Of a DNA stretch of 64,000 nt, positions 1 to 64,000 are shown in pieces; positions within the stretch are counted from its first letter, which is position 1, and each line of letters opens with the position of its first letter. The translations under genes were made by a program, and so were the position numbers. The stretch is taken from NCBI GenBank assembly GCA_944385705.1, contig CALWYF010000001.1:3118-67117 (forward strand), given 5' to 3'. This DNA is from an uncultured Oscillospiraceae bacterium. GTDB lineage: Bacteria > Bacillota > Clostridia > Oscillospirales > Oscillospiraceae. The notes beneath the pieces are model-generated. The model had not been told where the DNA came from. It worked only from the letters and a program-made list of their open reading frames with translations, and did not search any database.

Positions 1-72
1 AACAGTACCGTTGAGTTTGCCGTTCTGCTGTTCGGCAAACACCCATATTCCTTTGTAATCACTTTTTGCCAT
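1..72 (-). CDS. etfA: electron transfer flavoprotein alpha subunit, N-terminal fragment (continues off left edge)
   Basis: Reverse-strand ATG at 70-72 gives MAKSDYKGIWVFAEQQNGKLNGTV, directly downstream of etfB in the usual bcd-etfB-etfA order. Confidence 0.7.
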   Translation of the reverse strand, partial: MAKSDYKGIWVFAEQQNGKLNGTV

Positions 73-85
73 GGATGCCGCCTCC

Positions 86-871
86 TTATATCAGATGCTC
101 GTCATGCAGCATGTCTGCAATCTGAGCTGCGATTTCCTCTCCGCTGCCGGAGAAATACTTGGTGTCCGCGTTCCGCTTGGGGGGCTCCAGGACCTCCTTG
201 GTGGAGGAGGGAGAGCCGGGGATGCCGGTGCGGGTCTTGTCTGCACCCAGGTCTTCCGCATTCCAGACGAAACGGGGCTTCTTGAGAGCCTTCATGATGT
301 TGATGGGCTTGGGGTAGCGGGGCTGGTTGATCTCCGCGGTGACGGTGACCAGGGCGGGCAGCTTTGCCCGGACCTTCTGCACGCTGTCCTCCAAAACCCG
401 GTCGCAGATGACATAGCCGTCCTGCACGTCGATAGAGGAGGCCAGAGTTATCTGGGGGATGCCCAGCTGGGCTGCGGTGGCGGGACCGGTCTGAGCGGTG
501 TCGCCGTCAACGGCGTGGCGGCCGAAGAGCAGCAGGTCGTAGCCGCCGATCTTCTTTGCGGCCATGGCCAGAGTGTAGGAGGTGGCCAGGGTGTCCGCAC
601 CGCCGAAGGCCCGGTCGGAGAGGAGGTAGGCCTCGTCGCAGCCCAGAGCCAGGGCCTTTTTCAAAACTTCCTCAGCCTGAGGGGGTCCCATGCTGATGGC
701 GCAGACGGTGGCGCCGTACTTTTCCTTGAGCTGGATGGCGGCCTCAACGGCGTTGGCATCCAGGGGGTTCAATTTGCTGGCCACACCTTCACGCATGATG
801 TTGCCGGTCTTGGGGTCCAGCTTTACATCGTCGGTGTCGGGGACCTGTTTTACGAATACCAGAATCTTCAT
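86..871 (-). CDS. etfB: electron transfer flavoprotein beta subunit
   Basis: 261 aa ORF starting MKILVFVKQVPDTDDVKLDPKTG, typical full-length EtfB; the antisense ORF 71..898 is a GC shadow. Confidence 0.93.
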   Translation of the reverse strand: MKILVFVKQVPDTDDVKLDPKTGNIMREGVASKLNPLDANAVEAAIQLKEKYGATVCAISMGPPQAEEVLKKALALGCDEAYLLSDRAFGGADTLATSYTLAMAAKKIGGYDLLLFGRHAVDGDTAQTGPATAAQLGIPQITLASSIDVQDGYVICDRVLEDSVQKVRAKLPALVTVTAEINQPRYPKPINIMKALKKPRFVWNAEDLGADKTRTGIPGSPSSTKEVLEPPKRNADTKYFSGSGEEIAAQIADMLHDEHLI

Positions 872-920
872 TGGAGTTCTGTCTCCTTAACTATATAGGT
901 TTACTTTGAAAGGGGTGGAC

Positions 921-2054
921 TTATCTGCCGATGACGGCGCCGCTGATGACCATGCGCAGGATCTCGCTGGTGCCTTCGCCGATCTCCAGAAGCTTTGCAT
1001 CACGGTAGAAGCGCTCCACGTCGAACTCGTGGCTGTAGCCGTTGCCGCCGTGGATCTGGATGCAGTCGTCGCAGACTTCGCAGGCCCAGCGGGAAGCCAG
1101 GAGCTTCAGCTCGGCAGCCTCGGTGGAGAAGCGGACGCCGGAATCCTTCATGGCGCAGGTGTCCCAGATCATCAGATCGGTGGCGCGGATCTTTGCGGCC
1201 ATGTCTGCAAACTTGAAGCCAACAGCCTGATGCTTGTAGATGGGCTTACCGAAGGTGACACGCTCTTTGGCGTACTTGATGGCCTTGTCCATGGCATGCT
1301 GCATAAGACCGGAGGCGATGGCACCGATGGAGATACGGGCACCGTCCAGAGCCTGCATGGCTATCATGAAGCCGCGGCCCTCGGGACCAACCAGAGAATC
1401 GGCGGGGAGCTTGATGTTGTCGAAGCTCAGTTCGCAGGTACCGGAACCACGCATGCCCATCTTCTTCTCGAACTTGCCGACGGTCAGGCCCTCGGCCTCC
1501 TTGGGGACGATGAAGACGGAAATGCCCTTGTTGCCGGCAGTGGGATCGGTCTTGGCCATGATGAGGTAGTAGTCTGCTATGCCGGAGTTGGTGATCCAGG
1601 CCTTGCCGCCGTTGAGGATGTAGCTGCCGTCGGGCTGCTTCTCAGCAACGGACTTGATGGCTGCGGCATCGGAGCCGGCGTTGGACTCGGTGAGACCGAA
1701 GGCGAAAACCTTGCCCTCAGCGCACAGAGGTACGTATTTCTTCTTCTGCTCCTCGGTGCCGTGGAGGAGGATCATGTCGGCTGCCAGCCAGTGGGCATCA
1801 AGGAAGAGGGCGATGGAGGCGCTGCCCTTGGCGATCTCGTTGATGACTATCTCGCTGGTGATGGTGTCTCCGCCGCCGCCGCCGTACTCCTCGGGCATAT
1901 GGATGGCCATCAGGCCGGCGTCAACAAGCTTGGGGATCAGGTCCCAGTCAAAGCCGTTCTCGTCCATGGCTCTGTCTCTGGGCTCAATCTCGTTTGCGGT
2001 GAATTCTCTTACCATGTCACGGATCATCAGTTGTTCTTCGGTGAACTTGTACAT
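921..2054 (-). CDS. bcd: butyryl-CoA/acyl-CoA dehydrogenase
   Basis: ORF 921..2069. Start moved to MYKFTEEQ (ATG 2052-2054), which follows GGAGG. Acyl-CoA dehydrogenase signature including the C-terminal IGEGTSEI catalytic-Glu motif. Precedes etfBA. Confidence 0.9.
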   Translation of the reverse strand: MYKFTEEQLMIRDMVREFTANEIEPRDRAMDENGFDWDLIPKLVDAGLMAIHMPEEYGGGGGDTITSEIVINEIAKGSASIALFLDAHWLAADMILLHGTEEQKKKYVPLCAEGKVFAFGLTESNAGSDAAAIKSVAEKQPDGSYILNGGKAWITNSGIADYYLIMAKTDPTAGNKGISVFIVPKEAEGLTVGKFEKKMGMRGSGTCELSFDNIKLPADSLVGPEGRGFMIAMQALDGARISIGAIASGLMQHAMDKAIKYAKERVTFGKPIYKHQAVGFKFADMAAKIRATDLMIWDTCAMKDSGVRFSTEAAELKLLASRWACEVCDDCIQIHGGNGYSHEFDVERFYRDAKLLEIGEGTSEILRMVISGAVIGR

Positions 2055-2341
2055 TGTTTTGACCTCCATGTTTAAGATTTAGTTAAAACTAAATTTTTGA
2101 TACAGATGAAAAAACTATTGCAAAAATCAGCTCGTCTGTTATAATACAGATACACAGTGTATTAATGCTGATTCAGTTTCTTCTATCTGCCGCTGGTTAA
2201 ACTATAAACAATACTGACACAGATGTCAACAGTAACATGTGTGTCCAGGTCAGTTTCAGCGGTATACTCAAAAAACGGTGTCTATTTTTTCACAAAATTT
2301 GAAATGTTATAGTACAGTTTCAGGAAGAAACAGGGAGAATT

Positions 2342-3694
2342 TTGAAAACTGTTTTAAACTGTTATAATCAGGGGGCGGCCAAGATTTCCATTAAGAACGA
2401 CATGGTGCTGAAATATATAGAATCCCTGCCGGAGGGCAGCCGGATATCCGTCCGGGAGCTGTCGGCAAAGCTGCTGGTAAGCGAGGGAACGGCCTACAAG
2501 GCGGTGAAGGAGGCCGAGCAGCTGGGCATGGTGATGGTCAAGCCCAAGGCAGGCACGGTGCGCATAAGCGTGCAGCAGCCCAGCTATGAAAAAAGCGTCA
2601 GCGCTGCCGACACCGCAAAGATGCTGGGCCTCAGCGTCAGCGCCGGGAAGGCCAACCTGAACCGCAGGATACGCCGCCTTATAATATGCGACGGCTCCCG
2701 TCAGGATCTGCTGCGCCAGATGGAGGGGCTTGAGCCCTCCGCCTGCCTCTGCCTTTGCGGAGACAGGCCGGAGCTGCAGACGGAGATACTGGAGCGGGGG
2801 GCAAACCTGCTGCTCACCGGGGGTATCAGGCCCAGCTGGGTGCTGGCCAACCTGGCGGAGCGCCGGGGCTTGCTGGTGTTTACCTCCCCTCAGAGCGCTT
2901 TTGCTCTGGTGAGGCTCTTTGACTCGGAACTGGACGAGTCCGGCCTGCAGCCCGGCGGCGACAAGGTCTCGGCCTGGATGCAGGCGCCGGACTACATGTA
3001 CTATAACGATATAGTGGCGGACTGGCACCGGCACTATGCCGAGGGCAGTCTGGCCCAGCAATACCCCGTGGTGGACGACGATCTGGAGCTGATAGGAGCT
3101 CTGGACATGTGGAAGGCCGCCACAGCCAACCCCTCCCAGAAACTCAGCTCAGTGCTGGCGGACAGCGAGGACCTGGAGACCGTGTCCACCGAAGACAGCG
3201 TCAGGGATGTGACCCGCCGCTTTGTGGTGAGCGGGCAGTTCGTGGCCCCGGTACTGGAGGGGAAGCGGATGATGGGCATGATAAGTGCCATCGACCTGCT
3301 GAGATATTATATGTGCTCCGAGCCGGAGCCGGGGAGCTGCACTACCGACAGCTTCCTATCCAGGGATGTGACCGTATCCCAGGACTACAACGCAGTGTTT
3401 CGGGTGCAGGTGCCGCCCAGCGCCCTGGGGGGCATGGGGCATCTGGAGAACGACCTGCTGCTGTCGGCGGCGGAGAGCCATCTGCGGCAGCTGGGGCTTG
3501 CCAATTACCGCCTGACCAACGGCACCTTTATGGCCTTCCGGCCTCTGGAGGCCGCCGAGGGCCTGCGGCTGGAGAGCAGAATGCAGGCCAATAATTCCGG
3601 CAGCGCAGTACTGGAAGTCGAGCTATACGATGAAAAGCTCTCCTACGCCAAAATGGTGATAACGGCTACGGCCCAGGAAAAGAAGGGGGAATAA
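2342..3694 (+). CDS. wHTH-DRTGG-CBS pair-hotdog-like protein (YtoI-like); start uncertain
   Basis: N-terminal wHTH-like SVRELSAKLLVSEGTAYKAVKEAEQLG, DRTGG-type LLLTGG segment, two CBS-like repeats. The track start is TTG; an internal ATG (MVLKYIE) is also possible. Confidence 0.65.
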   Translation: MKTVLNCYNQGAAKISIKNDMVLKYIESLPEGSRISVRELSAKLLVSEGTAYKAVKEAEQLGMVMVKPKAGTVRISVQQPSYEKSVSAADTAKMLGLSVSAGKANLNRRIRRLIICDGSRQDLLRQMEGLEPSACLCLCGDRPELQTEILERGANLLLTGGIRPSWVLANLAERRGLLVFTSPQSAFALVRLFDSELDESGLQPGGDKVSAWMQAPDYMYYNDIVADWHRHYAEGSLAQQYPVVDDDLELIGALDMWKAATANPSQKLSSVLADSEDLETVSTEDSVRDVTRRFVVSGQFVAPVLEGKRMMGMISAIDLLRYYMCSEPEPGSCTTDSFLSRDVTVSQDYNAVFRVQVPPSALGGMGHLENDLLLSAAESHLRQLGLANYRLTNGTFMAFRPLEAAEGLRLESRMQANNSGSAVLEVELYDEKLSYAKMVITATAQEKKGE

Positions 3695-3697
3695 ACC

Positions 3698-4849
3698 GTG
3701 TTTCAGCTGAGCGAGAGACAAAGAGAACTGCGCAATGAACTGCGCAGCTTTGTGGACAAAAACATAATACCCCAGGCGGGGAGCCTGGAACTCAGCGGAG
3801 GCTTTCCCAGAGGCCTGTTTTCCCAGCTGGGAAAGGAGGGTTATCTGGACCTGTGCTTCTGGCACCTGAGACCGGGGGCCAAGTACGGCAGCACGGAGAG
3901 CGCCATAATCCTGGAGGAGATAGCCAGGGGCCTGCCCTCCCTGGCCCTCAGCATGAGCCCCCACATCCAGTGCATGAACCTGATATCCCTCTACGGCAGC
4001 CAGGAGCTGAAGGAGAAGCTGCTGCCGGCGGCGCTGAAAGGGGAGACGCTCTTTGCCTTTGCCCTCTCCGAGGCCAGCGGGGGCTCCGAGGCCCTGGCCA
4101 TAGACACCACTGCCAGCTTCGTGGGAGACGGCTGGGTGCTCAACGGGGAGAAGTGCTGGATAACCAATGCGGGGGCGGCCGACGGCTATATCGTGGCGGC
4201 CAAGAGCGCCAGCTCCAGCCGTTACAGGGACGTTAGCCTGTTTTATGTGGATGCCGGGACTCCGGGTCTGGAGGATCTGGTGAGGGTGCCACTTACGGGG
4301 ATGAACAACTCTCCCACCGGGACCATCCGGCTGAACAACTGCAAGGTGTCCGCTCAGTGCCTGGTGGGCAGGGAGAATGAGGCCTATTCACTTATGAAGG
4401 TGCTGCTGAACGAGGGCCGGCTGGATATGGCAGCCCTGGCGGTGGGCATGGCCCAGTGCTCCATGGAGTGCAGCATCAGCCATACCAGCACCAGCAGCCG
4501 CTATGGGAGAAACCTGGCTTCCTATCAAGGAGTGTCCTTCCAGGTGGCCAGAATGTACGAGAAGATATTCATGGCCCGCAACGCCATGTACACCGTTGCG
4601 GACATGTTCCAGAACCAGCAGCGGGCCACCATGGAGGTGGCAGCTCTGAAGCTTTTCGCCTCGGAGATGTGCGTGGAGGTCTGCCGCTCGGCGGCCCAGC
4701 TCCACGGCGCCGGGGGCTTCAGCCGTTTCTCCCCGGTGGAGCGGAACCTTCGGGACTGCCAGATGCTCACCATTGCCGAGGGCAGCTCCGAGGTGTGCCA
4801 GATAGTCATATCCGGCAAGCTGTACCACGCCCAGCCCGGGGAATACTGA
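3698..4849 (+). CDS. acyl-CoA dehydrogenase family protein (paralogue of bcd)
   Basis: 383 aa, GTG start, ACAD-like throughout, C-terminal LTIAEGSSEV motif retains the catalytic Glu position. Confidence 0.85.
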   Translation: MFQLSERQRELRNELRSFVDKNIIPQAGSLELSGGFPRGLFSQLGKEGYLDLCFWHLRPGAKYGSTESAIILEEIARGLPSLALSMSPHIQCMNLISLYGSQELKEKLLPAALKGETLFAFALSEASGGSEALAIDTTASFVGDGWVLNGEKCWITNAGAADGYIVAAKSASSSRYRDVSLFYVDAGTPGLEDLVRVPLTGMNNSPTGTIRLNNCKVSAQCLVGRENEAYSLMKVLLNEGRLDMAALAVGMAQCSMECSISHTSTSSRYGRNLASYQGVSFQVARMYEKIFMARNAMYTVADMFQNQQRATMEVAALKLFASEMCVEVCRSAAQLHGAGGFSRFSPVERNLRDCQMLTIAEGSSEVCQIVISGKLYHAQPGEY

Positions 4850-4956
4850 AGAGAAGAGCAAAAAAAGCCGGAAAAAATCGAAAAGGAAAGATTTTACTTG
4901 AAAAAGACGGGAATACAGGCTAAGATGATATAAACGATGAAAAGGAGGCTTTGCCC

Positions 4957-5202
4957 ATGAAATGTCCCCGCTGCGGCAGTGAAATGACTGTTGACACCCA
5001 CCGTAAGTACAATATAGAGATGTGCTATAACTGCGGCTATACCGAGGGGCGCAGTTCCGGCGACGGACAGCAGGCCGGAGCTACGAACTTCCAGCACATG
5101 AAAGAACTGAACATGAACGAACTGGCCGTGTTCCTCTCCGAGGGAGTAGGCGTGGATAAGGACAAGGTGTTCTCCTGGCTTTGCGCCGCCCACGAGGAAT
5201 AA
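4957..5202 (+). CDS. small zinc-ribbon protein
   Basis: ATG 4957 lies 8 nt after AGGAGG. CPRCG...CYNCG double CxxC. Confidence 0.6.
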   Translation: MKCPRCGSEMTVDTHRKYNIEMCYNCGYTEGRSSGDGQQAGATNFQHMKELNMNELAVFLSEGVGVDKDKVFSWLCAAHEE

Positions 5203-5244
5203 AGGACATTCGGGAAAGAGTGCGGCAGGACCTGTATAAAAGAT

Positions 5245-5283
5245 AAAACCGAGGCTCCCATTTTATGGGAGCCTCGGTTTTGC
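5245..5283. terminator. bidirectional rho-independent terminator
   Basis: 12-bp perfect stem ccgaggctccca/tgggagcctcgg (5249-5260 / 5266-5277), flanked by an A-run and a T-run, between convergent genes. Confidence 0.8.
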
Positions 5284-5315
5284 TTTTGACCTGAATATGT
5301 TGAAAGCTCTGGCCC

Positions 5316-6506
5316 TCAGTCCAGCAGAGCCTTGAAGGCGGGGAGGCTGCGCTCTATCATGTCCTTGGCCACGCAGTAGCTGAGCCGCAGATAGCCGGGA
5401 CAGCCGAAGCCGTCGGCAGGCACCAGCAGCAAATTCTGCTGAAGCTTGGCTTTTTCGGAGAAGGCCATGGAATCTCCGCCGGGGGCCTTCACCAGCAGGT
5501 AGAAGGCGCCCTGTGGCTTTACGCACTCATAGCCCATGGCCGTGAGACTGCCGTAGAGCAGACGGCGGTTCTCATCATAGGCGGCCAGGTCCGGCCTCTC
5601 AGCGGCACAGCGGCCTATCACCAGCTGCATCAGGGATGGGGGGCACACATGGCCCATTATCCTGGCGGCCCCGGAAATGGCCGTGTAAAGCTCCCGGGAG
5701 TCCCGGGCAAAGCCGGGCACATAGACATAGCCTATACGCTCACCCGGCAGGGAGAGGGACTTGGAGTAAGAATAGCAGACGACGGTGTTTTTATATATGC
5801 AGGGGATGAAGGGCACTTCCACTCCGTCATAGACCAGTTCCCGATAGGGCTCATCGGCGATGATGTATATGGGATGGCCGTACTCTGCTCCCTTACGCTC
5901 CAGCAGAGCGGCCAGGGCCTCCAGACTCTCCCGGGAGTATACAACGCCGGAGGGGTTGTTGGGGGAGTTTACTATGACGGCCTGGGTGCGGGGGCTGAGA
6001 AGGGCTTCAAGCTTGTCAAGGGCTATCTGGAAAGAGGAGGTGTCCGGGGGAACGATAACAACCTTGGCGCCGTTTTGCTCCACAAAGGGCACATACTCCG
6101 GGAAGAAGGGGGCCAGGAGCATTATCTCACTGTCCTCTCCCACAGCCAGAGCCTTTATGACCGAGATAAGAGCCGGGGCGGCTCCGCAGGTAAAGAACAG
6201 CTCCTCGGCCTTTACCGGCAGTCCGAAGCGGCGCTCCAGGTCCTCTGCCACGGCTTTGCGGGCATCTGTCAGCCCGGCGGCCATGGTGTAGCCGTGGACC
6301 TGGATGGAGTCCATGCTGCTTATTATATCCATTATAGATGCGTTCACAGCGGCCGGAGCGGGGATGCTGGGGTTACCCAGGGAGTAGTCATAGACCTTGT
6401 CAGGACCCACCAGAGCCGCCTGCTGAAGGCCGTAGGCAAAGAGGCTGCGGATGACGGAGGGCTCGGCTCCAAGCTTATAGCAATTCTCGTTTATCATGTT
6501 TATCAC
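5316..6506 (-). CDS. PLP-dependent class I/II aminotransferase
   Basis: 396 aa; SYSKSLSLPGERIGY PLP-lysine motif and aspartate-aminotransferase-like layout. Confidence 0.88.
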   Translation of the reverse strand: MINMINENCYKLGAEPSVIRSLFAYGLQQAALVGPDKVYDYSLGNPSIPAPAAVNASIMDIISSMDSIQVHGYTMAAGLTDARKAVAEDLERRFGLPVKAEELFFTCGAAPALISVIKALAVGEDSEIMLLAPFFPEYVPFVEQNGAKVVIVPPDTSSFQIALDKLEALLSPRTQAVIVNSPNNPSGVVYSRESLEALAALLERKGAEYGHPIYIIADEPYRELVYDGVEVPFIPCIYKNTVVCYSYSKSLSLPGERIGYVYVPGFARDSRELYTAISGAARIMGHVCPPSLMQLVIGRCAAERPDLAAYDENRRLLYGSLTAMGYECVKPQGAFYLLVKAPGGDSMAFSEKAKLQQNLLLVPADGFGCPGYLRLSYCVAKDMIERSLPAFKALLD

Positions 6507-6609
6507 TCCCGTTTATAGATTCATGTGGGAATTATACTACCAAGCCCAAGATTTGAAAAGACGGGCATAAAAAATTCCGGGTATCAATACCCGGAATTTT
6601 TTATGCCTT

Positions 6610-8496
6610 TCACACCGCAGCAGGAGCGGGATGACCGGTATAGAGCTGATAGTACTTGCCCTGCTTTTCCATGAGCTGCTCGTGGGTGCCACGCTCTATG
6701 ATGCGTCCCTGCTCCATGACCATGATGCAGTCGGCGTTGCGCACGGTGGAGAGCCGGTGGGCGATGACGAAGGTGGTGCGCCCGGCCATCAGGGCGTCCA
6801 TGCCGTCCTGGACCAGCTTCTCGGTACGGGTGTCTATGGAGGAGGTGGCCTCGTCCAGTATCAGGGCGGGAGGGTCTGCCACGGCGGCCCGGGCTATGGA
6901 CAGCAGCTGCCTCTGGCCCTGGCTCAGATTGGCTCCGTCCCCGGTGAGCATGGTATCGTAGCCGTCGGGCAGACGGCGGATAAAGCCGTCGGCATTGGCC
7001 AGCTTTGCGGCGGCTATACACTCCTCATCGGTGGCGTCCAGCCGCCCATAGCGGATATTGTCCATGACGGTGCCGGTGAAGAGGTGGGTATCCTGAAGCA
7101 CCATGCCCAGAGAGCGGCGCAGGTCGGACTTCTTTATCTTGTTGATGTTGATGCCGTCGTAACGTATCTTGCCGTCGGCTATATCGTAGAAGCGGTTTAT
7201 CAGGTTGGTGATGGTGGTCTTGCCGGCGCCGGTGGCCCCGACAAAGGCTATCTTCTGTCCGGGCTTTGCCCAAAGACTTATGTTGTGCAGCACTGTCTTC
7301 CCCGGCTCGTAGCCGAAGTCCACGTCATCCATGACCACGGCGCCTTCCAGCTTCGTGTAGGTGACGCTGCCGTCGGCCTTGTGGGGGTGCCGCCAGGCCC
7401 AGAGCTTGGTGCGCTCCTGAGTCTCGGTAATATTGCCGTTCTCGTCTTCCCGGGCCCGGACCAGTTCCACGTAGCCCTGGTCCTCCTCCGGCTGCTGGTC
7501 CATCAGGTCAAAGACCCTATGGGCTCCGGCGGCGGCGGTGACAACAAAGTTCACCTGCATGCTCACCTGGGAGATGGGCTGGGTGAAGCTCTTATTCAGC
7601 CCCACAAAGGCGATGACAGTGCCCAGGCTCACTCCGGCCAGACCGTTGATGGCCAGAACGGCTCCCATCACTGCAACCAGGGCGTAGCTGAGCCAGCCGA
7701 TGTTGGCATTGACAGGCATGAGCATGTTGGCATAGCTGTTGGCCTTGTCGGCACTGATGCGCAGCTCCTCGTTCACCTTGTGAAAGCCGTCCATGGCGGC
7801 GCTTTCATGGCAGAAGACCTTTACCACCTTCTGACCGTCCAGCATCTCCTCGATGAAGCCGTCCACGGCGCCAAGGGCCTGCTGCTGCTTGATATAATAC
7901 TTGCCTGAAAGCCGGGAGAAGTTCTTGGTGACGGTAAGCATTACCAGGGCTGTGAGCAGAGAGATGAAGGTGAGCAGGGGATTTAGCAGCAGCATGGTCA
8001 CAAAGGTGGCAACCATGGTGATGCAGGAGTTTATCACCTGGGGTATGCTCTGGCTCAGCAGCTGGCGCAGAGTGTCCACGTCGTTGGTGTATACGGACAT
8101 GATGTCCCCGTGGGAGTGGGTGTCGAAATATTTGATGGGCAGCTGCTCCATTTTGTGAAACAGCTCGTCACGAAGATGGCACATGGTGCCCTGACTCACG
8201 TTTACCATGATACGGTTGTAGGCAAAGGCGGAGACCGTGCCCAGGGCCATCAAAGCGGCCAGCTGCAATATGGCGGACTTGAGGCCGCTGAAGTCCCGGG
8301 AACCGCTTTGCACCATGGGGGTGATATAGTCATCCACCAGGGTCTGGGGGAAGGTGGCCGCCAGGACCGTGGCCACTGCCGACAGCAGTATGAACAGCAC
8401 TACCAGAATAAAGGGAAGACTGTAGTAGTGCAGCATGTATCTCATTACCCGGCTCAGCACCTTGCCGGCGCCGGGCATTGCTTTTTTCTTGTTCAT
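6610..8496 (-). CDS. ABC transporter permease/ATP-binding protein (exporter half)
   Basis: N-terminal 6-TM domain; Walker A GATGAGKTT, signature LSQGQRQ, Walker B ILDEATS. Start set to MNKKK (ATG 8494-8496) after AGGAGG. Confidence 0.9.
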   Translation of the reverse strand: MNKKKAMPGAGKVLSRVMRYMLHYYSLPFILVVLFILLSAVATVLAATFPQTLVDDYITPMVQSGSRDFSGLKSAILQLAALMALGTVSAFAYNRIMVNVSQGTMCHLRDELFHKMEQLPIKYFDTHSHGDIMSVYTNDVDTLRQLLSQSIPQVINSCITMVATFVTMLLLNPLLTFISLLTALVMLTVTKNFSRLSGKYYIKQQQALGAVDGFIEEMLDGQKVVKVFCHESAAMDGFHKVNEELRISADKANSYANMLMPVNANIGWLSYALVAVMGAVLAINGLAGVSLGTVIAFVGLNKSFTQPISQVSMQVNFVVTAAAGAHRVFDLMDQQPEEDQGYVELVRAREDENGNITETQERTKLWAWRHPHKADGSVTYTKLEGAVVMDDVDFGYEPGKTVLHNISLWAKPGQKIAFVGATGAGKTTITNLINRFYDIADGKIRYDGININKIKKSDLRRSLGMVLQDTHLFTGTVMDNIRYGRLDATDEECIAAAKLANADGFIRRLPDGYDTMLTGDGANLSQGQRQLLSIARAAVADPPALILDEATSSIDTRTEKLVQDGMDALMAGRTTFVIAHRLSTVRNADCIMVMEQGRIIERGTHEQLMEKQGKYYQLYTGHPAPAAV

Positions 8497-8510
8497 GAAA
8501 ATACCTCCTT

Positions 8511-10250
8511 TCACGCGCTCTGGTCGAAGTCGCCGCCGCCCTTGACCTGGGACTCATAGATATCCCGGTAGATGGCGTTGGTCTCCAGCAGCTTCTCGTG
8601 GGTATCAAAGCCGTCTATCCGGCCGTTATCCAGCACCAATATCCTGCCGGCATGCTCCACGCTGGAGATACGCTGGGCTATGATTATCTTGGTGGTGCCG
8701 GGTATCTGCTGGGCAAAGGCTTTTTGTATCTTCGCGTCGGTGGCGGTATCCACGGCGGAGGTGGAGTCGTCCAGAATGAGGACCTTGGGTTTCTTCAGCA
8801 GGGCCCGGGCTATGCACAGCCGCTGCTTCTGACCGCCGGAGACATTGGCCCCGCCCCGCTCTATGTGGGTATTGTAGCCATCGGGCATACGGTCAATGAA
8901 CTCGTCGGCACAGGCGGCCTTACAGGCTTGGATGCAGTCCTCCTCGGTGGCATCCGGGTCGCCCCAGCGCAGGTTATCCAGAATGGTGCCGGAAAACAGG
9001 GTGTTCTTCTGAAGCACCACGGAGACCTGGTTGCGCAGTACCTCGGTGTCGTAGCGGCGCACGTCCACGCCGCCCACCTTCACCGTGCCCTTGGATGCGT
9101 CGTACAGGCGGCAGATGAGGTTAACCAGGCTGCTCTTGCCGCAGCCGGTGCCGCCGATGACCCCTATGGTCTCCCCGGCTTTTATATGCAGGTCTATGTC
9201 CGACAGGGCATACTTGCTGCTGCCTTCCTTATAGGAAAAGCTCACATGGTCAAAGTCGATGGAACCGTCGGCCACTTCAGTCACCGGATCCTGGGGGGAT
9301 GCAAGGTCAGGCTCCTCGGTGAGCACCTGGCCGATACGGCGTATGCTGGCCATGGACATGGATATCATAACCACCACCATGGACAGCATCATAAGCCCCA
9401 TGAGCAGGGACATGATATAGCTGAAAAGACTGGTGAGTTCGCCGGTGCTCATATCTCCGGCCACGATGAACTGGGCGCCCAGCCAGGAGGCGCAGAGGAC
9501 GCAGAAATACACGGAGACCATCATTGCGGGGTTATTGAAGGCCAGCAGGCCTTCCGCCTTTACGAACATTTTCCGCAGTGTGGCCGAGGCCTTGGAGAAT
9601 TTTTTCGTCTCGTAGTCCTCCCGGACGAAGGCCTTTACCACCCTTATGCCGGAAATGTTCTCCTGGACGCTGGCGTTCAGGTCGTCATATTTGTGAAAGA
9701 CCTGGTTGAATATCTTTAAGGTCACCACCATGATGCTGCCCAGCACTGCCACCAGAAATACCACGGCAATGAGGAACATCAGGCTCATCCGGGGACTGAT
9801 GATAAGGCACATGGCATAGCTGAAAAAGAGCATGAGAGGCGAGCGCACCGCCACGCGGATTATCATCATAAAGGCATTCTGCACGTTGGTGATGTCCGTG
9901 GTCATGCGGGTGACCAGGCCGGGCACGCTGAACTTGTCTATATTGGAAAAGGAAAAGCGCTGGATATTGGCGTATATGGCCTCACGAAGATTGGCCGCAA
10001 AGCCGGATGAGGCTCCGGCGGCAAACCTGCCCGCCAGGGTACCGAAGATCAGGCTCATCAGAGCCATGACCACCATCAGCGCACCAAAGCGATACACCAC
10101 AGGCAGATTGGCAGCCTCCAGGCCCTGGTCTATGATTATGGCCGTGACAAAGGGCATGAGTATCTCCATCAAAACTTCCAGGGCCGTGAGCCCTATACAC
10201 AGCCAGGCCTCTTTGCGATAGCGGCCCAACTGCTTTAAAACTATTTTCAT
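8511..10250 (-). CDS. ABC transporter permease/ATP-binding protein (exporter half)
   Basis: TM domain plus GGTGCGKSS Walker A, VSGGQKQR signature, ILDDSTSAVD Walker B. Adjacent to its partner. Confidence 0.9.
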   Translation of the reverse strand: MKIVLKQLGRYRKEAWLCIGLTALEVLMEILMPFVTAIIIDQGLEAANLPVVYRFGALMVVMALMSLIFGTLAGRFAAGASSGFAANLREAIYANIQRFSFSNIDKFSVPGLVTRMTTDITNVQNAFMMIIRVAVRSPLMLFFSYAMCLIISPRMSLMFLIAVVFLVAVLGSIMVVTLKIFNQVFHKYDDLNASVQENISGIRVVKAFVREDYETKKFSKASATLRKMFVKAEGLLAFNNPAMMVSVYFCVLCASWLGAQFIVAGDMSTGELTSLFSYIMSLLMGLMMLSMVVVMISMSMASIRRIGQVLTEEPDLASPQDPVTEVADGSIDFDHVSFSYKEGSSKYALSDIDLHIKAGETIGVIGGTGCGKSSLVNLICRLYDASKGTVKVGGVDVRRYDTEVLRNQVSVVLQKNTLFSGTILDNLRWGDPDATEEDCIQACKAACADEFIDRMPDGYNTHIERGGANVSGGQKQRLCIARALLKKPKVLILDDSTSAVDTATDAKIQKAFAQQIPGTTKIIIAQRISSVEHAGRILVLDNGRIDGFDTHEKLLETNAIYRDIYESQVKGGGDFDQSA

Positions 10251-10714
10251 TTTACAGCTTCCTCCTTATTGTTGGATTCCGGAGCTGCGGACAGGTTTCG
10301 CAGCATCTTCTTTTGCAGCCGGTCCAGATCCTCCAGCTCCCCAGTGCTGAAGCCGCGGTACAGCAATGCCTCGGACCGGGCAATGGCCTGCTCCAGAAAA
10401 CGCTTGAGCCGCCGCCCCTCCTCGGTACCGTAGAGCAGACGCTGCCTCCCGTCTTCCCGGCTGGGCTCCAAGGACACATAGCCCTTCTCCCACAGCCGCT
10501 TTACCAGCCGGGAGATGGTGGCCTTGGAGTGGCCGCTGGCCAGATGAAGGGATGTCACCGAGACCCCCTCTTCGGCGTTTTGCAGAATATACAGCAGCGT
10601 CAGAGCCTGGACTCCGGTGATGTCTGCCTGGGCCAGGGAGCGGTTGGCCAGCTGATCCAGGCCTATGCCTATCTGCCGCCCGTCCTGTATGAGACGTCTC
10701 CGGTTCAATGTCAT
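10247..10714 (-). CDS. MarR family transcriptional regulator
   Basis: 155 aa wHTH (SGHSKATISRLVKRLWEKGYV); 4-bp overlap with the ABC gene, so likely one operon. Confidence 0.85.
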   Translation of the reverse strand: MTLNRRRLIQDGRQIGIGLDQLANRSLAQADITGVQALTLLYILQNAEEGVSVTSLHLASGHSKATISRLVKRLWEKGYVSLEPSREDGRQRLLYGTEEGRRLKRFLEQAIARSEALLYRGFSTGELEDLDRLQKKMLRNLSAAPESNNKEEAVK

Positions 10715-10889
10715 AAAAGCTATACCTCCTTTGCGTAAACAGGTACAGATTGTTAGGTACCTTATTGTTAGGTGCCTTACTATTTATAGCACATGTCCCC
10801 TTGTATGTGAAATTCAAATATGCTATAATCAATAAAAAACGTTTATAGTAGCTTCTTGTTGATCGATACCTGAGAAAGGAGAGCTGAGA

Positions 10890-11777
10890 GTGAATACCAC
10901 CCAGTTGGAGTGCTTTCTGGCCGTGGCGGACTGCCTGAACTTTTCAAAGGCGGCTGAGCGTCTGCGCCTGACCCAGCCCGCCGTCAGCCACCAGATAAAG
11001 TCTCTGGAGGACGAGCTGGAGGTGGAGCTGTTCAAGCGCAGCAGCAAGAGCGTGAGGCTGACCCAGGAGGGACATATGTTCCTTCAATATGCCGGGGATA
11101 TACTGAAGCTCTCCGGCCTGTCCAAGGCCCAGGTGAAGCAATGCAGAAAAGAGCGGCCAAACTTCCTCAGCATAGGCTGCCGCAGCGTGGGGGATCTGAG
11201 ACTGATGACGCCGGCTCTGGAACGGCTGCGGCGGGAGGACGGGAGCGTGCTGCCCCTGCTGAAGCTGGTGCCTATGAGCGCCCTGGACAATTTGCTGACG
11301 GAGGGGGAGATTCAGATGATACTGAGCTTTAAGGAGACCGCTCCGCCAAATTGCAGCTTCCGCCCCTTGCTGGACTGCCCTCTGGCGTGTGTATGCAAGG
11401 AGGACCACCCGCTGGCCGCAAAAGAGGAGACGGACCTTGAGAGCCTTAAGATCCCGGAGATGATAGCCAGCTGCCCGCCTCCGGTGTGCCCGCCCTCTCT
11501 CTTTGCCCTGCAGGGGCAGCTGGTGACCTCCAGGGCTCCCGACCAGGTGATATTCTGCGATAATCAGGAGGTGCTGTTTACCATGGTGGAGACAGGTTAT
11601 GCCTTTGCCTTGGCGGTGGATATCCCTCCTCTGCGCCGCCCGGGGCTGCGTTACATCCCGCTGAAGGGCTGCCCGCCTCTGAGCTTTGGGGCAGTGTATC
11701 TCAGAGGCCGCAGCGATACCGTCCTGCGCCGCTTCCTGAATCTGATGGAGGAGAGCCTGAAAAGTCAGGTGGGGTGA
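10890..11777 (+). CDS. LysR family transcriptional regulator
   Basis: N-terminal MNTTQLECFLAVADCLNFSKAAERLRLTQPAVSHQIKSLE, the canonical LysR HTH; GTG start after AAGGAG. Confidence 0.9.
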   Translation: MNTTQLECFLAVADCLNFSKAAERLRLTQPAVSHQIKSLEDELEVELFKRSSKSVRLTQEGHMFLQYAGDILKLSGLSKAQVKQCRKERPNFLSIGCRSVGDLRLMTPALERLRREDGSVLPLLKLVPMSALDNLLTEGEIQMILSFKETAPPNCSFRPLLDCPLACVCKEDHPLAAKEETDLESLKIPEMIASCPPPVCPPSLFALQGQLVTSRAPDQVIFCDNQEVLFTMVETGYAFALAVDIPPLRRPGLRYIPLKGCPPLSFGAVYLRGRSDTVLRRFLNLMEESLKSQVG

Positions 11778-11791
11778 ATATAATGGAACGT

Positions 11792-11837
11792 AAAAGTACC
11801 GGTCGGCTGTAAGCTTCACAGCCGACCGGCACTTTTA
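11792..11837. terminator. bidirectional terminator hairpin
   Basis: Long stem ccggtcggctgt / acagccgaccgg with a 7-nt loop, between convergent lysR and the DUF1349 gene. Confidence 0.7.
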
Positions 11838-11891
11838 CGGTAATGACCTGTTTTACATCGTTTTCACGCTGCAAATTTTTTGAGCATAGCC

Positions 11892-12506
11892 TCAAACCCC
11901 TTCGTCAGGGGCCTGCCCGTTGTGTGCGAGCCATTTACAATCAGTCAATTCCATGTTGGTGAAGACTGCCCGGAAAGAAGACTCCTCCGGGCTGCAGGCA
12001 TATATGCCGAACCTGATTTCGCCCTTTGCTTCCAGCAGATGGCATATGCGCATCTGGCGGAACACGGTTCCGTCCTCGGAGCACTCAATGCAGAAATCAT
12101 CCTGCCTGCGGCTCAGCCGGTACCACATAGATTTTACGCCGGCAGGTATCTCTGTTGTAGCCCAGTCGGAATAACCGTGGTTGGTCACAACGCTGCCCAA
12201 ATGCTGGAATCGCTCGTTTTCATACTCAATGGAGCCCTTCAGCCAGTTTTCGCTGTCCAGATACAGGACGATTCCGCACTGATCAAAACGGTGGTGGCTC
12301 TCTGTAAATTCCGTTTTCACCACAAAGGAAAAGAATTGTTCTGCCGAAGTCATCTGCAGCACCGGGGCATTGTCATTGCGGAAGTGGTAATAGGTCCTCT
12401 GCCACAGATCCGTATGGGGAGTGGTGACTATCTCTATTCTGGCCTGAGAAATGAAACAGCTTTTCGGCTCCCTTGTCCATTGCAGAGCAGTTGCGTCAAA
12501 TTTCAT
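11892..12506 (-). CDS. DUF1349 (concanavalin-like) family protein
   Basis: 204 aa; TDLWQRTYYHFRNDNAP and FDQCGIVLYLDSENWLK resemble the DUF1349 family. Confidence 0.7.
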   Translation of the reverse strand: MKFDATALQWTREPKSCFISQARIEIVTTPHTDLWQRTYYHFRNDNAPVLQMTSAEQFFSFVVKTEFTESHHRFDQCGIVLYLDSENWLKGSIEYENERFQHLGSVVTNHGYSDWATTEIPAGVKSMWYRLSRRQDDFCIECSEDGTVFRQMRICHLLEAKGEIRFGIYACSPEESSFRAVFTNMELTDCKWLAHNGQAPDEGV

Positions 12507-13096
12507 GTCTCATTCCTCCAGTATTTTTTCTTGTCTTCTTCTGTAATCTTCCGCAGCACCCGGCAGGGATTGCCCACGGCAACCACGCCGTCCGGGATAT
12601 CCCGGTTGACAACGCTTCCCGCTCCGATCACCGCATTATTCCCGATGTGTACGCCCGGCAGCACCGTCACCGACGCACCGAACCACACATTGTTGCCCAC
12701 TGTGATTGAATAGGCATACTCCAGCCCCCGGTTTCGCTGTTCGGCATCCAGGGGGTGTCCTGCTGTGGAAAAGACGCAGTTTGGCGCAATAAACACATTG
12801 TCGCCAAATATGACTTTGGCTCCGTCAAGAATAGTGCAGTTATGATTGCTGTAGAAATTTTCTCCAATTTCTATATTGCATCCATAATCGCACCAGAATG
12901 GAGCGGTAATGCAGAAGTGTTTCCCTGTTTTCCCGAAAAGCCGGCGGATAATTTTATCCTGCTCCGAAACAAGAGAGGGTTTCAGCTGATTGTATAAGAA
13001 ACAAAGATCCTTACAGCGAGCCCGTTCCTTCAGCAACTCTGCATCGTTATTGGCATCATAGAGCTGGCCTCGCTGCATTTTTTCCCGTTCCGTCAT
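12503..13096 (-). CDS. maltose/galactoside O-acetyltransferase-like (hexapeptide repeat)
   Basis: Real start is MTEREKMQRG (ATG 13094-13096) after AAGGAGA. Left-handed beta-helix hexapeptide repeats (VGNNVWFGASVTVLPGVHIGNNAVIGAGSVV). The 381-aa track ORF is an artefactual extension into a tRNA fragment. Confidence 0.88.
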   Translation of the reverse strand: MTEREKMQRGQLYDANNDAELLKERARCKDLCFLYNQLKPSLVSEQDKIIRRLFGKTGKHFCITAPFWCDYGCNIEIGENFYSNHNCTILDGAKVIFGDNVFIAPNCVFSTAGHPLDAEQRNRGLEYAYSITVGNNVWFGASVTVLPGVHIGNNAVIGAGSVVNRDIPDGVVAVGNPCRVLRKITEEDKKKYWRNET

Positions 13097-13199
13097 TTTG
13101 ATTTCTCCTTTTTGCCCCTGGCCCTGCAACATGGCGCCTTGCCGGGAATCCATATTGTTATGGTGCGCTTCATCAAAGGTTTTTATCTGCATTTCCGTT

Positions 13200-13228
13200 A
13201 TTATAATAATTATAAAAATATAAATCAA
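13200..13228 (-). promoter_or_regulatory. sigma-70-type promoter for the acetyltransferase operon
   Basis: Minus strand reads TTGATT, 17 nt, TATAAT. Confidence 0.6.
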
Positions 13229-13353
13229 GGGAATCCTTCCGCAGCGGTACCGTAAGCTTCGACACATCCTGCTCTTGCCGGATTGCTGAATCCAGAGCCC
13301 AGCGTCTGCACAGCCCTTGGCAGCTTTTCCGTCTTTGGGATGGGGCGTATTTC

Positions 13354-13388
13354 TAAAAAACAAACCCGAAGCCTTGTGCTTCGGGTTT
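13354..13388 (-). terminator. rho-independent terminator-like hairpin (minus strand)
   Basis: Stem aaacccgaagc / gcttcgggttt (13362-72 / 13378-88), followed on the minus strand by a T-run. Confidence 0.6.
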
Positions 13389-13574
13389 GAAAGGAGCCGC
13401 GACATAATGAGTGAGAGGTGAAGATTGTTCTGCAAGAAAAATCGTCGCCGCGAACGATATGGCGTCCGCCAAGGTCGTGGTCCCCAAAACCAAATCGAAG
13501 CCCAGCAAAGCGGGTTCGATTTGGAGAGGAGGAGCAGCGGAATGAGCGCACTCCGGCTTTTCTGCCGCAGGCAT

Positions 13575-13611
13575 AAAAAGTCGGAGCAAGCGATATGAAG
13601 CTTGCTCCGAC
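13575..13611 (-). terminator. original terminator of the tRNA operon, now separated from it by the prophage
   Basis: 12-bp stem gtcggagcaagc / gcttgctccgac plus T5 on the minus strand, immediately 3' of the attL copy of the tRNA-Lys 3' end. Confidence 0.8.
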
Positions 13612-13615
13612 GACG

Positions 13616-13661
13616 TGGTGCTCCAGCGGGGATTCGAACCCCGGACACCCTGCTTAAAAGG
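13616..13661. repeat. attL: 46-bp duplicate of the tRNA-Lys 3' end
   Basis: tggtgctccagcggggattcgaaccccggacaccctgcttaaaagg is identical to 48757-48802. Identity stops at both edges (13615 g vs 48756 c; 13662 a vs 48803 c). Confidence 0.95.
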
Positions 13662-13669
13662 GATAATTT

Positions 13670-14905
13670 TTAATTCTCAAAATTGCCTGTATTATCAACG
13701 CTTTCAACCGATTTTTCCACGTTGGAACACCCCGGACTATTACCCCCAAAGGCCAGAGCTACGGCCTGCACAGTGTCCTCCGGCTTGTTGGCCATAAGGT
13801 GGGTATATATATTGAGCGTGAGCTGCACAGTGGCGTGACCGGCCAGATATTGGACAGTTTTTATATCAGCCCCGGCCATGATTAGCTCGGTGATATAGGT
13901 GTGCCGGAGTTGATGAGGGGTGACATGGAAGTCGATAGATACCGTCACTTTGTGTTTTGGTATCTTATCTCCCAGCTTGTACCCGTCCCGCACCGTGCGG
14001 ATCCGGATGGCATCCCACATCTTGCGGAAGCCGGTAGCGGATACCGGCCCGCCGGTCTGATTGCAGACTACATAGGGACTGCCGGAGATGCGCTTGTCTT
14101 TGCTCTGCTGTCTTGTGGCTTGGAGCTCCTTCAGGCAGTCCAGCAGAGGCGGAGGCAGCGGTATCTTCCTCCGGGAGGCGCTGCTCTTCAGCTCCTCATT
14201 CAGCACAGGGCGGTTTTCCCCCCCCCAGTGCAGAGCCCGCTTGACCTCCAGATAGGGGACTTGCTCTGTCATGTGTACGCAGTCCCACTGCAGTCCCAGG
14301 GCCTCCTCCCGGCGCAGCCCGGCATAGAGGCACAGACTGACAAAGGGCTCCACTGAGCAGCCCTTGACGGCGGCCAGTAGGGCAGCCTGCTGAACCTTAT
14401 CCAGCGGCAGCTTCTCCTGGGACGGCTTGCCTCCGGCCTTCAGGTCTCGGCAGGGAGATCTCTTTATCAAATCATTGTCTTCAGCCGCTGCGAAGATCCT
14501 TTTGAGGGTGGTCACTATCTTTTGCTGTGAGGATTTTGAGAGCCCTGCAGCGGCAAGCATTACCGCTTTAATATCGTCCGGCTTAATATCAGATATCGCC
14601 TTGCCGCCGATAATGGGACATATGTGGTTGTTGATGGCGTTTTTATAGTCCTCCCGGCGCTTGGCGCTTAGACCGGCAGTATTGAGCTTGTACCACTGGG
14701 CGGCATATTCATAGACATAGGGCTTTTCCGGGGTACCGGACGATGCAAGCTCCGCTTCCCGGAGCCTGACTTTTTCCCGGAGCTCAGCCTTTGTAGCGGC
14801 CCACACATCAATGCTCCACTTCCCGGTGAGGGGATTTTTGAGCCTTTTCCGGTATAGCTGCCGGGCTTCGTCAAAGTAAAACTCCGGGGCATTTTTCTTT
14901 GGCAT
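13670..14905 (-). CDS. int: tyrosine-type site-specific integrase
   Basis: 411 aa; C-terminal HQLRHTYITELIMAGADIKTVQYLAGHATVQLTLNIYTH (R, HxxR, Y catalytic pattern); 8 nt from attL. Confidence 0.93.
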   Translation of the reverse strand: MPKKNAPEFYFDEARQLYRKRLKNPLTGKWSIDVWAATKAELREKVRLREAELASSGTPEKPYVYEYAAQWYKLNTAGLSAKRREDYKNAINNHICPIIGGKAISDIKPDDIKAVMLAAAGLSKSSQQKIVTTLKRIFAAAEDNDLIKRSPCRDLKAGGKPSQEKLPLDKVQQAALLAAVKGCSVEPFVSLCLYAGLRREEALGLQWDCVHMTEQVPYLEVKRALHWGGENRPVLNEELKSSASRRKIPLPPPLLDCLKELQATRQQSKDKRISGSPYVVCNQTGGPVSATGFRKMWDAIRIRTVRDGYKLGDKIPKHKVTVSIDFHVTPHQLRHTYITELIMAGADIKTVQYLAGHATVQLTLNIYTHLMANKPEDTVQAVALAFGGNSPGCSNVEKSVESVDNTGNFEN

Positions 14906-14947
14906 GGAATCACCTCAGTAAATGGTGGCTGAAGTAGTCTAAAAAAA

Positions 14948-15000
14948 TTACGTAAAATTACGTAAAAACTATTGACATACGTAATAATACGTGTTATACT
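14948..15000 (+). promoter_or_regulatory. hicAB promoter overlapped by four TACGT-core repeats (putative operator)
   Basis: TTGACA (14972-77), 17 nt, TATACT (14995-15000). TTACGTAA at 14948 and 14958; ATACGT at 14977 and 14987. Confidence 0.6.
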
Positions 15001-15058
15001 ATAACCACAGTAAGGATAAAGGACGTGAGCAGACATAAAATACAGTGAGCTTGAAAAA

Positions 15059-15217
15059 ATGTTAAGGAAAGCGGGCTGCACGGTATATAAGGAGGGTGCA
15101 AATCACACATTATGGTACAGCCCAATAACCGGTAAGACTTTCCCAGTAGGACGGCACAAAACGGAAGATGTAAAAACCGGTACTTTGAAATCAATCATGA
15201 AGGATGCGGGGCTCTAA
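15059..15217 (+). CDS. hicA: HicA-like mRNA interferase toxin (short; N-terminus unresolved)
   Basis: MLRKAGCTVYKEGANHTLWYSPITGKTFPVGRHKTEDVKTGTLKSIMKDAGL. Upstream in-frame codons read ADIKYSELEK with no canonical start before a TGA stop at 15026-28. Not in the ORF track (<60 aa). Confidence 0.7.
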   Translation: MLRKAGCTVYKEGANHTLWYSPITGKTFPVGRHKTEDVKTGTLKSIMKDAGL

Positions 15218-15253
15218 AGCCCCCATCCAAATAAAAATAGGAGGCGTTTGTTA

Positions 15254-15649
15254 ATGGCAAAATACATCTATCCTGCGGTATTTACGCTTGAGGATGAAGG
15301 CGGATATTCTATAAACTTCCCTGATATTGAGAGCTGCTATACGTCTGCGGAGACGTTGGAGGAAGGCTTGAAAATGGCTGAAGACGTGCTCTGCTTGATG
15401 CTTTACGAAATGGAGGAGAACGGCAAGGCAATTCCGAAAGCGTCGGGAATAAAGGATCTTGAGCTTGCGGAGAACGAGTTTGCCACCCTCGTGGCCTGCG
15501 ACACTTTGGAATACCGCAAATTTTATAACAGTAAGGCTGTAAAGAAAACCTTGAGTATACCTGCTTGGCTTAACACCATGGCAGAAAAAGAGGATATAAA
15601 TTTCTCCGCTGTTCTTCAAAAGGCATTGAAAGCCGAATTGAATATCTGA
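15254..15649 (+). CDS. hicB: HicB-family antitoxin with C-terminal DNA-binding tail
   Basis: MAKYIYPAVFTLEDEGGYSINFPDIESCYTSAETLEEGLKMAEDVL is a typical HicB N-domain; ATG 15254 follows AGGAGG. Confidence 0.85.
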   Translation: MAKYIYPAVFTLEDEGGYSINFPDIESCYTSAETLEEGLKMAEDVLCLMLYEMEENGKAIPKASGIKDLELAENEFATLVACDTLEYRKFYNSKAVKKTLSIPAWLNTMAEKEDINFSAVLQKALKAELNI

Positions 15650-15667
15650 GCACTTAGACTACTTGAA

Positions 15668-15702
15668 AGCCGCTTCCGTTCATTCAACGGAGGCGGCTTT
15701 TT
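15668..15702 (+). terminator. rho-independent terminator after hicB
   Basis: 13-bp stem agccgcttccgtt / aacggaggcggct (one G-U) followed by T-run. Confidence 0.75.
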
Positions 15703-15719
15703 GTGTCCAATTTGGACAC
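15703..15719. repeat. 17-bp palindrome copy 1 (GTGTCCAATTTGGACAC)
   Basis: Perfect 8+1+8 palindrome. Intergenic, 1 nt from the stop codon of the 168-aa gene. Confidence 0.9.
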
Positions 15720-15720
15720 G

Positions 15721-16227
15721 TCAATCTATGTTCCGATTAACCCCATAAAAAACTCTTCCGCTGTGAAGCACTTTCCTGTAAAAACAACCTATAGCAAAAA
15801 ATTTATCCGTGTGAATGCAGGTCTTAGCGTTGCTGCACTCCATATACCGGCTGCAACATGAGAATTCTTTGGGAAGTCTATCCAGTATGTACTGACAAGA
15901 AAGCCTAATATTATCCAAATACTCTGGTATTTCCTTCACGGAATTAATGTATACTTTGACAAAATCCTTGAAACCATCCGCTCCTATCTCATCAATATTG
16001 GGGAATTCAAGGAATGTCACCTTTTTTCCACAGTATATCCGCACAATTATATTTCCGGAAAAGCTAACAGAATATATTTCTGCAGAACTTTTACTTGTCA
16101 ATTTTTCAAACTTGGCAGTCATCCCGGAAAGCCCGTTTTCAGATAGTAGATCAGCTATGGAATTAAGAACGGTTGTTTTTACTTTTTCTATTGGTGTGGG
16201 TTCGAAAAAAGAAGTTTGTTCGTTCAT
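15721..16227 (-). CDS. hypothetical protein with Cys-rich C-terminus (distal gene of the cassette)
   Basis: 168 aa; C-terminal EFSCCSRYMECSNAKTCIHTDKFFAIGCFYRK; 4-bp overlap with the upstream gene; AT-rich. Confidence 0.6.
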   Translation of the reverse strand: MNEQTSFFEPTPIEKVKTTVLNSIADLLSENGLSGMTAKFEKLTSKSSAEIYSVSFSGNIIVRIYCGKKVTFLEFPNIDEIGADGFKDFVKVYINSVKEIPEYLDNIRLSCQYILDRLPKEFSCCSRYMECSNAKTCIHTDKFFAIGCFYRKVLHSGRVFYGVNRNID

Positions 16228-17453
16228 ACTGATACCTCACAATTTATAAGCTGGAGAAACTGATCTTCATTTAAAAAAATGATATTAGCTTTACCTGATT
16301 TATTCAAATCATAAGCTTTTTCTTCCTTTGTGCTCATGCCATCCTCTCCGACCAATGCCTTGTCCTGTTTCCCAACAACAAGATAATCCGTCTTTTTTGA
16401 AACAGAGGACTTAACAATGGCTCCAGAATTTACTGCAATCTGCATTGCCTCAGCCCTGTCCATATTCAGCTCCCCGGTGAAAACTATATTTTTGCCAAAC
16501 AATGGATTGCCCTCATCAAAAGCGGTAACTGTTGGGCTGATATCCTTGGGATTTACATTATTAAAGTGGGATACAACTGCTGGAACTTTACGGCTGCTGC
16601 CTCTCTTCCTGTAGGAGGCCTCATTACTTAGCTCATTGTTCTCACTGTCATCATCGGAAGTGTTTTTGATAAGCTGGTCTTCCATAAGCTTTGATGTGCA
16701 CTTCAGATATAAAGCTGCACAGGTATATACATCGGCCAAAGCCCTATGCGATGGCTGTTCAGGCAATTCAAGCCAAACCTTCAAGTTCTCCAGCTTGTGA
16801 TTTTCAAATTCAGGAAAAGCCTTCCGGGACAACTTCAAAGTATCAATGACCGAATAATCAAAGTTATATCCGTATGTATAGAAAGCATCACAGAGAAACG
16901 ATTTATCGAATGGAGCATTATGTGCTACTATCGGCAGTTTCTCAATAAAGGAAATAAATTCGGGCAGCACTTCTTTTATCTCGGGCGCCGTAGCCACGGC
17001 CTCATTATTTATCCCGGTAAGAGCTGTTACTTCCTCAGGTATATGCTTCCTGGGGTTGACCAAGGTTTCAAAAGTGCCTATCTCATTTCCATGGACATAC
17101 TTTACGGCAGCGATTTCTATTATGCTGTCTTTGTTGTGGTTTCGTCCGGTTGTTTCCAGATCTAGAACAACATATGATTCAGCCAATGCACTGGAAGAAA
17201 AACCAGACTGCATATCGGCCAGATAGTCGGTGTTAATACAATGCAGTTCATCACCAAGCTGGATAACGGATATGAAATCCTTTATATAGCCCTTTAATGT
17301 GCAGATTACAGGTGCATTAGTGAAACCACCAGAATACATTAAAGACTTTGCAAATTTTGAGCTAGGCGCAGCGAGGTTGTGTTCTACCATAAACCGCAAC
17401 TTTTCTGAATCATTTGAAAATGCTGTCCAATTATCTTTCGGAGGAATCATCAT
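16224..17453 (-). CDS. DEDDh (DnaQ/epsilon-like) 3'-5' exonuclease fused to a C-terminal BRCT domain, with an unassigned ~95-aa N-terminal domain
   Basis: ExoI VVLDLETTG, ExoII VAHNAPFDKSFL, ExoIII HRALADVYT. C-terminus FGKNIVFTGELNMDRAEAMQIAVNSGAIVKSSVSKKTDYLVVG is BRCT-like. Confidence 0.8.
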   Translation of the reverse strand: MMIPPKDNWTAFSNDSEKLRFMVEHNLAAPSSKFAKSLMYSGGFTNAPVICTLKGYIKDFISVIQLGDELHCINTDYLADMQSGFSSSALAESYVVLDLETTGRNHNKDSIIEIAAVKYVHGNEIGTFETLVNPRKHIPEEVTALTGINNEAVATAPEIKEVLPEFISFIEKLPIVAHNAPFDKSFLCDAFYTYGYNFDYSVIDTLKLSRKAFPEFENHKLENLKVWLELPEQPSHRALADVYTCAALYLKCTSKLMEDQLIKNTSDDDSENNELSNEASYRKRGSSRKVPAVVSHFNNVNPKDISPTVTAFDEGNPLFGKNIVFTGELNMDRAEAMQIAVNSGAIVKSSVSKKTDYLVVGKQDKALVGEDGMSTKEEKAYDLNKSGKANIIFLNEDQFLQLINCEVSV

Positions 17454-17558
17454 TTCACCCCACGCAAAAGTTTGAATAAATTGTACACATTGATAACGCA
17501 GCCATCTGGTGCTTAAATTAAGCCTTGCAATAAATTTCTTCTTGCATCATGCCACCGT

Positions 17559-17575
17559 GTGCCCAAATTGGGCAC
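17559..17575. repeat. 17-bp palindrome copy 2 (variant GTGCCCAAATTGGGCAC)
   Basis: Perfect palindrome with a C/G variant in both half-sites; lies between the cI stop (17577) and the cassette start. Confidence 0.8.
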
Positions 17576-17576
17576 A

Positions 17577-18521
17577 TTATTTTTTTATTTTTCTCCGGAG
17601 CTCGACCACGACTCCGGCAATTGACACAGGTAAAGACTCTATTTCCTCCGGGCTGAACGTCCTGGGAGGATACGATTGGTTGCGGGGTACGATGGTTAGG
17701 CTGTGATCACTATTAAGACGCACCTGCTTGAGTGTTGCCTCATATCCATTTACATACACAACACAGTCATCGCCGGAATTACAGGTAGGCTGCTTACGGA
17801 CAATTACTGTATCACCTGGCAGATAGTCCGGCCACATACTGTCTCCTTTGACCTGGAGGGCAAAGTATTCCCTTCCGCCATCAACCATACTGTCTGGGAT
17901 GTCTTCCCAGTCAACTATGTCTTCGACTGCTTCTAATGGAATGCCCGCAGGAACAGTGCCGAGTACAGGTATAGAAATTGCTTGACTTTTCTTTGGATTT
18001 GCATACTCATAAGTTGAAAACTCGTATAGCTTATTGTTTATTGCATCGCCTAATCCCATAACTTTTGAATTGTGCAATTTAACTGCTGAATCAAAAATGG
18101 GAGTAAATTCTACTTCAGCAGTTGATTGATCAACAATTACAACGGATTTCACCGCATTTGCAAACCATTGGATTAAGAATAATTCGTTTTTTTCATAAAA
18201 AAATGCAATATCAAGGTTGGCTATAAGAAATTTATCATCTTTAATTGGGTCACTGTAATCTGGAGGTATTTTTTTTCGTATTGCGCAGAAAACTGCCTCA
18301 GCATTCGACATTATCTCTTCCCAGTTTTCAAAGACGCCTGCACCGACCAAGAAATCAACTGGCACATGAAGAACTTTTGATAGCCTAACAAGCGTATCAT
18401 TATCCGGGCAAGATGGGGATGTTTCCCACATGGCAACAGTTGTCCTTGCTACATTTAATGCCTTTGCCAATTGCGCTTGTGTTAATTTGTTGAGTTTTCT
18501 AGCCGCTTTAATTGGATTCAT
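17577..18521 (-). CDS. cI/LexA-like prophage repressor (XRE HTH + inserted domain + S24 peptidase)
   Basis: N-terminal LTQAQLAKALNVARTTVAMWE HTH. C-terminal GDSMWPDY (Ser) and EATLKQV (Lys) S24 autocleavage motifs. About 110 aa of unassigned sequence lie between them. Confidence 0.85.
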   Translation of the reverse strand: MNPIKAARKLNKLTQAQLAKALNVARTTVAMWETSPSCPDNDTLVRLSKVLHVPVDFLVGAGVFENWEEIMSNAEAVFCAIRKKIPPDYSDPIKDDKFLIANLDIAFFYEKNELFLIQWFANAVKSVVIVDQSTAEVEFTPIFDSAVKLHNSKVMGLGDAINNKLYEFSTYEYANPKKSQAISIPVLGTVPAGIPLEAVEDIVDWEDIPDSMVDGGREYFALQVKGDSMWPDYLPGDTVIVRKQPTCNSGDDCVVYVNGYEATLKQVRLNSDHSLTIVPRNQSYPPRTFSPEEIESLPVSIAGVVVELRRKIKK

Positions 18522-18538
18522 AAAAACACCTCAATGTA

Positions 18539-18567
18539 ATTCTATGTCAAAAATAACGACATTGCAA
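18539..18567 (-). promoter_or_regulatory. repressor-maintenance-type promoter for cI
   Basis: Minus strand reads TTGCAA, 17 nt, TAGAAT, followed by GAGGTG RBS and ATG 18521. Confidence 0.6.
18546..18560. promoter_or_regulatory. operator-like site O1 (GTCAAAAATAACGAC)
   Basis: Shares GTCAAAA...GAC with O2 and O3; lies in the spacer of the cI promoter. Confidence 0.55.
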
Positions 18568-18588
18568 GAAGACTAAACGAAAAAGTCT

Positions 18589-18603
18589 GTCAAAACTATT
18601 GAC
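18589..18603. promoter_or_regulatory. operator-like site O2 (GTCAAAACTATTGAC)
   Basis: 15-bp imperfect palindrome overlapping the -35 of the rightward promoter. Confidence 0.6.
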
Positions 18604-18627
18604 AAAAACCCCGCTAGAATATATAAT
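18599..18627 (+). promoter_or_regulatory. early rightward (PR-like) promoter
   Basis: TTGACA (18599-604), 17 nt, TATAAT (18622-27). Confidence 0.7.
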
Positions 18628-18637
18628 TATATCAAAC

Positions 18638-18652
18638 GTCAAAAGTTTTGAC
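18638..18652. promoter_or_regulatory. operator-like site O3 (GTCAAAAGTTTTGAC)
   Basis: Perfect 7+1+7 palindrome just downstream of the PR -10. Confidence 0.65.
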
Positions 18653-18706
18653 ATAAATACAAAAATTTAGGCTGCTGCAAATTACCATATAGGGGAGGTG
18701 AAAGAA

Positions 18707-18916
18707 ATGGTGATGAGAATTCGTGAGTTGCGCCAATCGTTAGGGATGAAGCAGCAAGAGCTTGCTGACGTGATGGGAGTATCACGTACTACTGCAACCC
18801 AGTGGGAAAGTGAGGTAGCTCTACCTCGTACCCGACAGCTCCCGGATCTGGCCAGAGCTCTGAATTGCTCCATCGATGAACTTTTTGCTCAGCCGGAGCC
18901 GGTCTGTCCCATGTAA
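18707..18916 (+). CDS. Cro-like XRE-family HTH regulator
   Basis: MVMRIRELRQSLGMKQQELADVMGVSRTTATQWE; ATG 18707 after AGGGGAGG; divergent from cI. Confidence 0.8.
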   Translation: MVMRIRELRQSLGMKQQELADVMGVSRTTATQWESEVALPRTRQLPDLARALNCSIDELFAQPEPVCPM

Positions 18917-18946
18917 GCATTATATCCCAGAGAGGAGGGAATAGCC

Positions 18947-19402
18947 ATGCAGGACAACTGCGGGAATATCTATAAAAGAGCAAGAGCCACTGCCGGTCTG
19001 ACCCAGGAGCGCTGGTCGGAGCAGCTGGGCGTAAGCGTGGAGAGCGTGCGACTCTACGAGACGGGAGCCGGTATGCCCTCCGATGAGGTAGTGACCCGGA
19101 TGATAGAGGTGGCGGTACTGCCGGTGCTGGGATATTGGCACTTGATGGCCAAATCAAGAGTGGCGGCAGAGATTCTGCCGGAAGTTAAGACGGTACCACT
19201 GGCCCAGGCCGTGGTGCAGCTGCTGCACCGCATCCGGGAATTTGATGAGCAGCACCGTGTCCGGGAGCTGCTGAGTATCGCAGAGGATGGTCAAATAGAT
19301 TCGGCCGAGCGAGAAGTTTTTGGCAGCATAGTCAAGGAGCTGGATGGTATAGTCCAGGCTGCAATGGCTTTGAAGTTTTCGGAGGGACAAGATGGACGAT
19401 AG
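18947..19402 (+). CDS. XRE-family HTH protein with C-terminal helical domain
   Basis: IYKRARATAGLTQERWSEQLGVSVESVRLYETG HTH; good RBS. Confidence 0.7.
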   Translation: MQDNCGNIYKRARATAGLTQERWSEQLGVSVESVRLYETGAGMPSDEVVTRMIEVAVLPVLGYWHLMAKSRVAAEILPEVKTVPLAQAVVQLLHRIREFDEQHRVRELLSIAEDGQIDSAEREVFGSIVKELDGIVQAAMALKFSEGQDGR

Positions 19403-19655
19403 AATGCTGACGCCTGAGGAAGTGTGCGAGTATTTGAGCGTGTCTCAAAGTACATTGAATCGCATAGTGCTGGACGGCGATCTCCCCATGTATAAGGTGC
19501 GGGGCAGCTGCCGATATTTTGCCAGCGATGTCCAGACTTATATCGCCGGGTGCAGAAAGGCCACCGTGGCCCCGGGCATAAAAATACCCCGGACCAAGAG
19601 CATAAGCACCAGGCCCAGGGAGTGCAAATATATACCGGGGATGAAGGTGGTCTAA
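19392..19655 (+). CDS. excisionase-family (MerR-like) HTH DNA-binding protein
   Basis: MLTPEEVCEYLSVSQSTLNRIVLDGDLPMYKVRGSCRYF matches the excisionase-type HTH pattern. Confidence 0.65.
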   Translation: MDDRMLTPEEVCEYLSVSQSTLNRIVLDGDLPMYKVRGSCRYFASDVQTYIAGCRKATVAPGIKIPRTKSISTRPRECKYIPGMKVV

Positions 19656-19774
19656 ATGATAAGAGCAAATAAAAAGCCCCTGCAGATGCGGGTACATCTG
19701 CAAGGGCCAGTCATGGGTGACCATGACATGAGAACACTTGTATTATATCAGATCCCCGGCGGAAAAACAAGGGG

Positions 19775-20560
19775 GTGATAACAATAGACGGCATTACTGA
19801 GTTTACCGGCCAGTGGGCCATCCTACCGGCCAGAGTGAGATATGACAAGCAGCTTCCGGCCAATGCCAAGCTGATATATGCGGAGATCGCCGCAAAAATC
19901 AATGAGGAGGGCTTCTGCTTCTGCCACAATGCCTACTTTTCAGAGCGTCTGGGCATCAAGCGGGATACGGTGAGCACTCTCATCAAGCGGCTAGAAAATG
20001 CTGAGTATATCCGTATCGATGTGGACGTGTCCAGAGTCAATTGCGACCGGCGTAGGATATATCTCACGTCAAAACCCTACGAGTGGGGGGTATCGGATTT
20101 AAATAGGGTACCCCCTATAAAGGGGGGTACCCCAGAAAAATCCGGTACCGGAAATAAATCCGAGAGGGTACCGGATTTAAATCCGATACCAATAGAAAAT
20201 AATAATTTAAAATATAATACCCCCTATAATCCCCCAGAGACTCCACCGACTCCAGCGGAGGAGCAGGGCCCCAAATGGAAACCGGAACGCTTTGAAAAAT
20301 TCTGGGCGTACTATCCGTGCCATAAGAGCAAGAAGGCTGCTGTGAAAGCCTGGGACAAGCTCAAACCGTCAGACGAGCTACTGGCCATAATCGCCAGAGC
20401 CCTGACGAGGCAGATGGCCACGGAGGAATGGCAGCGGGGGATCGGTATCCCCTATGCCAGTACATACCTCAACAACGAGCGCTGGACGGATGAAATTGGG
20501 CCTGCAAGCCCAATGCCAGAGAGCCCACCTCCCGGAGGTGACGTGCCCACATGGACTTGA
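19775..20560 (+). CDS. phage replication initiator (N-terminal wHTH), carries internal ori-like repeats
   Basis: NAKLIYAEIAAKINEEGFCFCHNAYFSERLGIKRDTVSTLIKRLENAEYIRI is wHTH-like. GTG start after AAGGGGG. Immediately precedes the DnaB helicase. Confidence 0.65.
   Translation: MITIDGITEFTGQWAILPARVRYDKQLPANAKLIYAEIAAKINEEGFCFCHNAYFSERLGIKRDTVSTLIKRLENAEYIRIDVDVSRVNCDRRRIYLTSKPYEWGVSDLNRVPPIKGGTPEKSGTGNKSERVPDLNPIPIENNNLKYNTPYNPPETPPTPAEEQGPKWKPERFEKFWAYYPCHKSKKAAVKAWDKLKPSDELLAIIARALTRQMATEEWQRGIGIPYASTYLNNERWTDEIGPASPMPESPPPGGDVPTWT
20085..20230. repeat. ori-like iteron cluster plus AT-rich tract inside the initiator gene
   Basis: GGTACC cores at 20107, 20126, 20144 and 20167. GGTATCGGATTTAAAT (20089-104) is inverted at 20175-190. 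ACCCCCTATAA occurs at 20110 and 20219. AT-rich stretch at 20191-20218. Confidence 0.6.
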
Positions 20561-21930
20561 TACACTACTACGACGCCCAGGTGGCTGTGCTTGGCAGCCT
20601 TCTCATTGAGCCGGACAAGCTCAGCGGGGAAATAATGCACCGGGTTCGGCCGGAGGACTTCGGTGACGCCCCGCTGCGGAATATCTTCCGGGCGGCCAAA
20701 GAGTTATATTTGGCCAATGCCCCTTTGGATGCTGTGACCGTGGTAGAGAGGGCAGGCAAGGGCTATGAGCCACTGGTGCGCCAGATCCTGGAGGCCACCC
20801 CTACCGCTCAAAACTGGGAGGCCTATGTGGCCATACTTAAGGACGGCGCTCAGATGGCTGCTCTCCGCCGCCTTGGAGAGCAGCTGCAGGATGCAAAAGA
20901 CATGGAGCAGTGCCGCAAGCTGCTGGCCTCAGCTGAAGGTATGCTTACTGCACGGCCTGGGCGGAAAGCCTCTACATACCAGGAGCTTATCTCTGATTAC
21001 TTGGACCGTCAGAGCGACAAGTCGCCTCCGGATTATCTGGACTGGGGCATCGAGCAGCTCAATCGGAATATCTCAGTATCTCCAGGCCGCTTTGTAATTC
21101 TGGGCGCAGACAGCTCAGTGGGCAAGACCGCTCTGGCGCTGCAGCTGGCCTATAACATCGCAGCCAAAGGCAAACGAGTAGGTTTTTACAGCTATGAGAC
21201 ATCCCGGGCCGATGCGGCAGACCGTATCCTGGCGAATGCGGCCAGCATCAACTTGCCCAGGACAAAGCATAAGGCACTGTCAAAAGAGGATTATATCAGC
21301 GCCACTGTCGAGGGGGAACGCTCAGTAAATATCAGACTCTCCCTGGTGGAGACTGCCGGATGTACGGTAGAAGAGCTCCGGACGGAGACTTTGGCCGGGC
21401 GATATGATGTGGTTTTTATCGACTATGTGCAGCTGATCCCCGCCAAGGCTTCAGACCGCTGGCAGGTAGTGACCGAGGTATCCATGGCGATGCACACCAT
21501 GGCCCAGCAGCTGGGCGTCACAGTCATTGCCTTGTCCCAGGTTACGCCGCCAGAGCTGGACAAGAAAGGCAAGCGGCGGCCACTTAGAAAAGGTGATCTC
21601 CGAGAGAGCCGACAGCTGATAAATGACGCCGACCTCATCCTGATGATGGACTTAGTAGATCCTGACGATAGCCAGAGCCTCAGAGTGCTGAGAATCGACA
21701 AAAATAAGGACGGCCCCCTGGGGAAAATCTACCTGCGCTTTGATGCGGAGCACATGCGCTTTACTCCGGCTCCGGCCCCGCCCAGCGAGGCCTACCAGAA
21801 AGTGATGGATGCAGCAGCCAAAGTCAAAAAAGAGCAAAGAGAAGAGGCCAGAAAGAAGAAAGGCCAGCCCATAGACGGACAGGCTAAGTTTGAGGAGCTG
21901 CCGGACAATGGTGAGCCCCTGCCATTTTAG
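20551..21930 (+). CDS. dnaB: DnaB-type replicative DNA helicase
   Basis: 459 aa; DnaB N-domain (AQVAVLGSLLIEPDKL), Walker A GADSSVGKTALAL, Walker B VVFIDYVQL. Confidence 0.9.
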   Translation: MDLIHYYDAQVAVLGSLLIEPDKLSGEIMHRVRPEDFGDAPLRNIFRAAKELYLANAPLDAVTVVERAGKGYEPLVRQILEATPTAQNWEAYVAILKDGAQMAALRRLGEQLQDAKDMEQCRKLLASAEGMLTARPGRKASTYQELISDYLDRQSDKSPPDYLDWGIEQLNRNISVSPGRFVILGADSSVGKTALALQLAYNIAAKGKRVGFYSYETSRADAADRILANAASINLPRTKHKALSKEDYISATVEGERSVNIRLSLVETAGCTVEELRTETLAGRYDVVFIDYVQLIPAKASDRWQVVTEVSMAMHTMAQQLGVTVIALSQVTPPELDKKGKRRPLRKGDLRESRQLINDADLILMMDLVDPDDSQSLRVLRIDKNKDGPLGKIYLRFDAEHMRFTPAPAPPSEAYQKVMDAAAKVKKEQREEARKKKGQPIDGQAKFEELPDNGEPLPF

Positions 21931-21938
21931 GAGGATGC

Positions 21939-22238
21939 ATGCGAATAGGCGAGTTTTACACCTTTGTCCCGGCAGGATTTACCGGGGAGAAGCACGGCAC
22001 CGTCAAGCAGGCACAGGCTCTCCCTCACAAGGTGACCGGCACCATCGTGGGGATCAACCGGGTACACCGATTTTGTCGGGTGCGCTTTAATGTGAACGGC
22101 GTTACATTGCACGAATGTTTCAAAATAAAGAGTCTGGAGGACCGATATGAGAACAACTGTAATTTTGAATTTAAAGGGCGGCGTTGCAAAGACCGCCACG
22201 GCCGTCAATGTGGCGGCGATCCTGGCCAGCGACTATAA
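21939..22238 (+). CDS. hypothetical protein (3' end overlaps parA by 92 nt)
   Basis: ATG after AGGAGGA. The last ~30 aa are an Arg/Gly-rich out-of-frame read of parA, so the true C-terminus is uncertain. Confidence 0.45.
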   Translation: MRIGEFYTFVPAGFTGEKHGTVKQAQALPHKVTGTIVGINRVHRFCRVRFNVNGVTLHECFKIKSLEDRYENNCNFEFKGRRCKDRHGRQCGGDPGQRL

Positions 22239-22917
22239 GCAGCGGGTACTGCTGATAGATGCTGATAGCCAGTGCAATACTACAGAATTTTACGGTGGAG
22301 ATCCTGCCAAGGGTAATTTGGCTGAGCTGCTGCGGAGCGGCAGCCAAGAGGACGCAGCGTGGGGCATTCAGAGCACCAGATTCACCGGTGTGGATCTTCT
22401 GGCCGGGGACGAGAGCCTTATGGACCTTGACCTCACTAAAGTGGAGCTGCAGGACGTGCGGGCCACGGTACTTAGGGACATGGTGCAGTCGCTGGATAAG
22501 ATGAGCCTTTACGATTGGGTGTTGGTGGATTGCCCACCAGCATTCAATGCGGCCTCGGCGGCCGCTCTCATTGCCGCCGATGAGGTAATCATCCCAATCA
22601 AGCTGGACGCCTTTTCCCTGCGGGGAATGGCCAATTTGATGCGGCAGATTGCCAACATGAGACAAATAAATCCCAAGCTGAGGCTGGGAGGGCTCCTGCC
22701 CACGATGTGGTACAGAAGCGAAAATATACAAAGGGCAGAAGAGACCCTGCGGGCCTCCGGCCTGCCGGTATACCCGCATATCCGCCGCACCAATAAAGTT
22801 GATGACATGACCTTTGACCAGCAGCCGCTGCTGGTCTCCAGCCCCAAGAGCGCCGCCGGTAGGGACTACCGCACATTTGTCCGTGCGCTCATGGAGGGAG
22901 GCGCAGTCAATGGCTAA
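22147..22917 (+). CDS. parA: ParA/Soj-family partition ATPase
   Basis: Deviant Walker A LNLKGGVAKTATAVN, then LLIDADSQCN and VLVDCPP. Confidence 0.9.
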   Translation: MRTTVILNLKGGVAKTATAVNVAAILASDYKQRVLLIDADSQCNTTEFYGGDPAKGNLAELLRSGSQEDAAWGIQSTRFTGVDLLAGDESLMDLDLTKVELQDVRATVLRDMVQSLDKMSLYDWVLVDCPPAFNAASAAALIAADEVIIPIKLDAFSLRGMANLMRQIANMRQINPKLRLGGLLPTMWYRSENIQRAEETLRASGLPVYPHIRRTNKVDDMTFDQQPLLVSSPKSAAGRDYRTFVRALMEGGAVNG

Positions 22918-24430
22918 GACCGGCTTTGACCTCGCCTCCATTCTGGGGGATGTGTCCAAATTGGACACCGGCCTGCAGCCCGATGGACGGGAGCAGATCG
23001 AGTACATAGACCTCAGTCTCATAGACCCAGACCCCAACAATTTTTACGAGATGACCGATATTGAGGAGCTGGCTGCCAATATTGAGCTGCTGGGCCTGCA
23101 GCAGCCCTTGAGGGTCCGGCCCAATTCAGACAAGCCGGGGAGATTGATTATTGTCTCCGGGCATCGCCGCAGGGCAGCTCTGGAACTGCTTGTGGGCGAA
23201 GGTAAGTCGCAGTTTGCCCAGGCACCGTGCATCAGGGAGGCAGGCGATCAGTCCGCTGCCCTCCAGGAGCTCCGGCTTATATACGCCAACAGCGACACCA
23301 GGAAGCTCACTTCGCCCGAACTGTCTAAGCAGGCGGAGCGTGTGGAGGCTCTTCTTTACCAGCTCAAGGAGGAAGGCATGGACTTCCCCGGCCGGATGAG
23401 GGATCATGTGGCTGAGGCCTGCAAGGTGAGCAAGTCCAAGCTGGCCCGGCTGAAAGTCATCCGTGAGAAGCTGGACAAGCCATTTTACCAGCTGTATGAG
23501 AAGGGCACAATTGCCGAGAGCGTGGCCTATGCTCTTGCCCAGCAGCCTTTGGAGATACAGAGGGCAGTGCACGATTACAAGTGCGTTGGTAAAAACGGTG
23601 CTAAGTACCTGCGGGAATGGGAGGTAGACAATGTAGCTGAGAACTATAAGAAGATTACTGAGCGAACGTGCAAATTTGGTGGTGCTTGCAGCCATGGTGC
23701 GGCATTGCTCGGGAAAATATATGACGGCTCGTATAGCTATAAGCCGTGTGAGCATGTCAAGTGCTGCAGTAAGTGTGATAAGCTGGCAAGCTGTAAATCC
23801 GCTTGTCCAAAGCTGAAGGATAAAATCCAGAAACTCAAGGCGGATAAAAAGGCGGCGGCCCAGCAGGAGAAGCTGGCCAAGGAAGAAAAAGAGCGTCCTG
23901 ATATTGAGCAGATCACCAGACTCTGGGCTCGCTTTGGCGAGGCCAGAGCGGCAGCGGGGAAGAGTGTGAGGCAGATAATAGAAGCTGCTGATATGTACTA
24001 CACTAAATCTGATGATGAAAAGTATAAAGCTCTTGAAAGTGGTGGCAGACAAGTCACGACATCTACAGGGCTGCCTTATAGCTATGGCTTTAGTTTGACC
24101 GATGTCCGGAGGCTCATATCTATTGCGGACTGCCTCGGCTGTAGTCTGGACTATCTCTTCTGCCGCACCGATGAGCCAAGAGCCAAGTGGGAGGAGCACG
24201 ATGCTTCAGTTCCTGTCACGGCTACGGCATGGCATACTGGTACTCCGCCCATGAGCGGCGAGTACATTGTGAAGCTTGCATTACAAGATGAGCAGGATGA
24301 ATTTATTAAGGCTTTCCTCGACTTTGATCGTTACAATAGTGAGTGGAGCTACGAGTATGGTGAGCCGTTAGACACATCTTTGGCTAAAGTGATAGGCTGG
24401 ATACAGCTCCCCGAGGAGGATGAAGAATGA
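22910..24430 (+). CDS. parB: ParB N-terminal-domain protein with long Cys-rich / HTH-like / DUF551-like C-terminal extension
   Basis: Start ATG 22910 overlaps the parA stop. LQQPLRVRPNSDKPGRLIIVSGHRRRAAL is the ParB box. Then CKFGGACSHG...CEHVKCCSKCDKLASCKSACPK, and C-terminal IGWIQLPEEDEE. Confidence 0.8.
   Translation: MAKTGFDLASILGDVSKLDTGLQPDGREQIEYIDLSLIDPDPNNFYEMTDIEELAANIELLGLQQPLRVRPNSDKPGRLIIVSGHRRRAALELLVGEGKSQFAQAPCIREAGDQSAALQELRLIYANSDTRKLTSPELSKQAERVEALLYQLKEEGMDFPGRMRDHVAEACKVSKSKLARLKVIREKLDKPFYQLYEKGTIAESVAYALAQQPLEIQRAVHDYKCVGKNGAKYLREWEVDNVAENYKKITERTCKFGGACSHGAALLGKIYDGSYSYKPCEHVKCCSKCDKLASCKSACPKLKDKIQKLKADKKAAAQQEKLAKEEKERPDIEQITRLWARFGEARAAAGKSVRQIIEAADMYYTKSDDEKYKALESGGRQVTTSTGLPYSYGFSLTDVRRLISIADCLGCSLDYLFCRTDEPRAKWEEHDASVPVTATAWHTGTPPMSGEYIVKLALQDEQDEFIKAFLDFDRYNSEWSYEYGEPLDTSLAKVIGWIQLPEEDEE
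22952..22968. repeat. 17-bp palindrome copy 3 (GTGTCCAAATTGGACAC)
   Basis: Perfect copy 43 nt into parB (encodes VSKLDT). Confidence 0.9.
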
Positions 24431-24621
24431 GAGGCACGAAGAAGGCCAGGTATGCGGAGTATACCGGCAAAAAAATGTGGCTTGTGGAGCACCCTCAATT
24501 CGGCAAATGCCGGGCGTGTGCGCCCAGCTCGGAGGCGGCTGTAGTGGCCGCCGCCGAGGCATGGGGGACTAAATGGACGAGACTGGATTTCTACACCGTA
24601 TGCACGGTGTGCCCAGCCTGA
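24427..24621 (+). CDS. hypothetical small protein
   Basis: 64 aa; ATG overlaps the parB stop, preceded by GAGGAGGA. Confidence 0.5.
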   Translation: MRGTKKARYAEYTGKKMWLVEHPQFGKCRACAPSSEAAVVAAAEAWGTKWTRLDFYTVCTVCPA

Positions 24622-24630
24622 GGAGGGAAT

Positions 24631-24840
24631 ATGCCAGGGACACGATACGTCATAAATTTAAGAGCTAAGCGGGAGCCGGACGGGCTGGCTCCCGCCATCA
24701 GATGCAGCCGGTTCTGGTGCCAGCGCATGGGAGACAATCGATGCTGCGCTGTGTGCTCCAGGCTGGAGCAGTGCATTGATCCCTGCCTCAATAGCCCGGC
24801 CCGCTGCGGCCTGGTGTCCAAATTGGACACCGAAGAATAG
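24631..24840 (+). CDS. hypothetical Cys-rich small protein
   Basis: 69 aa, 8 Cys; RBS GAGGAGGG. Confidence 0.5.
   Translation: MPGTRYVINLRAKREPDGLAPAIRCSRFWCQRMGDNRCCAVCSRLEQCIDPCLNSPARCGLVSKLDTEE
24814..24830. repeat. 17-bp palindrome copy 4 (GTGTCCAAATTGGACAC)
   Basis: Perfect copy at the 3' end of ORF 24631..24840 (again encodes VSKLDT). Confidence 0.9.
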
Positions 24841-24984
24841 GGTATTAAGCTTCGCAAGAAGCGCAGCTGCTGGATTTTATCCAGCGTTCGAAGGGGCTTG
24901 GGGAGCTGCCCCAACAAGCGTTTTTGCAATGTGGCTATCCACTTGCATTGCTTTGCAATGTTAGACAATCTATAATGGGGCATC

Positions 24985-25275
24985 ATGAGTTGTGCGAATT
25001 GTAAGTGTGATAAATGTGTTTATAACTGCGAGCTGACAATCTTTTATTTTACTCCTGGGGAAGTCGAGGACGTGGAAGACATTTGCTACTGCTGTGATGA
25101 GTGTAAATTTTATGATGGAGACTACAAAAAGCAGAGCAAACAAGTTAAGGAATGTGACAGGTTTAGGTATCCCCAAAAATACATAGAAAATTTAAAGCTG
25201 TGTGAAGAACGCAAAGCGCAGCGGAAAAGAAAAACTTTAAAAATTATGGAGGGTGGGAGAACATATGAGCCTTGA
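24985..25275 (+). CDS. hypothetical Cys-rich protein
   Basis: 96 aa; CANCKCDKCVYNC and CYCCDECKFYD clusters. Preceded by TTGCTT, 17 nt, TATAAT (-10 at about 24969-74). Confidence 0.5.
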   Translation: MSCANCKCDKCVYNCELTIFYFTPGEVEDVEDICYCCDECKFYDGDYKKQSKQVKECDRFRYPQKYIENLKLCEERKAQRKRKTLKIMEGGRTYEP

Positions 25276-25666
25276 GTATCCATGTGTGTATTTTGATAAA
25301 GGGTGGTGCCGCAGGTGTCCAGATGATCCCGATGCGTGCGTTTTTGGCCCCTGCGACGAGGAGAGACCGTCTCGAGGAGATGAAATCCGCCGAAAGAGTG
25401 ATTTTGAATTGGCTCAGGCCTTGGTACGGTGCTTGGCAACTGCAACAGTCCCATATGAATATTTCTCGCCCGAGGCAGAGAAATGCAAGAATGAGCAAGA
25501 GGCTATAGCGAAATGGTGTGAATGGCTTATGCAACCACCCCACGGAAAAGAGAAGTTTCCTCCCATCCTGTTGCAGGATAAAATTATTCCACTGCTTCGC
25601 AAGTGCAAAGTGCGCTGCATCAAATGCGGGCGTGTTTTGAACCTTATGGATTTGGAGGGCCCATGA
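25265..25666 (+). CDS. hypothetical Cys-rich protein
   Basis: 133 aa from ATG 25265 after GGAGGGTGGGA; several Cys clusters including CIKCG. Confidence 0.5.
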   Translation: MSLEYPCVYFDKGWCRRCPDDPDACVFGPCDEERPSRGDEIRRKSDFELAQALVRCLATATVPYEYFSPEAEKCKNEQEAIAKWCEWLMQPPHGKEKFPPILLQDKIIPLLRKCKVRCIKCGRVLNLMDLEGP

Positions 25667-25815
25667 AAAAGTACAAAAGAGGCGATATCTGCCCGCTGTG
25701 CGGAGAGCCGATAGCAACTGATGATGTAGCGGCGCTCCAGCTCCTGGGCATGATCGCCGAAGAGCTGGGCCTAGAAGAATCGGAGGAGGAAAGCCATGGG
25801 GAAGAAAAATCTTAG
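25663..25815 (+). CDS. hypothetical small zinc-ribbon-like protein
   Basis: MKKYKRGDICPLCGEPI..., 50 aa; ATGA overlap with the previous gene. Confidence 0.4.
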   Translation: MKKYKRGDICPLCGEPIATDDVAALQLLGMIAEELGLEESEEESHGEEKS

Positions 25816-25969
25816 ACGGGTGTCTGTGCTGGTGACGGCGCAGACGCTGAAAAATTTGCAGCGCTTGGCCAATATGTCTGGCTACAATGAGCTGGGCCTG
25901 GTAATAGACAAGCTCACCAGAGAAAAAATGCTGTCGCTGAGAGAACCGGAAGTTAATAGAGTGTTTTGA
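25796..25969 (+). CDS. putative ribbon-helix-helix (CopG-like) protein
   Basis: MGKKNLRRVSVLVTAQTLKNLQRLANMSGYNELGLVIDKL has a beta-strand then two helices pattern. 57 aa, below the ORF-track cutoff. Confidence 0.45.
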   Translation: MGKKNLRRVSVLVTAQTLKNLQRLANMSGYNELGLVIDKLTREKMLSLREPEVNRVF

Positions 25970-26022
25970 TTTAATCCAAAGACGAAGGCCAGCTGGGCTA
26001 CGGTCGATTTCAGGAGGAGACC

Positions 26023-26775
26023 GTGGCCAAGACAAAGACAAAAAAGATAATCCATGCAGGCTCTCTCGTGGTAGAGTCAATCTATCCAAGAGTAAGCCGC
26101 TGTGACAGCCAAAAGGTCAGAGCAGCAAAGCGCAAAGCCAGCAGTGAGGCTCAACGGCGAATGAATCAAATCTACAGCTACCAGAAGCTGGAGCTGCTGC
26201 TGGCTGCCAACTTCCGGCCGGGGGACTTGGTAGTCACGCTCACCTGCGATGACGCTCATTTGCCAAAAAACCGCAAGGAAGCATCTGCCCAACTTAAATA
26301 CTTCCGGGCCAGCTTAACGGCTGCCCGGAAGAGGCGGGGCCAGGAGCTTGTCATGGTATGGTCCACAGAGCACCGGCACGGAGAGGGGCGGTGGCACCAT
26401 CACTGTGTGATCAATGCCACGGGTGACGACTACGACCTAATCCGTAAGCTCTGGATCTACGGCAGCGAGATTGAAATCAAGCCGCTGCGGGTAGACCGGG
26501 AGAAGAATTATGAGAGCCTGGCCAAGTATATGGCCAAGGAGGACCGGGAGAAGCTGGGGCTCCGCAGTTGGTCTTATACCCGGAATGCGAAGAAGCCGGA
26601 GGTGGAGACCTTCCGGGTAGAGGCTGAGACGCAGCTGCAAGCACCTAAAGGCTCAATGATCCTCGCTGAAGTCTCGGAGCGCACCGAGTATGCATCATAT
26701 AAAGTTATAAAGTATTTGGCACCAGGATGGGAAGCCAGGCGTGCAGTCAGGGCAAACCGCAGGCGGAAGCGGTGA
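26023..26775 (+). CDS. HUH-type rolling-circle replication initiator-like protein
   Basis: GTG start after GGAGGAGA. RWHHHCVIN (HUH-like) and SLAKYMAKE (Y-x-x-K catalytic-Tyr-like, as in phiX174-type initiators). Confidence 0.6.
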   Translation: MAKTKTKKIIHAGSLVVESIYPRVSRCDSQKVRAAKRKASSEAQRRMNQIYSYQKLELLLAANFRPGDLVVTLTCDDAHLPKNRKEASAQLKYFRASLTAARKRRGQELVMVWSTEHRHGEGRWHHHCVINATGDDYDLIRKLWIYGSEIEIKPLRVDREKNYESLAKYMAKEDREKLGLRSWSYTRNAKKPEVETFRVEAETQLQAPKGSMILAEVSERTEYASYKVIKYLAPGWEARRAVRANRRRKR

Positions 26776-26806
26776 GCTTTTTATAAATTTTTCTGACTCG
26801 AAAGAT

Positions 26807-27043
26807 ATGTTATTAAAGAGAGAAGGAGGCTTAAAAGCATTGCAATCCCAAGCAAATTGTGGTAGACTGTTGACAGTGGATAAGGGCTACCTCGTGTGTC
26901 CTTACTGCCGAAAAAATCGCAAGGTCAAGCGTATAACTCCTGACGAGCGTGGGGAGCGAGTGCTCCTATACTGCCGGGACTGTAAGCGTGAGTTCCGTGT
27001 GGATATCGAGCAGGGCCAGTGCTTTGAGAGCCGGAGCCGATGA
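26807..27043 (+). CDS. Cys-rich zinc-ribbon protein (KTR-like)
   Basis: CPYCRKNRKV...LYCRDCKREF double CxxC; ATG 26807. Confidence 0.5.
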   Translation: MLLKREGGLKALQSQANCGRLLTVDKGYLVCPYCRKNRKVKRITPDERGERVLLYCRDCKREFRVDIEQGQCFESRSR

Positions 27044-27119
27044 CATGATGCAGATATGCATTGTGACGTCGGCTCCGGCTCTTTTTGCCGTCTGCCCGAC
27101 TCCATGGAGGTGATAGCCC

Positions 27120-27434
27120 ATGGCGGGCAGATGTGATGGCTTTGATTACAGCCGGAGAAATAAGCGATGGCGACAGCTGCGAGAGCGTGCTCTGAGCCGG
27201 GATGGATACCTCTGCCAGGAGTCCAAGCGCTACGGAAAGCGTGTAGATGCCGAGGTGGTGCATCACATATGGCCTGCAGAGCAGTGGCCGGAGTATGCCT
27301 ACTGTCTGTGGAATCTTGTGAGCCTATCGGGCGCAGCCCATGATGCCATGCACGACAGAGTGACGGGGAAGCTCACCGCAAAAGGTGAGAGCTGGAGGCG
27401 CAGGACGATCCCCCCACCCCCCTGGGGACCTTGA
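27120..27434 (+). CDS. HNH endonuclease (packaging-associated)
   Basis: CQESKRYGKRVDAEVVHHIWPAEQWPE...NLVSLSGAAHDAMH HNH pattern; sits upstream of the terminase genes, as in HK97-like cos phages. Confidence 0.8.
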   Translation: MAGRCDGFDYSRRNKRWRQLRERALSRDGYLCQESKRYGKRVDAEVVHHIWPAEQWPEYAYCLWNLVSLSGAAHDAMHDRVTGKLTAKGESWRRRTIPPPPWGP

Positions 27435-27584
27435 CTGCGGCCTTTTGCAACTGCCGCCACCCCCTCGAGCACACACGGGGAATTTTTTCGGGGGAGGAAA
27501 TCAGGCGGAAATGTGAATCGCACGCACGGTGCGGGCGTACCGCACGCCCATGGACACGGAGACGTATAGCGGACAGGAGGCTGA

Positions 27585-29099
27585 ATGGAGATAACCGTCC
27601 GGGCTCTCAATGAGCTCAGGCCTTACGAGCACAATCCGAAGACCCATCCTAAGAGCCAGGTGGACAATATCGCCAGAAGTATACAAGATTTTGGCTTCCG
27701 CCAGCCCTTGGTCATAGACGGGGACGGCAACATAGTCTGCGGCCACGGCCGCTATCTGGCGGCAGCGCAGCTGGGCATGACGGAGCTGCCTTGCGTGATG
27801 GCCGACGACCTTACACCGGCGCAGATCCGGGCTTATCGAATCCTGGACAACAAGATTGCAGAGAGCCCTTGGAGCTATGAGACCCTGGAGCTTGAGCTCC
27901 CGCAGATAGACCTCTCTGGGTATGACCTGCGGTGGCATGCGAATCTGGAGCTGCCTCAGACTCTGGAGGAAGCCTCGGTGCCTGAGAGCGCACCGGGCAG
28001 GTGCAGCCCTGGGGATATTTTCGCCCTGGGACAGCATCGCCTTATGTGCGGAGACTCTACAAGGCCGGAGGATGTCCAACGGCTTATGGGCGAGGAAAGA
28101 GCAGAACTGCTGCTCACGGACCCACCCTATAATGCAGACTACGAGGGAGTGGCCGGCAAGCTGCTCAATGACTCAATGCCCAGCGAGAGATTTGCGGCTT
28201 TCCTGGAAGCAGCCTTTTCAAACGCAAAAACCGTGATGCAGCCGGGTGCAGCCTTTTTTATCTGGTACTCGTCTATGGCTGCCTATGAATTTCATGGAGC
28301 CTGCCGTAAGGCCGGGCTTAAAGCCCACCAGGTGCTGGTGTGGGTCAAGCAGTCCATGATCCTCTCCCGGCAGGATTTTAACTGGCAGCATGAGCTTTGT
28401 CTTTACGGCAACGCCGATAAAGACCCGGACTGCCTCGGAGGAGAGGACCACTGCCTCTACGGCTGGAAGGAGGGCGCAGCGCATACATGGTGCAAAAATG
28501 ACAAGCAGTCCACCGTGCTCCGATTTGACCGCCCGGTCAAAAGTACGCTGCACCCTACTATGAAGCCTTTGGACATGATCGGGTATCAAATATCCTGCGT
28601 CACCCATCCGGGACAGCTTGTCCTTGACCTGTTCGGCGGCAGCGGCACCACGCTCATGGCCTGCGAAAAGCTGGGCAGATGTTGCCGGATGATGGAGCTG
28701 AGCCCTAGATTTTGCGACGTGATTATAAAACGCTGGGAGGAGATGACCGGAGACCAGGCAACCAGGATTGAGTATGTGCATTGGCCTGATTTCCCGGACT
28801 TTCTGCCGGAGCAGCTCAAGGGCCGCTATCAGAGCCTGGCTCCGGTGCTGGCGGAAATGGGCACACTGCGAAGTGTGGATGCCGATGCTCTGGGCCGGTA
28901 CCTCCTCCTGAGCTGGGAATACAGTGCGACCATCCAGCAAGTGGTGAATGCTATCCAGAATGGGGACGCAGCGGAGAGCGAGCGCTGGATAGCAATACAG
29001 GACCGGCTGCATGGACAGATCATCCAGCTGGCCGAGCAATTCGGACTTACCCCGGAGTCCAGACAGAAGCGTGGGCTGATATTACCGAAGGACAGGTGA
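27585..29099 (+). CDS. ParB-like nuclease domain + DNA methyltransferase (DPPY) + C-terminal P27-type terminase-small-subunit-like domain
   Basis: N-terminus LRPYEHNPKTHP...GHGRYLAAAQLG. MTase motif IV LLLTDPPYN and motif I FGGSGTTLMACEKLGR. C-terminal ~110 aa ends in AEQFGLTPESRQKRGL, typical of P27 TerS. Confidence 0.8.
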   Translation: MEITVRALNELRPYEHNPKTHPKSQVDNIARSIQDFGFRQPLVIDGDGNIVCGHGRYLAAAQLGMTELPCVMADDLTPAQIRAYRILDNKIAESPWSYETLELELPQIDLSGYDLRWHANLELPQTLEEASVPESAPGRCSPGDIFALGQHRLMCGDSTRPEDVQRLMGEERAELLLTDPPYNADYEGVAGKLLNDSMPSERFAAFLEAAFSNAKTVMQPGAAFFIWYSSMAAYEFHGACRKAGLKAHQVLVWVKQSMILSRQDFNWQHELCLYGNADKDPDCLGGEDHCLYGWKEGAAHTWCKNDKQSTVLRFDRPVKSTLHPTMKPLDMIGYQISCVTHPGQLVLDLFGGSGTTLMACEKLGRCCRMMELSPRFCDVIIKRWEEMTGDQATRIEYVHWPDFPDFLPEQLKGRYQSLAPVLAEMGTLRSVDADALGRYLLLSWEYSATIQQVVNAIQNGDAAESERWIAIQDRLHGQIIQLAEQFGLTPESRQKRGLILPKDR

Positions 29100-29106
29100 G
29101 AAGTGC

Positions 29107-29457
29107 ATGGGGAAGGAAGCTGAATATTTAGCCCAGCTGCAAAGCCTGGGGATATATGAGGAGGCTTTCCGGCCTACCGTGCACCAGCTGTGTATCCAGG
29201 AGCGGGAGCTGAGCCGGGTGATGAAAGCCTGGAAGGCGACAGCTCCGCCCGGCAAAAGTCCCTCAGTCCTGGATCCACATTATGATGTCATTACCAAGCT
29301 TAGAAAAGATATCCTGGTAATCCGTGAATCCCTGGGCCTCACGCCCAAGGGGCTGCAGCGGATCCGGGGAAAGCAGACCGGCACGCCGGAGAGCGAGAAG
29401 TCGGCTATCTCCCGGAAGCTGGATGCCATTGCCGAAAAGGTGTCGGCCTATGAGTAG
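29107..29457 (+). CDS. terminase small subunit, P27-like
   Basis: 116 aa; RESLGLTPKGLQRIRGK motif; directly precedes TerL. Confidence 0.7.
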   Translation: MGKEAEYLAQLQSLGIYEEAFRPTVHQLCIQERELSRVMKAWKATAPPGKSPSVLDPHYDVITKLRKDILVIRESLGLTPKGLQRIRGKQTGTPESEKSAISRKLDAIAEKVSAYE

Positions 29458-31246
29458 AGCTCCGCACTTTGACCAAGTCTTAGATTACGCTCGTGCCACG
29501 GCTGCCGATGAGAGTCTGTGTGAGCTTACTCGCCTCAGCTGCAGCCGCTTTTTAGATGACCTGGAGAGCGGCCGCTGGGACTTTAACCCGGCTCTTCCAG
29601 AATTCTGCATCGAGATGATGGAGGGCCTTTTCTGCTACTCCAGCGGTGAGCTGCTGGACGGTACTCCCCTGAGAGGGAAGCCTCTGAAGCTTATGCCCTG
29701 GCACCTGTTCTGCACTTACGCCATATGCGGGTTTATGCTGCCGGGCACTCAGATGCGCCGCTTCACGGAGGCCGGTATATTCTGCCCCCGAAAAACCGTA
29801 AAAACAACATGGGCGGAGGGCTTGCAGACGGCACTGGCCCTCTGGTACAGGCGCTCCGGTGTCAAGGCCAAGACCGTGGCCGGAAGCCTTAAGCAGGGCC
29901 TTGAGGGCTTCGACTGGCTGGTATACAACTTCAGTCTTCTGGGCTTGGTGGATGCCAATAACAGCCCCGGCAAAATGAAGCTGCTGAACAGCAGCTTGGG
30001 ACACTCCATCGAGGGCGAGATCTGGGGCGGATTTATCGACCTAGAAACTTTGGCATTTAAGCCGGATCTCTTCGACGCCTTTAATGCACAGCTTGTCCAC
30101 CTGGACGAGCTGGAGCTGTATAAGGATGCCCGACCTTACACCAGGCTGCGTGATGCTACCAAGGCATATACAAACAAGCTGATTCTCTGCACATTCACGG
30201 CCGGGGACGACGGTACCGGCTTCGGAGCCGCCCACCACGATTACATGGAGAAGATCCTCCGAGGGACCATTACCGGCCCGGACGCTGACCGGATGTTTTG
30301 CTATATGGCTGAAGCTCCAAAACAGCCGGACGGTGAAGTGGATTATTTGAATCCCAGCATCCACCGTGCGGCGAATCCGGCCTATGGCATTACTATCCGG
30401 CCGGACGATATGTTGGCGGCGGCTATGCAGGCCAAGAACAACCCGATAACACGCAAGGAGTTTTTAACAAGGTCGCTCAATGTTTTTGTGAGCTCTTTCA
30501 AAGCCTGGTTTGACCTGGATGAGATCCGCCGCTCTGATGAGCGGTACAACTGGAACCAGTCGGAGCTGGCCAAGCTTGTGAAATACTGGTACGGCGGCGC
30601 AGACTTGTCCAGGCTGCACGATTTGACCGCCGCCTGCTTAGTGGGAGAGATCCCGGCCCAGCTTGCAATGTGTCCAAATTGGACACCGCCTGAGGATGTG
30701 CTGGTGATCCTGCCGCACTGCTGGTTTCCCATTGTGGCAGCAGCTCAAAAGGCTGATGAGGACCAGATACCCCTTTTTGGCTGGCGGGATGACGGATGGC
30801 TGGATATGCCAAACGAGCCGTCCATGGATCCTACGGAGCCGGTGAAGCAATTCAAAAAGTGGAAAGCTGAGGGATTTAATATTCGCAAGGTGGGGCATGA
30901 CCGAAAATTTGCCACCAGGTACTACACGGCCATGAAAAGAGCGGGCTTTGCAGTTGTGGACCAGCCGCAGCTGTATATGCAGAAGAGCGGCGGCCTGCGA
31001 TACATAGAGCACAAGGCGAAAATTGGCTGCCTGTATTACTGCCACGCAGAGCCATTTGAATACTGCATATCCAATGTGCGTGGGCAGGAAAAGGCGGACG
31101 ATGCCGTCCAATATGAAAAAATATCGCCGACCCTGCGAATCGACGTTTTTGACGCCGCTGTCTTTGGCGTCGTTAGGATGCTGTTGGACTCTGAGAGCGT
31201 CAGTAATCAGCAGCGGTGGTTTGGCACCGGAAATGAGGAGAAGTGA
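29450..31246 (+). CDS. terminase large subunit
   Basis: Start ATG 29450 overlaps the TerS stop. 598 aa, HK97-type TerL-like layout, followed by portal. Confidence 0.85.
   Translation: MSRAPHFDQVLDYARATAADESLCELTRLSCSRFLDDLESGRWDFNPALPEFCIEMMEGLFCYSSGELLDGTPLRGKPLKLMPWHLFCTYAICGFMLPGTQMRRFTEAGIFCPRKTVKTTWAEGLQTALALWYRRSGVKAKTVAGSLKQGLEGFDWLVYNFSLLGLVDANNSPGKMKLLNSSLGHSIEGEIWGGFIDLETLAFKPDLFDAFNAQLVHLDELELYKDARPYTRLRDATKAYTNKLILCTFTAGDDGTGFGAAHHDYMEKILRGTITGPDADRMFCYMAEAPKQPDGEVDYLNPSIHRAANPAYGITIRPDDMLAAAMQAKNNPITRKEFLTRSLNVFVSSFKAWFDLDEIRRSDERYNWNQSELAKLVKYWYGGADLSRLHDLTAACLVGEIPAQLAMCPNWTPPEDVLVILPHCWFPIVAAAQKADEDQIPLFGWRDDGWLDMPNEPSMDPTEPVKQFKKWKAEGFNIRKVGHDRKFATRYYTAMKRAGFAVVDQPQLYMQKSGGLRYIEHKAKIGCLYYCHAEPFEYCISNVRGQEKADDAVQYEKISPTLRIDVFDAAVFGVVRMLLDSESVSNQQRWFGTGNEEK
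30670..30686. repeat. 17-bp palindrome copy 5 (GTGTCCAAATTGGACAC)
   Basis: Perfect copy inside TerL, in a different reading frame (encodes CPNWTP). Confidence 0.9.
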
Positions 31247-32391
31247 TGAGTATATGGCCAAGGAATAAAACAAAGAGCGTGCTTGCGTACTGGTTGACGG
31301 ACTGCCCGCCCATAGGGTATCACCGGCTTATTGATTCTCCGGAGGTTGGAGCCTGCGTCGATACGATTTCCGGCATCATTTCATCTGCAACAATTTATTT
31401 GATGCGGAATACACCAAAAGGTGATGTGCGGCAACAGACCCGACTGAGCCGATTTGTGGACATAGATCCCTGGCCAAGTCTGGGCACAAGGGCCAGCTGG
31501 ATGAGCTGGATCGTATCTACGATGCTCACCGATGGCGACGGCAATGCCTATGTGCTGCCACACTTTATGGCTGGAGAATTCTCCGGACTGGAGCCGATGC
31601 CGGGAGCCGCCGCCGTGCCTGACCCGGTGACAGGCTATAAAGTCCACTGGAAAGGCCGCAACTATGAGCCGGACGATATTTTGCACTTCAGAATCAATGC
31701 CGATCTTGACAATCCCTGGAAGGGTCGGGGCCTGAGGGTGAGAGCTGAGCGTGTGGCTGAGAGCCTGGCTCAGACAGAGGCCCTGAAAGCATCCCTCAGC
31801 TCCCCAAAGTATAAGCCACCGCTGGTGGTGATGGTCAACAGCGATGGTGATCTGTCAGACCCGGAAAAAAGGGAGGAATTCAGAAAGCAGTATCTGGAAG
31901 ACACGGACAGCGGAAAGCCCTGGATTCTGCCAGCAGAGCTGATGAAGGTAGTCCAGGTCAAGCCTCTCACCCTCACAGACTTGGCTGTGCGGGACACGGT
32001 AGAGCTTGATAAAAAGTCCATAGCCTCAATATTCGGGATTCCCCTTTTCTTGCTGGGGCTGGGGGCTTTTAACGAGTCGGAGTATAACAACTTCATCCGC
32101 CGGAAAATTATACCTATCTGCGTGGGTATAGAGCAGGAGCTGACGCTGAAGCTGCTCAGCTCGGAAAAGATGTATTTCAAGTTCAACCGGAAACATCTCT
32201 ATGCGTATGACATGACCAAGCTTGTGCAGATGGATCTCACCATGTCCGATCGTGGGATTGTCAATGGCGATGAGGTGAGAGCTGATGCATTTATGGATCC
32301 AGCCGGGCTGACCGAGTTCCGCCCCTTGGAAAACTACATCCCGTATGATATGGCTGCAGCCCAGAGCAAGCTGCAGCAGGACGGCAGCTGA
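31246..32391 (+). CDS. portal protein (HK97 family)
   Basis: 381 aa; position and size between TerL and the prohead protease. Confidence 0.85.
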   Translation: MSIWPRNKTKSVLAYWLTDCPPIGYHRLIDSPEVGACVDTISGIISSATIYLMRNTPKGDVRQQTRLSRFVDIDPWPSLGTRASWMSWIVSTMLTDGDGNAYVLPHFMAGEFSGLEPMPGAAAVPDPVTGYKVHWKGRNYEPDDILHFRINADLDNPWKGRGLRVRAERVAESLAQTEALKASLSSPKYKPPLVVMVNSDGDLSDPEKREEFRKQYLEDTDSGKPWILPAELMKVVQVKPLTLTDLAVRDTVELDKKSIASIFGIPLFLLGLGAFNESEYNNFIRRKIIPICVGIEQELTLKLLSSEKMYFKFNRKHLYAYDMTKLVQMDLTMSDRGIVNGDEVRADAFMDPAGLTEFRPLENYIPYDMAAAQSKLQQDGS

Positions 32392-32403
32392 TAGGAGGAC
32401 AAT

Positions 32404-32994
32404 ATGCCTGAATTTATAACGAGATCTCGGCGCACGGAATTCCAGACCCGTGCTGAGGGCGACAACATGATAATCCAGGGCTACTTTATCGTGTACAATG
32501 AGCCCTATTTTATCGACGATTATATGGAGGAGGTGGTCCTCCCCGGCGCTCTGGACGGCTGCGATATGTCCGATGTACGTGCGCTGATTGACCATGTACC
32601 CCACCTGGTGCTGGGGCGCAATACTGCAGGTACCCTCGCTTTGAGGCCTGATGATAAAGGACTTTACTCAGAAATCACCATCAATGGCAAGGATTCTGAC
32701 GCCGTAAACCACTATGCCCGCATCCAGCGGGGCGACGTCGACCAGGCCAGCTTTGGCTTCGACGAAGGTGAAGTCCGATATATCGATCTCCCGGATGGAC
32801 GCATCCGTAGGGAGATTGCAAAAATCTCAAAGCTTTGGGAGATATCCACCTGCACTTTCCCGGCTTATGAATCCACCTATGTGGAGGCAAGAAGCAGGGA
32901 CACTGCCCGCATCCAGAAGGAAGCGGCGGAGCACAGAAAAGAAATGCTGAAAAGGAGACTTAGAAATCATGCTAAAAAAAATCGCACTCACTAA
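32404..32994 (+). CDS. prohead maturation protease (HK97 family)
   Basis: 196 aa; VRALIDHVPHLVLGRN and QASFGF segments resemble HK97-type prohead proteases. Confidence 0.85.
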   Translation: MPEFITRSRRTEFQTRAEGDNMIIQGYFIVYNEPYFIDDYMEEVVLPGALDGCDMSDVRALIDHVPHLVLGRNTAGTLALRPDDKGLYSEITINGKDSDAVNHYARIQRGDVDQASFGFDEGEVRYIDLPDGRIRREIAKISKLWEISTCTFPAYESTYVEARSRDTARIQKEAAEHRKEMLKRRLRNHAKKNRTH

Positions 32995-34669
32995 ACGCCG
33001 TGCAACGGCCATGGCAGCTCTCAGGGAGCTGCGGGCGAAGCGCACCCAGCTCAGAGCCGATGAGGCTGAGCTGCAGAAGCAGATAGACGCATCTGACGAT
33101 GTGTCTGAGGAACTGCTGGCCAAGGTAGACCAGTTGGAGAAGGACAGAGACGAGACTGGGGAGGCCATAGACAAGCTGGAGAAGGAAATCGAAGAAATTG
33201 ATGCCAAGCTGGCGGAGCTGGACGACGATACTGACCCTAATGATCCGGAAGGCACCGGCGCTACCGGCAGCCGCAGCAGCGGAGGCCCCAGCAATCGCCG
33301 GGCGATAACCACTCCCACCAGCAATCCCAATTACCGGAGCCGCAGCCGCTGCTTCCGCAGCCGCAGCGACTGCGAGGCCTTTTATCAGCGCAGCGAAGTG
33401 AAAGACTGGCTGGGACACATCAGGACTCTCGGAGGCAGCGGGAAGCGCAGTGTGACTGGCGCTGAGCTTACCATTCCCACTATAGTTCTGGATGTTGTCA
33501 GAGACAATCTGGAAGAGGGCTCCAAGCTCATCAGCCGCGTGCGGCTCAGACGCGAACGGGGACAGGCAAGGCAGACTGTCATCGGTAAAGTCCCGGATGG
33601 CGTCTGGACTGAGATGTGCGCCAATCTCAATGAACTCAACTTTGTCTTTACAGAGTTGGAAGTGGACGGATACAAAGTTGGCGGATACATCCCCATTTGT
33701 AATGCTACTCTTAAGGACAGCGATCTGAACCTGGGCGAAGAAATCATGGGCATGCTGCTGGGTGCCATAGGCTCTGCTCTGGATAAGGCTATAGTATATG
33801 GCCTTGGTCCTGACAGCAAGATGCCTGTTGGTATTGTGACCCGCCTGAACCAGGCCTCTCAGCCCGGCTATTGGGGGGCAAATCAGGGAGCCTGGACCGA
33901 TTTGAGGACAAGCAATATCCTTAAGCTGGATATCGGAGCTAAGGCAGGTATCGAGTTTTTCCAGCCTTTGCTGGGAGCTATGGCAAAGGCAAAGCCCAAC
34001 TATTCTGCGTCTGGCCGGACTACATGGATAATGAATCGGAAGACCCATCTGGATCTTATGGCCAGAGGCCTTGCGTTTAATTCCGCTGGCACACTGGTGG
34101 CCGGTCTGGGAAATCAGATGCCCGTGGAAAATGGAGACATTATAGAGCTGGAGTTCATGCCTGACAATGAGCTTGTCGGCGGTTTCATGGATGTTTTCCT
34201 GCTTGTAGAGCGTGAGGGCGGAACTGTTAGTATCAGCGACCAGGTCTTCTTCCTGCAGGACAAGACTGTGTATAAGGCTGTGGCCCGCTACGACGGTCAA
34301 CCCATATTTGGAGAAGCCTTTGTGGCCATAAACTACAACAACGCAGAGGTGACCAAGACAATGAGCTTTACTCCTGACTATGCAAACCAGGATATGAACG
34401 TCCTGATTTGTATTGCTGCCGAAGGAGCCTCTGGCAAGACCAGGGTGACCGTATCGGGCACTGTAAGTGGAAGCAACAAACTGATGTACAAGGTCAAAGC
34501 CACCAATGACGGTCTTAAGGTTGGGGCAAAACCTGTAGGATATACTCAGTTTACCTCCGGCAGCACTGAAATCGTAGCCGCCACTGGCACTCCGATAGCG
34601 GTTGTCGAGGTAGACACCGCTGGACGTATTGTATCCACCGGCAGCGTTTTGTCTGTGGCTGGCGCATGA
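32969..34669 (+). CDS. major capsid protein (HK97 fold) with coiled-coil delta domain and C-terminal extension
   Basis: 566 aa; N-terminal coiled coil, then a capsid core region; follows the protease. The antisense 570-aa ORF is a shadow. Confidence 0.85.
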   Translation: MLKKIALTKRRATAMAALRELRAKRTQLRADEAELQKQIDASDDVSEELLAKVDQLEKDRDETGEAIDKLEKEIEEIDAKLAELDDDTDPNDPEGTGATGSRSSGGPSNRRAITTPTSNPNYRSRSRCFRSRSDCEAFYQRSEVKDWLGHIRTLGGSGKRSVTGAELTIPTIVLDVVRDNLEEGSKLISRVRLRRERGQARQTVIGKVPDGVWTEMCANLNELNFVFTELEVDGYKVGGYIPICNATLKDSDLNLGEEIMGMLLGAIGSALDKAIVYGLGPDSKMPVGIVTRLNQASQPGYWGANQGAWTDLRTSNILKLDIGAKAGIEFFQPLLGAMAKAKPNYSASGRTTWIMNRKTHLDLMARGLAFNSAGTLVAGLGNQMPVENGDIIELEFMPDNELVGGFMDVFLLVEREGGTVSISDQVFFLQDKTVYKAVARYDGQPIFGEAFVAINYNNAEVTKTMSFTPDYANQDMNVLICIAAEGASGKTRVTVSGTVSGSNKLMYKVKATNDGLKVGAKPVGYTQFTSGSTEIVAATGTPIAVVEVDTAGRIVSTGSVLSVAGA

Positions 34670-34695
34670 TCCCGAAGAAAGCATGAGGTGATTTT

Positions 34696-34989
34696 ATGGT
34701 CACGGCCGCCTTGGCCCTACTTAAGACAGATCTTGGCTACACTGACGACAGCATCACTCCAGAGCAAGAGCAGTATCTTATACATAAGCTGGAGGCGGCC
34801 CGTGCCAACATCAGAAAAAGCGGTGTTGATCTTAATGAGGCAGATTACGCGCACCTGGACCTGCTTGTCTCATATGCTGCATATCTCTACCGGCGCAGGG
34901 ACAGCAATGACCCTATGCCCAAGTCCCTGCGCTGGGCACTGAATAATGCAATTACAGAAAGCGTGAGCGCACAGGAGGCTTCAGAATGA
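34696..34989 (+). CDS. head-tail connector (gp6-like)
   Basis: 97 aa; LALLKTDLGYTDDSITPEQEQYLIHKLEAARANI pattern; RBS GAGGTG. Confidence 0.7.
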   Translation: MVTAALALLKTDLGYTDDSITPEQEQYLIHKLEAARANIRKSGVDLNEADYAHLDLLVSYAAYLYRRRDSNDPMPKSLRWALNNAITESVSAQEASE

Positions 34990-35603
34990 TTTATAACCGC
35001 ACGCTGAAAATCTATACTGTCCAGCCTGGAAAAGCCCCCACAGAGGAGAATCTCCAGCCTGTGCGCTCTCATATGTACGGTGATAAGACCATCTATGCAA
35101 AGCGCATATACGATGCGGTCCAGGCGGGGTATCAGCTGGACCGGCTCCTGGAGATCCCCGGCTGGTACGACTACAAGTCCACGGAATACGTCAAGCCTGG
35201 GGACGGGGGCCTGTACAGACTGGCCCAGGCTGAGCGCCGCCGGGACGAAAATGGACTGCCCTGCATGTGGCTGTCCTTGAGCCTGATCGCCAGGACTTGG
35301 GCCGACGAGCTAATCCTGCTGAAGTATCCGGAAAAGAGCCAGGGCGATAACGGCTACGCTCTCCCGGATACCCAGCCGGAGGAGCGCAAAGTCATATGCT
35401 CCATAGTCCAAGGTCTGGACAGCAAGGACAGCTACACCGGGGATAAGAGCCGACTTCGGTCCCAGGTGACGGTAGAGGTATATGACAGCGACTATTTTGG
35501 CGAGCGGAAAGCCATTTTCCGTAGCCGGAGCTATGAGATACAATCCGCTACGATGACCGAGAGATATACCCAGCGCCTGGAGCTGCTGGAGGTGATACGG
35601 TGA
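34986..35603 (+). CDS. putative head closure / head-tail joining protein
   Basis: Position in the HK97-like module; ATGA overlap. Confidence 0.5.
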   Translation: MIYNRTLKIYTVQPGKAPTEENLQPVRSHMYGDKTIYAKRIYDAVQAGYQLDRLLEIPGWYDYKSTEYVKPGDGGLYRLAQAERRRDENGLPCMWLSLSLIARTWADELILLKYPEKSQGDNGYALPDTQPEERKVICSIVQGLDSKDSYTGDKSRLRSQVTVEVYDSDYFGERKAIFRSRSYEIQSATMTERYTQRLELLEVIR

Positions 35604-35929
35604 CAATTGACGAGCGTATACGTGCAGCTCTTCTCACTGTACTGCCTGATGTATATCCCAATATCTATACAGGCAAAAAGCTCCGCTACATCGTGTATCA
35701 ATACTCCACATACCCCAGGCTATTTGCCGACAGCAGCCCAGGGGCCGCCGTATACTCTCTGATGGTGCATTTATACTTGCCCCATGGAGACAATCCCACA
35801 GAGCTCAAGCTGGATATCTGCCGGTCGCTGGCCGGAGCCGGATGTACTTATCCCTCAGTCACTCCGGCTCATGACGATGAAGGTCAGCACTACGTCTTTG
35901 AGTGCGAGGCCACAGACGGGAGAGTATAA
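35600..35929 (+). CDS. hypothetical structural protein
   Basis: 109 aa, GTG start after GGAGGTG; synteny only. Confidence 0.5.
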   Translation: MTIDERIRAALLTVLPDVYPNIYTGKKLRYIVYQYSTYPRLFADSSPGAAVYSLMVHLYLPHGDNPTELKLDICRSLAGAGCTYPSVTPAHDDEGQHYVFECEATDGRV

Positions 35930-36363
35930 TGGCCAGATTTAGCTGCAGTGGCTTTGACGAGCTCAATGCCGCCTATGCGGAGCTGAAGGATATTCCGCAC
36001 AGTGTGACTCAGGATGTGCTGGAGGCTATGGGAGCGGTGGCCATGGAGAGGATCCGGGAGACAGGCGAGACCATGGGTGTGCGTGATCCGGAGAGCTCTG
36101 AGCATATCCTGGACAAGCTCAAGCTCTCCAAGGTAACATACACCAAAGACGGGGGCTATCTGAAGGTCACTTACTCCGGAAAGCGCCTCCGGGGCAAGAC
36201 CACTACACAGAATTCCGAAATAGCCTTCATAAATGAGTTCGGAAAGCGGGGCCAGCCCGCACGCCCATTTATGAAGACGGCACTTGATAAGAGCGCCGAT
36301 GAGATCTCTCAGGCTGGAGCGGACAAGCTATCAGCCTGGCAGGACAAAATATTTGAAAAATAA
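35929..36363 (+). CDS. HK97 gp10-family tail-completion protein
   Basis: ATG 35929; INEFGKRGQPARPFMKTA motif is typical of the gp10 family. Confidence 0.7.
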   Translation: MARFSCSGFDELNAAYAELKDIPHSVTQDVLEAMGAVAMERIRETGETMGVRDPESSEHILDKLKLSKVTYTKDGGYLKVTYSGKRLRGKTTTQNSEIAFINEFGKRGQPARPFMKTALDKSADEISQAGADKLSAWQDKIFEK

Positions 36364-36375
36364 GGAGGAGGAGAA

Positions 36376-37008
36376 ATGCCTGCATTTGATTTGCGTGGCA
36401 TCCTTGTTGCCAAGTATAGTCTGACCCCTGAGAAACAGGCGGTCTATACTGGGATTACCAGCATAGGCGACGCCATGGACGTCAACCTTGATTTCCGCTT
36501 TGCGGAAGGACGTCTCTACGCCGAAAGCACATTGGCAGAATACGTCCGGAAATGCGTTGGCGGAACGATATCCATAGCCGTCAAGTATATTCCTACCGAT
36601 GCCCAGAAGATGATGTACGGAACAAAAGAAAAGGAGAGGAGCATCACATATACTCCGGCTCCGACTACGGACCAGCCATCGCCGTCTGAAACCACAAAAA
36701 AAGTCAAGAGCCTTGTCACGGGAGGTAGGGACCGTGCCAGCTACTGCGGAGTGGCTTTTTACGCCCCGGACATGATAGACGGCAATGAAAAATTCACGGC
36801 GGTCTTTATCCACCGTTCCCTGTTTGGAAATCCCGGCATGGCTTTTAAGACGGCAGGGGAAAATATCCAGTTTAATACTCCCACCACTACCGGGGAGTTC
36901 CTCAATGACAACACGGCAGAGCAGAATATGCTGGAAGCCGCAATTCTTGACACGGAAGAGGAGGCAATTGCATGGACGAAAGCCGTGCTGAGCAGCGCCG
37001 CAGCCTGA
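36376..37008 (+). CDS. major tail protein
   Basis: 210 aa after AAGGAGGAGGAG; immediately upstream of the chaperone/TMP genes. Confidence 0.75.
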   Translation: MPAFDLRGILVAKYSLTPEKQAVYTGITSIGDAMDVNLDFRFAEGRLYAESTLAEYVRKCVGGTISIAVKYIPTDAQKMMYGTKEKERSITYTPAPTTDQPSPSETTKKVKSLVTGGRDRASYCGVAFYAPDMIDGNEKFTAVFIHRSLFGNPGMAFKTAGENIQFNTPTTTGEFLNDNTAEQNMLEAAILDTEEEAIAWTKAVLSSAAA

Positions 37009-37373
37009 CAGATATTCGGCTTCAGGAGCTGGATTTTGATTTTGACGGCCGGAAGTACAAGCTGCGCTGTAACATGAATGTCCTGGCCGATGTCCAGGAG
37101 GACTTTGGCGGGAGACTTGCCCCGGCTGTAAACGGCCGTGCCTCTATGAAAAGTACACTTAGCTTCCTGGCTGCAATGCTCAATGACTATGCTGAGGATA
37201 TGGGCTGGCCTGAACGCTATACACGCCGGGAGCTGGGGAAAAAACTGGGCTGGGACGGATATAAGCAGCTGCCTGTATCCGATATACAGCAACTTGTTGT
37301 CAGTGCGATTTTCCCTCCGGAGGCTCAGAATGAGGCGGAAGCTGCCGCCCAGGGAGACAGCTCAAAAAACTGA
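36972..37373 (+). CDS. tail assembly chaperone (G-like)
   Basis: 133 aa between the major tail protein and TMP; ends at the slippery site. Confidence 0.75.
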   Translation: MDESRAEQRRSLTDIRLQELDFDFDGRKYKLRCNMNVLADVQEDFGGRLAPAVNGRASMKSTLSFLAAMLNDYAEDMGWPERYTRRELGKKLGWDGYKQLPVSDIQQLVVSAIFPPEAQNEAEAAAQGDSSKN

Positions 37374-37588
37374 GGGAGCTGGCGGAGTTGAAGCTCGACT
37401 TCGCCAGCTTCTTAAGCATATGGCTGCTTCATTTTCGACTGGATGAAAAAGTGTTCTGGAAGACGATGACCCCGGCACGGCTCCATCAGCTCTATGACAG
37501 CTATTTCGGACGAACGAAAAAGCCGGAACAGGACAATAAGAAGAAAAAACCACGGTCGCTGGCGGCCTATCTTAAAGGAGGCGGTTGA
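36972..37588 (+). CDS. tail assembly chaperone G-T fusion via programmed -1 frameshift
   Basis: The -1 frame is open from the slip site through ORF 37388..37588 (…SSKKLRELAELKLDFASF…). Confidence 0.65.
37364..37370 (+). promoter_or_regulatory. slippery heptamer A_AAA_AAC
   Basis: Zero frame reads tcA AAA AAC tga. The X_XXY_YYZ pattern sits directly at the G stop codon. Confidence 0.65.
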
Positions 37589-39338
37589 TATCGCTACCAG
37601 AAAGCTGGACACTAAGCTGTCCGTAAGCGGTGAACAGCAGTATAAGAACGCCATAACAGAAATAAACCGGGGCATAGGCGTGCTCAAGGCGGAAATGCAG
37701 AAGGTGACCGCTGAATTTGAGGATAACGCCGACAGCGTGGAGGGACTTACCGCCCAGACCGATGTCCTCAACCGCCGCCTGGAAAGCGAGAGAGACAAAG
37801 TCTCGGCTCTAAGGGATGCTCTCAGCTATGCTGTCCGGACCCACGGTGAGGCCAGCAAGGAGGCCATGGACTACCAGGCTGCTCTGTACAAGGCGGAAGC
37901 CCAGGTAAGCAAAACAGAGAGCGCCATACGCCGGAATACGGAAGCATTGACTCAGCAAGATGAGGCTCTGGAGGATGCTGCGGAAGAAATGACCGGGGCG
38001 GGAGATGTGGCAGAGAAGCTGGCCGGAAAATTTGGAATCACGCTACCGGACAATCTTAAAAAGGCTCTGGGCAGTACCAAGACCTTTTCCAGCGGCACCG
38101 TAGCTGCCATGGGGGCTGCAGCTGCTGCTGTAGGGACGCTTGTCGCCGCTGAGAAACAGCTCATGGATATCACCAGAGAAGCGGCCGAAAGGGCAAAAGA
38201 GACTGAAAATCAGTCTCTTATCAGCGGCATGAGCACCGAAGAGATCCAGCAGCTGGAATATGCCAGCAAAATTATTGGTGTGGCCACTGATAAAATTAGC
38301 GACGCCCAGAAGACTATCATCACTAATATGCAGTCGGCCAAGGATGGCAGTGAGGATTATATAAATGCTTTTGCTCGCCTTGGCGTACAAATTACCGACA
38401 CCAGCGGGCAGCTCCGGGACAGTAATGAGGTCTTTTACGAGGTGCTGGACGCCCTCGGGGAAATCGAAAACCGCACAGAGAGGGACGCCGCAGCAATGTC
38501 CCTGATGGGCGAGTCTGCGAGAGAGCTCAATCCCATTATTGCCCAGGGCAGCAGCGTGCTCCAGCAGTATGCCAAAGACGCTCAGGACACCAGCTATGTC
38601 CTGAGTACTGATCAGGTGGAAGCTCTGGCGGCAGTAGACGAGAAATACCAGGAGCTGCAGCTCCGTCAGGAGGCTGTGCGAAAACAGCTGGCATCGGAAT
38701 TTGCTCCCACCGCCGAGAAGGTATATGACAAATTTGGAGAGTTGGTTACTGAGGCAGGAGAAGCGCTTATTGATAGCGGCCTTGTGCATAACCTAGGGAG
38801 CCTGCTTGAATCTGCGGTATCTCTCGCTGAACCGATTCTAAATCTTGCAAATATAGTCCTGCCTGTGCTTGGTGCTGTTCTGGAACCTATTGCAGGATGG
38901 GTGGCCATTATAGCTGATGCTGGGGACTGGCTGACAGGATTGTTTAGCGGGAACTTTAGCCAAATGGGCGTGGCTTTGGGCGCAGGGGTGTCTGAAGGTA
39001 AATTCAGCAATTACCAACAATATTTGGGCTACAGCCAGAATATGGATGGTAGCTATTATAACCCTGAAACTGGCCTTTGGGAGGGCAATGCCTTCCACGC
39101 CAGCGGCACGGACTACTTCCGTGGCGGCCGGACCGTAGTGGGTGAAAACGGTCCTGAGACCGTCATACTCCCGGCCGGGAGTCGCATCCTCACCAACCAG
39201 GAGACCCGAGAGAGCGCTGGCGGAGGCGTCTATATCGATAAAGTCGTAATCGATGCCAAAAACGTCAGAGACTTTAACGCCGCTGTGAATACATTCAGCA
39301 ATTTCCGACGTATCTACCGGATGGGAGCAAAGGCATGA
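37494..39338 (+). CDS. tail tape measure protein (start unresolved)
   Basis: 614 aa, coiled-coil and Ala/Gly-rich TM-like segments. The only canonical in-frame start (ATG 37494) lacks an RBS. AAAGGAGG at 37574-81 is not followed by an in-frame ATG/GTG/TTG. Confidence 0.8.
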   Translation: MTAISDERKSRNRTIRRKNHGRWRPILKEAVDIATRKLDTKLSVSGEQQYKNAITEINRGIGVLKAEMQKVTAEFEDNADSVEGLTAQTDVLNRRLESERDKVSALRDALSYAVRTHGEASKEAMDYQAALYKAEAQVSKTESAIRRNTEALTQQDEALEDAAEEMTGAGDVAEKLAGKFGITLPDNLKKALGSTKTFSSGTVAAMGAAAAAVGTLVAAEKQLMDITREAAERAKETENQSLISGMSTEEIQQLEYASKIIGVATDKISDAQKTIITNMQSAKDGSEDYINAFARLGVQITDTSGQLRDSNEVFYEVLDALGEIENRTERDAAAMSLMGESARELNPIIAQGSSVLQQYAKDAQDTSYVLSTDQVEALAAVDEKYQELQLRQEAVRKQLASEFAPTAEKVYDKFGELVTEAGEALIDSGLVHNLGSLLESAVSLAEPILNLANIVLPVLGAVLEPIAGWVAIIADAGDWLTGLFSGNFSQMGVALGAGVSEGKFSNYQQYLGYSQNMDGSYYNPETGLWEGNAFHASGTDYFRGGRTVVGENGPETVILPAGSRILTNQETRESAGGGVYIDKVVIDAKNVRDFNAAVNTFSNFRRIYRMGAKA

Positions 39339-41371
39339 GTACAATACTTACACTTGATGCAAGTGAATCCGCTATAGTACGGGAGTCCGCTCCGGATTCA
39401 AATGACCACACATCACAAATCTATTCGGAGATAGACGATGAGAGCTCAGCCCTTTTCGTAAAATTCGATGTGCCGCCAGCATATTTGTATAATTTGATAA
39501 ACAAAGTGGAGTTCCGGGCCTATTTTACTCCGTATAGCTACTATGACGGTGGATCCGGTACAAATTTTATGGACGCCACAGTGTCATTTTACGCTGTCGG
39601 TGATGTTTGGGACTCAGAAACGGTAACATGGCTAACTAAACCGTTTCATTATGGCACAGGAAATGCTTCTCTGAAGATTTTGAATCCGACATCCGGACTT
39701 CCTGCTTACAGTGAGTGGGGAAATGTAGGGACTGCCTCCAGATTCTCAGATTGCTTGCGACATGGCATAAGAACCGCCGATGCCCCAAACAAAATTCATA
39801 CCGCATGTAGTGATCATCCGCCTCAGGTCAGGGTGGAGTTTCTTGATAGTAAAATTCGCCTTGAGCCTTCCAATATTTCTCCGGCATCAGGAGCGAGGAT
39901 TACTCGCACAAAGCCATTTACAGTCACTTTTAGCGGCACTATATGGGCACCTTCATTGCCCTACTACACGGCGAGCATACCAACTTTTTCTAGCTATCGG
40001 CTTTTTTATAAGCTGCAGAATGAAGAGGTGTATCAATCAATAGCCGTGACCGGGGCGAGTGGAGATGCTGGGACAGTCCAGGTACCAGCGAATACCCTGC
40101 CATCAGGCATGGTAGAGGCATACATAGAGGTCACTGACAGCGGAGGCACAACTACATCCAGCGACACTATAACCTGGGATACTACAGACACCATCTCGAT
40201 GGCTATCTGCGTGCGCCCTTCAGGGACTCTGGTAAATGGAGCCGAAACCACAGAATTTACCTGGCAGCATATCAATGAGAGCGGCACCCTGCCTACAAAG
40301 TCGGAGCTGCAATTTACTCAGAGCAAAGACAGCTGGGGCCAGACTGTGACCGTGACCGGCAGCGGCCTCACCTACGAGGCTCAGCCAGGGATCTTTACCT
40401 CCGGCACCTGGTACTGGCGGGTGAGGACGTATAATCAGGACGGTGTGGCGGGGAGCTGGAGTGAGACTGCTGAATTTGTGGTAGTGGCTCCGCCCACCAC
40501 CCCCACAGTGCTCATCCTCAATGCCTCGCCTCGCCCTGAAATCCAATGGCAGACCAATGAGCAGGAGGGCTATCAGGTGAAGCTGGAGGGCATCTACGAC
40601 CAGATCCTCTTCGGTCCGGGGAAAACCTGGAAATGTCCCCAGTACCTGGATGACGGTACATACACGGTGCGTGTGCGCTCACAGAATCGCTATGGCCTAT
40701 GGAGCCCCTGGGGCACGGCTACTATTGTCGTCAGCAATGAGCCCGGCTCGGAGATTGAGCTGAGTGTCCAATTTGGGCACATCGCAGAGCTGAGCTGGAC
40801 AAGCCAGGGATATGATTTTTATCTGGTGTACAGAGGCGAGAAGCCTATAGCTCGCTTGACCGGAGAAGAGTATATAGATGAATACTCCGGAGGCCAGACC
40901 GAGTATTTCATCCGGGGCTGCTATGCGGATAGCAGCAATTTCGGCAAATCCAATGACGTGAGCGGCACTGTATCTGCAGCTGTGACCATGATCAAGGCGG
41001 TACCTGATGGCCAATGGATAGAGCTGCCCTACAGCACGTCCATGTACTCAAGCATATCTACCACCAGACGGCGTGACGCCAGCAGAATGAGTCTCCAGGG
41101 CAGAGCATACCCGGTCACGGAGCTTGGGGAATTCTATGAGCGCAGCGTCAGCTTCAGCGCTGCATTTTTCCTTCAGGACGATCCTGGGCTGCAGGAGCTG
41201 CTGGGGCGCACGGTGTGCGTCAAAGCACCAGACCAGGACGTGCTTATGGCGACATTGGATGAGCTAAGATCTAATCGCAGCACTTTTTACATCAGCTACG
41301 ACTTTGCTTTGAGCCAGCAGTATTTTGAGGAGGAGATTGACATTGACACGGGCAGTATCTTATCGCCTTGA
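39335..41371 (+). CDS. tail protein: N-terminal DNRLRE-like domain, FN3-like repeats, C-terminal distal-tail (Dit)-like region
   Basis: 678 aa immediately after TMP; AVGDVWDSETVTWLTKP motif; repeated WYWRVRT / YTVRVRSQNRYGLWSPW FN3-like segments. Confidence 0.55.
   Translation: MSTILTLDASESAIVRESAPDSNDHTSQIYSEIDDESSALFVKFDVPPAYLYNLINKVEFRAYFTPYSYYDGGSGTNFMDATVSFYAVGDVWDSETVTWLTKPFHYGTGNASLKILNPTSGLPAYSEWGNVGTASRFSDCLRHGIRTADAPNKIHTACSDHPPQVRVEFLDSKIRLEPSNISPASGARITRTKPFTVTFSGTIWAPSLPYYTASIPTFSSYRLFYKLQNEEVYQSIAVTGASGDAGTVQVPANTLPSGMVEAYIEVTDSGGTTTSSDTITWDTTDTISMAICVRPSGTLVNGAETTEFTWQHINESGTLPTKSELQFTQSKDSWGQTVTVTGSGLTYEAQPGIFTSGTWYWRVRTYNQDGVAGSWSETAEFVVVAPPTTPTVLILNASPRPEIQWQTNEQEGYQVKLEGIYDQILFGPGKTWKCPQYLDDGTYTVRVRSQNRYGLWSPWGTATIVVSNEPGSEIELSVQFGHIAELSWTSQGYDFYLVYRGEKPIARLTGEEYIDEYSGGQTEYFIRGCYADSSNFGKSNDVSGTVSAAVTMIKAVPDGQWIELPYSTSMYSSISTTRRRDASRMSLQGRAYPVTELGEFYERSVSFSAAFFLQDDPGLQELLGRTVCVKAPDQDVLMATLDELRSNRSTFYISYDFALSQQYFEEEIDIDTGSILSP
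40764..40780. repeat. 17-bp palindrome copy 6 (GTGTCCAATTTGGGCAC, one half-site variant)
   Basis: Hybrid of the T-type and C-type half-sites, inside the tail gene. Confidence 0.75.
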
Positions 41372-42386
41372 CGTCATAAGGAATGGGGCCTGCCTTACTC
41401 AGCTTTACTGGGATGCAAGCTCCGGAGCGCCTACCATAGACTGCCGAAAAGATTCTTCCATCAAGCGGAGCATGTCGGGGACTTTCATTTACAATGATGC
41501 AGTAGATCTCTTCTCGGACGAGCTGCGGCCAATGATGATTATAGACGGCATTGAGGAGGCCCTGGGCATTTACCGGCCCACTACGGTCCTTGACACCTAC
41601 ACGCCCTACGGCAAAGCGTGGCAGATCGAGGCCTACGACCGCAGCTGGATACTTAGCTCAGTAAAGACTGAGAGCTTACTGCATCTGTCAGCCGGGACGA
41701 ATTATATAGAGGCTATCGAGCAGCTGCTTGTGTCTTGCGGGATTGCAAATGCGATTATAGTCGCCAGCGACTCGGAGCTTACATCCGACAGAGAGGACTG
41801 GCCAATAGGCACGGCATATCTGGATATAATCAACGCCCTGCTGCAGGAGATTAATTACAAAGAGATTTGGTTTGACGCCCAGGGATATGCCCACCTGGAG
41901 CCTTACGCAGCCCCCAGCGCAGCCAGTATCCTGAGGCAGTACAGTACAAGGGACATGAGGCGCCCCAGCATGGGGCCTGAGCTCAGCGGTATGACAGACT
42001 TGTACAGTGCTCCCAATGTCTTTGTGGTCACCTGCTCCAACCCTGATAATTCTGCGGGACTTCGGGCGGTGGCAGTCAATGACTCTCCCGTATCCAGCAA
42101 GTCCACGCTGCGCCGGGGGATGAGGATTACCCAGGTGAGCTCCGTAAATCAGACCAGCAGCCAGGAGGCCCTCCAGGGCTATGCCAATCGCCTAAGAGAT
42201 GAGTCTCTGCTCAGCGACTATTCCCTGGATTTTGATATCCTGGCCGAGCATGGGCACGGAGTGGGAGATATAATCGGCATAGACCACCCGGAGCTGGGTG
42301 GTATCTATGAGGAGCAGAGCTGGAGCCTTAGTCTGGCCGCAGGCGAGATGATGCATATCAGTGCATCCAGGACTGTGGTAATTTGA
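41343..42386 (+). CDS. tail-associated / baseplate hub-like protein (start uncertain, TTG)
   Basis: Follows the Dit-like gene; GAGGAGGAG then TTG at 41343. The track ORF starts at 41325. Confidence 0.5.
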   Translation: MTRAVSYRLDVIRNGACLTQLYWDASSGAPTIDCRKDSSIKRSMSGTFIYNDAVDLFSDELRPMMIIDGIEEALGIYRPTTVLDTYTPYGKAWQIEAYDRSWILSSVKTESLLHLSAGTNYIEAIEQLLVSCGIANAIIVASDSELTSDREDWPIGTAYLDIINALLQEINYKEIWFDAQGYAHLEPYAAPSAASILRQYSTRDMRRPSMGPELSGMTDLYSAPNVFVVTCSNPDNSAGLRAVAVNDSPVSSKSTLRRGMRITQVSSVNQTSSQEALQGYANRLRDESLLSDYSLDFDILAEHGHGVGDIIGIDHPELGGIYEEQSWSLSLAAGEMMHISASRTVVI

Positions 42387-42395
42387 GGAGGCGCT

Positions 42396-42755
42396 ATGAA
42401 TCAATTCATGTTACATCAGGAGCAGACTAAAGAGTCCCCATTGCTGCTTGGTACGGTAGTGGCCTATGACACGACCAAGGGTGTGCGTATACAGCTGGAC
42501 GGCGAGGAGACTGCTGGCGTCAAATACTACAAATCCCGCAAAGGATTGATCACTGCTGTCGGAGATCGTGTCGTCCTGGCCCCCATCAGCGGCTCTTATG
42601 TGGTGCTTGGCACTGTAGGACTCCCCGCAAGGAAGTACAATATGAATCAATGCCCGACCGGGAGTAATGCCACGGCGGCAAATTGTGCCAGCTGGATAAA
42701 TACGCTGATTGAGGCTCTTACGGCACAGGGGCTGATGTCTAAAAATGGGTGGTGA
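42396..42755 (+). CDS. small tail/baseplate protein (gpV-like OB-fold, tentative)
   Basis: 119 aa; [21 protein letters not shown]...[19 protein letters not shown] pattern. Confidence 0.45.
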
Positions 42756-42759
42756 TTAC

Positions 42760-44805
42760 ATGATAATTAAATTTGCACTTGACCATCAAAAAATAGAGCG
42801 GCTGGACACGGAATTTGTGGTGGCGGACTCCCAGAATTATTTATATGCCGAATTCCAGCTGCTTTCAGACGATTGGCAGCCACCAATTACCGCCCTCTTT
42901 GATAGCTATGCAGTAATCCTGGACAACAGCAGCAGGTGCTTAGTGCCCTGGGAAGTGCTGAAAAAGACCACATTTAAGGTAAGCGCATTCTGCGGAGACT
43001 TACACACGGCTGCCGCCGCTGTGATTTTTGTCAATCCCAGCGGCTACGTCTCCGGGGAGACTCCAGAGCCACCAAGTCCGGATGTGTATACACAAATTCT
43101 TGACATTGCTTCATCGGCAAAAAACATCGCTGAAGGTGTGCGGGCCGATGCGGATGCCGGGGTGTTTGATGGAGAGCCTGGCCCACCGGGCACGGGAATC
43201 ATAATTAAAGGTACAGCGGCACAGGTGGAGGACCTGCCGCCAGTGGCTGCTGCAGGCGACATGTGGAATGTCGGCTCAGCGCCGCCGTATAATATCTACC
43301 TCTACACAGGCGAGGACTGGCAAGACCAGGGACAGCTTCAGGGCCCGGAGGGGCCACAAGGCCCCAAAGGCGACACCGGCGACATCGGTCCCCAGGGGCC
43401 AAAGGGAGACACAGGCCCTCAGGGCCCGGAGGGACCTCAAGGTCCGGCAGGTCCCCAGGGAGAGCCTGGACCTAAGGGTGACACCGGGGACGTCGGCCCC
43501 CAGGGACCCAAGGGAGATACAGGACCTCAAGGCCCGGCAGGCCCCCAAGGGCCGGCAGGCCCAAAAGGTGCGGATGGCACGATGACTTTTGAGGACCTGA
43601 GCGATGAGCAAATTGAGTCTTTGAGAGGCCCCAAAGGTGACACGGGAGAGCAAGGCCCGGCGGGTCCCCAAGGAGAGCAAGGTCCTAAAGGCGACACAGG
43701 TGACACCGGCCCCCAGGGCCCAGAAGGGCCTCAAGGTCCGGCAGGTCCCCAGGGAGAGCCTGGCCCTAAGGGCGACACCGGGGATACCGGCCCTCAGGGC
43801 CCGGAAGGACCTCAAGGCCCAGCGGGACCACAAGGGGAGCCCGGACCCAAAGGTGACACGGGAGAGCAGGGCCCGGCAGGTCCCCAGGGAGAGCCTGGCC
43901 CCAAGGGCGATATGGGCGACACCGGCCCCCAGGGGCCCAAGGGCGACGCCGGAGAAACCGGAGCGACAGATACGCCGGGAGTAGATGGGGACGGACTCCT
44001 AAGCTGGGCAAATGACAAAGGCCTGGAGAATCCAGAGCCAGTCAGTATTCGTGGCCCCCAGGGGCCCAAGGGTGACGCCGGAGATATGGGCCCGCAGGGC
44101 CCGACAGGCCCCCAGGGGGAGACCGGTGCCAAAGGTGACACGGGTGATACAGGACCGCAGGGACCCAAGGGGGATACCGGAGCCACCGGCCCCCAGGGCC
44201 CGGAAGGACCTCAAGGCCCAGCGGGACCACAAGGTGAGCCCGGACCCAAAGGTGACACGGGCCCACAGGGCCCGGCAGGTCCTCAGGGAGAGCCTGGCCC
44301 TAAGGGCGATACTGGCGACACCGGTCCCCAGGGGCTCAAAGGCGACCAAGGAGAATCCGGAGCCACATATACTCCGAGTGTAGATGAGGACGGACTCCTA
44401 AGCTGGGCAAATGACAAAGGCCTGGAGAATCCGGAGCCTGTCAACATCCGTGGTACCCAGGGACCCAAGGGTGATACGGGCGACACGGGTCCTCAAGGGC
44501 CTAAGGGAGATACTGGCGATCCGGGTCCCCAAGGTCCGGCCGGAACCGCAACCGTAGCCACGGTGACGCTGCCGGTGGCCAACTGGACAGGGGAAGGGCC
44601 GCACACCCAGACCGTCACGATCCCCGGCACCACCGCCACCAGCCAGATCAATATAACCCCCGACCCGGCCCTCTTGGCTGCGGCGCTTGACCAGGGCTTT
44701 TCCCTTGTCTTTGGTAATGCAGCCGGCACTATAACAGCCTACGCTGTAGGAGCACAGCCCACCACGGAGCTCAGCGTCCCCGTGGTGATACAGGAGGTAA
44801 GCTAA
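42760..44805 (+). CDS. collagen-like (G-X-Y) tail fibre protein
   Basis: Long runs of [37 protein letters not shown] interrupted by two [15 protein letters not shown] knuckles. Confidence 0.85.
43333..44540 (+). repeat. collagen-triplet repeat array with internal near-identical duplications
   Basis: 9-bp periodic GGN CCN NNN repeats; a 44-nt identical block at 43990-44033 and 44389-44432. Confidence 0.85.
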
Positions 44806-44806
44806 A

Positions 44807-45721
44807 ATGCCTGAAATATTTGGTGCTGCCCTAATGGGCAGCGGCGGGGTAGGCGCAACGCTAACCATCACCGGCGTGGCGGGGGACATCTGCAACATCA
44901 CCGGCAACGGCAAGACCTACACCAAGACCTTTGACAGCTCTGGCCAGGCAGTGTTTAAGGGGCTGGCCACGGGAGAGTACACCGTGACCATGACGGACGG
45001 TGAGCAGACCTCCACCAAGACCGTAACCGTTACGGCAGATTATGCAACGGCGATAACCTATTTCGCCGCTACGATCAGCATAACCTATCCCGCAACTAGC
45101 ACCTGTACCGTGGCCAACAGCAGCGGTGAAACTGTGGCCAGCGACACAAACACCGGCACGGATGCTAAGACCTGGACTGCTACGGTTGAAGCGGTTGATA
45201 CCTACACCATCACAGCGACTGCCACAGACGGCAGCAAGACCAAGTCTGCCACGGTGGAGATAACGGCGGAGGGCCAGAGCGAGAACGTGACACTGAGTTA
45301 TGATTTAGTTCTGCTTGACGCCAAAGGGCTAAATAGCGCATACAGACTGTCGTCGTGGACTAGCTATACTATCGATAGTAATGGTATCACTTGGGACACA
45401 TCGAATGAAAACGTAAGGGCTTGTATTACGCCAGCTATAGACTTGACTGAATATTCGTCCTTAGAAGTTGTGTACTCAATAACCAATAGCGGGACTGGCA
45501 ATCCAGCGGGAAGTATCGGTTTTCAAACTACGTCAGACTATATGAATTACAGCGGAAACGACAATAACAATTTCAATGGCTATTTCAAACCAAAATTTGG
45601 GTCAATCAAAGCGACGGGAAGGGTTGATTTGAGCAGTATGAGCGGAAAATATTACTACGCACATCATCAACAAAGCACTAAGAAACTCACTGTTCACAGC
45701 ATTATTCTGAGGAGGGCATGA
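44807..45721 (+). CDS. putative receptor-binding / tail fibre-associated protein (two-part composition)
   Basis: 304 aa; Thr-rich beta-like N-half. The C-terminal ~140 aa is visibly AT-rich. Confidence 0.5.
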   Translation: MPEIFGAALMGSGGVGATLTITGVAGDICNITGNGKTYTKTFDSSGQAVFKGLATGEYTVTMTDGEQTSTKTVTVTADYATAITYFAATISITYPATSTCTVANSSGETVASDTNTGTDAKTWTATVEAVDTYTITATATDGSKTKSATVEITAEGQSENVTLSYDLVLLDAKGLNSAYRLSSWTSYTIDSNGITWDTSNENVRACITPAIDLTEYSSLEVVYSITNSGTGNPAGSIGFQTTSDYMNYSGNDNNNFNGYFKPKFGSIKATGRVDLSSMSGKYYYAHHQQSTKKLTVHSIILRRA

Positions 45722-45724
45722 CCA

Positions 45725-46030
45725 ATGACAATCTACATAGACAGTGATTATAAGTGCCATACCTCCCCCGGCGAAGGGATGACCGCCGTGGAGACGGACT
45801 TCTTCGATGGCAAATGCTCTGCCTACATAGAGGGCTACCGCTACGTCCCGGCGGGCCAGTCCTGGACGCGCGCGGATGGCGTAATCTTCACCGGGGAAAT
45901 GATTGCCCCGGCGGAGGACAGCAAGCTTTTAGAGGCCGCCCAGGCGGCTTACGAGGAGGCGCTGGCAGCATCGGCCGCCAAGTCGGCAGATATGCAGTCG
46001 GCTCTTGAGGTACTGGGGGTGCACCCATGA
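45725..46030 (+). CDS. hypothetical tail-region protein
   Basis: 101 aa; RBS GAGGAGGG. Confidence 0.5.
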   Translation: MTIYIDSDYKCHTSPGEGMTAVETDFFDGKCSAYIEGYRYVPAGQSWTRADGVIFTGEMIAPAEDSKLLEAAQAAYEEALAASAAKSADMQSALEVLGVHP

Positions 46031-46470
46031 GCTACTACGAGAACGCCCTGAAGATGCGGCCCTACATAGAGAAGGCGGCGGCTAGCCTCAGCGACGCAGA
46101 GGCATTGGAGGTACCCACCATGTTCCCGGCCTGGGCCGTGGGCTTGGAAGTGCAGCCGGGTGAAAGATACTACTACACTCCAAATAAGACCCTGTACAAG
46201 TGCAAGGAGGGACAGGGGCACACCACCCAGGCCCCCTGGACGCCAGATATTACTCCGGCGCTCTGGGAGCCGGTGGACGTGGAGCACAGCGGCACAATAG
46301 ACGACCCAATCACCGCCGCCGCAGGTATGACCTACATCAAGGATCTGTACTATCTGGACCCCAGCGACAGCAAGATCTATCTTTGCACACGGCAAGACAC
46401 GCCGAGCGGGACAAGTCTGCAGTATCTGCCTCACGACCTTGTGGGGATATACTTTGAGACGGTGACATGA
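46027..46470 (+). CDS. hypothetical protein with CBM5/12-like carbohydrate-binding motif
   Basis: YKCKEGQGHTTQAPWTPDITPALWEPV resembles the chitin-binding CBM5/12 signature. Confidence 0.5.
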   Translation: MSYYENALKMRPYIEKAAASLSDAEALEVPTMFPAWAVGLEVQPGERYYYTPNKTLYKCKEGQGHTTQAPWTPDITPALWEPVDVEHSGTIDDPITAAAGMTYIKDLYYLDPSDSKIYLCTRQDTPSGTSLQYLPHDLVGIYFETVT

Positions 46471-46513
46471 TGGACGACGACAAGAGCCTGAGCGGTCTTA
46501 TTGAGGAGGACGA

Positions 46514-47224
46514 ATGACAACAACAGAAAAGGCTATAAGCCAGATGGAGGCCTGGGCAGCAGATGACAGCCACGGGTATGACCAGCAGTATAGATGGGGA
46601 GAACGTGGCGACTACGACTGCAGCGCTGCAGTTATCCAGGCTTGGGAGCTGGCCGGTGTGCCTGTCAAAAGCTCCGGGGCCACATACACCGGCAATATGC
46701 GGGGCGTGTTCCTGCGATGTGGTTTTGAGGATGTGACCGCCGGGATAGACCTGGCCACCGGCTCCGGGCTGCAGCGGGGCGACGTGCTGCTGAACATCTC
46801 CAACCACACTGCAATGTACTGCGGCAACGGCATGGAGGTTGAGGCCAGCATCAATGAGCTGGGCACCGTCACCGGCGGACAGCCTGGGGACCAGACGGGC
46901 CGGGAATTTCTGGTGCGGCCTTACCGAAACTATCCCTGGAACTGCGTGCTGCGCTACGGCGGCGAAGGCGGGACGACCTCCGTAAGGCCCAGACCATCAT
47001 ATGAATACAGTGTGCAGCTGGGACTTTTGAAGGAGGGCATGGAGGACGTCCAGGTGCGGACCGTGCAGCAGCTGCTGGCGGCCAAAGGCTACGAGCCCGG
47101 AGAGGCAGACGGCATTATGGGCGAGGCCACTGTGGGCGCTGTACGAGCTTTCCAGGAAAACTCGGCCTTGCTGGCTGACGGCGAGGTGGGCGGCGATACC
47201 TGGAGCAAGCTGCTGAAGGGGTGA
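46514..47224 (+). CDS. endolysin: Cys-His peptidoglycan hydrolase domain + PG_binding_1 domain
   Basis: YDCSAAVIQAWELAG (Cys) and NHTAMYCG (His); C-terminal VRTVQQLLAAKGYEPGEADGIMGEATVGAVRAFQ. Confidence 0.85.
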   Translation: MTTTEKAISQMEAWAADDSHGYDQQYRWGERGDYDCSAAVIQAWELAGVPVKSSGATYTGNMRGVFLRCGFEDVTAGIDLATGSGLQRGDVLLNISNHTAMYCGNGMEVEASINELGTVTGGQPGDQTGREFLVRPYRNYPWNCVLRYGGEGGTTSVRPRPSYEYSVQLGLLKEGMEDVQVRTVQQLLAAKGYEPGEADGIMGEATVGAVRAFQENSALLADGEVGGDTWSKLLKG

Positions 47225-47228
47225 TAAT

Positions 47229-47459
47229 ATGTCTGAATCTATAGTAACTGCACTGATTACTGGACTTATTACTCTTGTCGGCGTAATCATAAGCAACGGC
47301 AAGTCCCAGGCAGTGGTAGAAACTAAGGTAAATGAGCTCACCCGGGAGGTCCGAGAACACAATAACTTTGCCCGGCGCATGCCAGTAGTAGAAGAGCAGA
47401 TAAAAGTTATAAATCATCGCATAGCGGATTTGGAAGAATTTCATGCCCCTAAGGGCTAA
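47229..47459 (+). CDS. small membrane-anchored coiled-coil lysis-module protein (XhlA-like, tentative)
   Basis: N-terminal TM IVTALITGLITLVGVIISN followed by a coiled coil. Confidence 0.5.
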   Translation: MSESIVTALITGLITLVGVIISNGKSQAVVETKVNELTREVREHNNFARRMPVVEEQIKVINHRIADLEEFHAPKG

Positions 47460-47475
47460 AATCAGGAGGTAAGAA

Positions 47476-47991
47476 ATGAAAAAGAGAATAGCAGCAGTGA
47501 TAATGATACTTTCAATAGCCGCCGCTCTCGGCGGCTGCGCAGCCATGGAGGATGAGACCGTAAATGCAATTGCTATGGAGGCAATAAGCTCCGTGCTGAG
47601 CGTGGTGGCCCAGCTGGCGGTAGCCGGGCTCAGCGTGGGACTTACCTGGTGTGTTACCCGCATAGCAAAAACCGAAAAATTTAAGTCAATTTCCGAGGTG
47701 CTCACCCAGCTCTCGACCACCGTAGAGGACACCGTGGGCGAGCTCCAGCAGACGGTGGTGGATGGCCTCAAGGCAGCGGCCTCCGACGGCAAATTGACGC
47801 CGGAGGAAGTGTCTGCTCTTAATGCAAAGCTTCTTGATTTGGTAAAGGCCAAAATGGCTCAGCCAGCTATAGATCTTCTCAGTGCTGCACAGATAGATAT
47901 AAACGCCTTGATTATAGGCATGGCGGAAAGTGCCATCAAAAAAATGAAGTCCTCCGCAGTGCCTGTAGGAGAGCTGATTGTAAGCGAATAA
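47476..47991 (+). CDS. putative holin / lipobox membrane protein (LL-H-like, tentative)
   Basis: Signal/lipobox LSIAAALGGC, a second TM, then a helical tail; last gene of the lysis module. Confidence 0.5.
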   Translation: MKKRIAAVIMILSIAAALGGCAAMEDETVNAIAMEAISSVLSVVAQLAVAGLSVGLTWCVTRIAKTEKFKSISEVLTQLSTTVEDTVGELQQTVVDGLKAAASDGKLTPEEVSALNAKLLDLVKAKMAQPAIDLLSAAQIDINALIIGMAESAIKKMKSSAVPVGELIVSE

Positions 47992-48003
47992 ATACAAGAA
48001 AAA

Positions 48004-48025
48004 GGAGGCTATGGCCTCCTTTTTC
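48004..48025 (+). terminator. late-operon terminator
   Basis: ggaggc / gcctcc stem followed by T6. Confidence 0.7.
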
Positions 48026-48048
48026 TTGCGAAAAAATTGAAAAAACTC

Positions 48049-48077
48049 TTGACAATGCGCTAATATTGGCGTATAAT
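48049..48077 (+). promoter_or_regulatory. consensus sigma-70 promoter of the right-end cassette, with an imperfect palindrome in the spacer
   Basis: TTGACA (48049-54), 17 nt, TATAAT (48072-77). The spacer contains CGCTAATATTGGCG. Confidence 0.75.
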
Positions 48078-48108
48078 AAAGACACAATAAAGGAAGGGGA
48101 AAAAAACA

Positions 48109-48411
48109 ATGATAACCAAAGAAGAAATAAAGAGCTGGATTAAGAATCACGCTGCAGCCGAATTTGAACCGGAGCATATAGACTACTACTTGCATATCAC
48201 AGATGACGGTGAAGTGGTAGACAATTTTTCCAAGGCAGATAAATCCTTTGTGTGTAGCCTTCGCCCGTCCGACTTCGGGCTCACTCAGGAAGAATATGAA
48301 GCTGCAGAAAACCCCGAGGCAATTTACAGCCATGAGGTAGATGGCGATCCAATCTATGAAGAAATCGTGGAAAATCTCCTAAAGCAGGCTCAAAAATATT
48401 TGGAGTCTTAA
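48109..48411 (+). CDS. small acidic hypothetical protein (moron)
   Basis: 100 aa, rich in D/E; own promoter; between the lysis terminator and attR. Confidence 0.6.
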   Translation: MITKEEIKSWIKNHAAAEFEPEHIDYYLHITDDGEVVDNFSKADKSFVCSLRPSDFGLTQEEYEAAENPEAIYSHEVDGDPIYEEIVENLLKQAQKYLES

Positions 48412-48412
48412 G

Positions 48413-48604
48413 ATGACAGTAAAAGAAGCTCTAGCAAAGGCTGGAATCTCCCAATCCGAGCTTTCACGGCGGAGTGGGGTCAATTTAAGGCAGGTACAGA
48501 AGCTGGTTGCTGGTGAAATCCTACTGTCGAATATGACGGCAAAAAACGCTTTATCAATCGCTGATGCATTGAGCATTAATCTTCGAGAGCTATTAAAGGG
48601 ATGA
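48413..48604 (+). CDS. small XRE-family HTH protein
   Basis: GISQSELSRRSGVNLRQVQKLVAGE HTH; 63 aa; starts 1 nt after the previous stop. Confidence 0.75.
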   Translation: MTVKEALAKAGISQSELSRRSGVNLRQVQKLVAGEILLSNMTAKNALSIADALSINLRELLKG

Positions 48605-48621
48605 TTTTACCTGTAATTTAG

Positions 48622-48674
48622 TACCCCCAAAAATACCCCCAGAGGGTCAGAAATACCCCCAATTTTACCCCCAA
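48622..48674 (+). repeat. four direct TACCCCCA(A/G) repeats next to attR (putative integrase arm-type sites)
   Basis: Copies at 48622, 48634, 48654 and 48666. Confidence 0.6.
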
Positions 48675-48718
48675 AATCTGAAATTTGCTGGGCAAATATG
48701 GAGGCAACTGAATAAATG

Positions 48719-48754
48719 AAAAAGCCTGTAATCACTGAGATTACAGGCTTTTTT
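48719..48754. terminator. phage-borne bidirectional terminator abutting the tRNA-Lys 3' end
   Basis: 11-bp stem agcctgtaatc / gattacaggct flanked by an A-run and a T-run. On the minus strand it follows the tRNA CCA end by 2 nt. Confidence 0.75.
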
Positions 48755-48756
48755 GC

Positions 48757-48802
48757 TGGTGCTCCAGCGGGGATTCGAACCCCGGACACCCTGCTTAAAA
48801 GG
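48757..48802. repeat. attR: 46-bp core, within the intact tRNA-Lys
   Basis: Identical to 13616-13661. Confidence 0.95.
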
Positions 48803-48832
48803 CAGGTGCTCTGCCTACTGAGCTACTGGGGC
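48757..48832 (-). tRNA. tRNA-Lys (anticodon UUU), CCA encoded
   Basis: Hand-folded cloverleaf: GCCCCAG acceptor, GCTC/GAGC D-stem, CCTGC-CTTTTAA-GCAGG anticodon arm, CGGGG-TTCGAAT-CCCCG T-arm; 76 nt. One C3:A70 mismatch. Confidence 0.9.
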
Positions 48833-48898
48833 AGGTATATAAAAGCTTCCGCTGCTCTGTTCCAAAGGGAAGAGAAGGGCTTGGAAAGGCTTTTTTAT

Positions 48899-48972
48899 TG
48901 GCTGGGATGGCGGGACTCGAACCCACTATATCGGAGTCAAAGTCCGGTGTGTTACCATTACACTACATCCCA
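48899..48972 (-). tRNA. tRNA-Gln (anticodon UUG)
   Basis: Acceptor TGGGATG/CATCCCA, anticodon loop CTTTGAC, T-loop TTCGAGT, CCA encoded. Confidence 0.85.
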
Positions 48973-49020
48973 GTATTATAAACTGAGACCGGCACAGCCG
49001 GCCTCTGATTATATTTTATA

Positions 49021-49097
49021 TGGGGTGGGATATGGGGCTCGAACCCACGACACCCGGAACCACAATCCGGTGCTCTACCAACTGAGCTAATCCCACC
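49021..49097 (-). tRNA. tRNA-His (anticodon GUG) with G-1
   Basis: Extra 5' G pairing with C73, anticodon loop TTGTGGT, T-loop TTCGAGC. Confidence 0.88.
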
Positions 49098-49110
49098 ATA
49101 TTTTAAATTT

Positions 49111-49187
49111 TGGCACGCCAAGAGGGATTCGAACCCCCGACCTACTGCTTAGAAGGCAGTTGCTCTATCCTGCTGAGCTATTGGCGC
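49111..49187 (-). tRNA. tRNA-Arg (anticodon UCU)
   Basis: Acceptor GCGCCAA/TTGGCGT, anticodon arm ACTGC-CTTCTAA-GCAGT, T-loop TTCGAAT. Confidence 0.88.
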
Positions 49188-49219
49188 ATATCTGTTGTCG
49201 GCACCCGCAGCTTTACAGG

Positions 49220-49293
49220 TGGAGCGGGTGATGGGAATCGAACCCACGTATCCAGCTTGGAAGGCTGGTGTTCTACCATTGAACTACACCCGC
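49220..49293 (-). tRNA. tRNA-Gly (anticodon UCC)
   Basis: Acceptor GCGGGTG/CACCCGC, anticodon loop CTTCCAA, T-loop TTCGATT. Confidence 0.88.
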
Positions 49294-49320
49294 AAGGCTG
49301 TTCCCTATTCAGCCAGGAGA

Positions 49321-49350
49321 TAATACCATAATTATGGGCTAAATGTCAAC
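49321..49350 (-). promoter_or_regulatory. promoter of the five-tRNA operon
   Basis: Minus strand reads TTGACA, 18 nt, TATTAT, about 27 nt upstream of tRNA-Gly. Confidence 0.65.
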
Positions 49351-49378
49351 AGCTTTTATAAAATTTTCCGGGGAAAAT

Positions 49379-50248
49379 TCATATGAATATATTTATCACG
49401 CCCAGTACCAGCAAATGCAGAGGGTACACCGCATAAAAGGCCAGCTTCATTGCCGGGCCCTTCTTGCCGTTATACAGCAGCACCGGCAGCAGGGAGATGA
49501 GGGAAAACCAGAACATGAGCTGAGGACCGCTTCCCCAATATTCAAAGAAGCACCACAGGCCTATAACAGCCAGTTGGGCTGCCCGCCAGCGGCGAAAGAC
49601 ATAGAGGCCCAGCATGAGCACGAGGCCCATATAACCGTAATCGGAATTGGGAACCAGCAACACCGTTGCCACGGCCAGGAGAGTGCCCAGAACCACGGTC
49701 TTTACCAGAGACTTGTCCCGGTCTCCCAGATCGTCCAGCACCGCCATTGCCGCCAGAGCGAAGCTGAGAGTATAGAATATATTCAGGGTGCCGCCCAGAA
49801 ACTGCACGTTGAAGAGCTGGAGTCGGACGCCGCCTATCAGCAGGAAAAGAGCCGCATAAAGAGCGGAGATATCCGCCTTTACCAGCAGAATATAGGCTAT
49901 CACGGCGATGAGGGTAAAGGCAAGGTAGGGAAGCAGCTCATAGTTGAAAGAAAGGCTGAAATATTCCGGGGTACCGTAACCATAATTCAGAAGGGAGAAG
50001 GACAGGGTAAAGGGTATCTGGGAGAGTAGGGCAAACAGAAGGAGCCGGGACAGGTAGCGCTGCCGGTTGGAGGTCTTCTGAAAGCCGTTGACCAAGAGAA
50101 AGGCATACACAGGGAAGGCTATGCGCCCAACAGAACGCATAAGCTCATATACCGGTCCGCCGATAAAGGCGTTGGTACCCAGAAAAAAACCTGTATGGTC
50201 TATGATCATGGCCGCCAGGGCTATTATCTTTAATACGAATACGCTCAT
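49379..50248 (-). CDS. TraX-family membrane protein
   Basis: MSVFVLKIIALAAMIIDHTGFFL N-terminus; polytopic membrane protein. Confidence 0.8.
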   Translation of the reverse strand: MSVFVLKIIALAAMIIDHTGFFLGTNAFIGGPVYELMRSVGRIAFPVYAFLLVNGFQKTSNRQRYLSRLLLFALLSQIPFTLSFSLLNYGYGTPEYFSLSFNYELLPYLAFTLIAVIAYILLVKADISALYAALFLLIGGVRLQLFNVQFLGGTLNIFYTLSFALAAMAVLDDLGDRDKSLVKTVVLGTLLAVATVLLVPNSDYGYMGLVLMLGLYVFRRWRAAQLAVIGLWCFFEYWGSGPQLMFWFSLISLLPVLLYNGKKGPAMKLAFYAVYPLHLLVLGVINIFI

Positions 50249-50322
50249 GGCTCGTCCTCATTTCCGTCTGTTTTAAGTCTTATGAAAATATAGACGCTCT
50301 GAAAGCGGACAAGTTCCTGAGT

Positions 50323-51660
50323 TTATTTCCCGGGACGGGCCCGCTCCAGGACCTTTTTATAGGGAGCCATCATACCGGCATTGAAGCGCGCTCTCATTTT
50401 TCCGCTGTCTTTGGAGCTGCGCATCAAGGCGCCCACCAGGCACATTGCCAGCATACGGCCCCGGCGCTTCTGGGGAAAGTCATACAGCCCCCGGGACTTA
50501 TAGAACTGGTGGTCGGCCTTCATAAGACCACGCATCATCCAGATAAGGTCCCGGAATATCTTCATGCCTCCCACGCCGTAGAAGTTCCTGGGCTGGACGT
50601 ATTTGTGCTCCAGAGCATAGGCCAGGCGGCGGGCGGTATTTTCCATAGTTGGGATATCGTAGCCCGCCCCGGCAAAGAAATTGTGTCCCACCTGGGCCCG
50701 GGCCTCCAGAAGAGTTTTCAGATTCTCCTCATGCTCATAGTCGCCGTTTATGATGTAGGCAACGCTCTTGCCCTCGGTGAGGGTGCGGTGGCCGTTGCAG
50801 AACTGCCGGTCGTCAAACATCTTGAAGCGGCTGCCCATACTGTGATCCTTTATGGTAAAGGCGTAGATAGTGGCGTCGGCGTTCTGGATGCTGTTTCTCA
50901 GCATGGAGTCAAAGCCGTCCTTATATACGCATTTTCCTGAGGCCGTGCATCCGAAGCAGCCCAGGCAGCCTCCCTTGAATTCAAAGTCCCCGATGTTTAC
51001 AAAGCGGGTCTTATAGGGATAGAGGGCGGTAAAGTCCTTTATCATGGCCCGAAGGCTCTCGTCCCCTTCCCGCAGGTCCCCCACGATGACGGTGTCAAAG
51101 CCTCCCTCCTTCACCCCGGGTTCCAGGCTCTGGACATAGTTTTGAGGGGCAGAGGGCAGAGCAGGGGGAGCAGGCTCATATATGCCCTTTTCCACACAGT
51201 GGATAAGATAGAGGAAAAAGTCCTCCGCCTCCTTCCGTCCCTGGGGGCTCAGCAGGTCTTCCATACCGGCGGACAGGCCGTGTATCACGCGCATGCCCAT
51301 GTCGTGGCAGTTGTCCTCTATAAAGCGGTGAGCGGTGATGTCGTAAAAATGCATGGAGGTGCTCAGCTGGCTCACATAGATATCCCGGAAGTCCGCCCCG
51401 CTGCGCTTCATAAGCTCTATGAAACGGTGTAGCTGGGAGGGCACCAGGAAGGTATACACCGGGTAGGAAAAGAGCAGCAGCTCGGCGGAGCGTATGGCTT
51501 CCACCGCCCCGCTCATGTCCCGTTCAAAGCTCTGTATGCCCGCCCCCACGTTGAGAAAATCAAACTCGTGGGCGGGAAAGCGCTTCTCCAGATACAGCAG
51601 AGTCTGCAAGGTGACGCTGTTCTTCCCTCTTGGGGAGCCGTTTATGACGCATATCTTCAT
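50323..51660 (-). CDS. flavodoxin-fold NAD(P)H-dependent oxidoreductase-like protein with C-terminal extension
   Basis: Start MKICVINGSPRGKNSVT (ATG 51658-60) after AGGAGAAG; FMN-reductase-like N-domain repeated later (VIVGD...). Confidence 0.65.
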   Translation of the reverse strand: MKICVINGSPRGKNSVTLQTLLYLEKRFPAHEFDFLNVGAGIQSFERDMSGAVEAIRSAELLLFSYPVYTFLVPSQLHRFIELMKRSGADFRDIYVSQLSTSMHFYDITAHRFIEDNCHDMGMRVIHGLSAGMEDLLSPQGRKEAEDFFLYLIHCVEKGIYEPAPPALPSAPQNYVQSLEPGVKEGGFDTVIVGDLREGDESLRAMIKDFTALYPYKTRFVNIGDFEFKGGCLGCFGCTASGKCVYKDGFDSMLRNSIQNADATIYAFTIKDHSMGSRFKMFDDRQFCNGHRTLTEGKSVAYIINGDYEHEENLKTLLEARAQVGHNFFAGAGYDIPTMENTARRLAYALEHKYVQPRNFYGVGGMKIFRDLIWMMRGLMKADHQFYKSRGLYDFPQKRRGRMLAMCLVGALMRSSKDSGKMRARFNAGMMAPYKKVLERARPGK

Positions 51661-51774
51661 TCCGCTTCTCCTGTCTCCGTGCTGCCGGTCCAAAGACGCA
51701 GACCGGCGATGATTCTATTTACATAATATCATTTTACAATTATAAACCATAAGAGGGAAAAAATCTACACAAGA

Positions 51775-51811
51775 AAAATAAAAAGGGGCGGACTGAAAAA
51801 CTCAGTCCGCC
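51775..51811 (-). terminator. terminator-like hairpin in the 5' region of the flavoprotein gene
   Basis: ggcggactga / tcagtccgcc stem followed by a T-rich run on the minus strand. Confidence 0.5.
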
Positions 51812-52011
51812 AAACAGGGTTGTGGGATAAAGATATGAGCCGGGTCTTTCAGAACGAAAGACCAATTGGATAAGCTGTGATTATAAGATAGTACATTTTT
51901 TAAAACTTGTAAAGAGCGAGAAAAGTCGGAAAAACACTAGTTTTGCCGGACGCATATTTTTTTTATTTTCGGATACAATACAAGGGAAACCATTTGAGAG
52001 GAGTAAGGCTC

Positions 52012-52224
52012 ATGATCATGGATCGAATTGCTCTGGTGCTGGCCATTATCGGCGGCATTAACTGGGGCAGCGTGGGGCTGTTTCGCTTCGACCTGGTGGC
52101 GTGGCTCTTCGGCGGCCAGACCGCAACGGTCAGCCGCGTGATCTATACTCTGGTGGGGCTGGCATCCCTGTGGTGCATTTCCCTGCTCTTCAGGAGCGAC
52201 GCCATCACCGACGATAACGTATAA
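52012..52224 (+). CDS. DUF378 family membrane protein
   Basis: IALVLAIIGGINWGSVGLFRFDLVAWLFGG is the DUF378 signature. Confidence 0.85.
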   Translation: MIMDRIALVLAIIGGINWGSVGLFRFDLVAWLFGGQTATVSRVIYTLVGLASLWCISLLFRSDAITDDNV

Positions 52225-52234
52225 GCAAACTGTG

Positions 52235-52266
52235 AAAACGGGCGGCCCGCCGGGCCGCCCGTTTTC
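52235..52266. terminator. bidirectional GC-rich terminator
   Basis: acgggcggccc / gggccgcccgt stem between convergent genes. Confidence 0.7.
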
Positions 52267-52278
52267 ATCGTGGTATTT

Positions 52279-54666
52279 TTATTTTTCCCTTCTCATGGCT
52301 CTGGCGGCCTTGAGGCCGCCTTTTATCAAATGGCCGTTGAGCATTTCCAGGTAGCCATCCAGAGCCTCCTGGGGCAGCAGTCCGCCGCTCATGCGCTGAA
52401 GCTTGTTATAGGGCATATCCATTATAAACTGGATATTGTTGGCAGCAGTGCTCTTGCCGGCAAGGTTCAGCGCCTTGGAGGCCAGATTCAGAGAAGAATA
52501 GACGAACTTCCCCAGACCCGGCTTTGTCCTGTCACGGCTCACGGTATCCTCCAGACCGGCCGGGGCGCTCCTGTCCCAATTCTCCGGAGGCAGGGGATGG
52601 CCCAGCAATGCGGCAAATTCATCCCCGGGCACGGCCTGGACATTGCCCTGCCAGTAGTGGGGAAGAGAGTCCGTATTCTGCTGCGGCAGCTTTTCGCCCT
52701 CTATCACATGGGATTTGCGCATGCGAATATCCCGGGAGGACGCCCCCACAAGTATCTTATACGTGCCGGGAAATATAACCCAGGCTCCGTCCTCCACGCT
52801 GTAGTGGGCGAAGGCGTGTTCATCCAGGCTGAGGCGCACGAAGCGCTCTTCACCCGGTTCCAGCTCCACCTTGGCAAAGGCTTTCAGCTCTTTTTCCGGA
52901 TGGAACAGGGGGCAGTCCGGGGAGGATACATAGACCTGAACCACTTCGGCGGCCTTTGCCTGACCGACGTTCTTCAGACGAAAACAGAGTTCATTGCCGT
53001 TTATTTCCAAATCGGAATACTCAAAGCGGGAGTAGCTGAGGCCGTGGCCGAAGGGAAAGGCCACATCCCTCTTTGCCGTGTCGTAGTAGCGGTAGCCCAC
53101 ATACAGGCTCTCCCGGTGCTCTGCGCTCAGCTCCCTGCCGGGGTAATAGTTGGCGGTAGGACAGTCGGAATAGCACAGGGGGAAGCTCTCCGCCAGCTTG
53201 CCGCTGGGGGAGATTTTGCCGGAAACCAGGTCGGCTATGGCACCGCCTCCCGCCTGGCCTCCCAGGTAGGCCATGAGTATGGCCTTGGCCATATCCGCCC
53301 AGGGAAATTCCACCGGGGCCCCCCCAGAGAGCACCACGACTATTCTGTGGCCGCAGGTATAGAGAGCTTCCAGCAGCTCCAGCTGATTGTCCGGCAGACG
53401 CATATGACTGCGGTCCCGGCCCTCGCTTTCGCTGCTCTCGTCCAGCCCCAGAAACAGCAGGCTCACATCTGCCTGCTCCGCCAGATCCAGAGCCTGCACC
53501 TTCAGCTTTTCGCTTTTTCCGCCGGTGCGGAGAAAGCCCTGAGCGTAGCCAACAATGTCAAGGCCGCTCTCCTTCAGAGCATCCAGGGCACAGTCCACCC
53601 GGGTGGGGTTTATCAGGGAGCTGCCCGCCCCCTGATACCGGGGCAGGGCAGCAAAGTCCCCGATGACTGCAATACGCTGCCCTTTATTCAGGGGCAGGAT
53701 ATGCCCTTCGTTTTTCAGCAGCACGGCGCAGCGGGCAGCGGCTTCCCGGGCAGTCTGGTGGTGGAGAGAGTAGTTGAAGCGCTTGCCCTTGCCAAGAGCG
53801 GGACGGGTGGCAAAGAGCAGACTAAGGTACCTGTCCACAGCCTCGTCCAGGAGTTCTTCCTCCAGCCGGCCGCTTTTCACGGCCTGTACTATCTGGGCGT
53901 CGGTGACGCCGCCGGAGGAGGGCATCTCCAGACTGCATCCGGCTTTTATTGCGGCCACCCGGTCGTTATTGCCGCCCCAGTCGGTGACCACCATACCCTC
54001 ATAGCCCCACTCATTGCGGAGAATGTCCCGGAGCAGGTGCATGTTCTCGCTTGCAAAGACGCCGTTTACCCGGTTATAGGAAGTCATCAGGCAGCCGGGC
54101 TTGCCTTCGGTGACGGCATAGCGGAAGCCCTCAAGATAAATTTCCCGCAAGGCCCGTTCGTCTACCACCTCGTTCATGCCCATGCGCCCGGTCTCCTGGC
54201 TGTTTACGGCATAGTGCTTCACGCAGGCGGAGACGCCCTGGGACTGTATGCCCCGGACCATGGCCGCCGCCAGCTTCCCTGCCAGGTAGGGGTCCTCGGA
54301 GAAGTATTCAAAGTTCCGGCCGCAGAGGGGGTCCCGCTTTATATTCAATCCCGGGCCCAGCACCACGCTCACGTCCTCCCCGGCGGCCTCCTTGCCTATG
54401 CACCGGCCCACCTCCTCCAAAAGCTCCGTGTCCCAGCTGCTGGCCAGGGCCGAAGTGGTGGGAAAACAGGTGGCGGGGAGACTGCCGTTTAGCCCTAAGT
54501 GGTCGGCTTTGTCCGCCTGTTTCCTCAGACCGTGGGGGCCGTCGGTGAGCATCATCTGGGGGATGCCCAGGCGCTCTATGGCCTTGGTGTGCCAGAAGTC
54601 GGCGCCGGAGCAGAGAGAGGCCTTTTCCTCCAGAGTCATTTGGTCTATGAGCTGCTTATATTCCAT
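52279..54666 (-). CDS. glycoside hydrolase family 3 beta-glucosidase
   Basis: 795 aa; GH3 N- and C-domains (MLTDGPHGLR, VVTDWGG nucleophile region) plus a FnIII-like domain. The antisense 740-aa ORF is a shadow. Confidence 0.9.
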   Translation of the reverse strand: MEYKQLIDQMTLEEKASLCSGADFWHTKAIERLGIPQMMLTDGPHGLRKQADKADHLGLNGSLPATCFPTTSALASSWDTELLEEVGRCIGKEAAGEDVSVVLGPGLNIKRDPLCGRNFEYFSEDPYLAGKLAAAMVRGIQSQGVSACVKHYAVNSQETGRMGMNEVVDERALREIYLEGFRYAVTEGKPGCLMTSYNRVNGVFASENMHLLRDILRNEWGYEGMVVTDWGGNNDRVAAIKAGCSLEMPSSGGVTDAQIVQAVKSGRLEEELLDEAVDRYLSLLFATRPALGKGKRFNYSLHHQTAREAAARCAVLLKNEGHILPLNKGQRIAVIGDFAALPRYQGAGSSLINPTRVDCALDALKESGLDIVGYAQGFLRTGGKSEKLKVQALDLAEQADVSLLFLGLDESSESEGRDRSHMRLPDNQLELLEALYTCGHRIVVVLSGGAPVEFPWADMAKAILMAYLGGQAGGGAIADLVSGKISPSGKLAESFPLCYSDCPTANYYPGRELSAEHRESLYVGYRYYDTAKRDVAFPFGHGLSYSRFEYSDLEINGNELCFRLKNVGQAKAAEVVQVYVSSPDCPLFHPEKELKAFAKVELEPGEERFVRLSLDEHAFAHYSVEDGAWVIFPGTYKILVGASSRDIRMRKSHVIEGEKLPQQNTDSLPHYWQGNVQAVPGDEFAALLGHPLPPENWDRSAPAGLEDTVSRDRTKPGLGKFVYSSLNLASKALNLAGKSTAANNIQFIMDMPYNKLQRMSGGLLPQEALDGYLEMLNGHLIKGGLKAARAMRREK

Positions 54667-54669
54667 ATC

Positions 54670-54948
54670 TCAGCCTCCTATCCTCAGAAGATACAGAGCG
54701 GCCAGTACCTGCACCGCCGCTATAATGGGAAAGCCGATGACGAATTTCATATGCCTGGTCTTGTGGCGAAAGGCGTACATGCCCAGCCAGCCGCCCACTC
54801 CGCCTCCCAGCAGGGCCAGGAGAAACAGCCTGAACTCCGGGATGCGCCGGGCTCCCTGCTTGGCTTTCAGCTTGTCCAGGCCCATGGCCAGCATACATAT
54901 AAGGCTCATGAAACAGAGCCACATCAGATACAGAGCCGCATATTTCAT
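54670..54948 (-). CDS. DUF1294 family membrane protein
   Basis: DKLKAKQGARRIPEFRLFLLALLGGGVGGWLGMYAFRHKTRH signature. Confidence 0.85.
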   Translation of the reverse strand: MKYAALYLMWLCFMSLICMLAMGLDKLKAKQGARRIPEFRLFLLALLGGGVGGWLGMYAFRHKTRHMKFVIGFPIIAAVQVLAALYLLRIGG

Positions 54949-56897
54949 CTGTGCTTTTTACCTCCCGGTCTGGCGTTCTTTTTTGGCTTGGCCTTGGCCC
55001 AGCCCTTTTTGCTCACCGGCTTTTTAGGCTCTGCCGGGGCGGACTTCAGGGCGGGCTTCGCCGCCGACCTGCCGGGAGCTCTGTCCGGCCGCACCAGGCA
55101 CTCAGGACCGTAGCCGATGAGGTCCTCCCGCCCTGCCTCCTTCAGCGCCTCTATGACAAGCTTGCGCTTGTCCGGCCGCTTCCACTGCAAAAGGGCCCGC
55201 TGCATGGCCTTCTCATGGGGCGTCTTTGCCACATAGACCTTTTTCATGGTCATGGGGTCTATGCCGGTATAGTACATGCAGGTGGAGATGGTGCCGGGGG
55301 TGGGATAGAAGTCCTGCACCTGCTCCGGCTGGCGGCCCCGACGGTTGAGGTATTCTGCCAGAGCCACTGCATCCTGGAGAGTGCTGCCCGGGTGGGAGCT
55401 CATGAGATAGGGCACAACATACTGCTCCTTGCTGTAGCGGTCGTTGAGACGGCGGTACTGCTCCATGAACTTTTCGTAGACCCCGATGTGGGGCTTACCC
55501 ATGTAGTCCAGCACCGAGTCGATGCAGTGCTCCGGGGCCACCTTCAGCTGGCCGGAGATGTGGTACTTCACCAGCTCGGAAAAGAAGTCCTGGTTCTTGT
55601 CCTCCAGCATATAGTCGTAGCGAATGCCGCTGCGGACAAAGACCTTCTTTATCCCCGGGATGGCCCGGAGCTTGCGAAGCAAGGAGAGATAGTCGCTGTG
55701 GTCGGCATCCAGGTTCTTGCAGGGGGTGGGGGCCAGGCAGCGCTTGTCCGGGCACATGCCGTATTTAAGCTGTTTTTTGCAGGAGGGATGGCGGAAGTTG
55801 GCCGAAGGCCCGCCTACGTCGTTTATATAGCCCTTGAAGTCCGGCAGTTTTGTAAGAGCCGTTACCTCCCGGATGACGCTCTCGTGGCTGCGGGAGGTGA
55901 CCATGCGGCCCTGATGGAAGGCCAGGGCGCAGAAGTTGCAGCCGCCAAAGCAGCCACGGTTGTGGATGACGGAGAACTTCACTTCCTCTATGGCAGGCAC
56001 GCCGCCCAGAGCCTCGTACATGGGGTGGTACTGCCGGGTATAGGGCAGCTCAGCCACCCGGTCCAGCTCCTTTGTGGACAGGGGCATGGCCGGGGGATTG
56101 ACTACAAGATAGCGCCGGTCGTGCTGCTGGATGATGGCCCTGCCCCGCACCGGGTCGTGCTCTTCGTATTCCACCCGGGTGGCATTGGCATAGTCCTCCA
56201 TGTTGGTGCTAACCGCTTCAAAGGAGGGGACTGTGACGCTGTCAAATTTGCACTCCGAGGGGTCGGAGGCCATGAAGGCGGTACCCCGGATGTCGGTCAT
56301 GGAGGAGACGGGCTGCTTCTTTTTAAGACGCTTCGCTATCTCTATGCTGGCATATTCACCCATGCCATAGACCAGCAGGTCCGCTCCTGCGTCCACCAAA
56401 GCGCTGCGGCGCACCTTGTCCTCCCAGTAGTCGTAGTGGGCAAAGCGGCGGAGGGAGGCCTCCAGGCCGCCGATGATTATGGGCAGGTCGGGGAAGGCCT
56501 CTCTTGCCCGGTTGGCATAGACTATCACCGCCCGGTCCGGGCGCAGTCCCGCCTTCTTGCCGGGGGAGTAGAAGTCCTCGCTGCGCCGCTTCTTGGCGGC
56601 GGTGTAGTGGGCCACCATGGAGTCCAGATTCCCGGAGCCTATCATCACCCCCAGCCGGGGGCGGCCCATGGCCCTGAAGGCCTCGGCACTGTGCCAGTCA
56701 GGCTGGGCCAGTATGGCCACGCGGAAACCCTCCGCCTCCAGCACCCGGGCAATGACTGTGGGGCCGAAGCTGGGGTGGTCCACATAGGCGTCCCCGGTGA
56801 CTATAAGGAAATCGTACCACCACCAGCCCCTGCTCTCCATGTCCTCCTTGGACACGGGGAGAAAGGCAAGGGTATCAAAATCGTCGTATTCTTTCAT
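54945..56897 (-). CDS. ygiQ: YgiQ-family radical SAM protein
   Basis: 650 aa; CFGGCNFC radical-SAM cluster motif, UPF0313-type N-domain, basic C-terminal tail. Confidence 0.88.
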   Translation of the reverse strand: MKEYDDFDTLAFLPVSKEDMESRGWWWYDFLIVTGDAYVDHPSFGPTVIARVLEAEGFRVAILAQPDWHSAEAFRAMGRPRLGVMIGSGNLDSMVAHYTAAKKRRSEDFYSPGKKAGLRPDRAVIVYANRAREAFPDLPIIIGGLEASLRRFAHYDYWEDKVRRSALVDAGADLLVYGMGEYASIEIAKRLKKKQPVSSMTDIRGTAFMASDPSECKFDSVTVPSFEAVSTNMEDYANATRVEYEEHDPVRGRAIIQQHDRRYLVVNPPAMPLSTKELDRVAELPYTRQYHPMYEALGGVPAIEEVKFSVIHNRGCFGGCNFCALAFHQGRMVTSRSHESVIREVTALTKLPDFKGYINDVGGPSANFRHPSCKKQLKYGMCPDKRCLAPTPCKNLDADHSDYLSLLRKLRAIPGIKKVFVRSGIRYDYMLEDKNQDFFSELVKYHISGQLKVAPEHCIDSVLDYMGKPHIGVYEKFMEQYRRLNDRYSKEQYVVPYLMSSHPGSTLQDAVALAEYLNRRGRQPEQVQDFYPTPGTISTCMYYTGIDPMTMKKVYVAKTPHEKAMQRALLQWKRPDKRKLVIEALKEAGREDLIGYGPECLVRPDRAPGRSAAKPALKSAPAEPKKPVSKKGWAKAKPKKNARPGGKKHR

Positions 56898-57988
56898 TAT
56901 TCCAATTCTCCGTAATACCAGCCGGAGACGCCCTTGTGCTTTACGAAGTAGCCCCGGGAGGTGGTCTCCACCACACGGACAGTGTCCCCCGCCTTCAGGG
57001 GCAGCACATAGTCGGTGCAGTCGTTGCAGCCGGTAATATCTTCCTGGGTAAAAAGGTATTTTGTCAGTATATCCATCTCATAGCCGGTGCGCACATGGCG
57101 GCAGCGGGAGAACTCTTCGCCCCGCTGAAGCACCTGCACCTGGCTGTCTCCCCAGCGGATGTAGTAGGAGCGGGAGCTGCCCGCCTGGTCCTTCGGCACC
57201 CGTCGCTCCGGGAAGGGGTCGTAGGCGGCAAAGGAGAAGTCATCGCTGTCCTTGTGGGGAATGATAAGGGCGTTGAGCTGCCCGTCGTCCTTCAAAACAC
57301 AGCCGCCGTCAATGGAGATTATCTTTCGCTTGCGCTCTATGATTGGATTGGCACAGACTATGTTCTCTCCGTAGAGCACCACCGGGTAGTGGCCCACCAC
57401 CGTCCATTTGTCGAAGCTGTCCCCCCGGTCCATAAAGCGGTCTATGCGGTTGAGCTCCCCGGAGCTGTGCATGTTCAGAGGCTTGTACGGAGACCTGCCG
57501 GCGTGGACAAAGGTAAAGTTTTCGCTGTCTATGCCGTCGGGCAGGGAGCGGATGAAATCAAATTCCTTGTCGTAGGCGTGGAGCAGGGGGATATAGGGGC
57601 TGAGGCTGGGGACGGACCGGATGTCCACCCCAAGCAGCCGGAACAGTTCACAGAGGAAGCCCTTGTCCCGCCAGCGGAGATAGCGCAGCAGATGCTCATC
57701 CCCCTCCCGGCCGTGTTCAAAGACCCTGTGCCAGCCGTCGCAGTTGCCCCTCAGGGCATGGACGTTTCCGGCTTTGGACAGCTCCATGATATATCTGAGA
57801 GTTTCCAGGCAGCGGTTCCCCTTTTCCAGAAAGTCCCCGTCGATGATGAGATAGTCCCGGGGGGAAAACTCCGCCAGCTCCAGCACGCCTTTGAAATACT
57901 CAAGATTGCCGTGGATATCGGAGATGACCAGTATCCTGCGGCCGGGCTCAAAGTCCAGCCACTGTATACTGGCCGGAGACTCATTCAT
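56897..57988 (-). CDS. metallophosphoesterase with C-terminal SH3-like domain
   Basis: VISDIHGN, IDGDFLEKG, LRGNCD and FVHAG phosphoesterase motifs. Confidence 0.8.
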   Translation of the reverse strand: MNESPASIQWLDFEPGRRILVISDIHGNLEYFKGVLELAEFSPRDYLIIDGDFLEKGNRCLETLRYIMELSKAGNVHALRGNCDGWHRVFEHGREGDEHLLRYLRWRDKGFLCELFRLLGVDIRSVPSLSPYIPLLHAYDKEFDFIRSLPDGIDSENFTFVHAGRSPYKPLNMHSSGELNRIDRFMDRGDSFDKWTVVGHYPVVLYGENIVCANPIIERKRKIISIDGGCVLKDDGQLNALIIPHKDSDDFSFAAYDPFPERRVPKDQAGSSRSYYIRWGDSQVQVLQRGEEFSRCRHVRTGYEMDILTKYLFTQEDITGCNDCTDYVLPLKAGDTVRVVETTSRGYFVKHKGVSGWYYGELE

Positions 57989-59105
57989 GGCTATGCCTCC
58001 CCAGCTTCTTCTCCATCAGCAGCAGGCAGCCGCTGCTGCCCGGCTCCCGGCCCAGAACTTCAAAGCCCCAGCGCCTGTAGAAATTAATGGCGTCGCCGTT
58101 TTCCTCGGCCACATGCAGGCGCAGGGATTTTCTGCCCAGGTGGGAATACTTCAGCATGGCACGGGACAGGAGCTGTATGCCGCAGCCGGTGTGGCGAAAC
58201 TCCGGCTCCAGGTAAATGAGGCTTATCCAGCCGTAGCCTGCGTGGGCGCCCCGCCGGGTGTCCAGATCCAGAAGGCCGGCGCTGGTATCCTCATAGTAAA
58301 GGTGGGACACCGCCTCCGGATCCGCCAGATGGTGCTCCCGGGCACAGCCAAGATAGGTTTCGGCATTGAAGCCCTTCAAATCCCCGTGGGAGGCCAGCCA
58401 GGCCTGCTCATAGCAGTGCTTGTAATAGGCGCTCTCCGCTGCCGGGTCTATGTATTCATGGCGCAGGTCCGGGCCCTTCATGCCTTTCTGAAGCTCAGGG
58501 GAGAGGTGGCTGTAGTCGTTGAGGTATACTATGGTGAAGTGCCCGTTTTCATACAGGAGCTTTGCCACGCCGGTGTTCATGAACAGAGGCAGGCTCTTGG
58601 TATCGGCAATGTCAAAGCCCCCCACACGGCTTAGCATGCAGCGGATGGTGATGCCGTGGGCAGTTATGACCAGGGTCTGGTCCGGGTGCTTCTCTACAAC
58701 TTCACACAGAGCGGTATAGGCCCTGTCCGCCACCTGGTCATAGGTCTCCGCCCCTGCCAGGTGAAACTTGTGCTGGTCAAAGATGAAGTCGTGAAAATCT
58801 TCTTCATCCTCCCGGCGCAGATTGCCGAAGTATTTTGTCTCCCAGGGGCCCAGGTTTATCTCCCGAAAGCGCCGGTCGGGGATGACGGGCAGATTGTGAT
58901 ACTTGGTGATGGCGGAGGCGGTAAAGCGGGCCCGGTACAGGTCGCTGGAATATATTGCGTCCACATGCACATCCCTGAAGCGCTCTGCCAGAGCGTCCCG
59001 CTGCTGTATGCCTACGGGGGTCACGTCTCCGTCCCAGTGTCCCTGGCACATGCGGTAGAGGTTGCCCTCGGCCTGGACGTGGCGAATTACATAAATTTCT
59101 GTCAT
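57981..59105 (-). CDS. histidine phosphatase (PGM family) fused to GNAT acetyltransferase
   Basis: Start MTEIYVIRHVQAEGN (RHG-type motif) after AGGAGG; C-terminal GNAT core LEPEFRHTGCGIQLL...FYRRWGF. Confidence 0.8.
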   Translation of the reverse strand: MTEIYVIRHVQAEGNLYRMCQGHWDGDVTPVGIQQRDALAERFRDVHVDAIYSSDLYRARFTASAITKYHNLPVIPDRRFREINLGPWETKYFGNLRREDEEDFHDFIFDQHKFHLAGAETYDQVADRAYTALCEVVEKHPDQTLVITAHGITIRCMLSRVGGFDIADTKSLPLFMNTGVAKLLYENGHFTIVYLNDYSHLSPELQKGMKGPDLRHEYIDPAAESAYYKHCYEQAWLASHGDLKGFNAETYLGCAREHHLADPEAVSHLYYEDTSAGLLDLDTRRGAHAGYGWISLIYLEPEFRHTGCGIQLLSRAMLKYSHLGRKSLRLHVAEENGDAINFYRRWGFEVLGREPGSSGCLLLMEKKLGRHSHE

Positions 59106-59258
59106 AACTATGCCTCCTGCTTCTTGACCATTTGCACCGGATACAGTATAATACACTGGATAATATGTCAACCAGTTGCCGGTCCGGAACTGGGGTAAAG
59201 ATAATTCACAGGGCTATTATAACTTGATTTTTTCTGTTAGACAAGAGTGGAGAGAGAT

Positions 59259-59873
59259 ATGGTCAGAGCGGCTGCGCTGGTGTCCGGGGAGGGAGCTGAG
59301 CTCCAGGCTATCCTGGACTCCATGTATTTTCAGGAGATACCGGATTTTGAACTTGTTGCGGTGATATCGTCGCGACGGGATGCCTACGCCATGAAGCGCG
59401 CTCTCAGCGCCGGAGTGCCCGCCTATGTGGTGGACCCGGAGCTGTTTCCCAATATCACCAGCCACAGCATGGCCGTGGCCAACAAGCTGAAAGATATGGA
59501 CATCGAACTGGTGATACTGGCGGGCTATGAGCTGCCTCTGGGGGTCATACCCTACCAGTTCAAAAACCGCATCATCGGCACCTATCCCGCCATGTACCCC
59601 GCCTTTGAGGATGTGGAGGGGGATATCCAGCTGGCAGTGCTGGAGCGGGGAGTGAAGATGACCGGCGCCACCGCCTACTTTGCCGACTCCGACGGCCGGG
59701 TGGGGGGCGTCATCATGCAGAAGGCCATAGAGGTCAAGCCCAACGACGACCCGGAGACCCTGCGCCGCAGGGTGCTGGAGGAGGGGGAGTGGAAGATACT
59801 GCCCCAGTCCGTGGCCCTCTACTGCCAGGGCAAGCTCTCCGTCCGGGGAAAACGTGTGGTCATTGAGGAATAG
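59259..59873 (+). CDS. purN: phosphoribosylglycinamide formyltransferase-like (PurN family)
   Basis: AALVSGEGAELQAILD N-terminus, formyltransferase fold, ~205 aa. Confidence 0.75.
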   Translation: MVRAAALVSGEGAELQAILDSMYFQEIPDFELVAVISSRRDAYAMKRALSAGVPAYVVDPELFPNITSHSMAVANKLKDMDIELVILAGYELPLGVIPYQFKNRIIGTYPAMYPAFEDVEGDIQLAVLERGVKMTGATAYFADSDGRVGGVIMQKAIEVKPNDDPETLRRRVLEEGEWKILPQSVALYCQGKLSVRGKRVVIEE

Positions 59874-60026
59874 AGCGCAAACCCGGTAAACAAGGAACAT
59901 TTTCAAATAATCTTTCGTCAAACAAAACAGATACCATTGGCAGCGAAGCTCCTGAACCCATTGAGGTAAAGGAGGTTTGCTGCATCCGGAGCCGGTAAAG
60001 GGCTGATATTTTGGGAAGGAGATTAA

Positions 60027-60878
60027 ATGAAAATGTCCAAGAAAAAAATGACCATGGCCATATTCTGCGCAGTGTTTTTTGCAATTCTTCTTTTCATCGC
60101 TTTATATGCGGCAGTGTTTTCCCATGATGAGCAGAAAAACGTAGAAGAGCTTCCCACAGCAGCGGAGTCCCCCGTTGGGACAGAGGGAAACTCAATGAAA
60201 TACCAGGATCCTAATGCAGTCAAATCTCTGGTGATTGATTGCTATAGTTTGGAGGAGACGCACCCGGAGCCTGAAACCGGGGCCAGACCAATAGCTTTGT
60301 CGGTGGTATCACAGACAGAGCGGGAATACACAGGTGTTGATGACTGGTATTACAATAATAAATTGTACCTTCCAATGATAGGCATGGAATGGGATATGTT
60401 CTTTGATGACAATTATGTATATCGCTGGATGGAAGAATATGCCCACCCTTCTCTTATCATATGCGACAGGCAGACGGGAATACAGCTGTATGAAGTGGTG
60501 ATAACTACGCACCTGCTGGCAAACACGGCAAACAACGCATACCTGAAAGACGGTGTCCTATATGCCGGATTCATAGGGAAGGCGGACAGCGGCTCCGATT
60601 CCAATTTTATGTTTGCTTATGACCTGGAAAACGACCAGGTCCTCTGGCGCAGCCAGGAGGACACGTACAGCAGCCATAACTTCATTGTAAAAGACGGAGT
60701 GATAATCTGTGGTTTTGGCGGTACGGATGAGCCTGATTATATCTATGAAATCGACTTGAATACCGGAGAAATATTATCGGAGACCACGGTATCCTCCGCT
60801 CCGTATCTGCTGGTTGAATCCGGTGGACAATTGTATGTGAATACCTATGAGAACGATTATGTTTTTGATATGGGCTGA
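60027..60878 (+). CDS. hypothetical membrane-anchored protein
   Basis: N-terminal TM (MAIFCAVFFAILLFIALYAAVF) followed by a beta-rich extracytoplasmic region; AT-richer than its neighbours. Confidence 0.55.
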   Translation: MKMSKKKMTMAIFCAVFFAILLFIALYAAVFSHDEQKNVEELPTAAESPVGTEGNSMKYQDPNAVKSLVIDCYSLEETHPEPETGARPIALSVVSQTEREYTGVDDWYYNNKLYLPMIGMEWDMFFDDNYVYRWMEEYAHPSLIICDRQTGIQLYEVVITTHLLANTANNAYLKDGVLYAGFIGKADSGSDSNFMFAYDLENDQVLWRSQEDTYSSHNFIVKDGVIICGFGGTDEPDYIYEIDLNTGEILSETTVSSAPYLLVESGGQLYVNTYENDYVFDMG

Positions 60879-60925
60879 ACTGGTTTATGACATTTTTTAT
60901 TTTAAAAATAAGGGAATATATATTG

Positions 60926-60956
60926 AAAAAGGAAAGGCTTCGGCCTTTCCTTTTTT
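60926..60956. terminator. bidirectional terminator
   Basis: ggaaaggc-ttcg-gcctttcc flanked by A5 and T6. Confidence 0.8.
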
Positions 60957-60960
60957 GTTA

Positions 60961-61944
60961 TCACGACTCCGGGCTATATTGGGCCAGGAGTATTTCGTCA
61001 TGTATCAGGGCCATGGCCTGCTCCAGCTGCGCCGGGGCGACTTTTACTGTGGCGCAGCAATCCGAGAGCCGGCCGCCGGTAACAGGTATCCCGGCCCGGG
61101 AAAGCAGGATCACCATGGCCGACAGGGCTGAGGCGTCTGCACCTTTACCGGCCAGACTCACTTCGCCCTCGGCGGCGCTGCGGGTGACCCCGGCATAGAC
61201 AGGCCGCTCCGAGTCCTTCATGCGGCAGACTCTTGAGCCCTCCCCGTCCTGGAAGGCCGGCAGAAGCTCTATGTCTATGCCGTTGGCCATGGCCAGCTCC
61301 ACGGACTTGGGGTGGAGCACCTGGGAGCCGTTGCGGGAGAGGGAGAGCATATCCCTGAAGTCTATCCTCTCCAGCTTCACGGCGCTGCCTATTAGCCGGG
61401 GGTCGGCAGTGTAGATGCCGTCCACGTCGGTATATATGCGGCAGCTGTCCGCCTCCAGAGCTGCGGCCAGGGCCACGGCGCTGGTGTCCGAGCCGCCCCG
61501 GCCCAGGGTGGTTATCTCCCCCTGGGAGCTGAAGCCCTGAAAGCCGGTGACCACAGGAACATAGCCCCGGCTCAGGGCCGCCTGTATTTTTCCGGGAGCA
61601 ACCAGGCGTATCTCCCCGCCTCCGTGCTTATCCTCGGTAAGTATGCCGGCCTGCCAGCCGGTGAAGGACTGGGCCTTTATCCCCAGACTCTCCAGCATTA
61701 TGGCCATAAGAGCGGCGGACTGCTGCTCCCCGGTGCTCATCAGAGCGTCCAGCTCCCGCCGGGAGGGCCTGGGACTTATCTTGCGGGCCATATCGTCAAG
61801 GCTGTCCGTTGTGTCCCCCATGGCGGAGACAACCACTACAACATCATGCTCCCGGCACCGGGCCTGGCGGCATATCTCTGCCGCCCGGCGCAGCCTTTCT
61901 ATATCGGCGAGGGAGCTGCCGCCGAATTTTTCCACTATAAGCAT
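60961..61944 (-). CDS. aspartate kinase (short, monofunctional type)
   Basis: Start MLIVEKFGGSSL (KFGG motif) after GGAGGA; TLGRGGSDTSAVALAA and IYTDVDGIYTADPR motifs. Confidence 0.88.
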   Translation of the reverse strand: MLIVEKFGGSSLADIERLRRAAEICRQARCREHDVVVVVSAMGDTTDSLDDMARKISPRPSRRELDALMSTGEQQSAALMAIMLESLGIKAQSFTGWQAGILTEDKHGGGEIRLVAPGKIQAALSRGYVPVVTGFQGFSSQGEITTLGRGGSDTSAVALAAALEADSCRIYTDVDGIYTADPRLIGSAVKLERIDFRDMLSLSRNGSQVLHPKSVELAMANGIDIELLPAFQDGEGSRVCRMKDSERPVYAGVTRSAAEGEVSLAGKGADASALSAMVILLSRAGIPVTGGRLSDCCATVKVAPAQLEQAMALIHDEILLAQYSPES

Positions 61945-62102
61945 GGTAACATTCCTCCAGCGCCGCAATAGCGGCAAGGGACAAAGCCTGAACGCTTTGC
62001 CTACACCATTATATACGCCGGGCTTCTCCGGGGTGCGGAGGAATAAATTTCCATGAAAATGGCTAGAACTCTATCTGAAAAGCTTATGGGGCAGGTGGAG
62101 AG

Positions 62103-63173
62103 ATGCAGCAAAAACTTATAAAATACATTACGGTTCTGGCCTACACCGCCGGGACCATCGGTGGGATATGGCTGGGAGCCAGATACCTGCTGCCCTGGGC
62201 GGCCCCCTTTATCCTGGCCTATGCTGTGGCGGCTCTGCTGGAGATACCTATGAGATTTCTGCTGCGCCACGGCTGGCGGCGCTCCCCGGCGGCGGCCCTG
62301 ATGACCCTGACGGTGCTGGGGCTGCTCAGCTGGGGCGTGGTAAGGCTGAGTATATGGGCCATCAACGCCGTTACGGATTTCGCCCGCCGCACCCCGGAGC
62401 TGATGCTTAAGGTGGGGGACAGCCTGGGGGCCATGCAGGAGAAAATATTCGGCTATGTCCAGGCCGCCCCGGAGGGAGTGGCGGAGTATCTGGAGACCGC
62501 CACGGACGCCCTGTGGGAGGGACTGTACGGCCTGCCGGTGCTTTTGTCTCAATGGGCTCTGGACAGCCTGGGGGCTATGGCTCAGGCCAGCCCGGACATA
62601 CTTTTGTTCATAGTAACCGCCGGAATCGGCACCTACTTCATCTCTGCCACCTATCCCCGCACCACGGCGTTCATCCTGGCCCAGCTGCCGGAGGGCTTCA
62701 AAAACCGGCTGGAGGAGCTGAGAGAGGACATGAAGGGCAGTTTCATCGGCTTTCTCAGAGCCCAGCTGCTGCTGATGCTGCTGACCTTCTTCCAACTGCT
62801 GCTGGGCTTTCTGCTGCTGGGAGTGAAGAGCCCGGTGGCCCTGGCGGCCATAACCGCCGTCATCGACGCCCTGCCCGTTTTCGGCACGGGGATAGTCCTT
62901 GTGCCCTGGGCGGTGTACTCCCTGCTCCTGGGCAGCACCAGACTGGGCATAGGCCTGCTGGTGTGCTGGATGGTAATAAACCTGGTGCGCAGCTGCGTCC
63001 AGGCCAAGCTCATGGGGGATCAGATAGGGCTGGATGCTCTGGCCTCCCTCCTGGCGGTATATGTGGGCTGGCGGGTCTGGGGCGTGTGGGGGATGCTCAG
63101 TTTCCCCATAATCCTGGTGACTTTGCAGCAGCTCAACGACAGGGGAGTGATACGCCTGTGGAAAAGATTATAG
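62103..63173 (+). CDS. AI-2E/YtvI-like integral membrane protein
   Basis: 356 aa polytopic protein with a PerM/YtvI-like C-terminal region (VFGTGIVLVPW). Confidence 0.75.
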   Translation: MQQKLIKYITVLAYTAGTIGGIWLGARYLLPWAAPFILAYAVAALLEIPMRFLLRHGWRRSPAAALMTLTVLGLLSWGVVRLSIWAINAVTDFARRTPELMLKVGDSLGAMQEKIFGYVQAAPEGVAEYLETATDALWEGLYGLPVLLSQWALDSLGAMAQASPDILLFIVTAGIGTYFISATYPRTTAFILAQLPEGFKNRLEELREDMKGSFIGFLRAQLLLMLLTFFQLLLGFLLLGVKSPVALAAITAVIDALPVFGTGIVLVPWAVYSLLLGSTRLGIGLLVCWMVINLVRSCVQAKLMGDQIGLDALASLLAVYVGWRVWGVWGMLSFPIILVTLQQLNDRGVIRLWKRL

Positions 63174-63180
63174 GACGATA

Positions 63181-63229
63181 AAAAAGCGTATACCGGAGCC
63201 GACAGCATCCGGTATACGCTAAAATTTTT
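63181..63229. terminator. bidirectional terminator
   Basis: 13-bp stem agcgtataccgga / tccggtatacgct between convergent genes. Confidence 0.75.
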
Positions 63230-63235
63230 GTTTAC

Positions 63236-63793
63236 TTACTTATCACCGCTGTCGGAGCCGTCGCTTTCGGTGGAATCCACCACGCTCTGAAACTCCTGCG
63301 CAGCCTCGTTGAACTCCTCTGCCGCCTCGTCCACGGTGTCGGCTACAACCTCAACGACGATATCGCCGTCGCTGTTTTTGACGGTTTCGGCCTTAAGAGC
63401 CTCGATCTCATTTTCCATGCTCTCGATGCGCAGGTTGATTGCCTCCACCTGGGAAAACAGAGGTGCGAAGAACTCCTCCGGGGCATCCCTGTGCTGCTCA
63501 TAGCAGAGCTTGCCTATCTCGGCATAAACCCGGCGCAGCTCCTCATACTCTCCGTTCACCTGAAGGGAGAGCTTTGCAATGCGGCTGTAGGATTTGACTC
63601 TGGAGGCGCCCTGCTCATAGACCTCTTTTACGGTGCTGCCCTCGGCAGCCTCCTTCACCTTGTTGACGGTATCTCCGGCGGCCTCTTTCACCTTGCCTAC
63701 GGCCTGCTGTACGCTGGGGTTCTCTGCCGCTTCTTTCACCTTGCCCACTATGCTTGAAATGGTTCCGGCGATAATGTCTTTGTAATCTGCCAT
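63236..63793 (-). CDS. hypothetical coiled-coil protein with GKVKEAA repeats
   Basis: 185 aa; RBS GGAGG; repeated VGKVKEAAE segments, acidic C-terminus. Confidence 0.6.
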   Translation of the reverse strand: MADYKDIIAGTISSIVGKVKEAAENPSVQQAVGKVKEAAGDTVNKVKEAAEGSTVKEVYEQGASRVKSYSRIAKLSLQVNGEYEELRRVYAEIGKLCYEQHRDAPEEFFAPLFSQVEAINLRIESMENEIEALKAETVKNSDGDIVVEVVADTVDEAAEEFNEAAQEFQSVVDSTESDGSDSGDK

Positions 63794-63807
63794 TTTTTAA
63801 CCTCCGT

Positions 63808-63999
63808 TTATGCTTGATTTTTTGTTGATTCTTCTTTGGCCGCCTCTGCCGCCTCTCTGGAGCGCACCTGGTTTACAAACAGCTTCTCCGGGGGATGGGG
63901 ACGGCGGCTCTGGATAATGAGAATGACCAGGGAGACCAGGACCAGAACCAGGGACAGGGCCTGGGAGACCCGTATGCCGGTGCTGCCAATATACAGACT
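63808..63999 (-). CDS. C-terminal fragment of a membrane protein (continues off right edge)
   Basis: Open reverse frame ...ALSLVLVLVSLVILIIQSRRPHPPEKLFVNQVRSREAAEAAKEESTKNQA, stop at 63808-10. Confidence 0.4.
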   Translation of the reverse strand, partial: SLYIGSTGIRVSQALSLVLVLVSLVILIIQSRRPHPPEKLFVNQVRSREAAEAAKEESTKNQA

Positions 64000-64000
64000 G

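Follow-up and report, generated by a model that had tools for sequence, protein, structure and literature searches.

The 17-bp palindrome GTGYCCAAWTTGGRCAC, dispersed in six copies through an integrated prophage of gut Clostridia, is probably the cognate parS of the ParA-ParB pair encoded by the same prophage. The identification comes from sequence comparison: the motif travels with ParB in about 80 loci and a copy lies within parB, which favours ParB among the binders proposed in the initial annotation (the phage ParB, a ParB-domain methyltransferase or an HTH regulator). On the sequences compared, the family is a large phage and plasmid ParABS group, and our literature search did not find a parS described for it.

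Palindromes in the prophage

The window, that is, the whole 64-kb stretch of DNA analysed, carries a prophage of 35.1 kb that is integrated in tRNA-Lys and flanked left and right by host genes. Its borders, integrase and palindrome copies are:

13616..13661, unstranded: attL, left copy of a 46-bp direct repeat (repeat search)
13670..14905, minus strand: tyrosine integrase (gene annotation)
15703..15719, unstranded: parS-like site 1, GTGTCCAATTTGGACAC, intergenic
17559..17575, unstranded: parS-like site 2, GTGCCCAAATTGGGCAC, intergenic junction
22952..22968, unstranded: parS-like site 3, GTGTCCAAATTGGACAC, codons 15-20 of parB, peptide VSKLDT
24814..24830, unstranded: parS-like site 4, GTGTCCAAATTGGACAC, 3' end of small ORF 24631-24840, peptide VSKLDT
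30670..30686, unstranded: parS-like site 5, GTGTCCAAATTGGACAC, inside terL, peptide CPNWTP
40764..40780, unstranded: parS-like site 6, GTGTCCAATTTGGGCAC, inside tail-region gene 39335-41371, peptide SVQFGH
48757..48802, unstranded: attR, second repeat copy at the right border, coinciding with the 3' end of tRNA-Lys(ttt) (48757-48832, minus strand)

All six palindromes of the initial annotation were recovered by a motif scan at these coordinates, with the exact sequences first read. Every one lies inside the prophage and the 28.8 kb of host flank gave zero copies, so that the proposed restriction to the prophage holds within the 64-kb window. The degenerate motif GTGYCCRANTYGGRCAC has a chance expectation of 1.5e-4 (about 0.0002) in the prophage, and 0.09 matches are expected by chance at up to three mismatches. 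No further match with up to two mismatches occurs anywhere in the 64 kb, and the sole other sites with three to four mismatches (50683, 56239 and 56839) are not palindromic. Read in any of the six frames, the motif contains no stop codon. The coding frames first assigned to the copies in ParB, ORF 24631-24840, TerL and the tail protein are correct, as is the start of the parB copy at nucleotide 43 of the gene.

Site 1 is immediately preceded by a terminator-like hairpin located 3' of a HicB-like gene, and 2 nt separate it from the stop of ORF 15721-16227 (minus strand). Site 2 lies between an exonuclease/BRCT gene (16224-17453, minus strand) and a cI-like repressor gene (17577-18521, minus strand), and the T-run that comes next on the plus strand gives it a terminator-like appearance. 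Site 3 falls within the disordered N-terminal tail of ParB in the structure model and site 4 lies 384 nt 3' of the parB stop, an in-cis placement typical of type I ParABS. Site 5 arose where three residue changes remodelled a variable TerL loop. The largest gap between the six sites on the excised 35.1-kb circle is 10.1 kb.

The tyrosine integrase gene shows that this ParABS-bearing phage integrates, and of 35 related loci whose upstream flank is long enough, 22 have an integrase as well. The integrase, together with attL and attR in tRNA-Lys, sets the prophage apart from extrachromosomal phage-plasmids of the N15, P1 and RedRock type, which persist as plasmids and have no integration module.

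The ParA and ParB proteins

The rightward early operon runs in the order cro, rep, dnaB, parA, parB, and the 3' end of parA overlaps the start of parB by 8 nt. The features of the partition genes are:

22147..22917, plus strand: parA, small Walker-type partition ATPase, 256 aa (profile matches, deviant Walker A)
22910..24430, plus strand: parB, 506 aa (profiles, alignment, structure model)
23384..23473, plus strand: HTH with putative recognition helix FPGRMRDHVAEACKVSKSKLARLKVIREKL, parB codons 159-188

ParA carries the deviant Walker A motif LKGGVAKT at residues 9-16 and matches the profiles AAA_31 (E = 1e-36), CbiA and phrog_164 ('ParA-like partition protein'). Its position next to parB is that of a type I ParABS system, and ParB likewise has the N-terminal domain and following HTH of that type.

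In the N-terminal part of ParB, a disordered tail (residues 1-27) is followed by the ParB N-terminal (CTPase-type) domain with a GHRR motif (G84-R87) and by the HTH. The C-terminal part consists of a Cys-rich region (254-299, with seven invariant Cys), a long helix (300-348) and a beta-rich domain (450-499). In Foldseek, the N-terminal 220-250 or so residues of the model (pLDDT 78) align with KorB, Noc and chromosomal ParB over 187-255 columns, with probability 1.0 and TM-scores up to 0.70, and the alignments cover both the N-terminal and the DNA-binding domain. Profile scores lie under the curated cut-offs (Pfam ParB_N, 18.8 vs 26.3 bits; TIGR00180, 35.6 vs 58.45 bits). The HTH helices are modelled at residues 163-171 and 175-187, and the stretch FPGRMRD...KLARLK is invariant or nearly so in relatives.

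The arginine patch G84-H-R-R-R-A-A90 is invariant except for R88, which varies, and A89, which is at least 90% conserved. At the GERR position aligned to E93 of M. xanthus ParB, ParB has His instead of Glu, and canonical CTP hydrolysis is therefore not assured; the E93A mutant of the M. xanthus protein is reportedly deficient in CTP hydrolysis. The ENLQR-type motif, by eye, reads ANSDTR. The C-terminal 280 residues of ParB were without a match in Pfam and PDB, and the model gives them a long helix and a small beta domain. The helical region at about 353-416 is a putative XRE-like HTH, a reading suggested by the model together with a conserved LGCSLDYL motif and a borderline hit in PDB, an Xre-family regulator at E = 0.53.

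The palindrome across related loci

The comparison set comprised 84 loci (1.34 Mb), made up of 80 IMG/VR phage loci that encode ParB relatives at 38-56% identity, three GenBank phage records and the window. A scan of the related phages for the motif, as the initial annotation had advised, found at least one copy in 76 of the 80 IMG/VR loci, mostly two to eight per locus and dispersed over +/-10 kb. Exact matches to GTGYCCRANTYGGRCAC number 223 in the 84 loci, the window's six counted in, and about 0.008 would be expected by chance in the 83 loci besides the window. The 4.5 kb spanning rep, dnaB and parA hold no copy. A ParA partner with intact Walker A stands alongside ParB in 76/84 loci, and locus L327, which is without ParAB, has no copy of the palindrome.

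The copy inside parB (+40 to +70 nt; codons 15-20) is present in 68 of the 84 loci, each time in frame 0, and a second one at about +1260 nt occurs in 24 loci; both positions correspond to low-confidence, disordered stretches of the ParB model. The peptide encoded at the first of these swaps non-conservatively among relatives (VSKLDT, VPESGT, VPNLGT, VSNSDT and others) and the palindrome is unchanged, which places the constraint on the DNA rather than on the protein and bears out the earlier view that conservation is at the DNA level; the origin of the TerL copy and the lack of stop codons in the motif point the same way.

The co-variation with ParB that the initial annotation had suggested looking for was also observed, as the inner bases of the site shift together with the recognition helix. 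ParBs with the helix KLARLK pair with the half-site GTGYCCRA, and those in which the Arg of KLARLK becomes Glu or Asp pair with the altered half-site GTGTCGGA. All ten ParB-bearing loci retrieved via GTGTCGGANNCCGACAC have Glu or Asp at that position (KLAELK, KVAELE, IGDLER, IGELER), and L082 has the altered half-site in the copy within parB and again in another one 9 kb off. The distant ParBs of pCP13-like plasmids of C. perfringens and of pCS1 of P. sordellii (helix SPTQVGRY) pair with GTGYCCCCSGGGGRCAC, whose copies on these plasmids adjoin parAB and are also dispersed. Such sites are still present with short ParBs of 318-334 aa, which have the N-terminal domain and HTH alone in common.

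Partition sites or something else

An outcome that we consider rather unlikely is that ParB acts chiefly as a KorB- or Noc-like global regulator, silencer or DNA organiser/tether, with partition secondary or absent. The binder here is the same as in the parS reading and only the outcome of binding differs. Partition seems dispensable for a phage that integrates, and the dispersal of the sites resembles that of the KorB OB sites on plasmid RK2 and the Noc NBS on the B. subtilis chromosome. KorB and Noc are also among the top matches of the ParB structure model, and His in place of the catalytic Glu of GERR could give long-lived clamps. In the related loci, 50% of the sites outside parB lie at gene junctions compared with a 20% background, a 2.5-fold enrichment that would also fit a transcriptional role. 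Junction sites occur in the leftward lysogeny arm of the window (15703, 17559) and of L205 (1381, 2364), and in L324 there are sites at all three junctions among four genes, from ORF 2433-3041 through cI. However, half of the sites outside parB are within ORFs, and in a crude promoter scan neither the strongest predicted promoters, the predicted PR/PRM among them, nor the cI-cro control region were overlapped by a site. A KorA-like partner was not recognised in the prophage either, so that the combination of promoter sites and KorA co-repressor that marks a KorB-type repressor network is missing here, weakly as far as the crude promoter scan goes. The conservation of ParA beside ParB also speaks against a mainly regulatory protein, and in the pCP13 and pCS1 plasmid relatives the system is the annotated par locus.

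Binding of the palindromes by another phage protein, whether the C-terminal module of the ParB family, the G2P-like Rep, cI/Cro or the ParB_N-methyltransferase, is improbable. The C-terminal module (Cys-rich region, coiled coil and a putative second HTH, the XRE-like region described above) stands alone in L324. In this relative (cI 75% and TerL 76% identical), parA, rep, dnaB and the half of parB that encodes the N-terminal domain and DNA-binding HTH are absent; a 258-aa homologue of ParB residues 284-506 is all that remains of ParB, beside four perfect sites, which also counts against the parS reading. Short and plasmid ParBs without the module, however, have the same class of palindrome, and a search of 1.84 billion representative proteins found the module nearly always fused or adjacent to the ParB N-terminal part. 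The G2P-like Rep is found in 71/84 loci, but L034, L048 and L065 have sites with no G2P homologue detected, and rolling-circle origins are single rather than dispersed.

Two other candidates of the initial annotation are disfavoured. The gene for the ParB-domain methyltransferase is missing from most relatives (present in 19/84 loci), and the cI-cro control region has operators of its own, three copies of GTCAAAAnnnTTTGAC at 18546, 18589 and 18638, which are unlike the 17-bp palindrome and among which the latter is absent.

That the palindrome has no dedicated binder, being either a mobile repeat of REP or MITE type or a hairpin-forming element such as a terminator or an RNA structure, is scarcely credible: site 17559 does score as terminator-like (hairpin then T-run), site 15703 adjoins a terminator and sites in related loci are enriched at gene ends, but four of the six window sites are within ORFs and have no T-run, the flanks of the copies have nothing in common (hence no dispersal by a mobile element), half-sites are mixed in either sense (T..G 28, C..A 13; A..C 18, G..T 13) and thus show no RNA-pairing bias, an Rfam search gave no match, and neither the fixed parB-internal position nor the co-variation with the ParB HTH is accounted for.

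Comparison with known systems

The initial annotation had likened the sites to the dispersed centromeres of N15, an apt analogy. N15 is said to have SopAB and four dispersed sopC-type centromere palindromes on a linear plasmid-prophage (Ravin and Lane; Grigoriev and Lobocka), and its Sop system reportedly affects late gene expression as well as partition. Both are temperate phages with a ParA/ParB-type pair and one centromere palindrome scattered partly in or near phage genes. N15, however, persists in E. coli as a linear plasmid prophage that does not integrate, with F-type (type Ia) SopA/SopB, whereas the present phage integrates in tRNA-Lys and has a type Ib-like small ParA, an unrelated ParB C-terminal architecture, a site within parB and an unrelated site sequence.

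The likeness to mycobacteriophage stoperators did not stand, as dispersed stoperators of cluster A share the sequence of the repressor operator and the cI-cro operators here differ from the dispersed palindrome. In cluster A mycobacteriophages the parS repeats are clustered beside parB; here the sites are dispersed, and integrase and parABS occur together. The cluster A phages (RedRock and others) carry parABS in place of the integration cassette and their prophages are extrachromosomal (PMC7157519). They are, like this one, temperate phages with parA, parB and parS, and theirs stabilise the prophage (PMC7157519).

RK2 KorB has 12 dispersed OB palindromes, partly promoter-distant, and the ParA-type partner IncC, and is a global repressor with KorA. 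It gave the best match to the ParB structure model and shares with the present ParB a CTPase-type N-terminal domain and HTH of the ParB family (PDB 8qa8/8qa9) and a short palindrome repeated round the replicon, but in our case neither a KorA-like partner nor promoter-proximal sites were found in the prophage, and sequence and site are unrelated.

In B. subtilis one parS lies inside spo0J. Chromosomal ParB/Spo0J-parS (TGTTNCACGTGAAACA) and Noc-NBS of Firmicutes (PDB 6t1f, 7nfu, 7ol9) resemble the prophage system in the fold of the N-terminal domain and HTH (TM-score up to 0.70) and in having several copies of palindromic 14-17 bp sites. They differ in that the prophage site is 17 bp long, leaves its central base unpaired and has another sequence, on a phage replicon, and its ParB has GHRR rather than GERR and an extra 280-residue C-terminal region, and scores under the family cut-offs.

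The pCP13-family and pCS1 ParBs are 33-36% identical to the window ParB over the N-terminal domain and HTH, and the plasmids carry the same type of 17-bp palindrome (arms GTGYCC...GGRCAC) both next to parAB and at other places. These are true plasmids, and their inner bases (CCCCSGGGG), recognition helix and C-terminus differ. The published 'putative parS' is a different, 117-bp region 3' of parB (PMC4459074).

Proposed mechanism and role

With the palindromes taken as parS, a ParB dimer would read both GTGYCCRA half-sites through its HTH (residues 163-187 or so). If it behaves like canonical ParB, Noc and KorB, it would then bind CTP through the GHRR N-terminal domain, close as a clamp and slide off the loading site. 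Since no gap between sites exceeds 10.1 kb, ParB could coat most of the genome from the six sites on the excised circle, and ParA (Walker A KGGVAKT) would position or segregate the coated genomes. The parB-internal site, just 3' of the parA stop, may let ParB autoregulate the operon.

What a partition system would do for a prophage that sits in the chromosome is not obvious, which tells against the parS reading. The location of parA-parB in the rightward early operon, together with integration in tRNA-Lys, suggests that the system should act on the episome, be it between infection and integration, following induction or during a carrier state resembling a plasmid; the integrated prophage should not need ParABS for its maintenance.

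We tentatively put forward, as a possibility to be held lightly, that the ParABS of integrating gut-Clostridia phages serves these episomal phases rather than prophage maintenance, with an atypical ParB that coats the genome. Such a ParB would combine GHRR, the Cys-rich region, a putative second HTH and a loading site in the codons of its own disordered tail with four to eight loading sites spaced for clamp cover of the whole genome. It may serve for positioning or compacting phage DNA during replication, for the timing of transcription, or for keeping up a plasmid-like carrier state until the phage integrates. If true, temperate phages of a very large integrating family would possess a 'genome-coating' CTP switch that differs from plasmid partition.

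Prophage setting

The window is part of a metagenome scaffold of human-gut type (ENA ERZ28615541). It carries an integrated prophage, whose 35.1-kb span follows from its integrase, a 46-bp direct repeat and the host-type genes outside that repeat: to the left an acetyltransferase gene, to the right genes for a flavodoxin-like reductase and a GH3 glycosidase. The mostly leftward left arm consists of the integrase, a HicB-like gene, an ORF, an exonuclease/BRCT gene and a cI-like repressor (HTH + S24). Rightward follow cro-like HTH genes, Rep (HTH_36), DnaB, a small ORF, ParA and ParB, and then small ORFs, a G2P-like Rep, a ParB_N-methyltransferase-Terminase_4 fusion, TerS, TerL, and the portal, capsid, tail and lysis genes. 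The phage attachment site is tRNA-Lys, the first of five clustered tRNA genes.

Features of the prophage and its right junction
13616-13661 and 48757-48802, 46-bp direct repeat, right copy being the tRNA-Lys 3' end
13670-14905, minus strand, tyrosine integrase
15254-15649, plus strand, HicB-like antitoxin gene within the prophage, adjoining site 1
22147-22917, rightward, ParA
22910-24430, rightward, ParB
27585-29099, one fusion ORF of a ParB N-terminal domain, an N6/N4 DNA methyltransferase and a Terminase_4 (small terminase) domain
29107-29457, separate TerS directly 3' of the fusion ORF
48757-49293, minus strand, right prophage junction, five clustered tRNA genes (Lys, Gln, His, Arg, Gly)

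Six dispersed sites under constraint as DNA

Scanned for GTGTCCAAATTGGACAC at up to 3 mismatches, the window gave positions 15703, 17559, 22952, 24814, 30670 and 40764 only, the same six places that the initial annotation had listed, with ~0.09 matches expected from shuffles. All six sites are in the prophage and none is in the 28.8 kb of flank; the degenerate motif fitting all six, GTGYCCRANTYGGRCAC, is expected 1.5e-4 times in the prophage. No flanking sequence is common to the copies, which are thus independent short sites and not fragments of a longer repeat.

The frames and peptides previously assigned to the coding copies are correct. Since no stop codon is possible within the motif in any of the six frames, it can be tolerated anywhere in coding sequence. 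Judging from the sequences compared, selection on it is at the level of DNA rather than protein. The parB-internal copies, at both positions, are always in frame 0, and as the permitted bases vary, the encoded peptide undergoes non-conservative changes (VSKLDT, VPESGT, VPDSGT, VPNLGT, VSNSDT and others). These copies map to low-confidence parts of the AlphaFold model (residues 1-27 and a linker near 421-437), where the protein is probably disordered. The site in TerL (window 30658-30696) illustrates the birth of a site: homologues (L321-L347) mostly read A-A-T-x-[D/E]-W-T-P-P-E-D here, while the window and four relatives have A-C-P-N-W-T-P, which supplies the missing half-site, and near-miss versions are present in loci L334 (KCPDWAP) and L346 (ACQDWTP). 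The TerL copy arose through the change from A-A-T-x-[D/E]-W-T-P to A-C-P-N-W-T-P.

Conservation with ParB

GenBank phages contained no megablast match to 15000-31500. As DNA searches were empty, relatives were sought via the ParB protein, which has more than 4,800 homologues at E <= 1e-3; a search of genome contigs with ParB alone gave one 2.4-kb MAG contig. Flavonifractor phage Cormatin, whose ParB is 46% identical, has GTGTCCAACTTGGACAC three times and GTGTCCGAATCGGACAC inside parB, and two uncultured gut phages have their own motif variants, each with one copy in the parB 5' end. Whether related phages carry the motif was decided on a wider set of 80 IMG/VR loci with ParB relatives at 38-56% identity: 76 of the 80 do, at no more than 1 mismatch, mostly in 2-8 copies. 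With three GenBank phage records and the window added, the set comes to 84 loci (1.34 Mb), in which the degenerate motif has 223 exact occurrences; ~0.008 would be expected in the 83 loci outside the window.

The placement of the sites is also shared. A copy lies +40 to +70 nt into parB in 68/84 loci and a second one at about +1260 nt in 24, the 4.5 kb upstream with rep, dnaB and parA is free of copies in every one of the 84 loci, and the remaining copies are dispersed over the lysogeny arm and late genes. By crude ORF calls, 50% of the non-parB sites in these loci are intergenic or no more than 30 nt from an ORF end, compared with 20% for background positions; this enrichment may reflect easier accommodation at gene junctions or a transcriptional role. 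Sites at gene junctions of the leftward lysogeny arm include those at 15703 and 17559 in the window, 1381 and 2364 in relative L205, and 2415, 3953 and 5125 in relative L324. An exact IMG/VR scan for GTGTCCAAWTTGGACAC returned at least 120 stretches; the loci retrieved are short, with parB in 24 of 119 and another gene of the module in 30 more. The searchable literature, queried with six of the 17-mers, yielded no paper containing any of these, and none on a parS of this ParB clade.

ParA and ParB proteins

A deviant Walker A motif, KGGVAKT, is present in ParA, whose matches are partition ATPases. The ParB sequence scores below curated cut-offs and its best PHROG family is labelled 'unknown function'; in its structural model (pLDDT 78), structures of KorB, Noc and chromosomal ParB match the N-terminal ~220-250 residues over 187-255 aligned columns, at probability 1.0 and TM-score up to 0.70. 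The arginine patch G84-R87 (window 23159-23170) reads GHRR, invariant across the family, and its His aligns with the Glu of GERR, that is, E93 of M. xanthus ParB, where the E93A mutant is reportedly deficient in CTP hydrolysis.

The C-terminal 280 residues are unusual in carrying seven invariant Cys, a helix of 50 residues, a separate helical region that in our reading is XRE-like, and a small beta domain. The cysteines (C254, C260, C285, C286, C289, C295 and C299; window 23669-23806, ParB residues 254-299) are in a region with no family match, which may be a metal-binding insert. This C-terminal module is nearly always fused or adjacent to the N-terminal part. In locus L349, parB is called as two genes, 7024-7677 (217-aa N-terminal/HTH part) and 7825-8523 (232-aa C-terminal module), which suggests either separable modules or a frameshift.

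Site variants and the recognition helix

The main-clade HTH, FPGRMRDHVAEACKVSKSKLARLKVIRE, is nearly invariant and is paired with any GTG[T/C]CC[A/G]A, the same helix going with T or C at position 4 and A or G at position 7. A match of site variant to HTH inside the main clade was rejected: identical helices occur with either base, so the protein seems to tolerate variation at positions 4 and 7 and not to discriminate there. Half-site identity is 73% within a genome, against a comparison figure of 40%, a uniformity that probably reflects shared descent.

The four IMG/VR loci that appeared to lack the motif have variant forms of it. L075 has a 16-bp form, GTGCCCAKMTGGGCAC, in four copies (3155, 10032, 12378, 15620), and L061 an 18-bp perfect palindrome, GTGTCCGGATCCGGACAC (992, 4602, 11332), so half-site spacing differs by +/-1 bp among ParB lineages. 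L082 has GTGTCGGAWWCCGACAC in parB and again 9 kb upstream, with the recognition helix KLAELK as against KLARLK. In an IMG/VR scan for GTGTCGGANNCCGACAC, all 10 retrieved loci with a detectable ParB had Glu or Asp at the KLARLK Arg position (KLAELK, KVAELE, IGDLER, IGELER); they include ParBs of 318-334 residues, 25-31% identical, which have the N-terminal domain and HTH alone in common with the window ParB.

In L082, the GTGTCGGANNCCGACAC loci and the plasmids described below, the half-site changes with the ParB recognition helix, in a comparison uncorrected for phylogeny. Mainly on this co-variation, read with the same caveat, and on cis linkage, we name the canonical HTH of ParB as the candidate reader of the site.

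Other candidate readers

A reading by the C-terminal module is raised by one relative, L324 (IMGVR_UViG_3300006499_000147), a 15-kb contig with cI and TerL 75% and 76% identical to those of the window. It has four perfect sites (2415, 3953, 5125, 11007); rep, dnaB, parA and the N-terminal half of parB are all absent from the contig, and ORF 6067-6843 encodes a 258-aa stand-alone homologue of ParB residues 284-506. L324 may be a recent deletion derivative; it may depend on a ParB provided in trans; or the site may be read by the C-terminal module as well. As a stand-alone reader the module was rejected: short matches in a representative search are split or truncated parB genes adjoining parA, and L324-like proteins in IMG/VR are limited to L324 itself.

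The G2P-like Rep is common (71/84 loci), yet L034, L048 and L065 have sites without it. Two further binders came from the initial annotation. Its ParB-domain methyltransferase (27585-29099) was dropped, being present in 19/84 loci; ParB-like proteins without a DNA-binding domain are described as partners of phage DNA-modifying enzymes (2025 preprint, 10.1101/2025.08.14.668559). Its HTH regulator (cI/Cro) fares no better, as the cI-cro intergenic region has a different palindrome, GTCAAAAnnnTTTGAC, at 18546-18562, 18589-18605 and 18638-18654, and zero 17-mer copies. The GTCAAAAnnnTTTGAC copies overlap a perfect sigma-70-type promoter (TTGACA-17-TATAAT, 18599-18627) and are presumably the operators of the immunity switch. 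Locus L327, with TerL 70-73% identical and no ParAB, has zero sites in the 21.8 kb examined.

A hairpin or RNA reading was rejected: four of six sites lie in ORFs without a T-run, mixed half-sites are free of pairing bias, and Rfam gave no match. A restriction site, pac site or replication origin was rejected, the sites being dispersed with none in rep-dnaB-parA or at terS.

Plasmid relatives

Plasmid relatives show a third site class, with the helix SPTQVGRY in both C. perfringens pCP13-like plasmids and P. sordellii pCS1-5. The pCP13-like plasmids (24% G+C) have GTGTCCCCSGGGGACAC five times in 36 kb, once between parA and parB, and pCS1-5 has three copies. On these toxin plasmids (24-26% G+C) the 17-bp GTGYCCCCSGGGGRCAC palindromes are dispersed, some directly adjoining parA-parB.

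Positions of GTGYCCCCSGGGGRCAC palindromes
L318, NZ_CP148590.1 (C. perfringens, pCP13-like): 1997, 9312, 9366, 13800, 19858
L320, P. sordellii pCS1-5: 89, 2504, 16338, two of the three flanking parAB

A 'putative parS' has been published for pCP13/pBCNF5603; it is another region, 117 bp long and located downstream of parB (PMC4459074). The searchable literature yielded no other parS proposal for pCP13-type plasmids.

Proposed mechanism and implications

ParB dimers would load at the six sites, which on the 35.1-kb circle are separated by gaps of 1.9 to 10.1 kb; by analogy, ParB would then clamp and spread, and ParA would position the ParB-coated genome. Because parAB follow dnaB without a promoter-like gap, one small ORF with its own ribosome-binding site lying between them, expression would be expected once the phage has infected a cell or been induced and its genome exists as an episome.

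N15 is known to have dispersed centromeres, and KorB and Noc to have dispersed sites of the ParB family; the sites here are dispersed likewise. Unlike those systems, this is an integrating phage with a type Ib-like ParA, an atypical ParB and a site encoded in parB's own tail, and the family is far-reaching in its number of homologues. Of the 35 relatives whose sequence extends 8 kb or more upstream of parB, 22 also have an integrase. Integrase and ParABS thus occur together here, whereas cluster A mycobacteriophages have parABS in place of integration (PMC7157519).

For a clade of ParB proteins that has thousands of members in phages of the human gut, the analysis sets out a putative parS consensus, GTGYCC-RANTY-GGRCAC, together with its variants, and the natural HTH variants with matched half-sites offer material for studies of ParB specificity. 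It also suggests that the C. perfringens pCP13-family and P. sordellii pCS1 toxin plasmids use this class of site and not the region earlier proposed. Flavonifractor plautii YL31, an OMM12 strain that can be cultivated and carries phage Cormatin with its four sites, offers an experimental system. Integrase and ParABS together are the rule in this phage family, against the mycobacteriophage-derived picture of 'either integrate or partition', and their coexistence raises the question of a role for the ParB clamp during infection or induction.

Follow-up and report, generated by a model that had tools for sequence, protein, structure and literature searches.

The locus

The DNA analyzed here, hereinafter the window, is a 64,000-nucleotide stretch of a contig from an uncultured Oscillospiraceae bacterium, and includes a 35-kb prophage that has tRNA-Lys as its integration site. 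Between the S24-type cI-like repressor of this prophage, on one side, and hicAB with the integrase, on the other side, lie two genes, gene 1 and gene 2, that make up the cassette discussed below:

13616..13661, no strand: attL, an exact 46-nt direct repeat of the tRNA-Lys 3' end (repeat family D6)
13670..14905, minus strand: tyrosine integrase (Pfam Phage_integrase)
15059-15217, plus strand: hicA (Pfam HicA_toxin)
15248-15649, plus strand: hicB (Pfam HicB_lk_antitox)
15666..15702, no strand: bidirectional intrinsic terminator common to gene 2 and the convergent hicB, followed by a U-run
15703..15719, no strand: 17-bp palindrome GTGTCCAATTTGGACAC, 1 nt past the gene 2 stop codon
15721..16227, minus strand: gene 2, an ORF for a partner protein of 168 aa
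16224..17453, minus strand: gene 1, an ORF of 409 aa (N-domain, DEDDh 3'-5' exonuclease and BRCT)
17559..17575, no strand: 17-bp palindrome GTGCCCAAATTGGGCAC, 1 nt past the cI stop codon
17577..18521, minus strand: cI-like repressor (Pfam HTH_3 and Peptidase_S24)
48757-48802: attR, the other copy of the 46-nt repeat
48757-48832: tRNA-Lys

Both ORFs are present on the minus strand as described in an earlier, sequence-only reading of this DNA, the start codon of gene 2 and the stop codon of gene 1 overlapping in the 4 bp ATGA, and gene 2 is preceded by a GAGG ribosome-binding site. Gene calls and Pfam agree with that reading also in that the cassette is co-oriented with the upstream cI-like repressor and is followed by hicAB and the integrase. 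The hicA and hicB genes (15059..15649, plus strand) are convergent to the cassette and travel with it, the two being kept together in an apparent prophage remnant (locus L017) and in every near-identical prophage. The genes for replication (HTH_36 initiator, DnaB, ParA/ParB-like) lie across the cI/cro switch from the cassette, next to cro. The AT-richness of the cassette that had been noticed from the letters is real, with a GC content of 37% in gene 2 and 41% in gene 1 compared to 54% in the rest of the prophage and 57% in the host, but it is not specific to the cassette: the AT-rich block spans approximately 14.8 to 18.8 kb and takes in cI (42% GC) and hicAB (44-45%). Comparison with a copy that is 95% identical gives dN/dS values of 0.19 and 0.13 for the two genes, both of which evolve under purifying selection; given this selection and the large families of homologs, the observation of the cassette is far beyond chance.

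Gene 1: an exonuclease-BRCT protein with an additional N-terminal domain

The conserved residues W9 and F12 precede the alternative start at M22 and favor the 409-aa start of gene 1. Three domains are delineated in the protein:

17172..17453, minus strand: N-terminal domain, aa 1-94, with no assigned fold
16707..17171, minus strand: DEDDh (DnaQ-like) exonuclease domain, aa 95-249 (Pfam RNase_T)
16245..16508, minus strand: BRCT domain of the LigA type, aa 316-403 (Pfam BRCT)

The intact DEDDh motifs and the C-terminal BRCT domain that had been noticed in the sequence-only reading both hold up, with scores above the Pfam cutoffs. The RNase_T match (PF00929; E 5.6e-37; 128.2 bits against a cutoff of 24) covers model positions 1-164 of 164, and all three motifs that define the DEDDh family, Exo I (DxE), Exo II (D) and Exo III (Hx4D), are located, namely DLETTG at residue 98, HNAPFD at residue 178 and HRALAD at residue 236, with at least 90% conservation of the catalytic motif columns among 68 homologs. 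The nearest solved structures are the PolC exonuclease (2p1j; 2.7e-24), the DinG exonuclease and Cas2-DEDDh. From these intact and nearly invariant motifs, gene 1 is predicted to encode an active 3'-5' exonuclease. The BRCT domain (PF00533; E 7.3e-10; 39.4 bits against a cutoff of 21.3) matches the phage NAD-ligase PHROGs 2561, 3869 and 3498 as well as the BRCT domain of LigA in the PDB (1l7b; 7.4e-05) and, as far as can be judged by sequence comparison, resembles the LigA BRCT most.

The first ~95 aa had been reported as unassignable, and so they are: the N-terminal ~94 aa of gene 1 match nothing in Pfam, NCBIfam, PHROGs or PADLOC, and the AF2 model (pLDDT 84), a small beta-barrel plus helices, has only a Tudor/SH3-like protein as its best Foldseek match in the PDB, below significance (E 0.27). 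Within a subfamily, the domain is conserved at M2, W9, F12, L27, C51, G55, I73 and L78, and in locus L096 it is encoded as a separate ORF. The possibility that the N-domain is a degenerate S24/cI C-terminal domain was considered and rejected, given that both BLASTP against the cI of the window and Pfam came out empty; the S24 idea had arisen from a tblastn join in Moraxella Mcat9.

Gene 2: a variable domain followed by a novel Cys-rich domain

The gene 2 product lacks any match in four HMM libraries (Pfam, NCBIfam, PHROGs and PADLOC), whereas a profile search started with it retrieves 1,281 cluster representatives. It consists of two parts:

15874..16227, minus strand: N-terminal half, aa 1-118, a variable alpha-beta5-alpha domain (AF2 model)
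15724..15873, minus strand: C-terminal Cys-rich domain, aa 119-168, CC-x5-CS-x4-C-x10-C-x-Y...G..F.G.N.N

The N-terminal half is modeled with a pLDDT of about 80-90 (aa 10-118) and is poorly conserved, indeed hypervariable, across the family. A Foldseek comparison of the gene 2 model with the PDB yields YjbR (2fki; E 0.15) as the best match, below significance, and comparison with BFVD yields uncharacterized phage proteins only. The most conserved part of gene 2 is the ~50-aa Cys-rich domain, which is present in more than 1,200 protein clusters, at the extreme C-terminus in every case, with C124, C125, C131, S132, C137, C148, Y150 and G157 invariant. The pLDDT of this domain is below 50, as would be expected if its fold were metal-dependent. 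When a profile of 52 such C-domains was run against PDB sequences and Pfam, no match emerged up to an E value of 10, so that the domain resembles no curated Fe-S or Zn metal-binding family there, and a word-indexed search with the profile returned short unnamed fragments only. Gene 2 and N-domain homologs are absent from the INPHARED phages and the PLSDB plasmids. The earlier statement that gene 2 has no recognizable fold apart from a Cys cluster holds, there being no curated family and no significant Foldseek match, and the cluster itself being invariant. Very strongly conserved, and absent from Pfam, NCBIfam and PHROGs, the Cys-rich domain is new; it probably binds metal or an Fe-S cluster.

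The two genes as one functional unit

The sequence-only reading had proposed to ask whether homologs of the two genes co-occur, and the answer is affirmative. Natural fusions of gene 1 and gene 2 exist (P0031, 579 aa, and P0055, 582 aa), and in 68 of 80 species-representative genomes the gene 2 domain is either fused (21) or adjacent to an exonuclease/BRCT gene, with the exonuclease located upstream in 38 loci and downstream in 9; in 3 further genomes out of the 80, ligA is the only gene to which it is coupled. Among the best 150 family representatives, ~30 are fusions, which occur in either order of the domains; about one fifth to one quarter of the gene 2 family is fused, and among the 31 long proteins that carry the gene 2 domain, 28 contain RNase_T and 23 contain BRCT. 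Tandem paralogs and duplicated exonuclease domains also occur among the relatives. The fusions and the co-occurrence in 68 of the 80 loci support the view that gene 1 and gene 2 comprise one functional unit.

The connection to ligA deserves separate consideration. Translational coupling of a gene 2-like gene with ligA is seen in five chromosomal loci, three of which lack any exonuclease: the gene 2-like gene overlaps the ligA stop codon in L048 (Allofournierella massiliensis), L053 and L071, in the last case inside a pcrA-ligA operon, and ligA is immediately upstream of the module in L038 and L089. This coupling points to ordinary nick metabolism and suggests a possible role in DNA repair, which the sequence-only reading had left aside. 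The known partners of the Cys-rich domain are only two BRCT-bearing, nick-acting enzymes, exo-BRCT and LigA.

The lysogeny slot and the likely mode of expression

All 7 lineages that were retrieved by protein identity show the same order, repressor, module, optional toxin-antitoxin pair and integrase, with regulators of the S24 type or HTH plus ImmA and with either tyrosine or serine integrases; the toxin-antitoxin pairs adjoining the module are HicAB here and MNT/HEPN in L009. Among the 80 GTDB loci, a co-oriented regulator is found upstream in 24 (median gap 80 bp) and a co-oriented integrase downstream in 32; no lysogeny genes were recognized in 42, where the neighbors are heterogeneous and, by raw counts, only modestly defense-like, some of these non-prophage loci adjoining DRT, type III CRISPR, type III MTase, SoFic or Schlafen/AlbA_2 genes. 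The repressor-proximal slot emphasized in the sequence-only reading recurs in many independent prophage lineages, on the repressor side and outside the replication module. That reading had also named as potential counter-evidence a consistent placement of the exonuclease in replication modules; the replication genes lie on the cro side instead.

Three operator-like palindromes and divergent promoters are present at 18539-18654, on the upstream side of cI; the 123-bp spacer between cI and gene 1 contains no copy of the cI operator. Across the loci, the gaps between the repressor and the module are often as short as 15-80 bp, which leaves no room there for a separately repressed promoter. The 17-bp palindrome that directly follows the cI stop codon is represented by 6 copies in the window, compared to 0.22 expected; as minus-strand RNA, this copy forms an 8-bp hairpin without a U-tract, which makes read-through from cI plausible. 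In L001, L005 and L115-L117, too, this motif comes after the stop codon of the repressor, and the palindrome is also found directly after gene 2 homologs in L017 and L096. Two other explanations for the palindromes were rejected: they are not cI operators, given that the cI/cro operators differ (TGTCAAAAnTTTTGACA-like), and the copy at the cI/gene 1 border does not mark an exchange junction of immunity modules, the junctions being inside cI (~17918 or 17966) and cro (~18834). The palindrome reads GTGTCCAAATTGGACAC, and a gene for a phage ParB-like protein is located at 22814-24430. In contrast to the hairpin after cI, the bidirectional terminator past gene 2 ends in a U-run, and its fold energies are -32.9 kcal/mol on the minus strand and -36.8 kcal/mol on the plus strand, with z-scores of -6.1 and -7.5, respectively. 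The spacing and the lack of a terminator after cI indicate that cI, gene 1 and gene 2 are most likely co-transcribed, with cI as the first gene of a putative operon, and because of this likely co-transcription with the repressor, the cassette would be made in the lysogen. We regard the cassette as an accessory module in the manner of a moron, carried within the immunity operon of the prophage.

The association with a given repressor is loose. Otherwise identical prophages exchange the N-terminal part of cI, such that the same cassette is found beside three different cI alleles, and in the apparent prophage remnant L017 the cassette is intact (dN/dS 0.13-0.19) without cI, although its retention there may be due to addiction through hicAB, or else L017 may be a MAG mis-assembly.

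Exonuclease-BRCT genes in the same slot in other phyla

The slot between a repressor and an integrase is occupied by exo-BRCT genes in prophages of Clostridia, Streptococcus, Moraxella and Campylobacter. Without gene 2, such genes are found in this slot in the pneumococcal prophage IPP43 (ImmA, exo-BRCT, int), the streptococcal satellite Javan542 and C. jejuni CJIE4, and directly after cI in Moraxella Mcat9. As possible gene 2 analogs, we considered ORF7 and ORF9 of CJIE4 as well as the small ORFs that precede exo-BRCT in IPP43 and in Javan542. They were rejected, because none is matched by an HMM of either gene 2 or the C-domain alone, and they represent the ImmA (M78) protease, Xre HTH or unrelated proteins. 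In uninduced CJIE4 lysogens, the product of ORF8, the exo-BRCT gene beside cI, has been detected as a protein (PMC3995785); the same proteomics picked up the capsid protein, so that some of the cells were derepressed. The indel that contains ORF8 alternates with one that contains a repressor and a NucA endonuclease (PMC3995785).

Proposed exclusion of incoming DNA and the competing explanations

What could be the function of this module? The sequence-only reading had proposed a sensor/effector pair expressed in the lysogen and directed at incoming phage or DNA; this proposal is supported in part, namely as regards the linkage of the two genes and their slot, whereas separate sensor and effector roles are conjectural. 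The scenario that we favor, with a probability of roughly one in two, is that the cassette encodes a nuclease of two subunits that is made in the lysogen, is directed at 3' ends and keeps incoming DNA out. Under this scenario, gene 1 and gene 2 would be two subunits of one enzyme module, which is a single polypeptide in many relatives and consists of a lineage-specific N-domain, a DnaQ-type exonuclease, a LigA-type BRCT, a variable alpha/beta domain and a Cys-rich C-terminal domain. Guided by the BRCT domain and the Cys-rich partner, the exonuclease would act where foreign DNA, either incoming or in the course of replication, exposes nicks or free 3' ends, such as cos ends that have annealed and await the host LigA, and resection of the 3' strand would keep this DNA from being sealed or circularized; a host chromosome without breaks, and likewise the prophage integrated in it, would present no such substrate. 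The targeting of nicks or ends, and any anti-phage effect of the module, are what we infer from the domain content and the setting of the genes. We count in favor of defense the PDC-S48 match (see below), the toxin-antitoxin neighbors, the tandem paralogs, the hypervariable half of the partner and the presence of some defense genes in the neighborhoods, and likewise the independence of the module from any particular repressor that is apparent from the three cI alleles and the survival in L017 without cI. A bolder version of this scenario, which we consider unlikely, would cast the module as a new class of defense encoded in prophage immunity operons, an 'anti-ligase' that prevents sealing and circularization by resection, in which the LigA-type BRCT and the metal-binding partner bring the exonuclease to nicks at the annealed ends of incoming phage or plasmid DNA, the partner domain is a LigA cofactor in some Clostridia, and the exo-BRCT genes of Streptococcus, Moraxella and Campylobacter belong to the same system, widespread but as yet unnamed.

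The main competitor, to which we assign a real if minority chance, is a nick- or 3'-end-processing (repair) factor that acts with or alongside the NAD-dependent ligase, the prophage copy being a lysogenic-conversion gene; such a factor could improve tolerance to DNA damage or could tune the RecA/SOS signal for repressor cleavage and induction, by converting nicks into gaps or by removing 3' ends. The ligA-linked loci described above (the overlaps in L048, L053 and L071, and ligA preceding the module in L038 and L089) and the similarity of the gene 1 BRCT to that of LigA fit this explanation well, the close company that the module keeps, in four bacterial classes, with regulators of the RecA-dependent (S24) or ImmA type would suit a part in the induction circuit, and a mycobacterial DnaQ-BRCT protein has been reported as a replication proofreader (bioRxiv 10.1101/2023.10.24.563508). 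However, ligA linkage is limited to 5 of the 80 loci, the cassette is indifferent to the allele of the neighboring repressor, persists in L017 without any repressor and is represented in a streptococcal satellite, and one would not usually expect a housekeeping repair gene to show tandem paralogs, shuffled domains and a hypervariable domain in its partner.

Two further explanations appear much less plausible. A lytic-cycle phage exonuclease, involved in proofreading, recombination or end processing and expressed only after induction, as in the leftward exo/bet operon of lambda, would agree with the naming of homologs as a DNA polymerase exonuclease subunit in PHROG 192 and several GenBank records, and lambda, too, has an exonuclease between cI and int. 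We nevertheless deem this very unlikely: the replication module is across the cI/cro switch, the common 15-80 bp gaps would not fit a separately repressed promoter, the 123-bp spacer lacks a copy of the cI operator, the module also turns up in remnants and in loci that are not prophages, its homolog in CJIE4 is present as a protein without induction, and gene 1 misses the NCBIfam cutoffs for the epsilon-subunit and PolC equivalogs. About as improbable is an addiction module akin to toxin-antitoxin, with a nuclease toxin and a Cys-rich inhibitor that stabilize this end of the prophage; two small overlapping genes beside another such pair, hicAB, and their retention in a degraded prophage are what it could draw on, but one fifth to one quarter of the family are stable fusions, in both domain orders, which is unexpected for a toxin and a labile antitoxin, ligA, whose product is no toxin, is another gene with which the partner pairs, and exo-BRCT alone occupies the same slot in other phyla.

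Returning to exclusion of incoming DNA, the gene pair, conserved as it is across many Clostridia prophages, is a good candidate for a block to foreign DNA. If defense is indeed its role, the pair would represent an exclusion module that works through a nuclease, is tied to the repressor and is common in prophages of gut Clostridia, and would provide a function for the PADLOC candidate PDC-S48 and for the PHROG 192 genes that are now labeled polymerase subunits; the simpler exo-BRCT form is also found in prophages and satellites of genetically tractable hosts, namely pneumococci, Moraxella and Campylobacter. Whatever the function, the new Cys-rich domain, with its more than 1,200 protein clusters, is a lead into bacterial BRCT biology.

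Comparison with known systems

The sequence-only reading had not recognized this domain pairing as any named defense system; that holds for the N-domain and gene 2, neither of which matches a PADLOC model, but not for the exo-BRCT core, which corresponds to PDC-S48 and PHROG 192 and is PRK06195-like. PDC-S48, a PADLOC candidate (models PDLC05027/05028), has, like gene 1, a DEDDh exonuclease followed by BRCT, and gene 1 matches PDLC05027 with E 1.5e-39 (exonuclease on profile positions 4-182, BRCT on 334-392). However, PDC-S48 is a single-gene candidate whose profile begins at the exonuclease, without an N-domain or a Cys-rich partner, whereas gene 1 carries a 94-aa N-domain and has a partner that, in 68 of the 80 loci, is either its neighbor or part of the same protein. 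We found no paper that validates or names PDC-S48, which is also absent from the text of the PDC source preprint and from the S. thermophilus test set, and our literature search found no functional study or phenotype for this gene pair, PDC-S48 or exo-BRCT prophage genes. The PHROG 192 genes, including CJIE4 ORF8 ('dnaQ'), the pneumococcal IPP-series 'exonuclease' and the Moraxella Mcat9 gene, share the exo-BRCT architecture (26-33% identity; gene 1 against phrog_192, E 1.5e-56, aa 87-404 on profile positions 101-365 of 397) and, like gene 1, are located directly downstream of a repressor or ImmA, but lack the N-domain and a gene 2 homolog; in CJIE4, a KAP P-loop NTPase takes the downstream place of gene 2. 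The label 'DNA polymerase exonuclease subunit' of PHROG 192 is an annotation.

Lambda rexAB and BstA are accessory genes transcribed with or beside the prophage repressor. The cassette is analogous to RexAB, SieB and BstA in position and, putatively, in regulation, with no sequence or domain similarity and no PADLOC or PHROG match to them, and these systems are membrane- or Abi-based as opposed to the proposed nuclease mechanism; the repressor-adjacent, co-oriented position is observed here and in many lineages, and expression only for the distant CJIE4 homolog. Type II toxin-antitoxin systems consist of a separate toxin and labile antitoxin that normally are not joined in one protein, whereas 21 of the 80 loci encode fusions. 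The proofreading exonucleases of Pol III epsilon and PolC share the DEDDh fold and the catalytic motifs with gene 1, which, unlike them, has a BRCT and extra domains and is located in a prophage immunity operon, and which scores far below the NCBIfam equivalog cutoffs of TIGR01406 (dnaQ_proteo; 95.5 against 222.7), PRK05711 (86 against 196), PolC PRK00448 (155.5 against 873) and PRK06195 (exo-BRCT; 145.7 against 373). Finally, LigA has the same type of BRCT as gene 1, and some Clostridia have genes of the gene 2 family in one operon with ligA, but gene 1 lacks the adenylation, OB, Zn-finger and HhH domains, and whereas LigA seals, gene 1 would do the opposite, by 3' resection.

Organization of the prophage and the cassette

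The cassette belongs to a prophage of ~35 kb in an Oscillospiraceae MAG, bounded by an exact 46-nt repeat of the tRNA-Lys 3' end (13616-13661 and 48757-48802) and inserted in the tRNA-Lys 3' end within a minus-strand cluster of five tRNA genes (48757-49293; Lys, Gln, His, Arg and Gly). The two ORFs have exactly the coordinates assigned to them in the sequence-only reading, with the overlap it described (an ATGA stop/start junction, a GAGG ribosome-binding site preceding gene 2), and they lie where it placed them, between an S24-type repressor and hicAB with the integrase:

15721-16227, minus strand, gene 2, ORF of 168 aa
16224-17453, minus strand, gene 1, ORF of 409 aa
17577-18521, cI repressor (Pfam HTH_3 and Peptidase_S24), upstream of the cassette and co-oriented with it

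On the 3' side of the cassette, the convergent hicA and hicB (a toxin-antitoxin, or TA, pair) are followed by a tyrosine integrase (Pfam). The AT-richness that had been attributed to the cassette is genuine (GC 37% in gene 2 and 41% in gene 1, against 54% in the rest of the prophage and 57% in the host), but the low-GC block, ~14.8-18.8 kb, also takes in cI (42%) and hicAB (44-45%).

Elsewhere, the prophage encodes ParA (AAA_31/CbiA) together with a 538-aa ParB_N-like protein (22147-24430), a 504-aa fusion of ParB_N, N6/N4 DNA methylase and small-terminase (Terminase_4) domains (27585-29099) and, within what is a tailed prophage, an ORF matching the rolling-circle replication-associated domain REP_ORF2-G2P (26023-26775). 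A GC-rich 686-aa ORF (42745-44805), with collagen-like Gly-X-Y repeats at 43170-44550, 9-nt periodicity and many 81-159-nt repeat families, probably specifies a protein of the tail fibre or of host recognition. The prophage holds 6 copies of a perfect 17-bp palindrome, GTG[T/C]CCAA[A/T]TTGG[A/G]CAC, where 0.22 are expected:

Prophage: 15703-15719, 17559-17575, 22952-22968, 24814-24830, 30670-30686, 40764-40780
Other lineages (compared locus, position): L001 5349; L005 6746, 7913; L017 4897; L096 1904

Two copies lie 1 nt past the cI and gene 2 stop codons, and further ones within the ParB-like, TerL and tail-region ORFs; in other prophage lineages, too, the palindrome is found just past repressor or gene 2 stop codons. 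Identity with the cI operator was rejected because the cI operators differ; the palindrome may serve the phage ParB-like protein as a parS-like site, or may be a conserved hairpin at gene ends.

Domain architecture of the two proteins

An exact-sequence look-up gave a name for neither protein. In gene 1, the intact DEDDh motifs and the C-terminal BRCT-like domain recognized by eye are borne out by Pfam, which places RNase_T over aa 95-249 (E 5.6e-37) and, with a score exceeding the gathering cutoff, BRCT over aa 316-403; the motifs, at residues 98, 178 and 236, are near-invariant among 68 homologues. The nearest solved relatives of the exonuclease are the PolC and DinG exonucleases and Cas2-DEDDh, and the BRCT domain is nearest to that of LigA. 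Residues 1-94 make up a conserved small domain (N-domain) that is confidently predicted by AlphaFold2 (AF2; pLDDT 84), is restricted to one subfamily and is a separate ORF in one locus (L096); fold and family searches with it gave no significant match.

Gene 2, in which no fold beyond the C-terminal cluster had been recognizable at the outset, indeed has no match in any of four HMM libraries (Pfam, PADLOC, PHROGs and NCBIfam). An exhaustive profile search retrieves 1,281 cluster representatives (881 at E <1e-10), as opposed to 28 relatives by word-indexed search. The N-terminal half is variable, and AF2 predicts for it an alpha-beta5-alpha domain whose top match among PDB folds, YjbR, is non-significant. 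The conserved core comprises the last ~50 residues, [FW][DS]CC[SH]R[YF]xxCS[DN]AxxCxxPxxxxAxxCxY[RK]xxLxxGxxF[YF]GxN[RK]N, with five invariant cysteines, and in every case occupies the extreme C-terminus. A profile of 52 sequences of this Cys-rich domain found nothing in PDB sequences or Pfam at E up to 10. AF2 models the domain with low confidence, in keeping with a metal-dependent fold; it may bind metal or Fe-S.

Linkage of the two genes

The homologues of gene 1 and gene 2 clearly occur together. There are natural fusions (proteins P0031, 579 aa, and P0055, 582 aa), and among 31 long proteins with the gene 2 domain, 28 contain RNase_T and 23 BRCT.

Arrangement of the gene 2 domain in 80 GTDB species-representative loci, mainly Oscillospiraceae, Lachnospiraceae and other Clostridia
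Fused to exonuclease/BRCT: 21/80
Adjacent, exonuclease upstream: 38/80
Adjacent, exonuclease downstream: 9/80
Beside ligA only: 3/80
Unassigned: 9/80 (4 at contig ends)

With fusions and adjacency combined, the objection that the pair might not co-occur clearly fails, and gene 1 and gene 2 are one unit, with gene 2 as the obligate partner. Some relatives carry exo-BRCT paralogues in tandem or have the exonuclease domain in duplicate.

Position in the putative immunity operon

The immunity-operon position of the module is conserved. All lineages retrieved by protein identity have the order repressor (S24-type or an HTH+ImmA pair), module, optional TA pair (HicAB in the window, MNT/HEPN in L009) and integrase (tyrosine or serine recombinase), with the cro/DnaB/ParA side divergent; the repressor-proximal slot noted originally is thus general among them. 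In the 80 GTDB loci, a co-oriented regulator lies upstream in 24 (median gap 80 bp) and a co-oriented integrase downstream in 32. In the 123-bp cI-gene 1 spacer neither a cI-operator copy nor a strong promoter was found, the hairpin after cI has no U-tract, and a strong bidirectional terminator lies 3' of gene 2, so the simplest model is a single cI-gene 1-gene 2 transcript. Upstream of hicA, a 28-nt box (14950-14977) ending in TTGACA is similar to the operator/-35 region at the rightward (cro) promoter (18534-18561 and 18577-18604), and after it comes a near-consensus promoter (14972-15000, TTGACA-17-TATACT with TG); the immunity switch and hicAB may therefore have regulation in common.

In near-identical prophages (L111-L117, compared with window 17577-18916), the identical gene 2 protein is found with three cI alleles (314, 205 and 202 aa), DNA identity being lost inside cI (~17918 or ~17966) and regained inside cro (~18834). 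The pattern is that of a classic immunity-region swap, which kept the cI C-terminal domain, the cassette, hicAB and int constant, and we read the cassette as independent of any particular repressor. In a related species (L017, 1-6100; host flank 87% identical), gene 1, gene 2, hicAB and an integrase stub are the sole remainder, abutting 145 bp from the right end of the phage (window 48615-48759) and neighbouring a 544-aa Schlafen/AlbA_2 + HATPase_c_4 protein; this is an apparent prophage remnant, on a MAG contig where mis-assembly is possible. Both genes are intact there and under purifying selection (dN/dS 0.19 and 0.13, respectively).

In four further settings, an exo-BRCT gene with no accompanying gene 2 homologue directly follows the immunity regulator:

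Pneumococcal prophages: Cro/CI, RelE/ParE, ImmA, exo-BRCT, int
Streptococcal satellite: HTH, exo-BRCT, int
Moraxella phage Mcat9: cI, exo-BRCT
C. jejuni CJIE4: cI ORF6, ORF7, ORF8 exo-BRCT, ORF9, KAP NTPase

The slot after the repressor is older and wider than the gene 1-gene 2 pair. In CJIE4-2 (L109) the five genes, cI, ORF7, exo-BRCT, ORF9 and the KAP P-loop NTPase, form a block at 2726-6822. This distant homologue is expressed in lysogens: the ORF6-10 proteins are present in uninduced lysogens by iTRAQ proteomics, with capsid protein, indicating partial derepression, seen too (PMC3995785). The exo-BRCT indel alternates among isolates with an indel carrying a repressor and the NucA endonuclease (PMC3995785), which makes the two nuclease cassettes seem functionally interchangeable. 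Resistance to DNA transformation is listed in the same study as a known effect of C. jejuni prophages (PMC3995785).

Possible functions of the module

Taken together, we put the probability that the module serves in defence or exclusion of incoming DNA at roughly one half. BRCT and the Cys-rich partner would target nicks or 3' ends in incoming or replicating foreign DNA, and the exonuclease would resect these ends, blocking sealing or circularisation and sparing the intact chromosome. As background, the CJIE nucleases of C. jejuni cause resistance to DNA transformation. In 42 of the 80 loci there are no recognisable lysogeny genes and the neighbours are heterogeneous (129 Pfam families in 141 proteins); some are of defence type (DRT reverse transcriptase, type III CRISPR, type III MTase, SoFic, PDC-S04, PDC-S24, Schlafen-like), in a raw tally.

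An NAD-dependent ligase lies immediately upstream in 5 of the 80 loci:

L048 (Allofournierella massiliensis isolate) 3851-6495, L053 3653-6195, L071 1220-6144: gene 2-like ORF overlapping the ligA stop codon, exonuclease absent (order pcrA-ligA-gene 2-like in L071)
L038 2274-6291, L089 1-2714: full module preceded by ligA

The Cys-rich family thus seems to partner two nick-acting enzymes that share a LigA-type BRCT, which supports recognition of nicks or ends by BRCT and the partner and suggests that the Cys-rich domain may be a general partner of such enzymes. The same linkage leaves room for repair, and the translational coupling of gene 2-like genes to ligA without exonuclease in three loci speaks for LigA-linked nick repair or SOS/induction tuning, which we nevertheless consider rather unlikely. 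A part in the phage's own replication or recombination is improbable, given that the window replication genes (HTH_36, DnaB, ParA and ParB-like) lie right of cro, away from the module. A TA-like addiction module is slightly more improbable still; addiction through the adjacent hicAB could explain the retention of the cassette in L017. A small remainder of the probability is allotted to none of these four readings.

Relation to known systems

The initial impression that the pairing corresponds to no named defence system holds for gene 2 and the N-domain and fails for the core. The profile of PDC-S48, a single-gene PADLOC phage-defence candidate, is matched by gene 1 over the exonuclease (positions 4-182) and BRCT (334-392) and nothing else; phrog_192, labelled polymerase exonuclease subunit, is also matched and has the exo-BRCT architecture in common, and the match to NCBIfam PRK06195 scores under the family cutoff. 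No functional study of this core (PDC-S48, PHROG 192) was found in the literature. The cassette is a strong, experimentally tractable candidate for the exclusion of incoming DNA. The exo-BRCT architecture itself is already known, its core being an existing candidate; what is new is the two-subunit or fused architecture and the N-domain, along with a Cys-rich domain family associated, where assigned, exclusively with exo-BRCT and LigA, and a cross-phylum rule that exo-BRCT follows the repressor.
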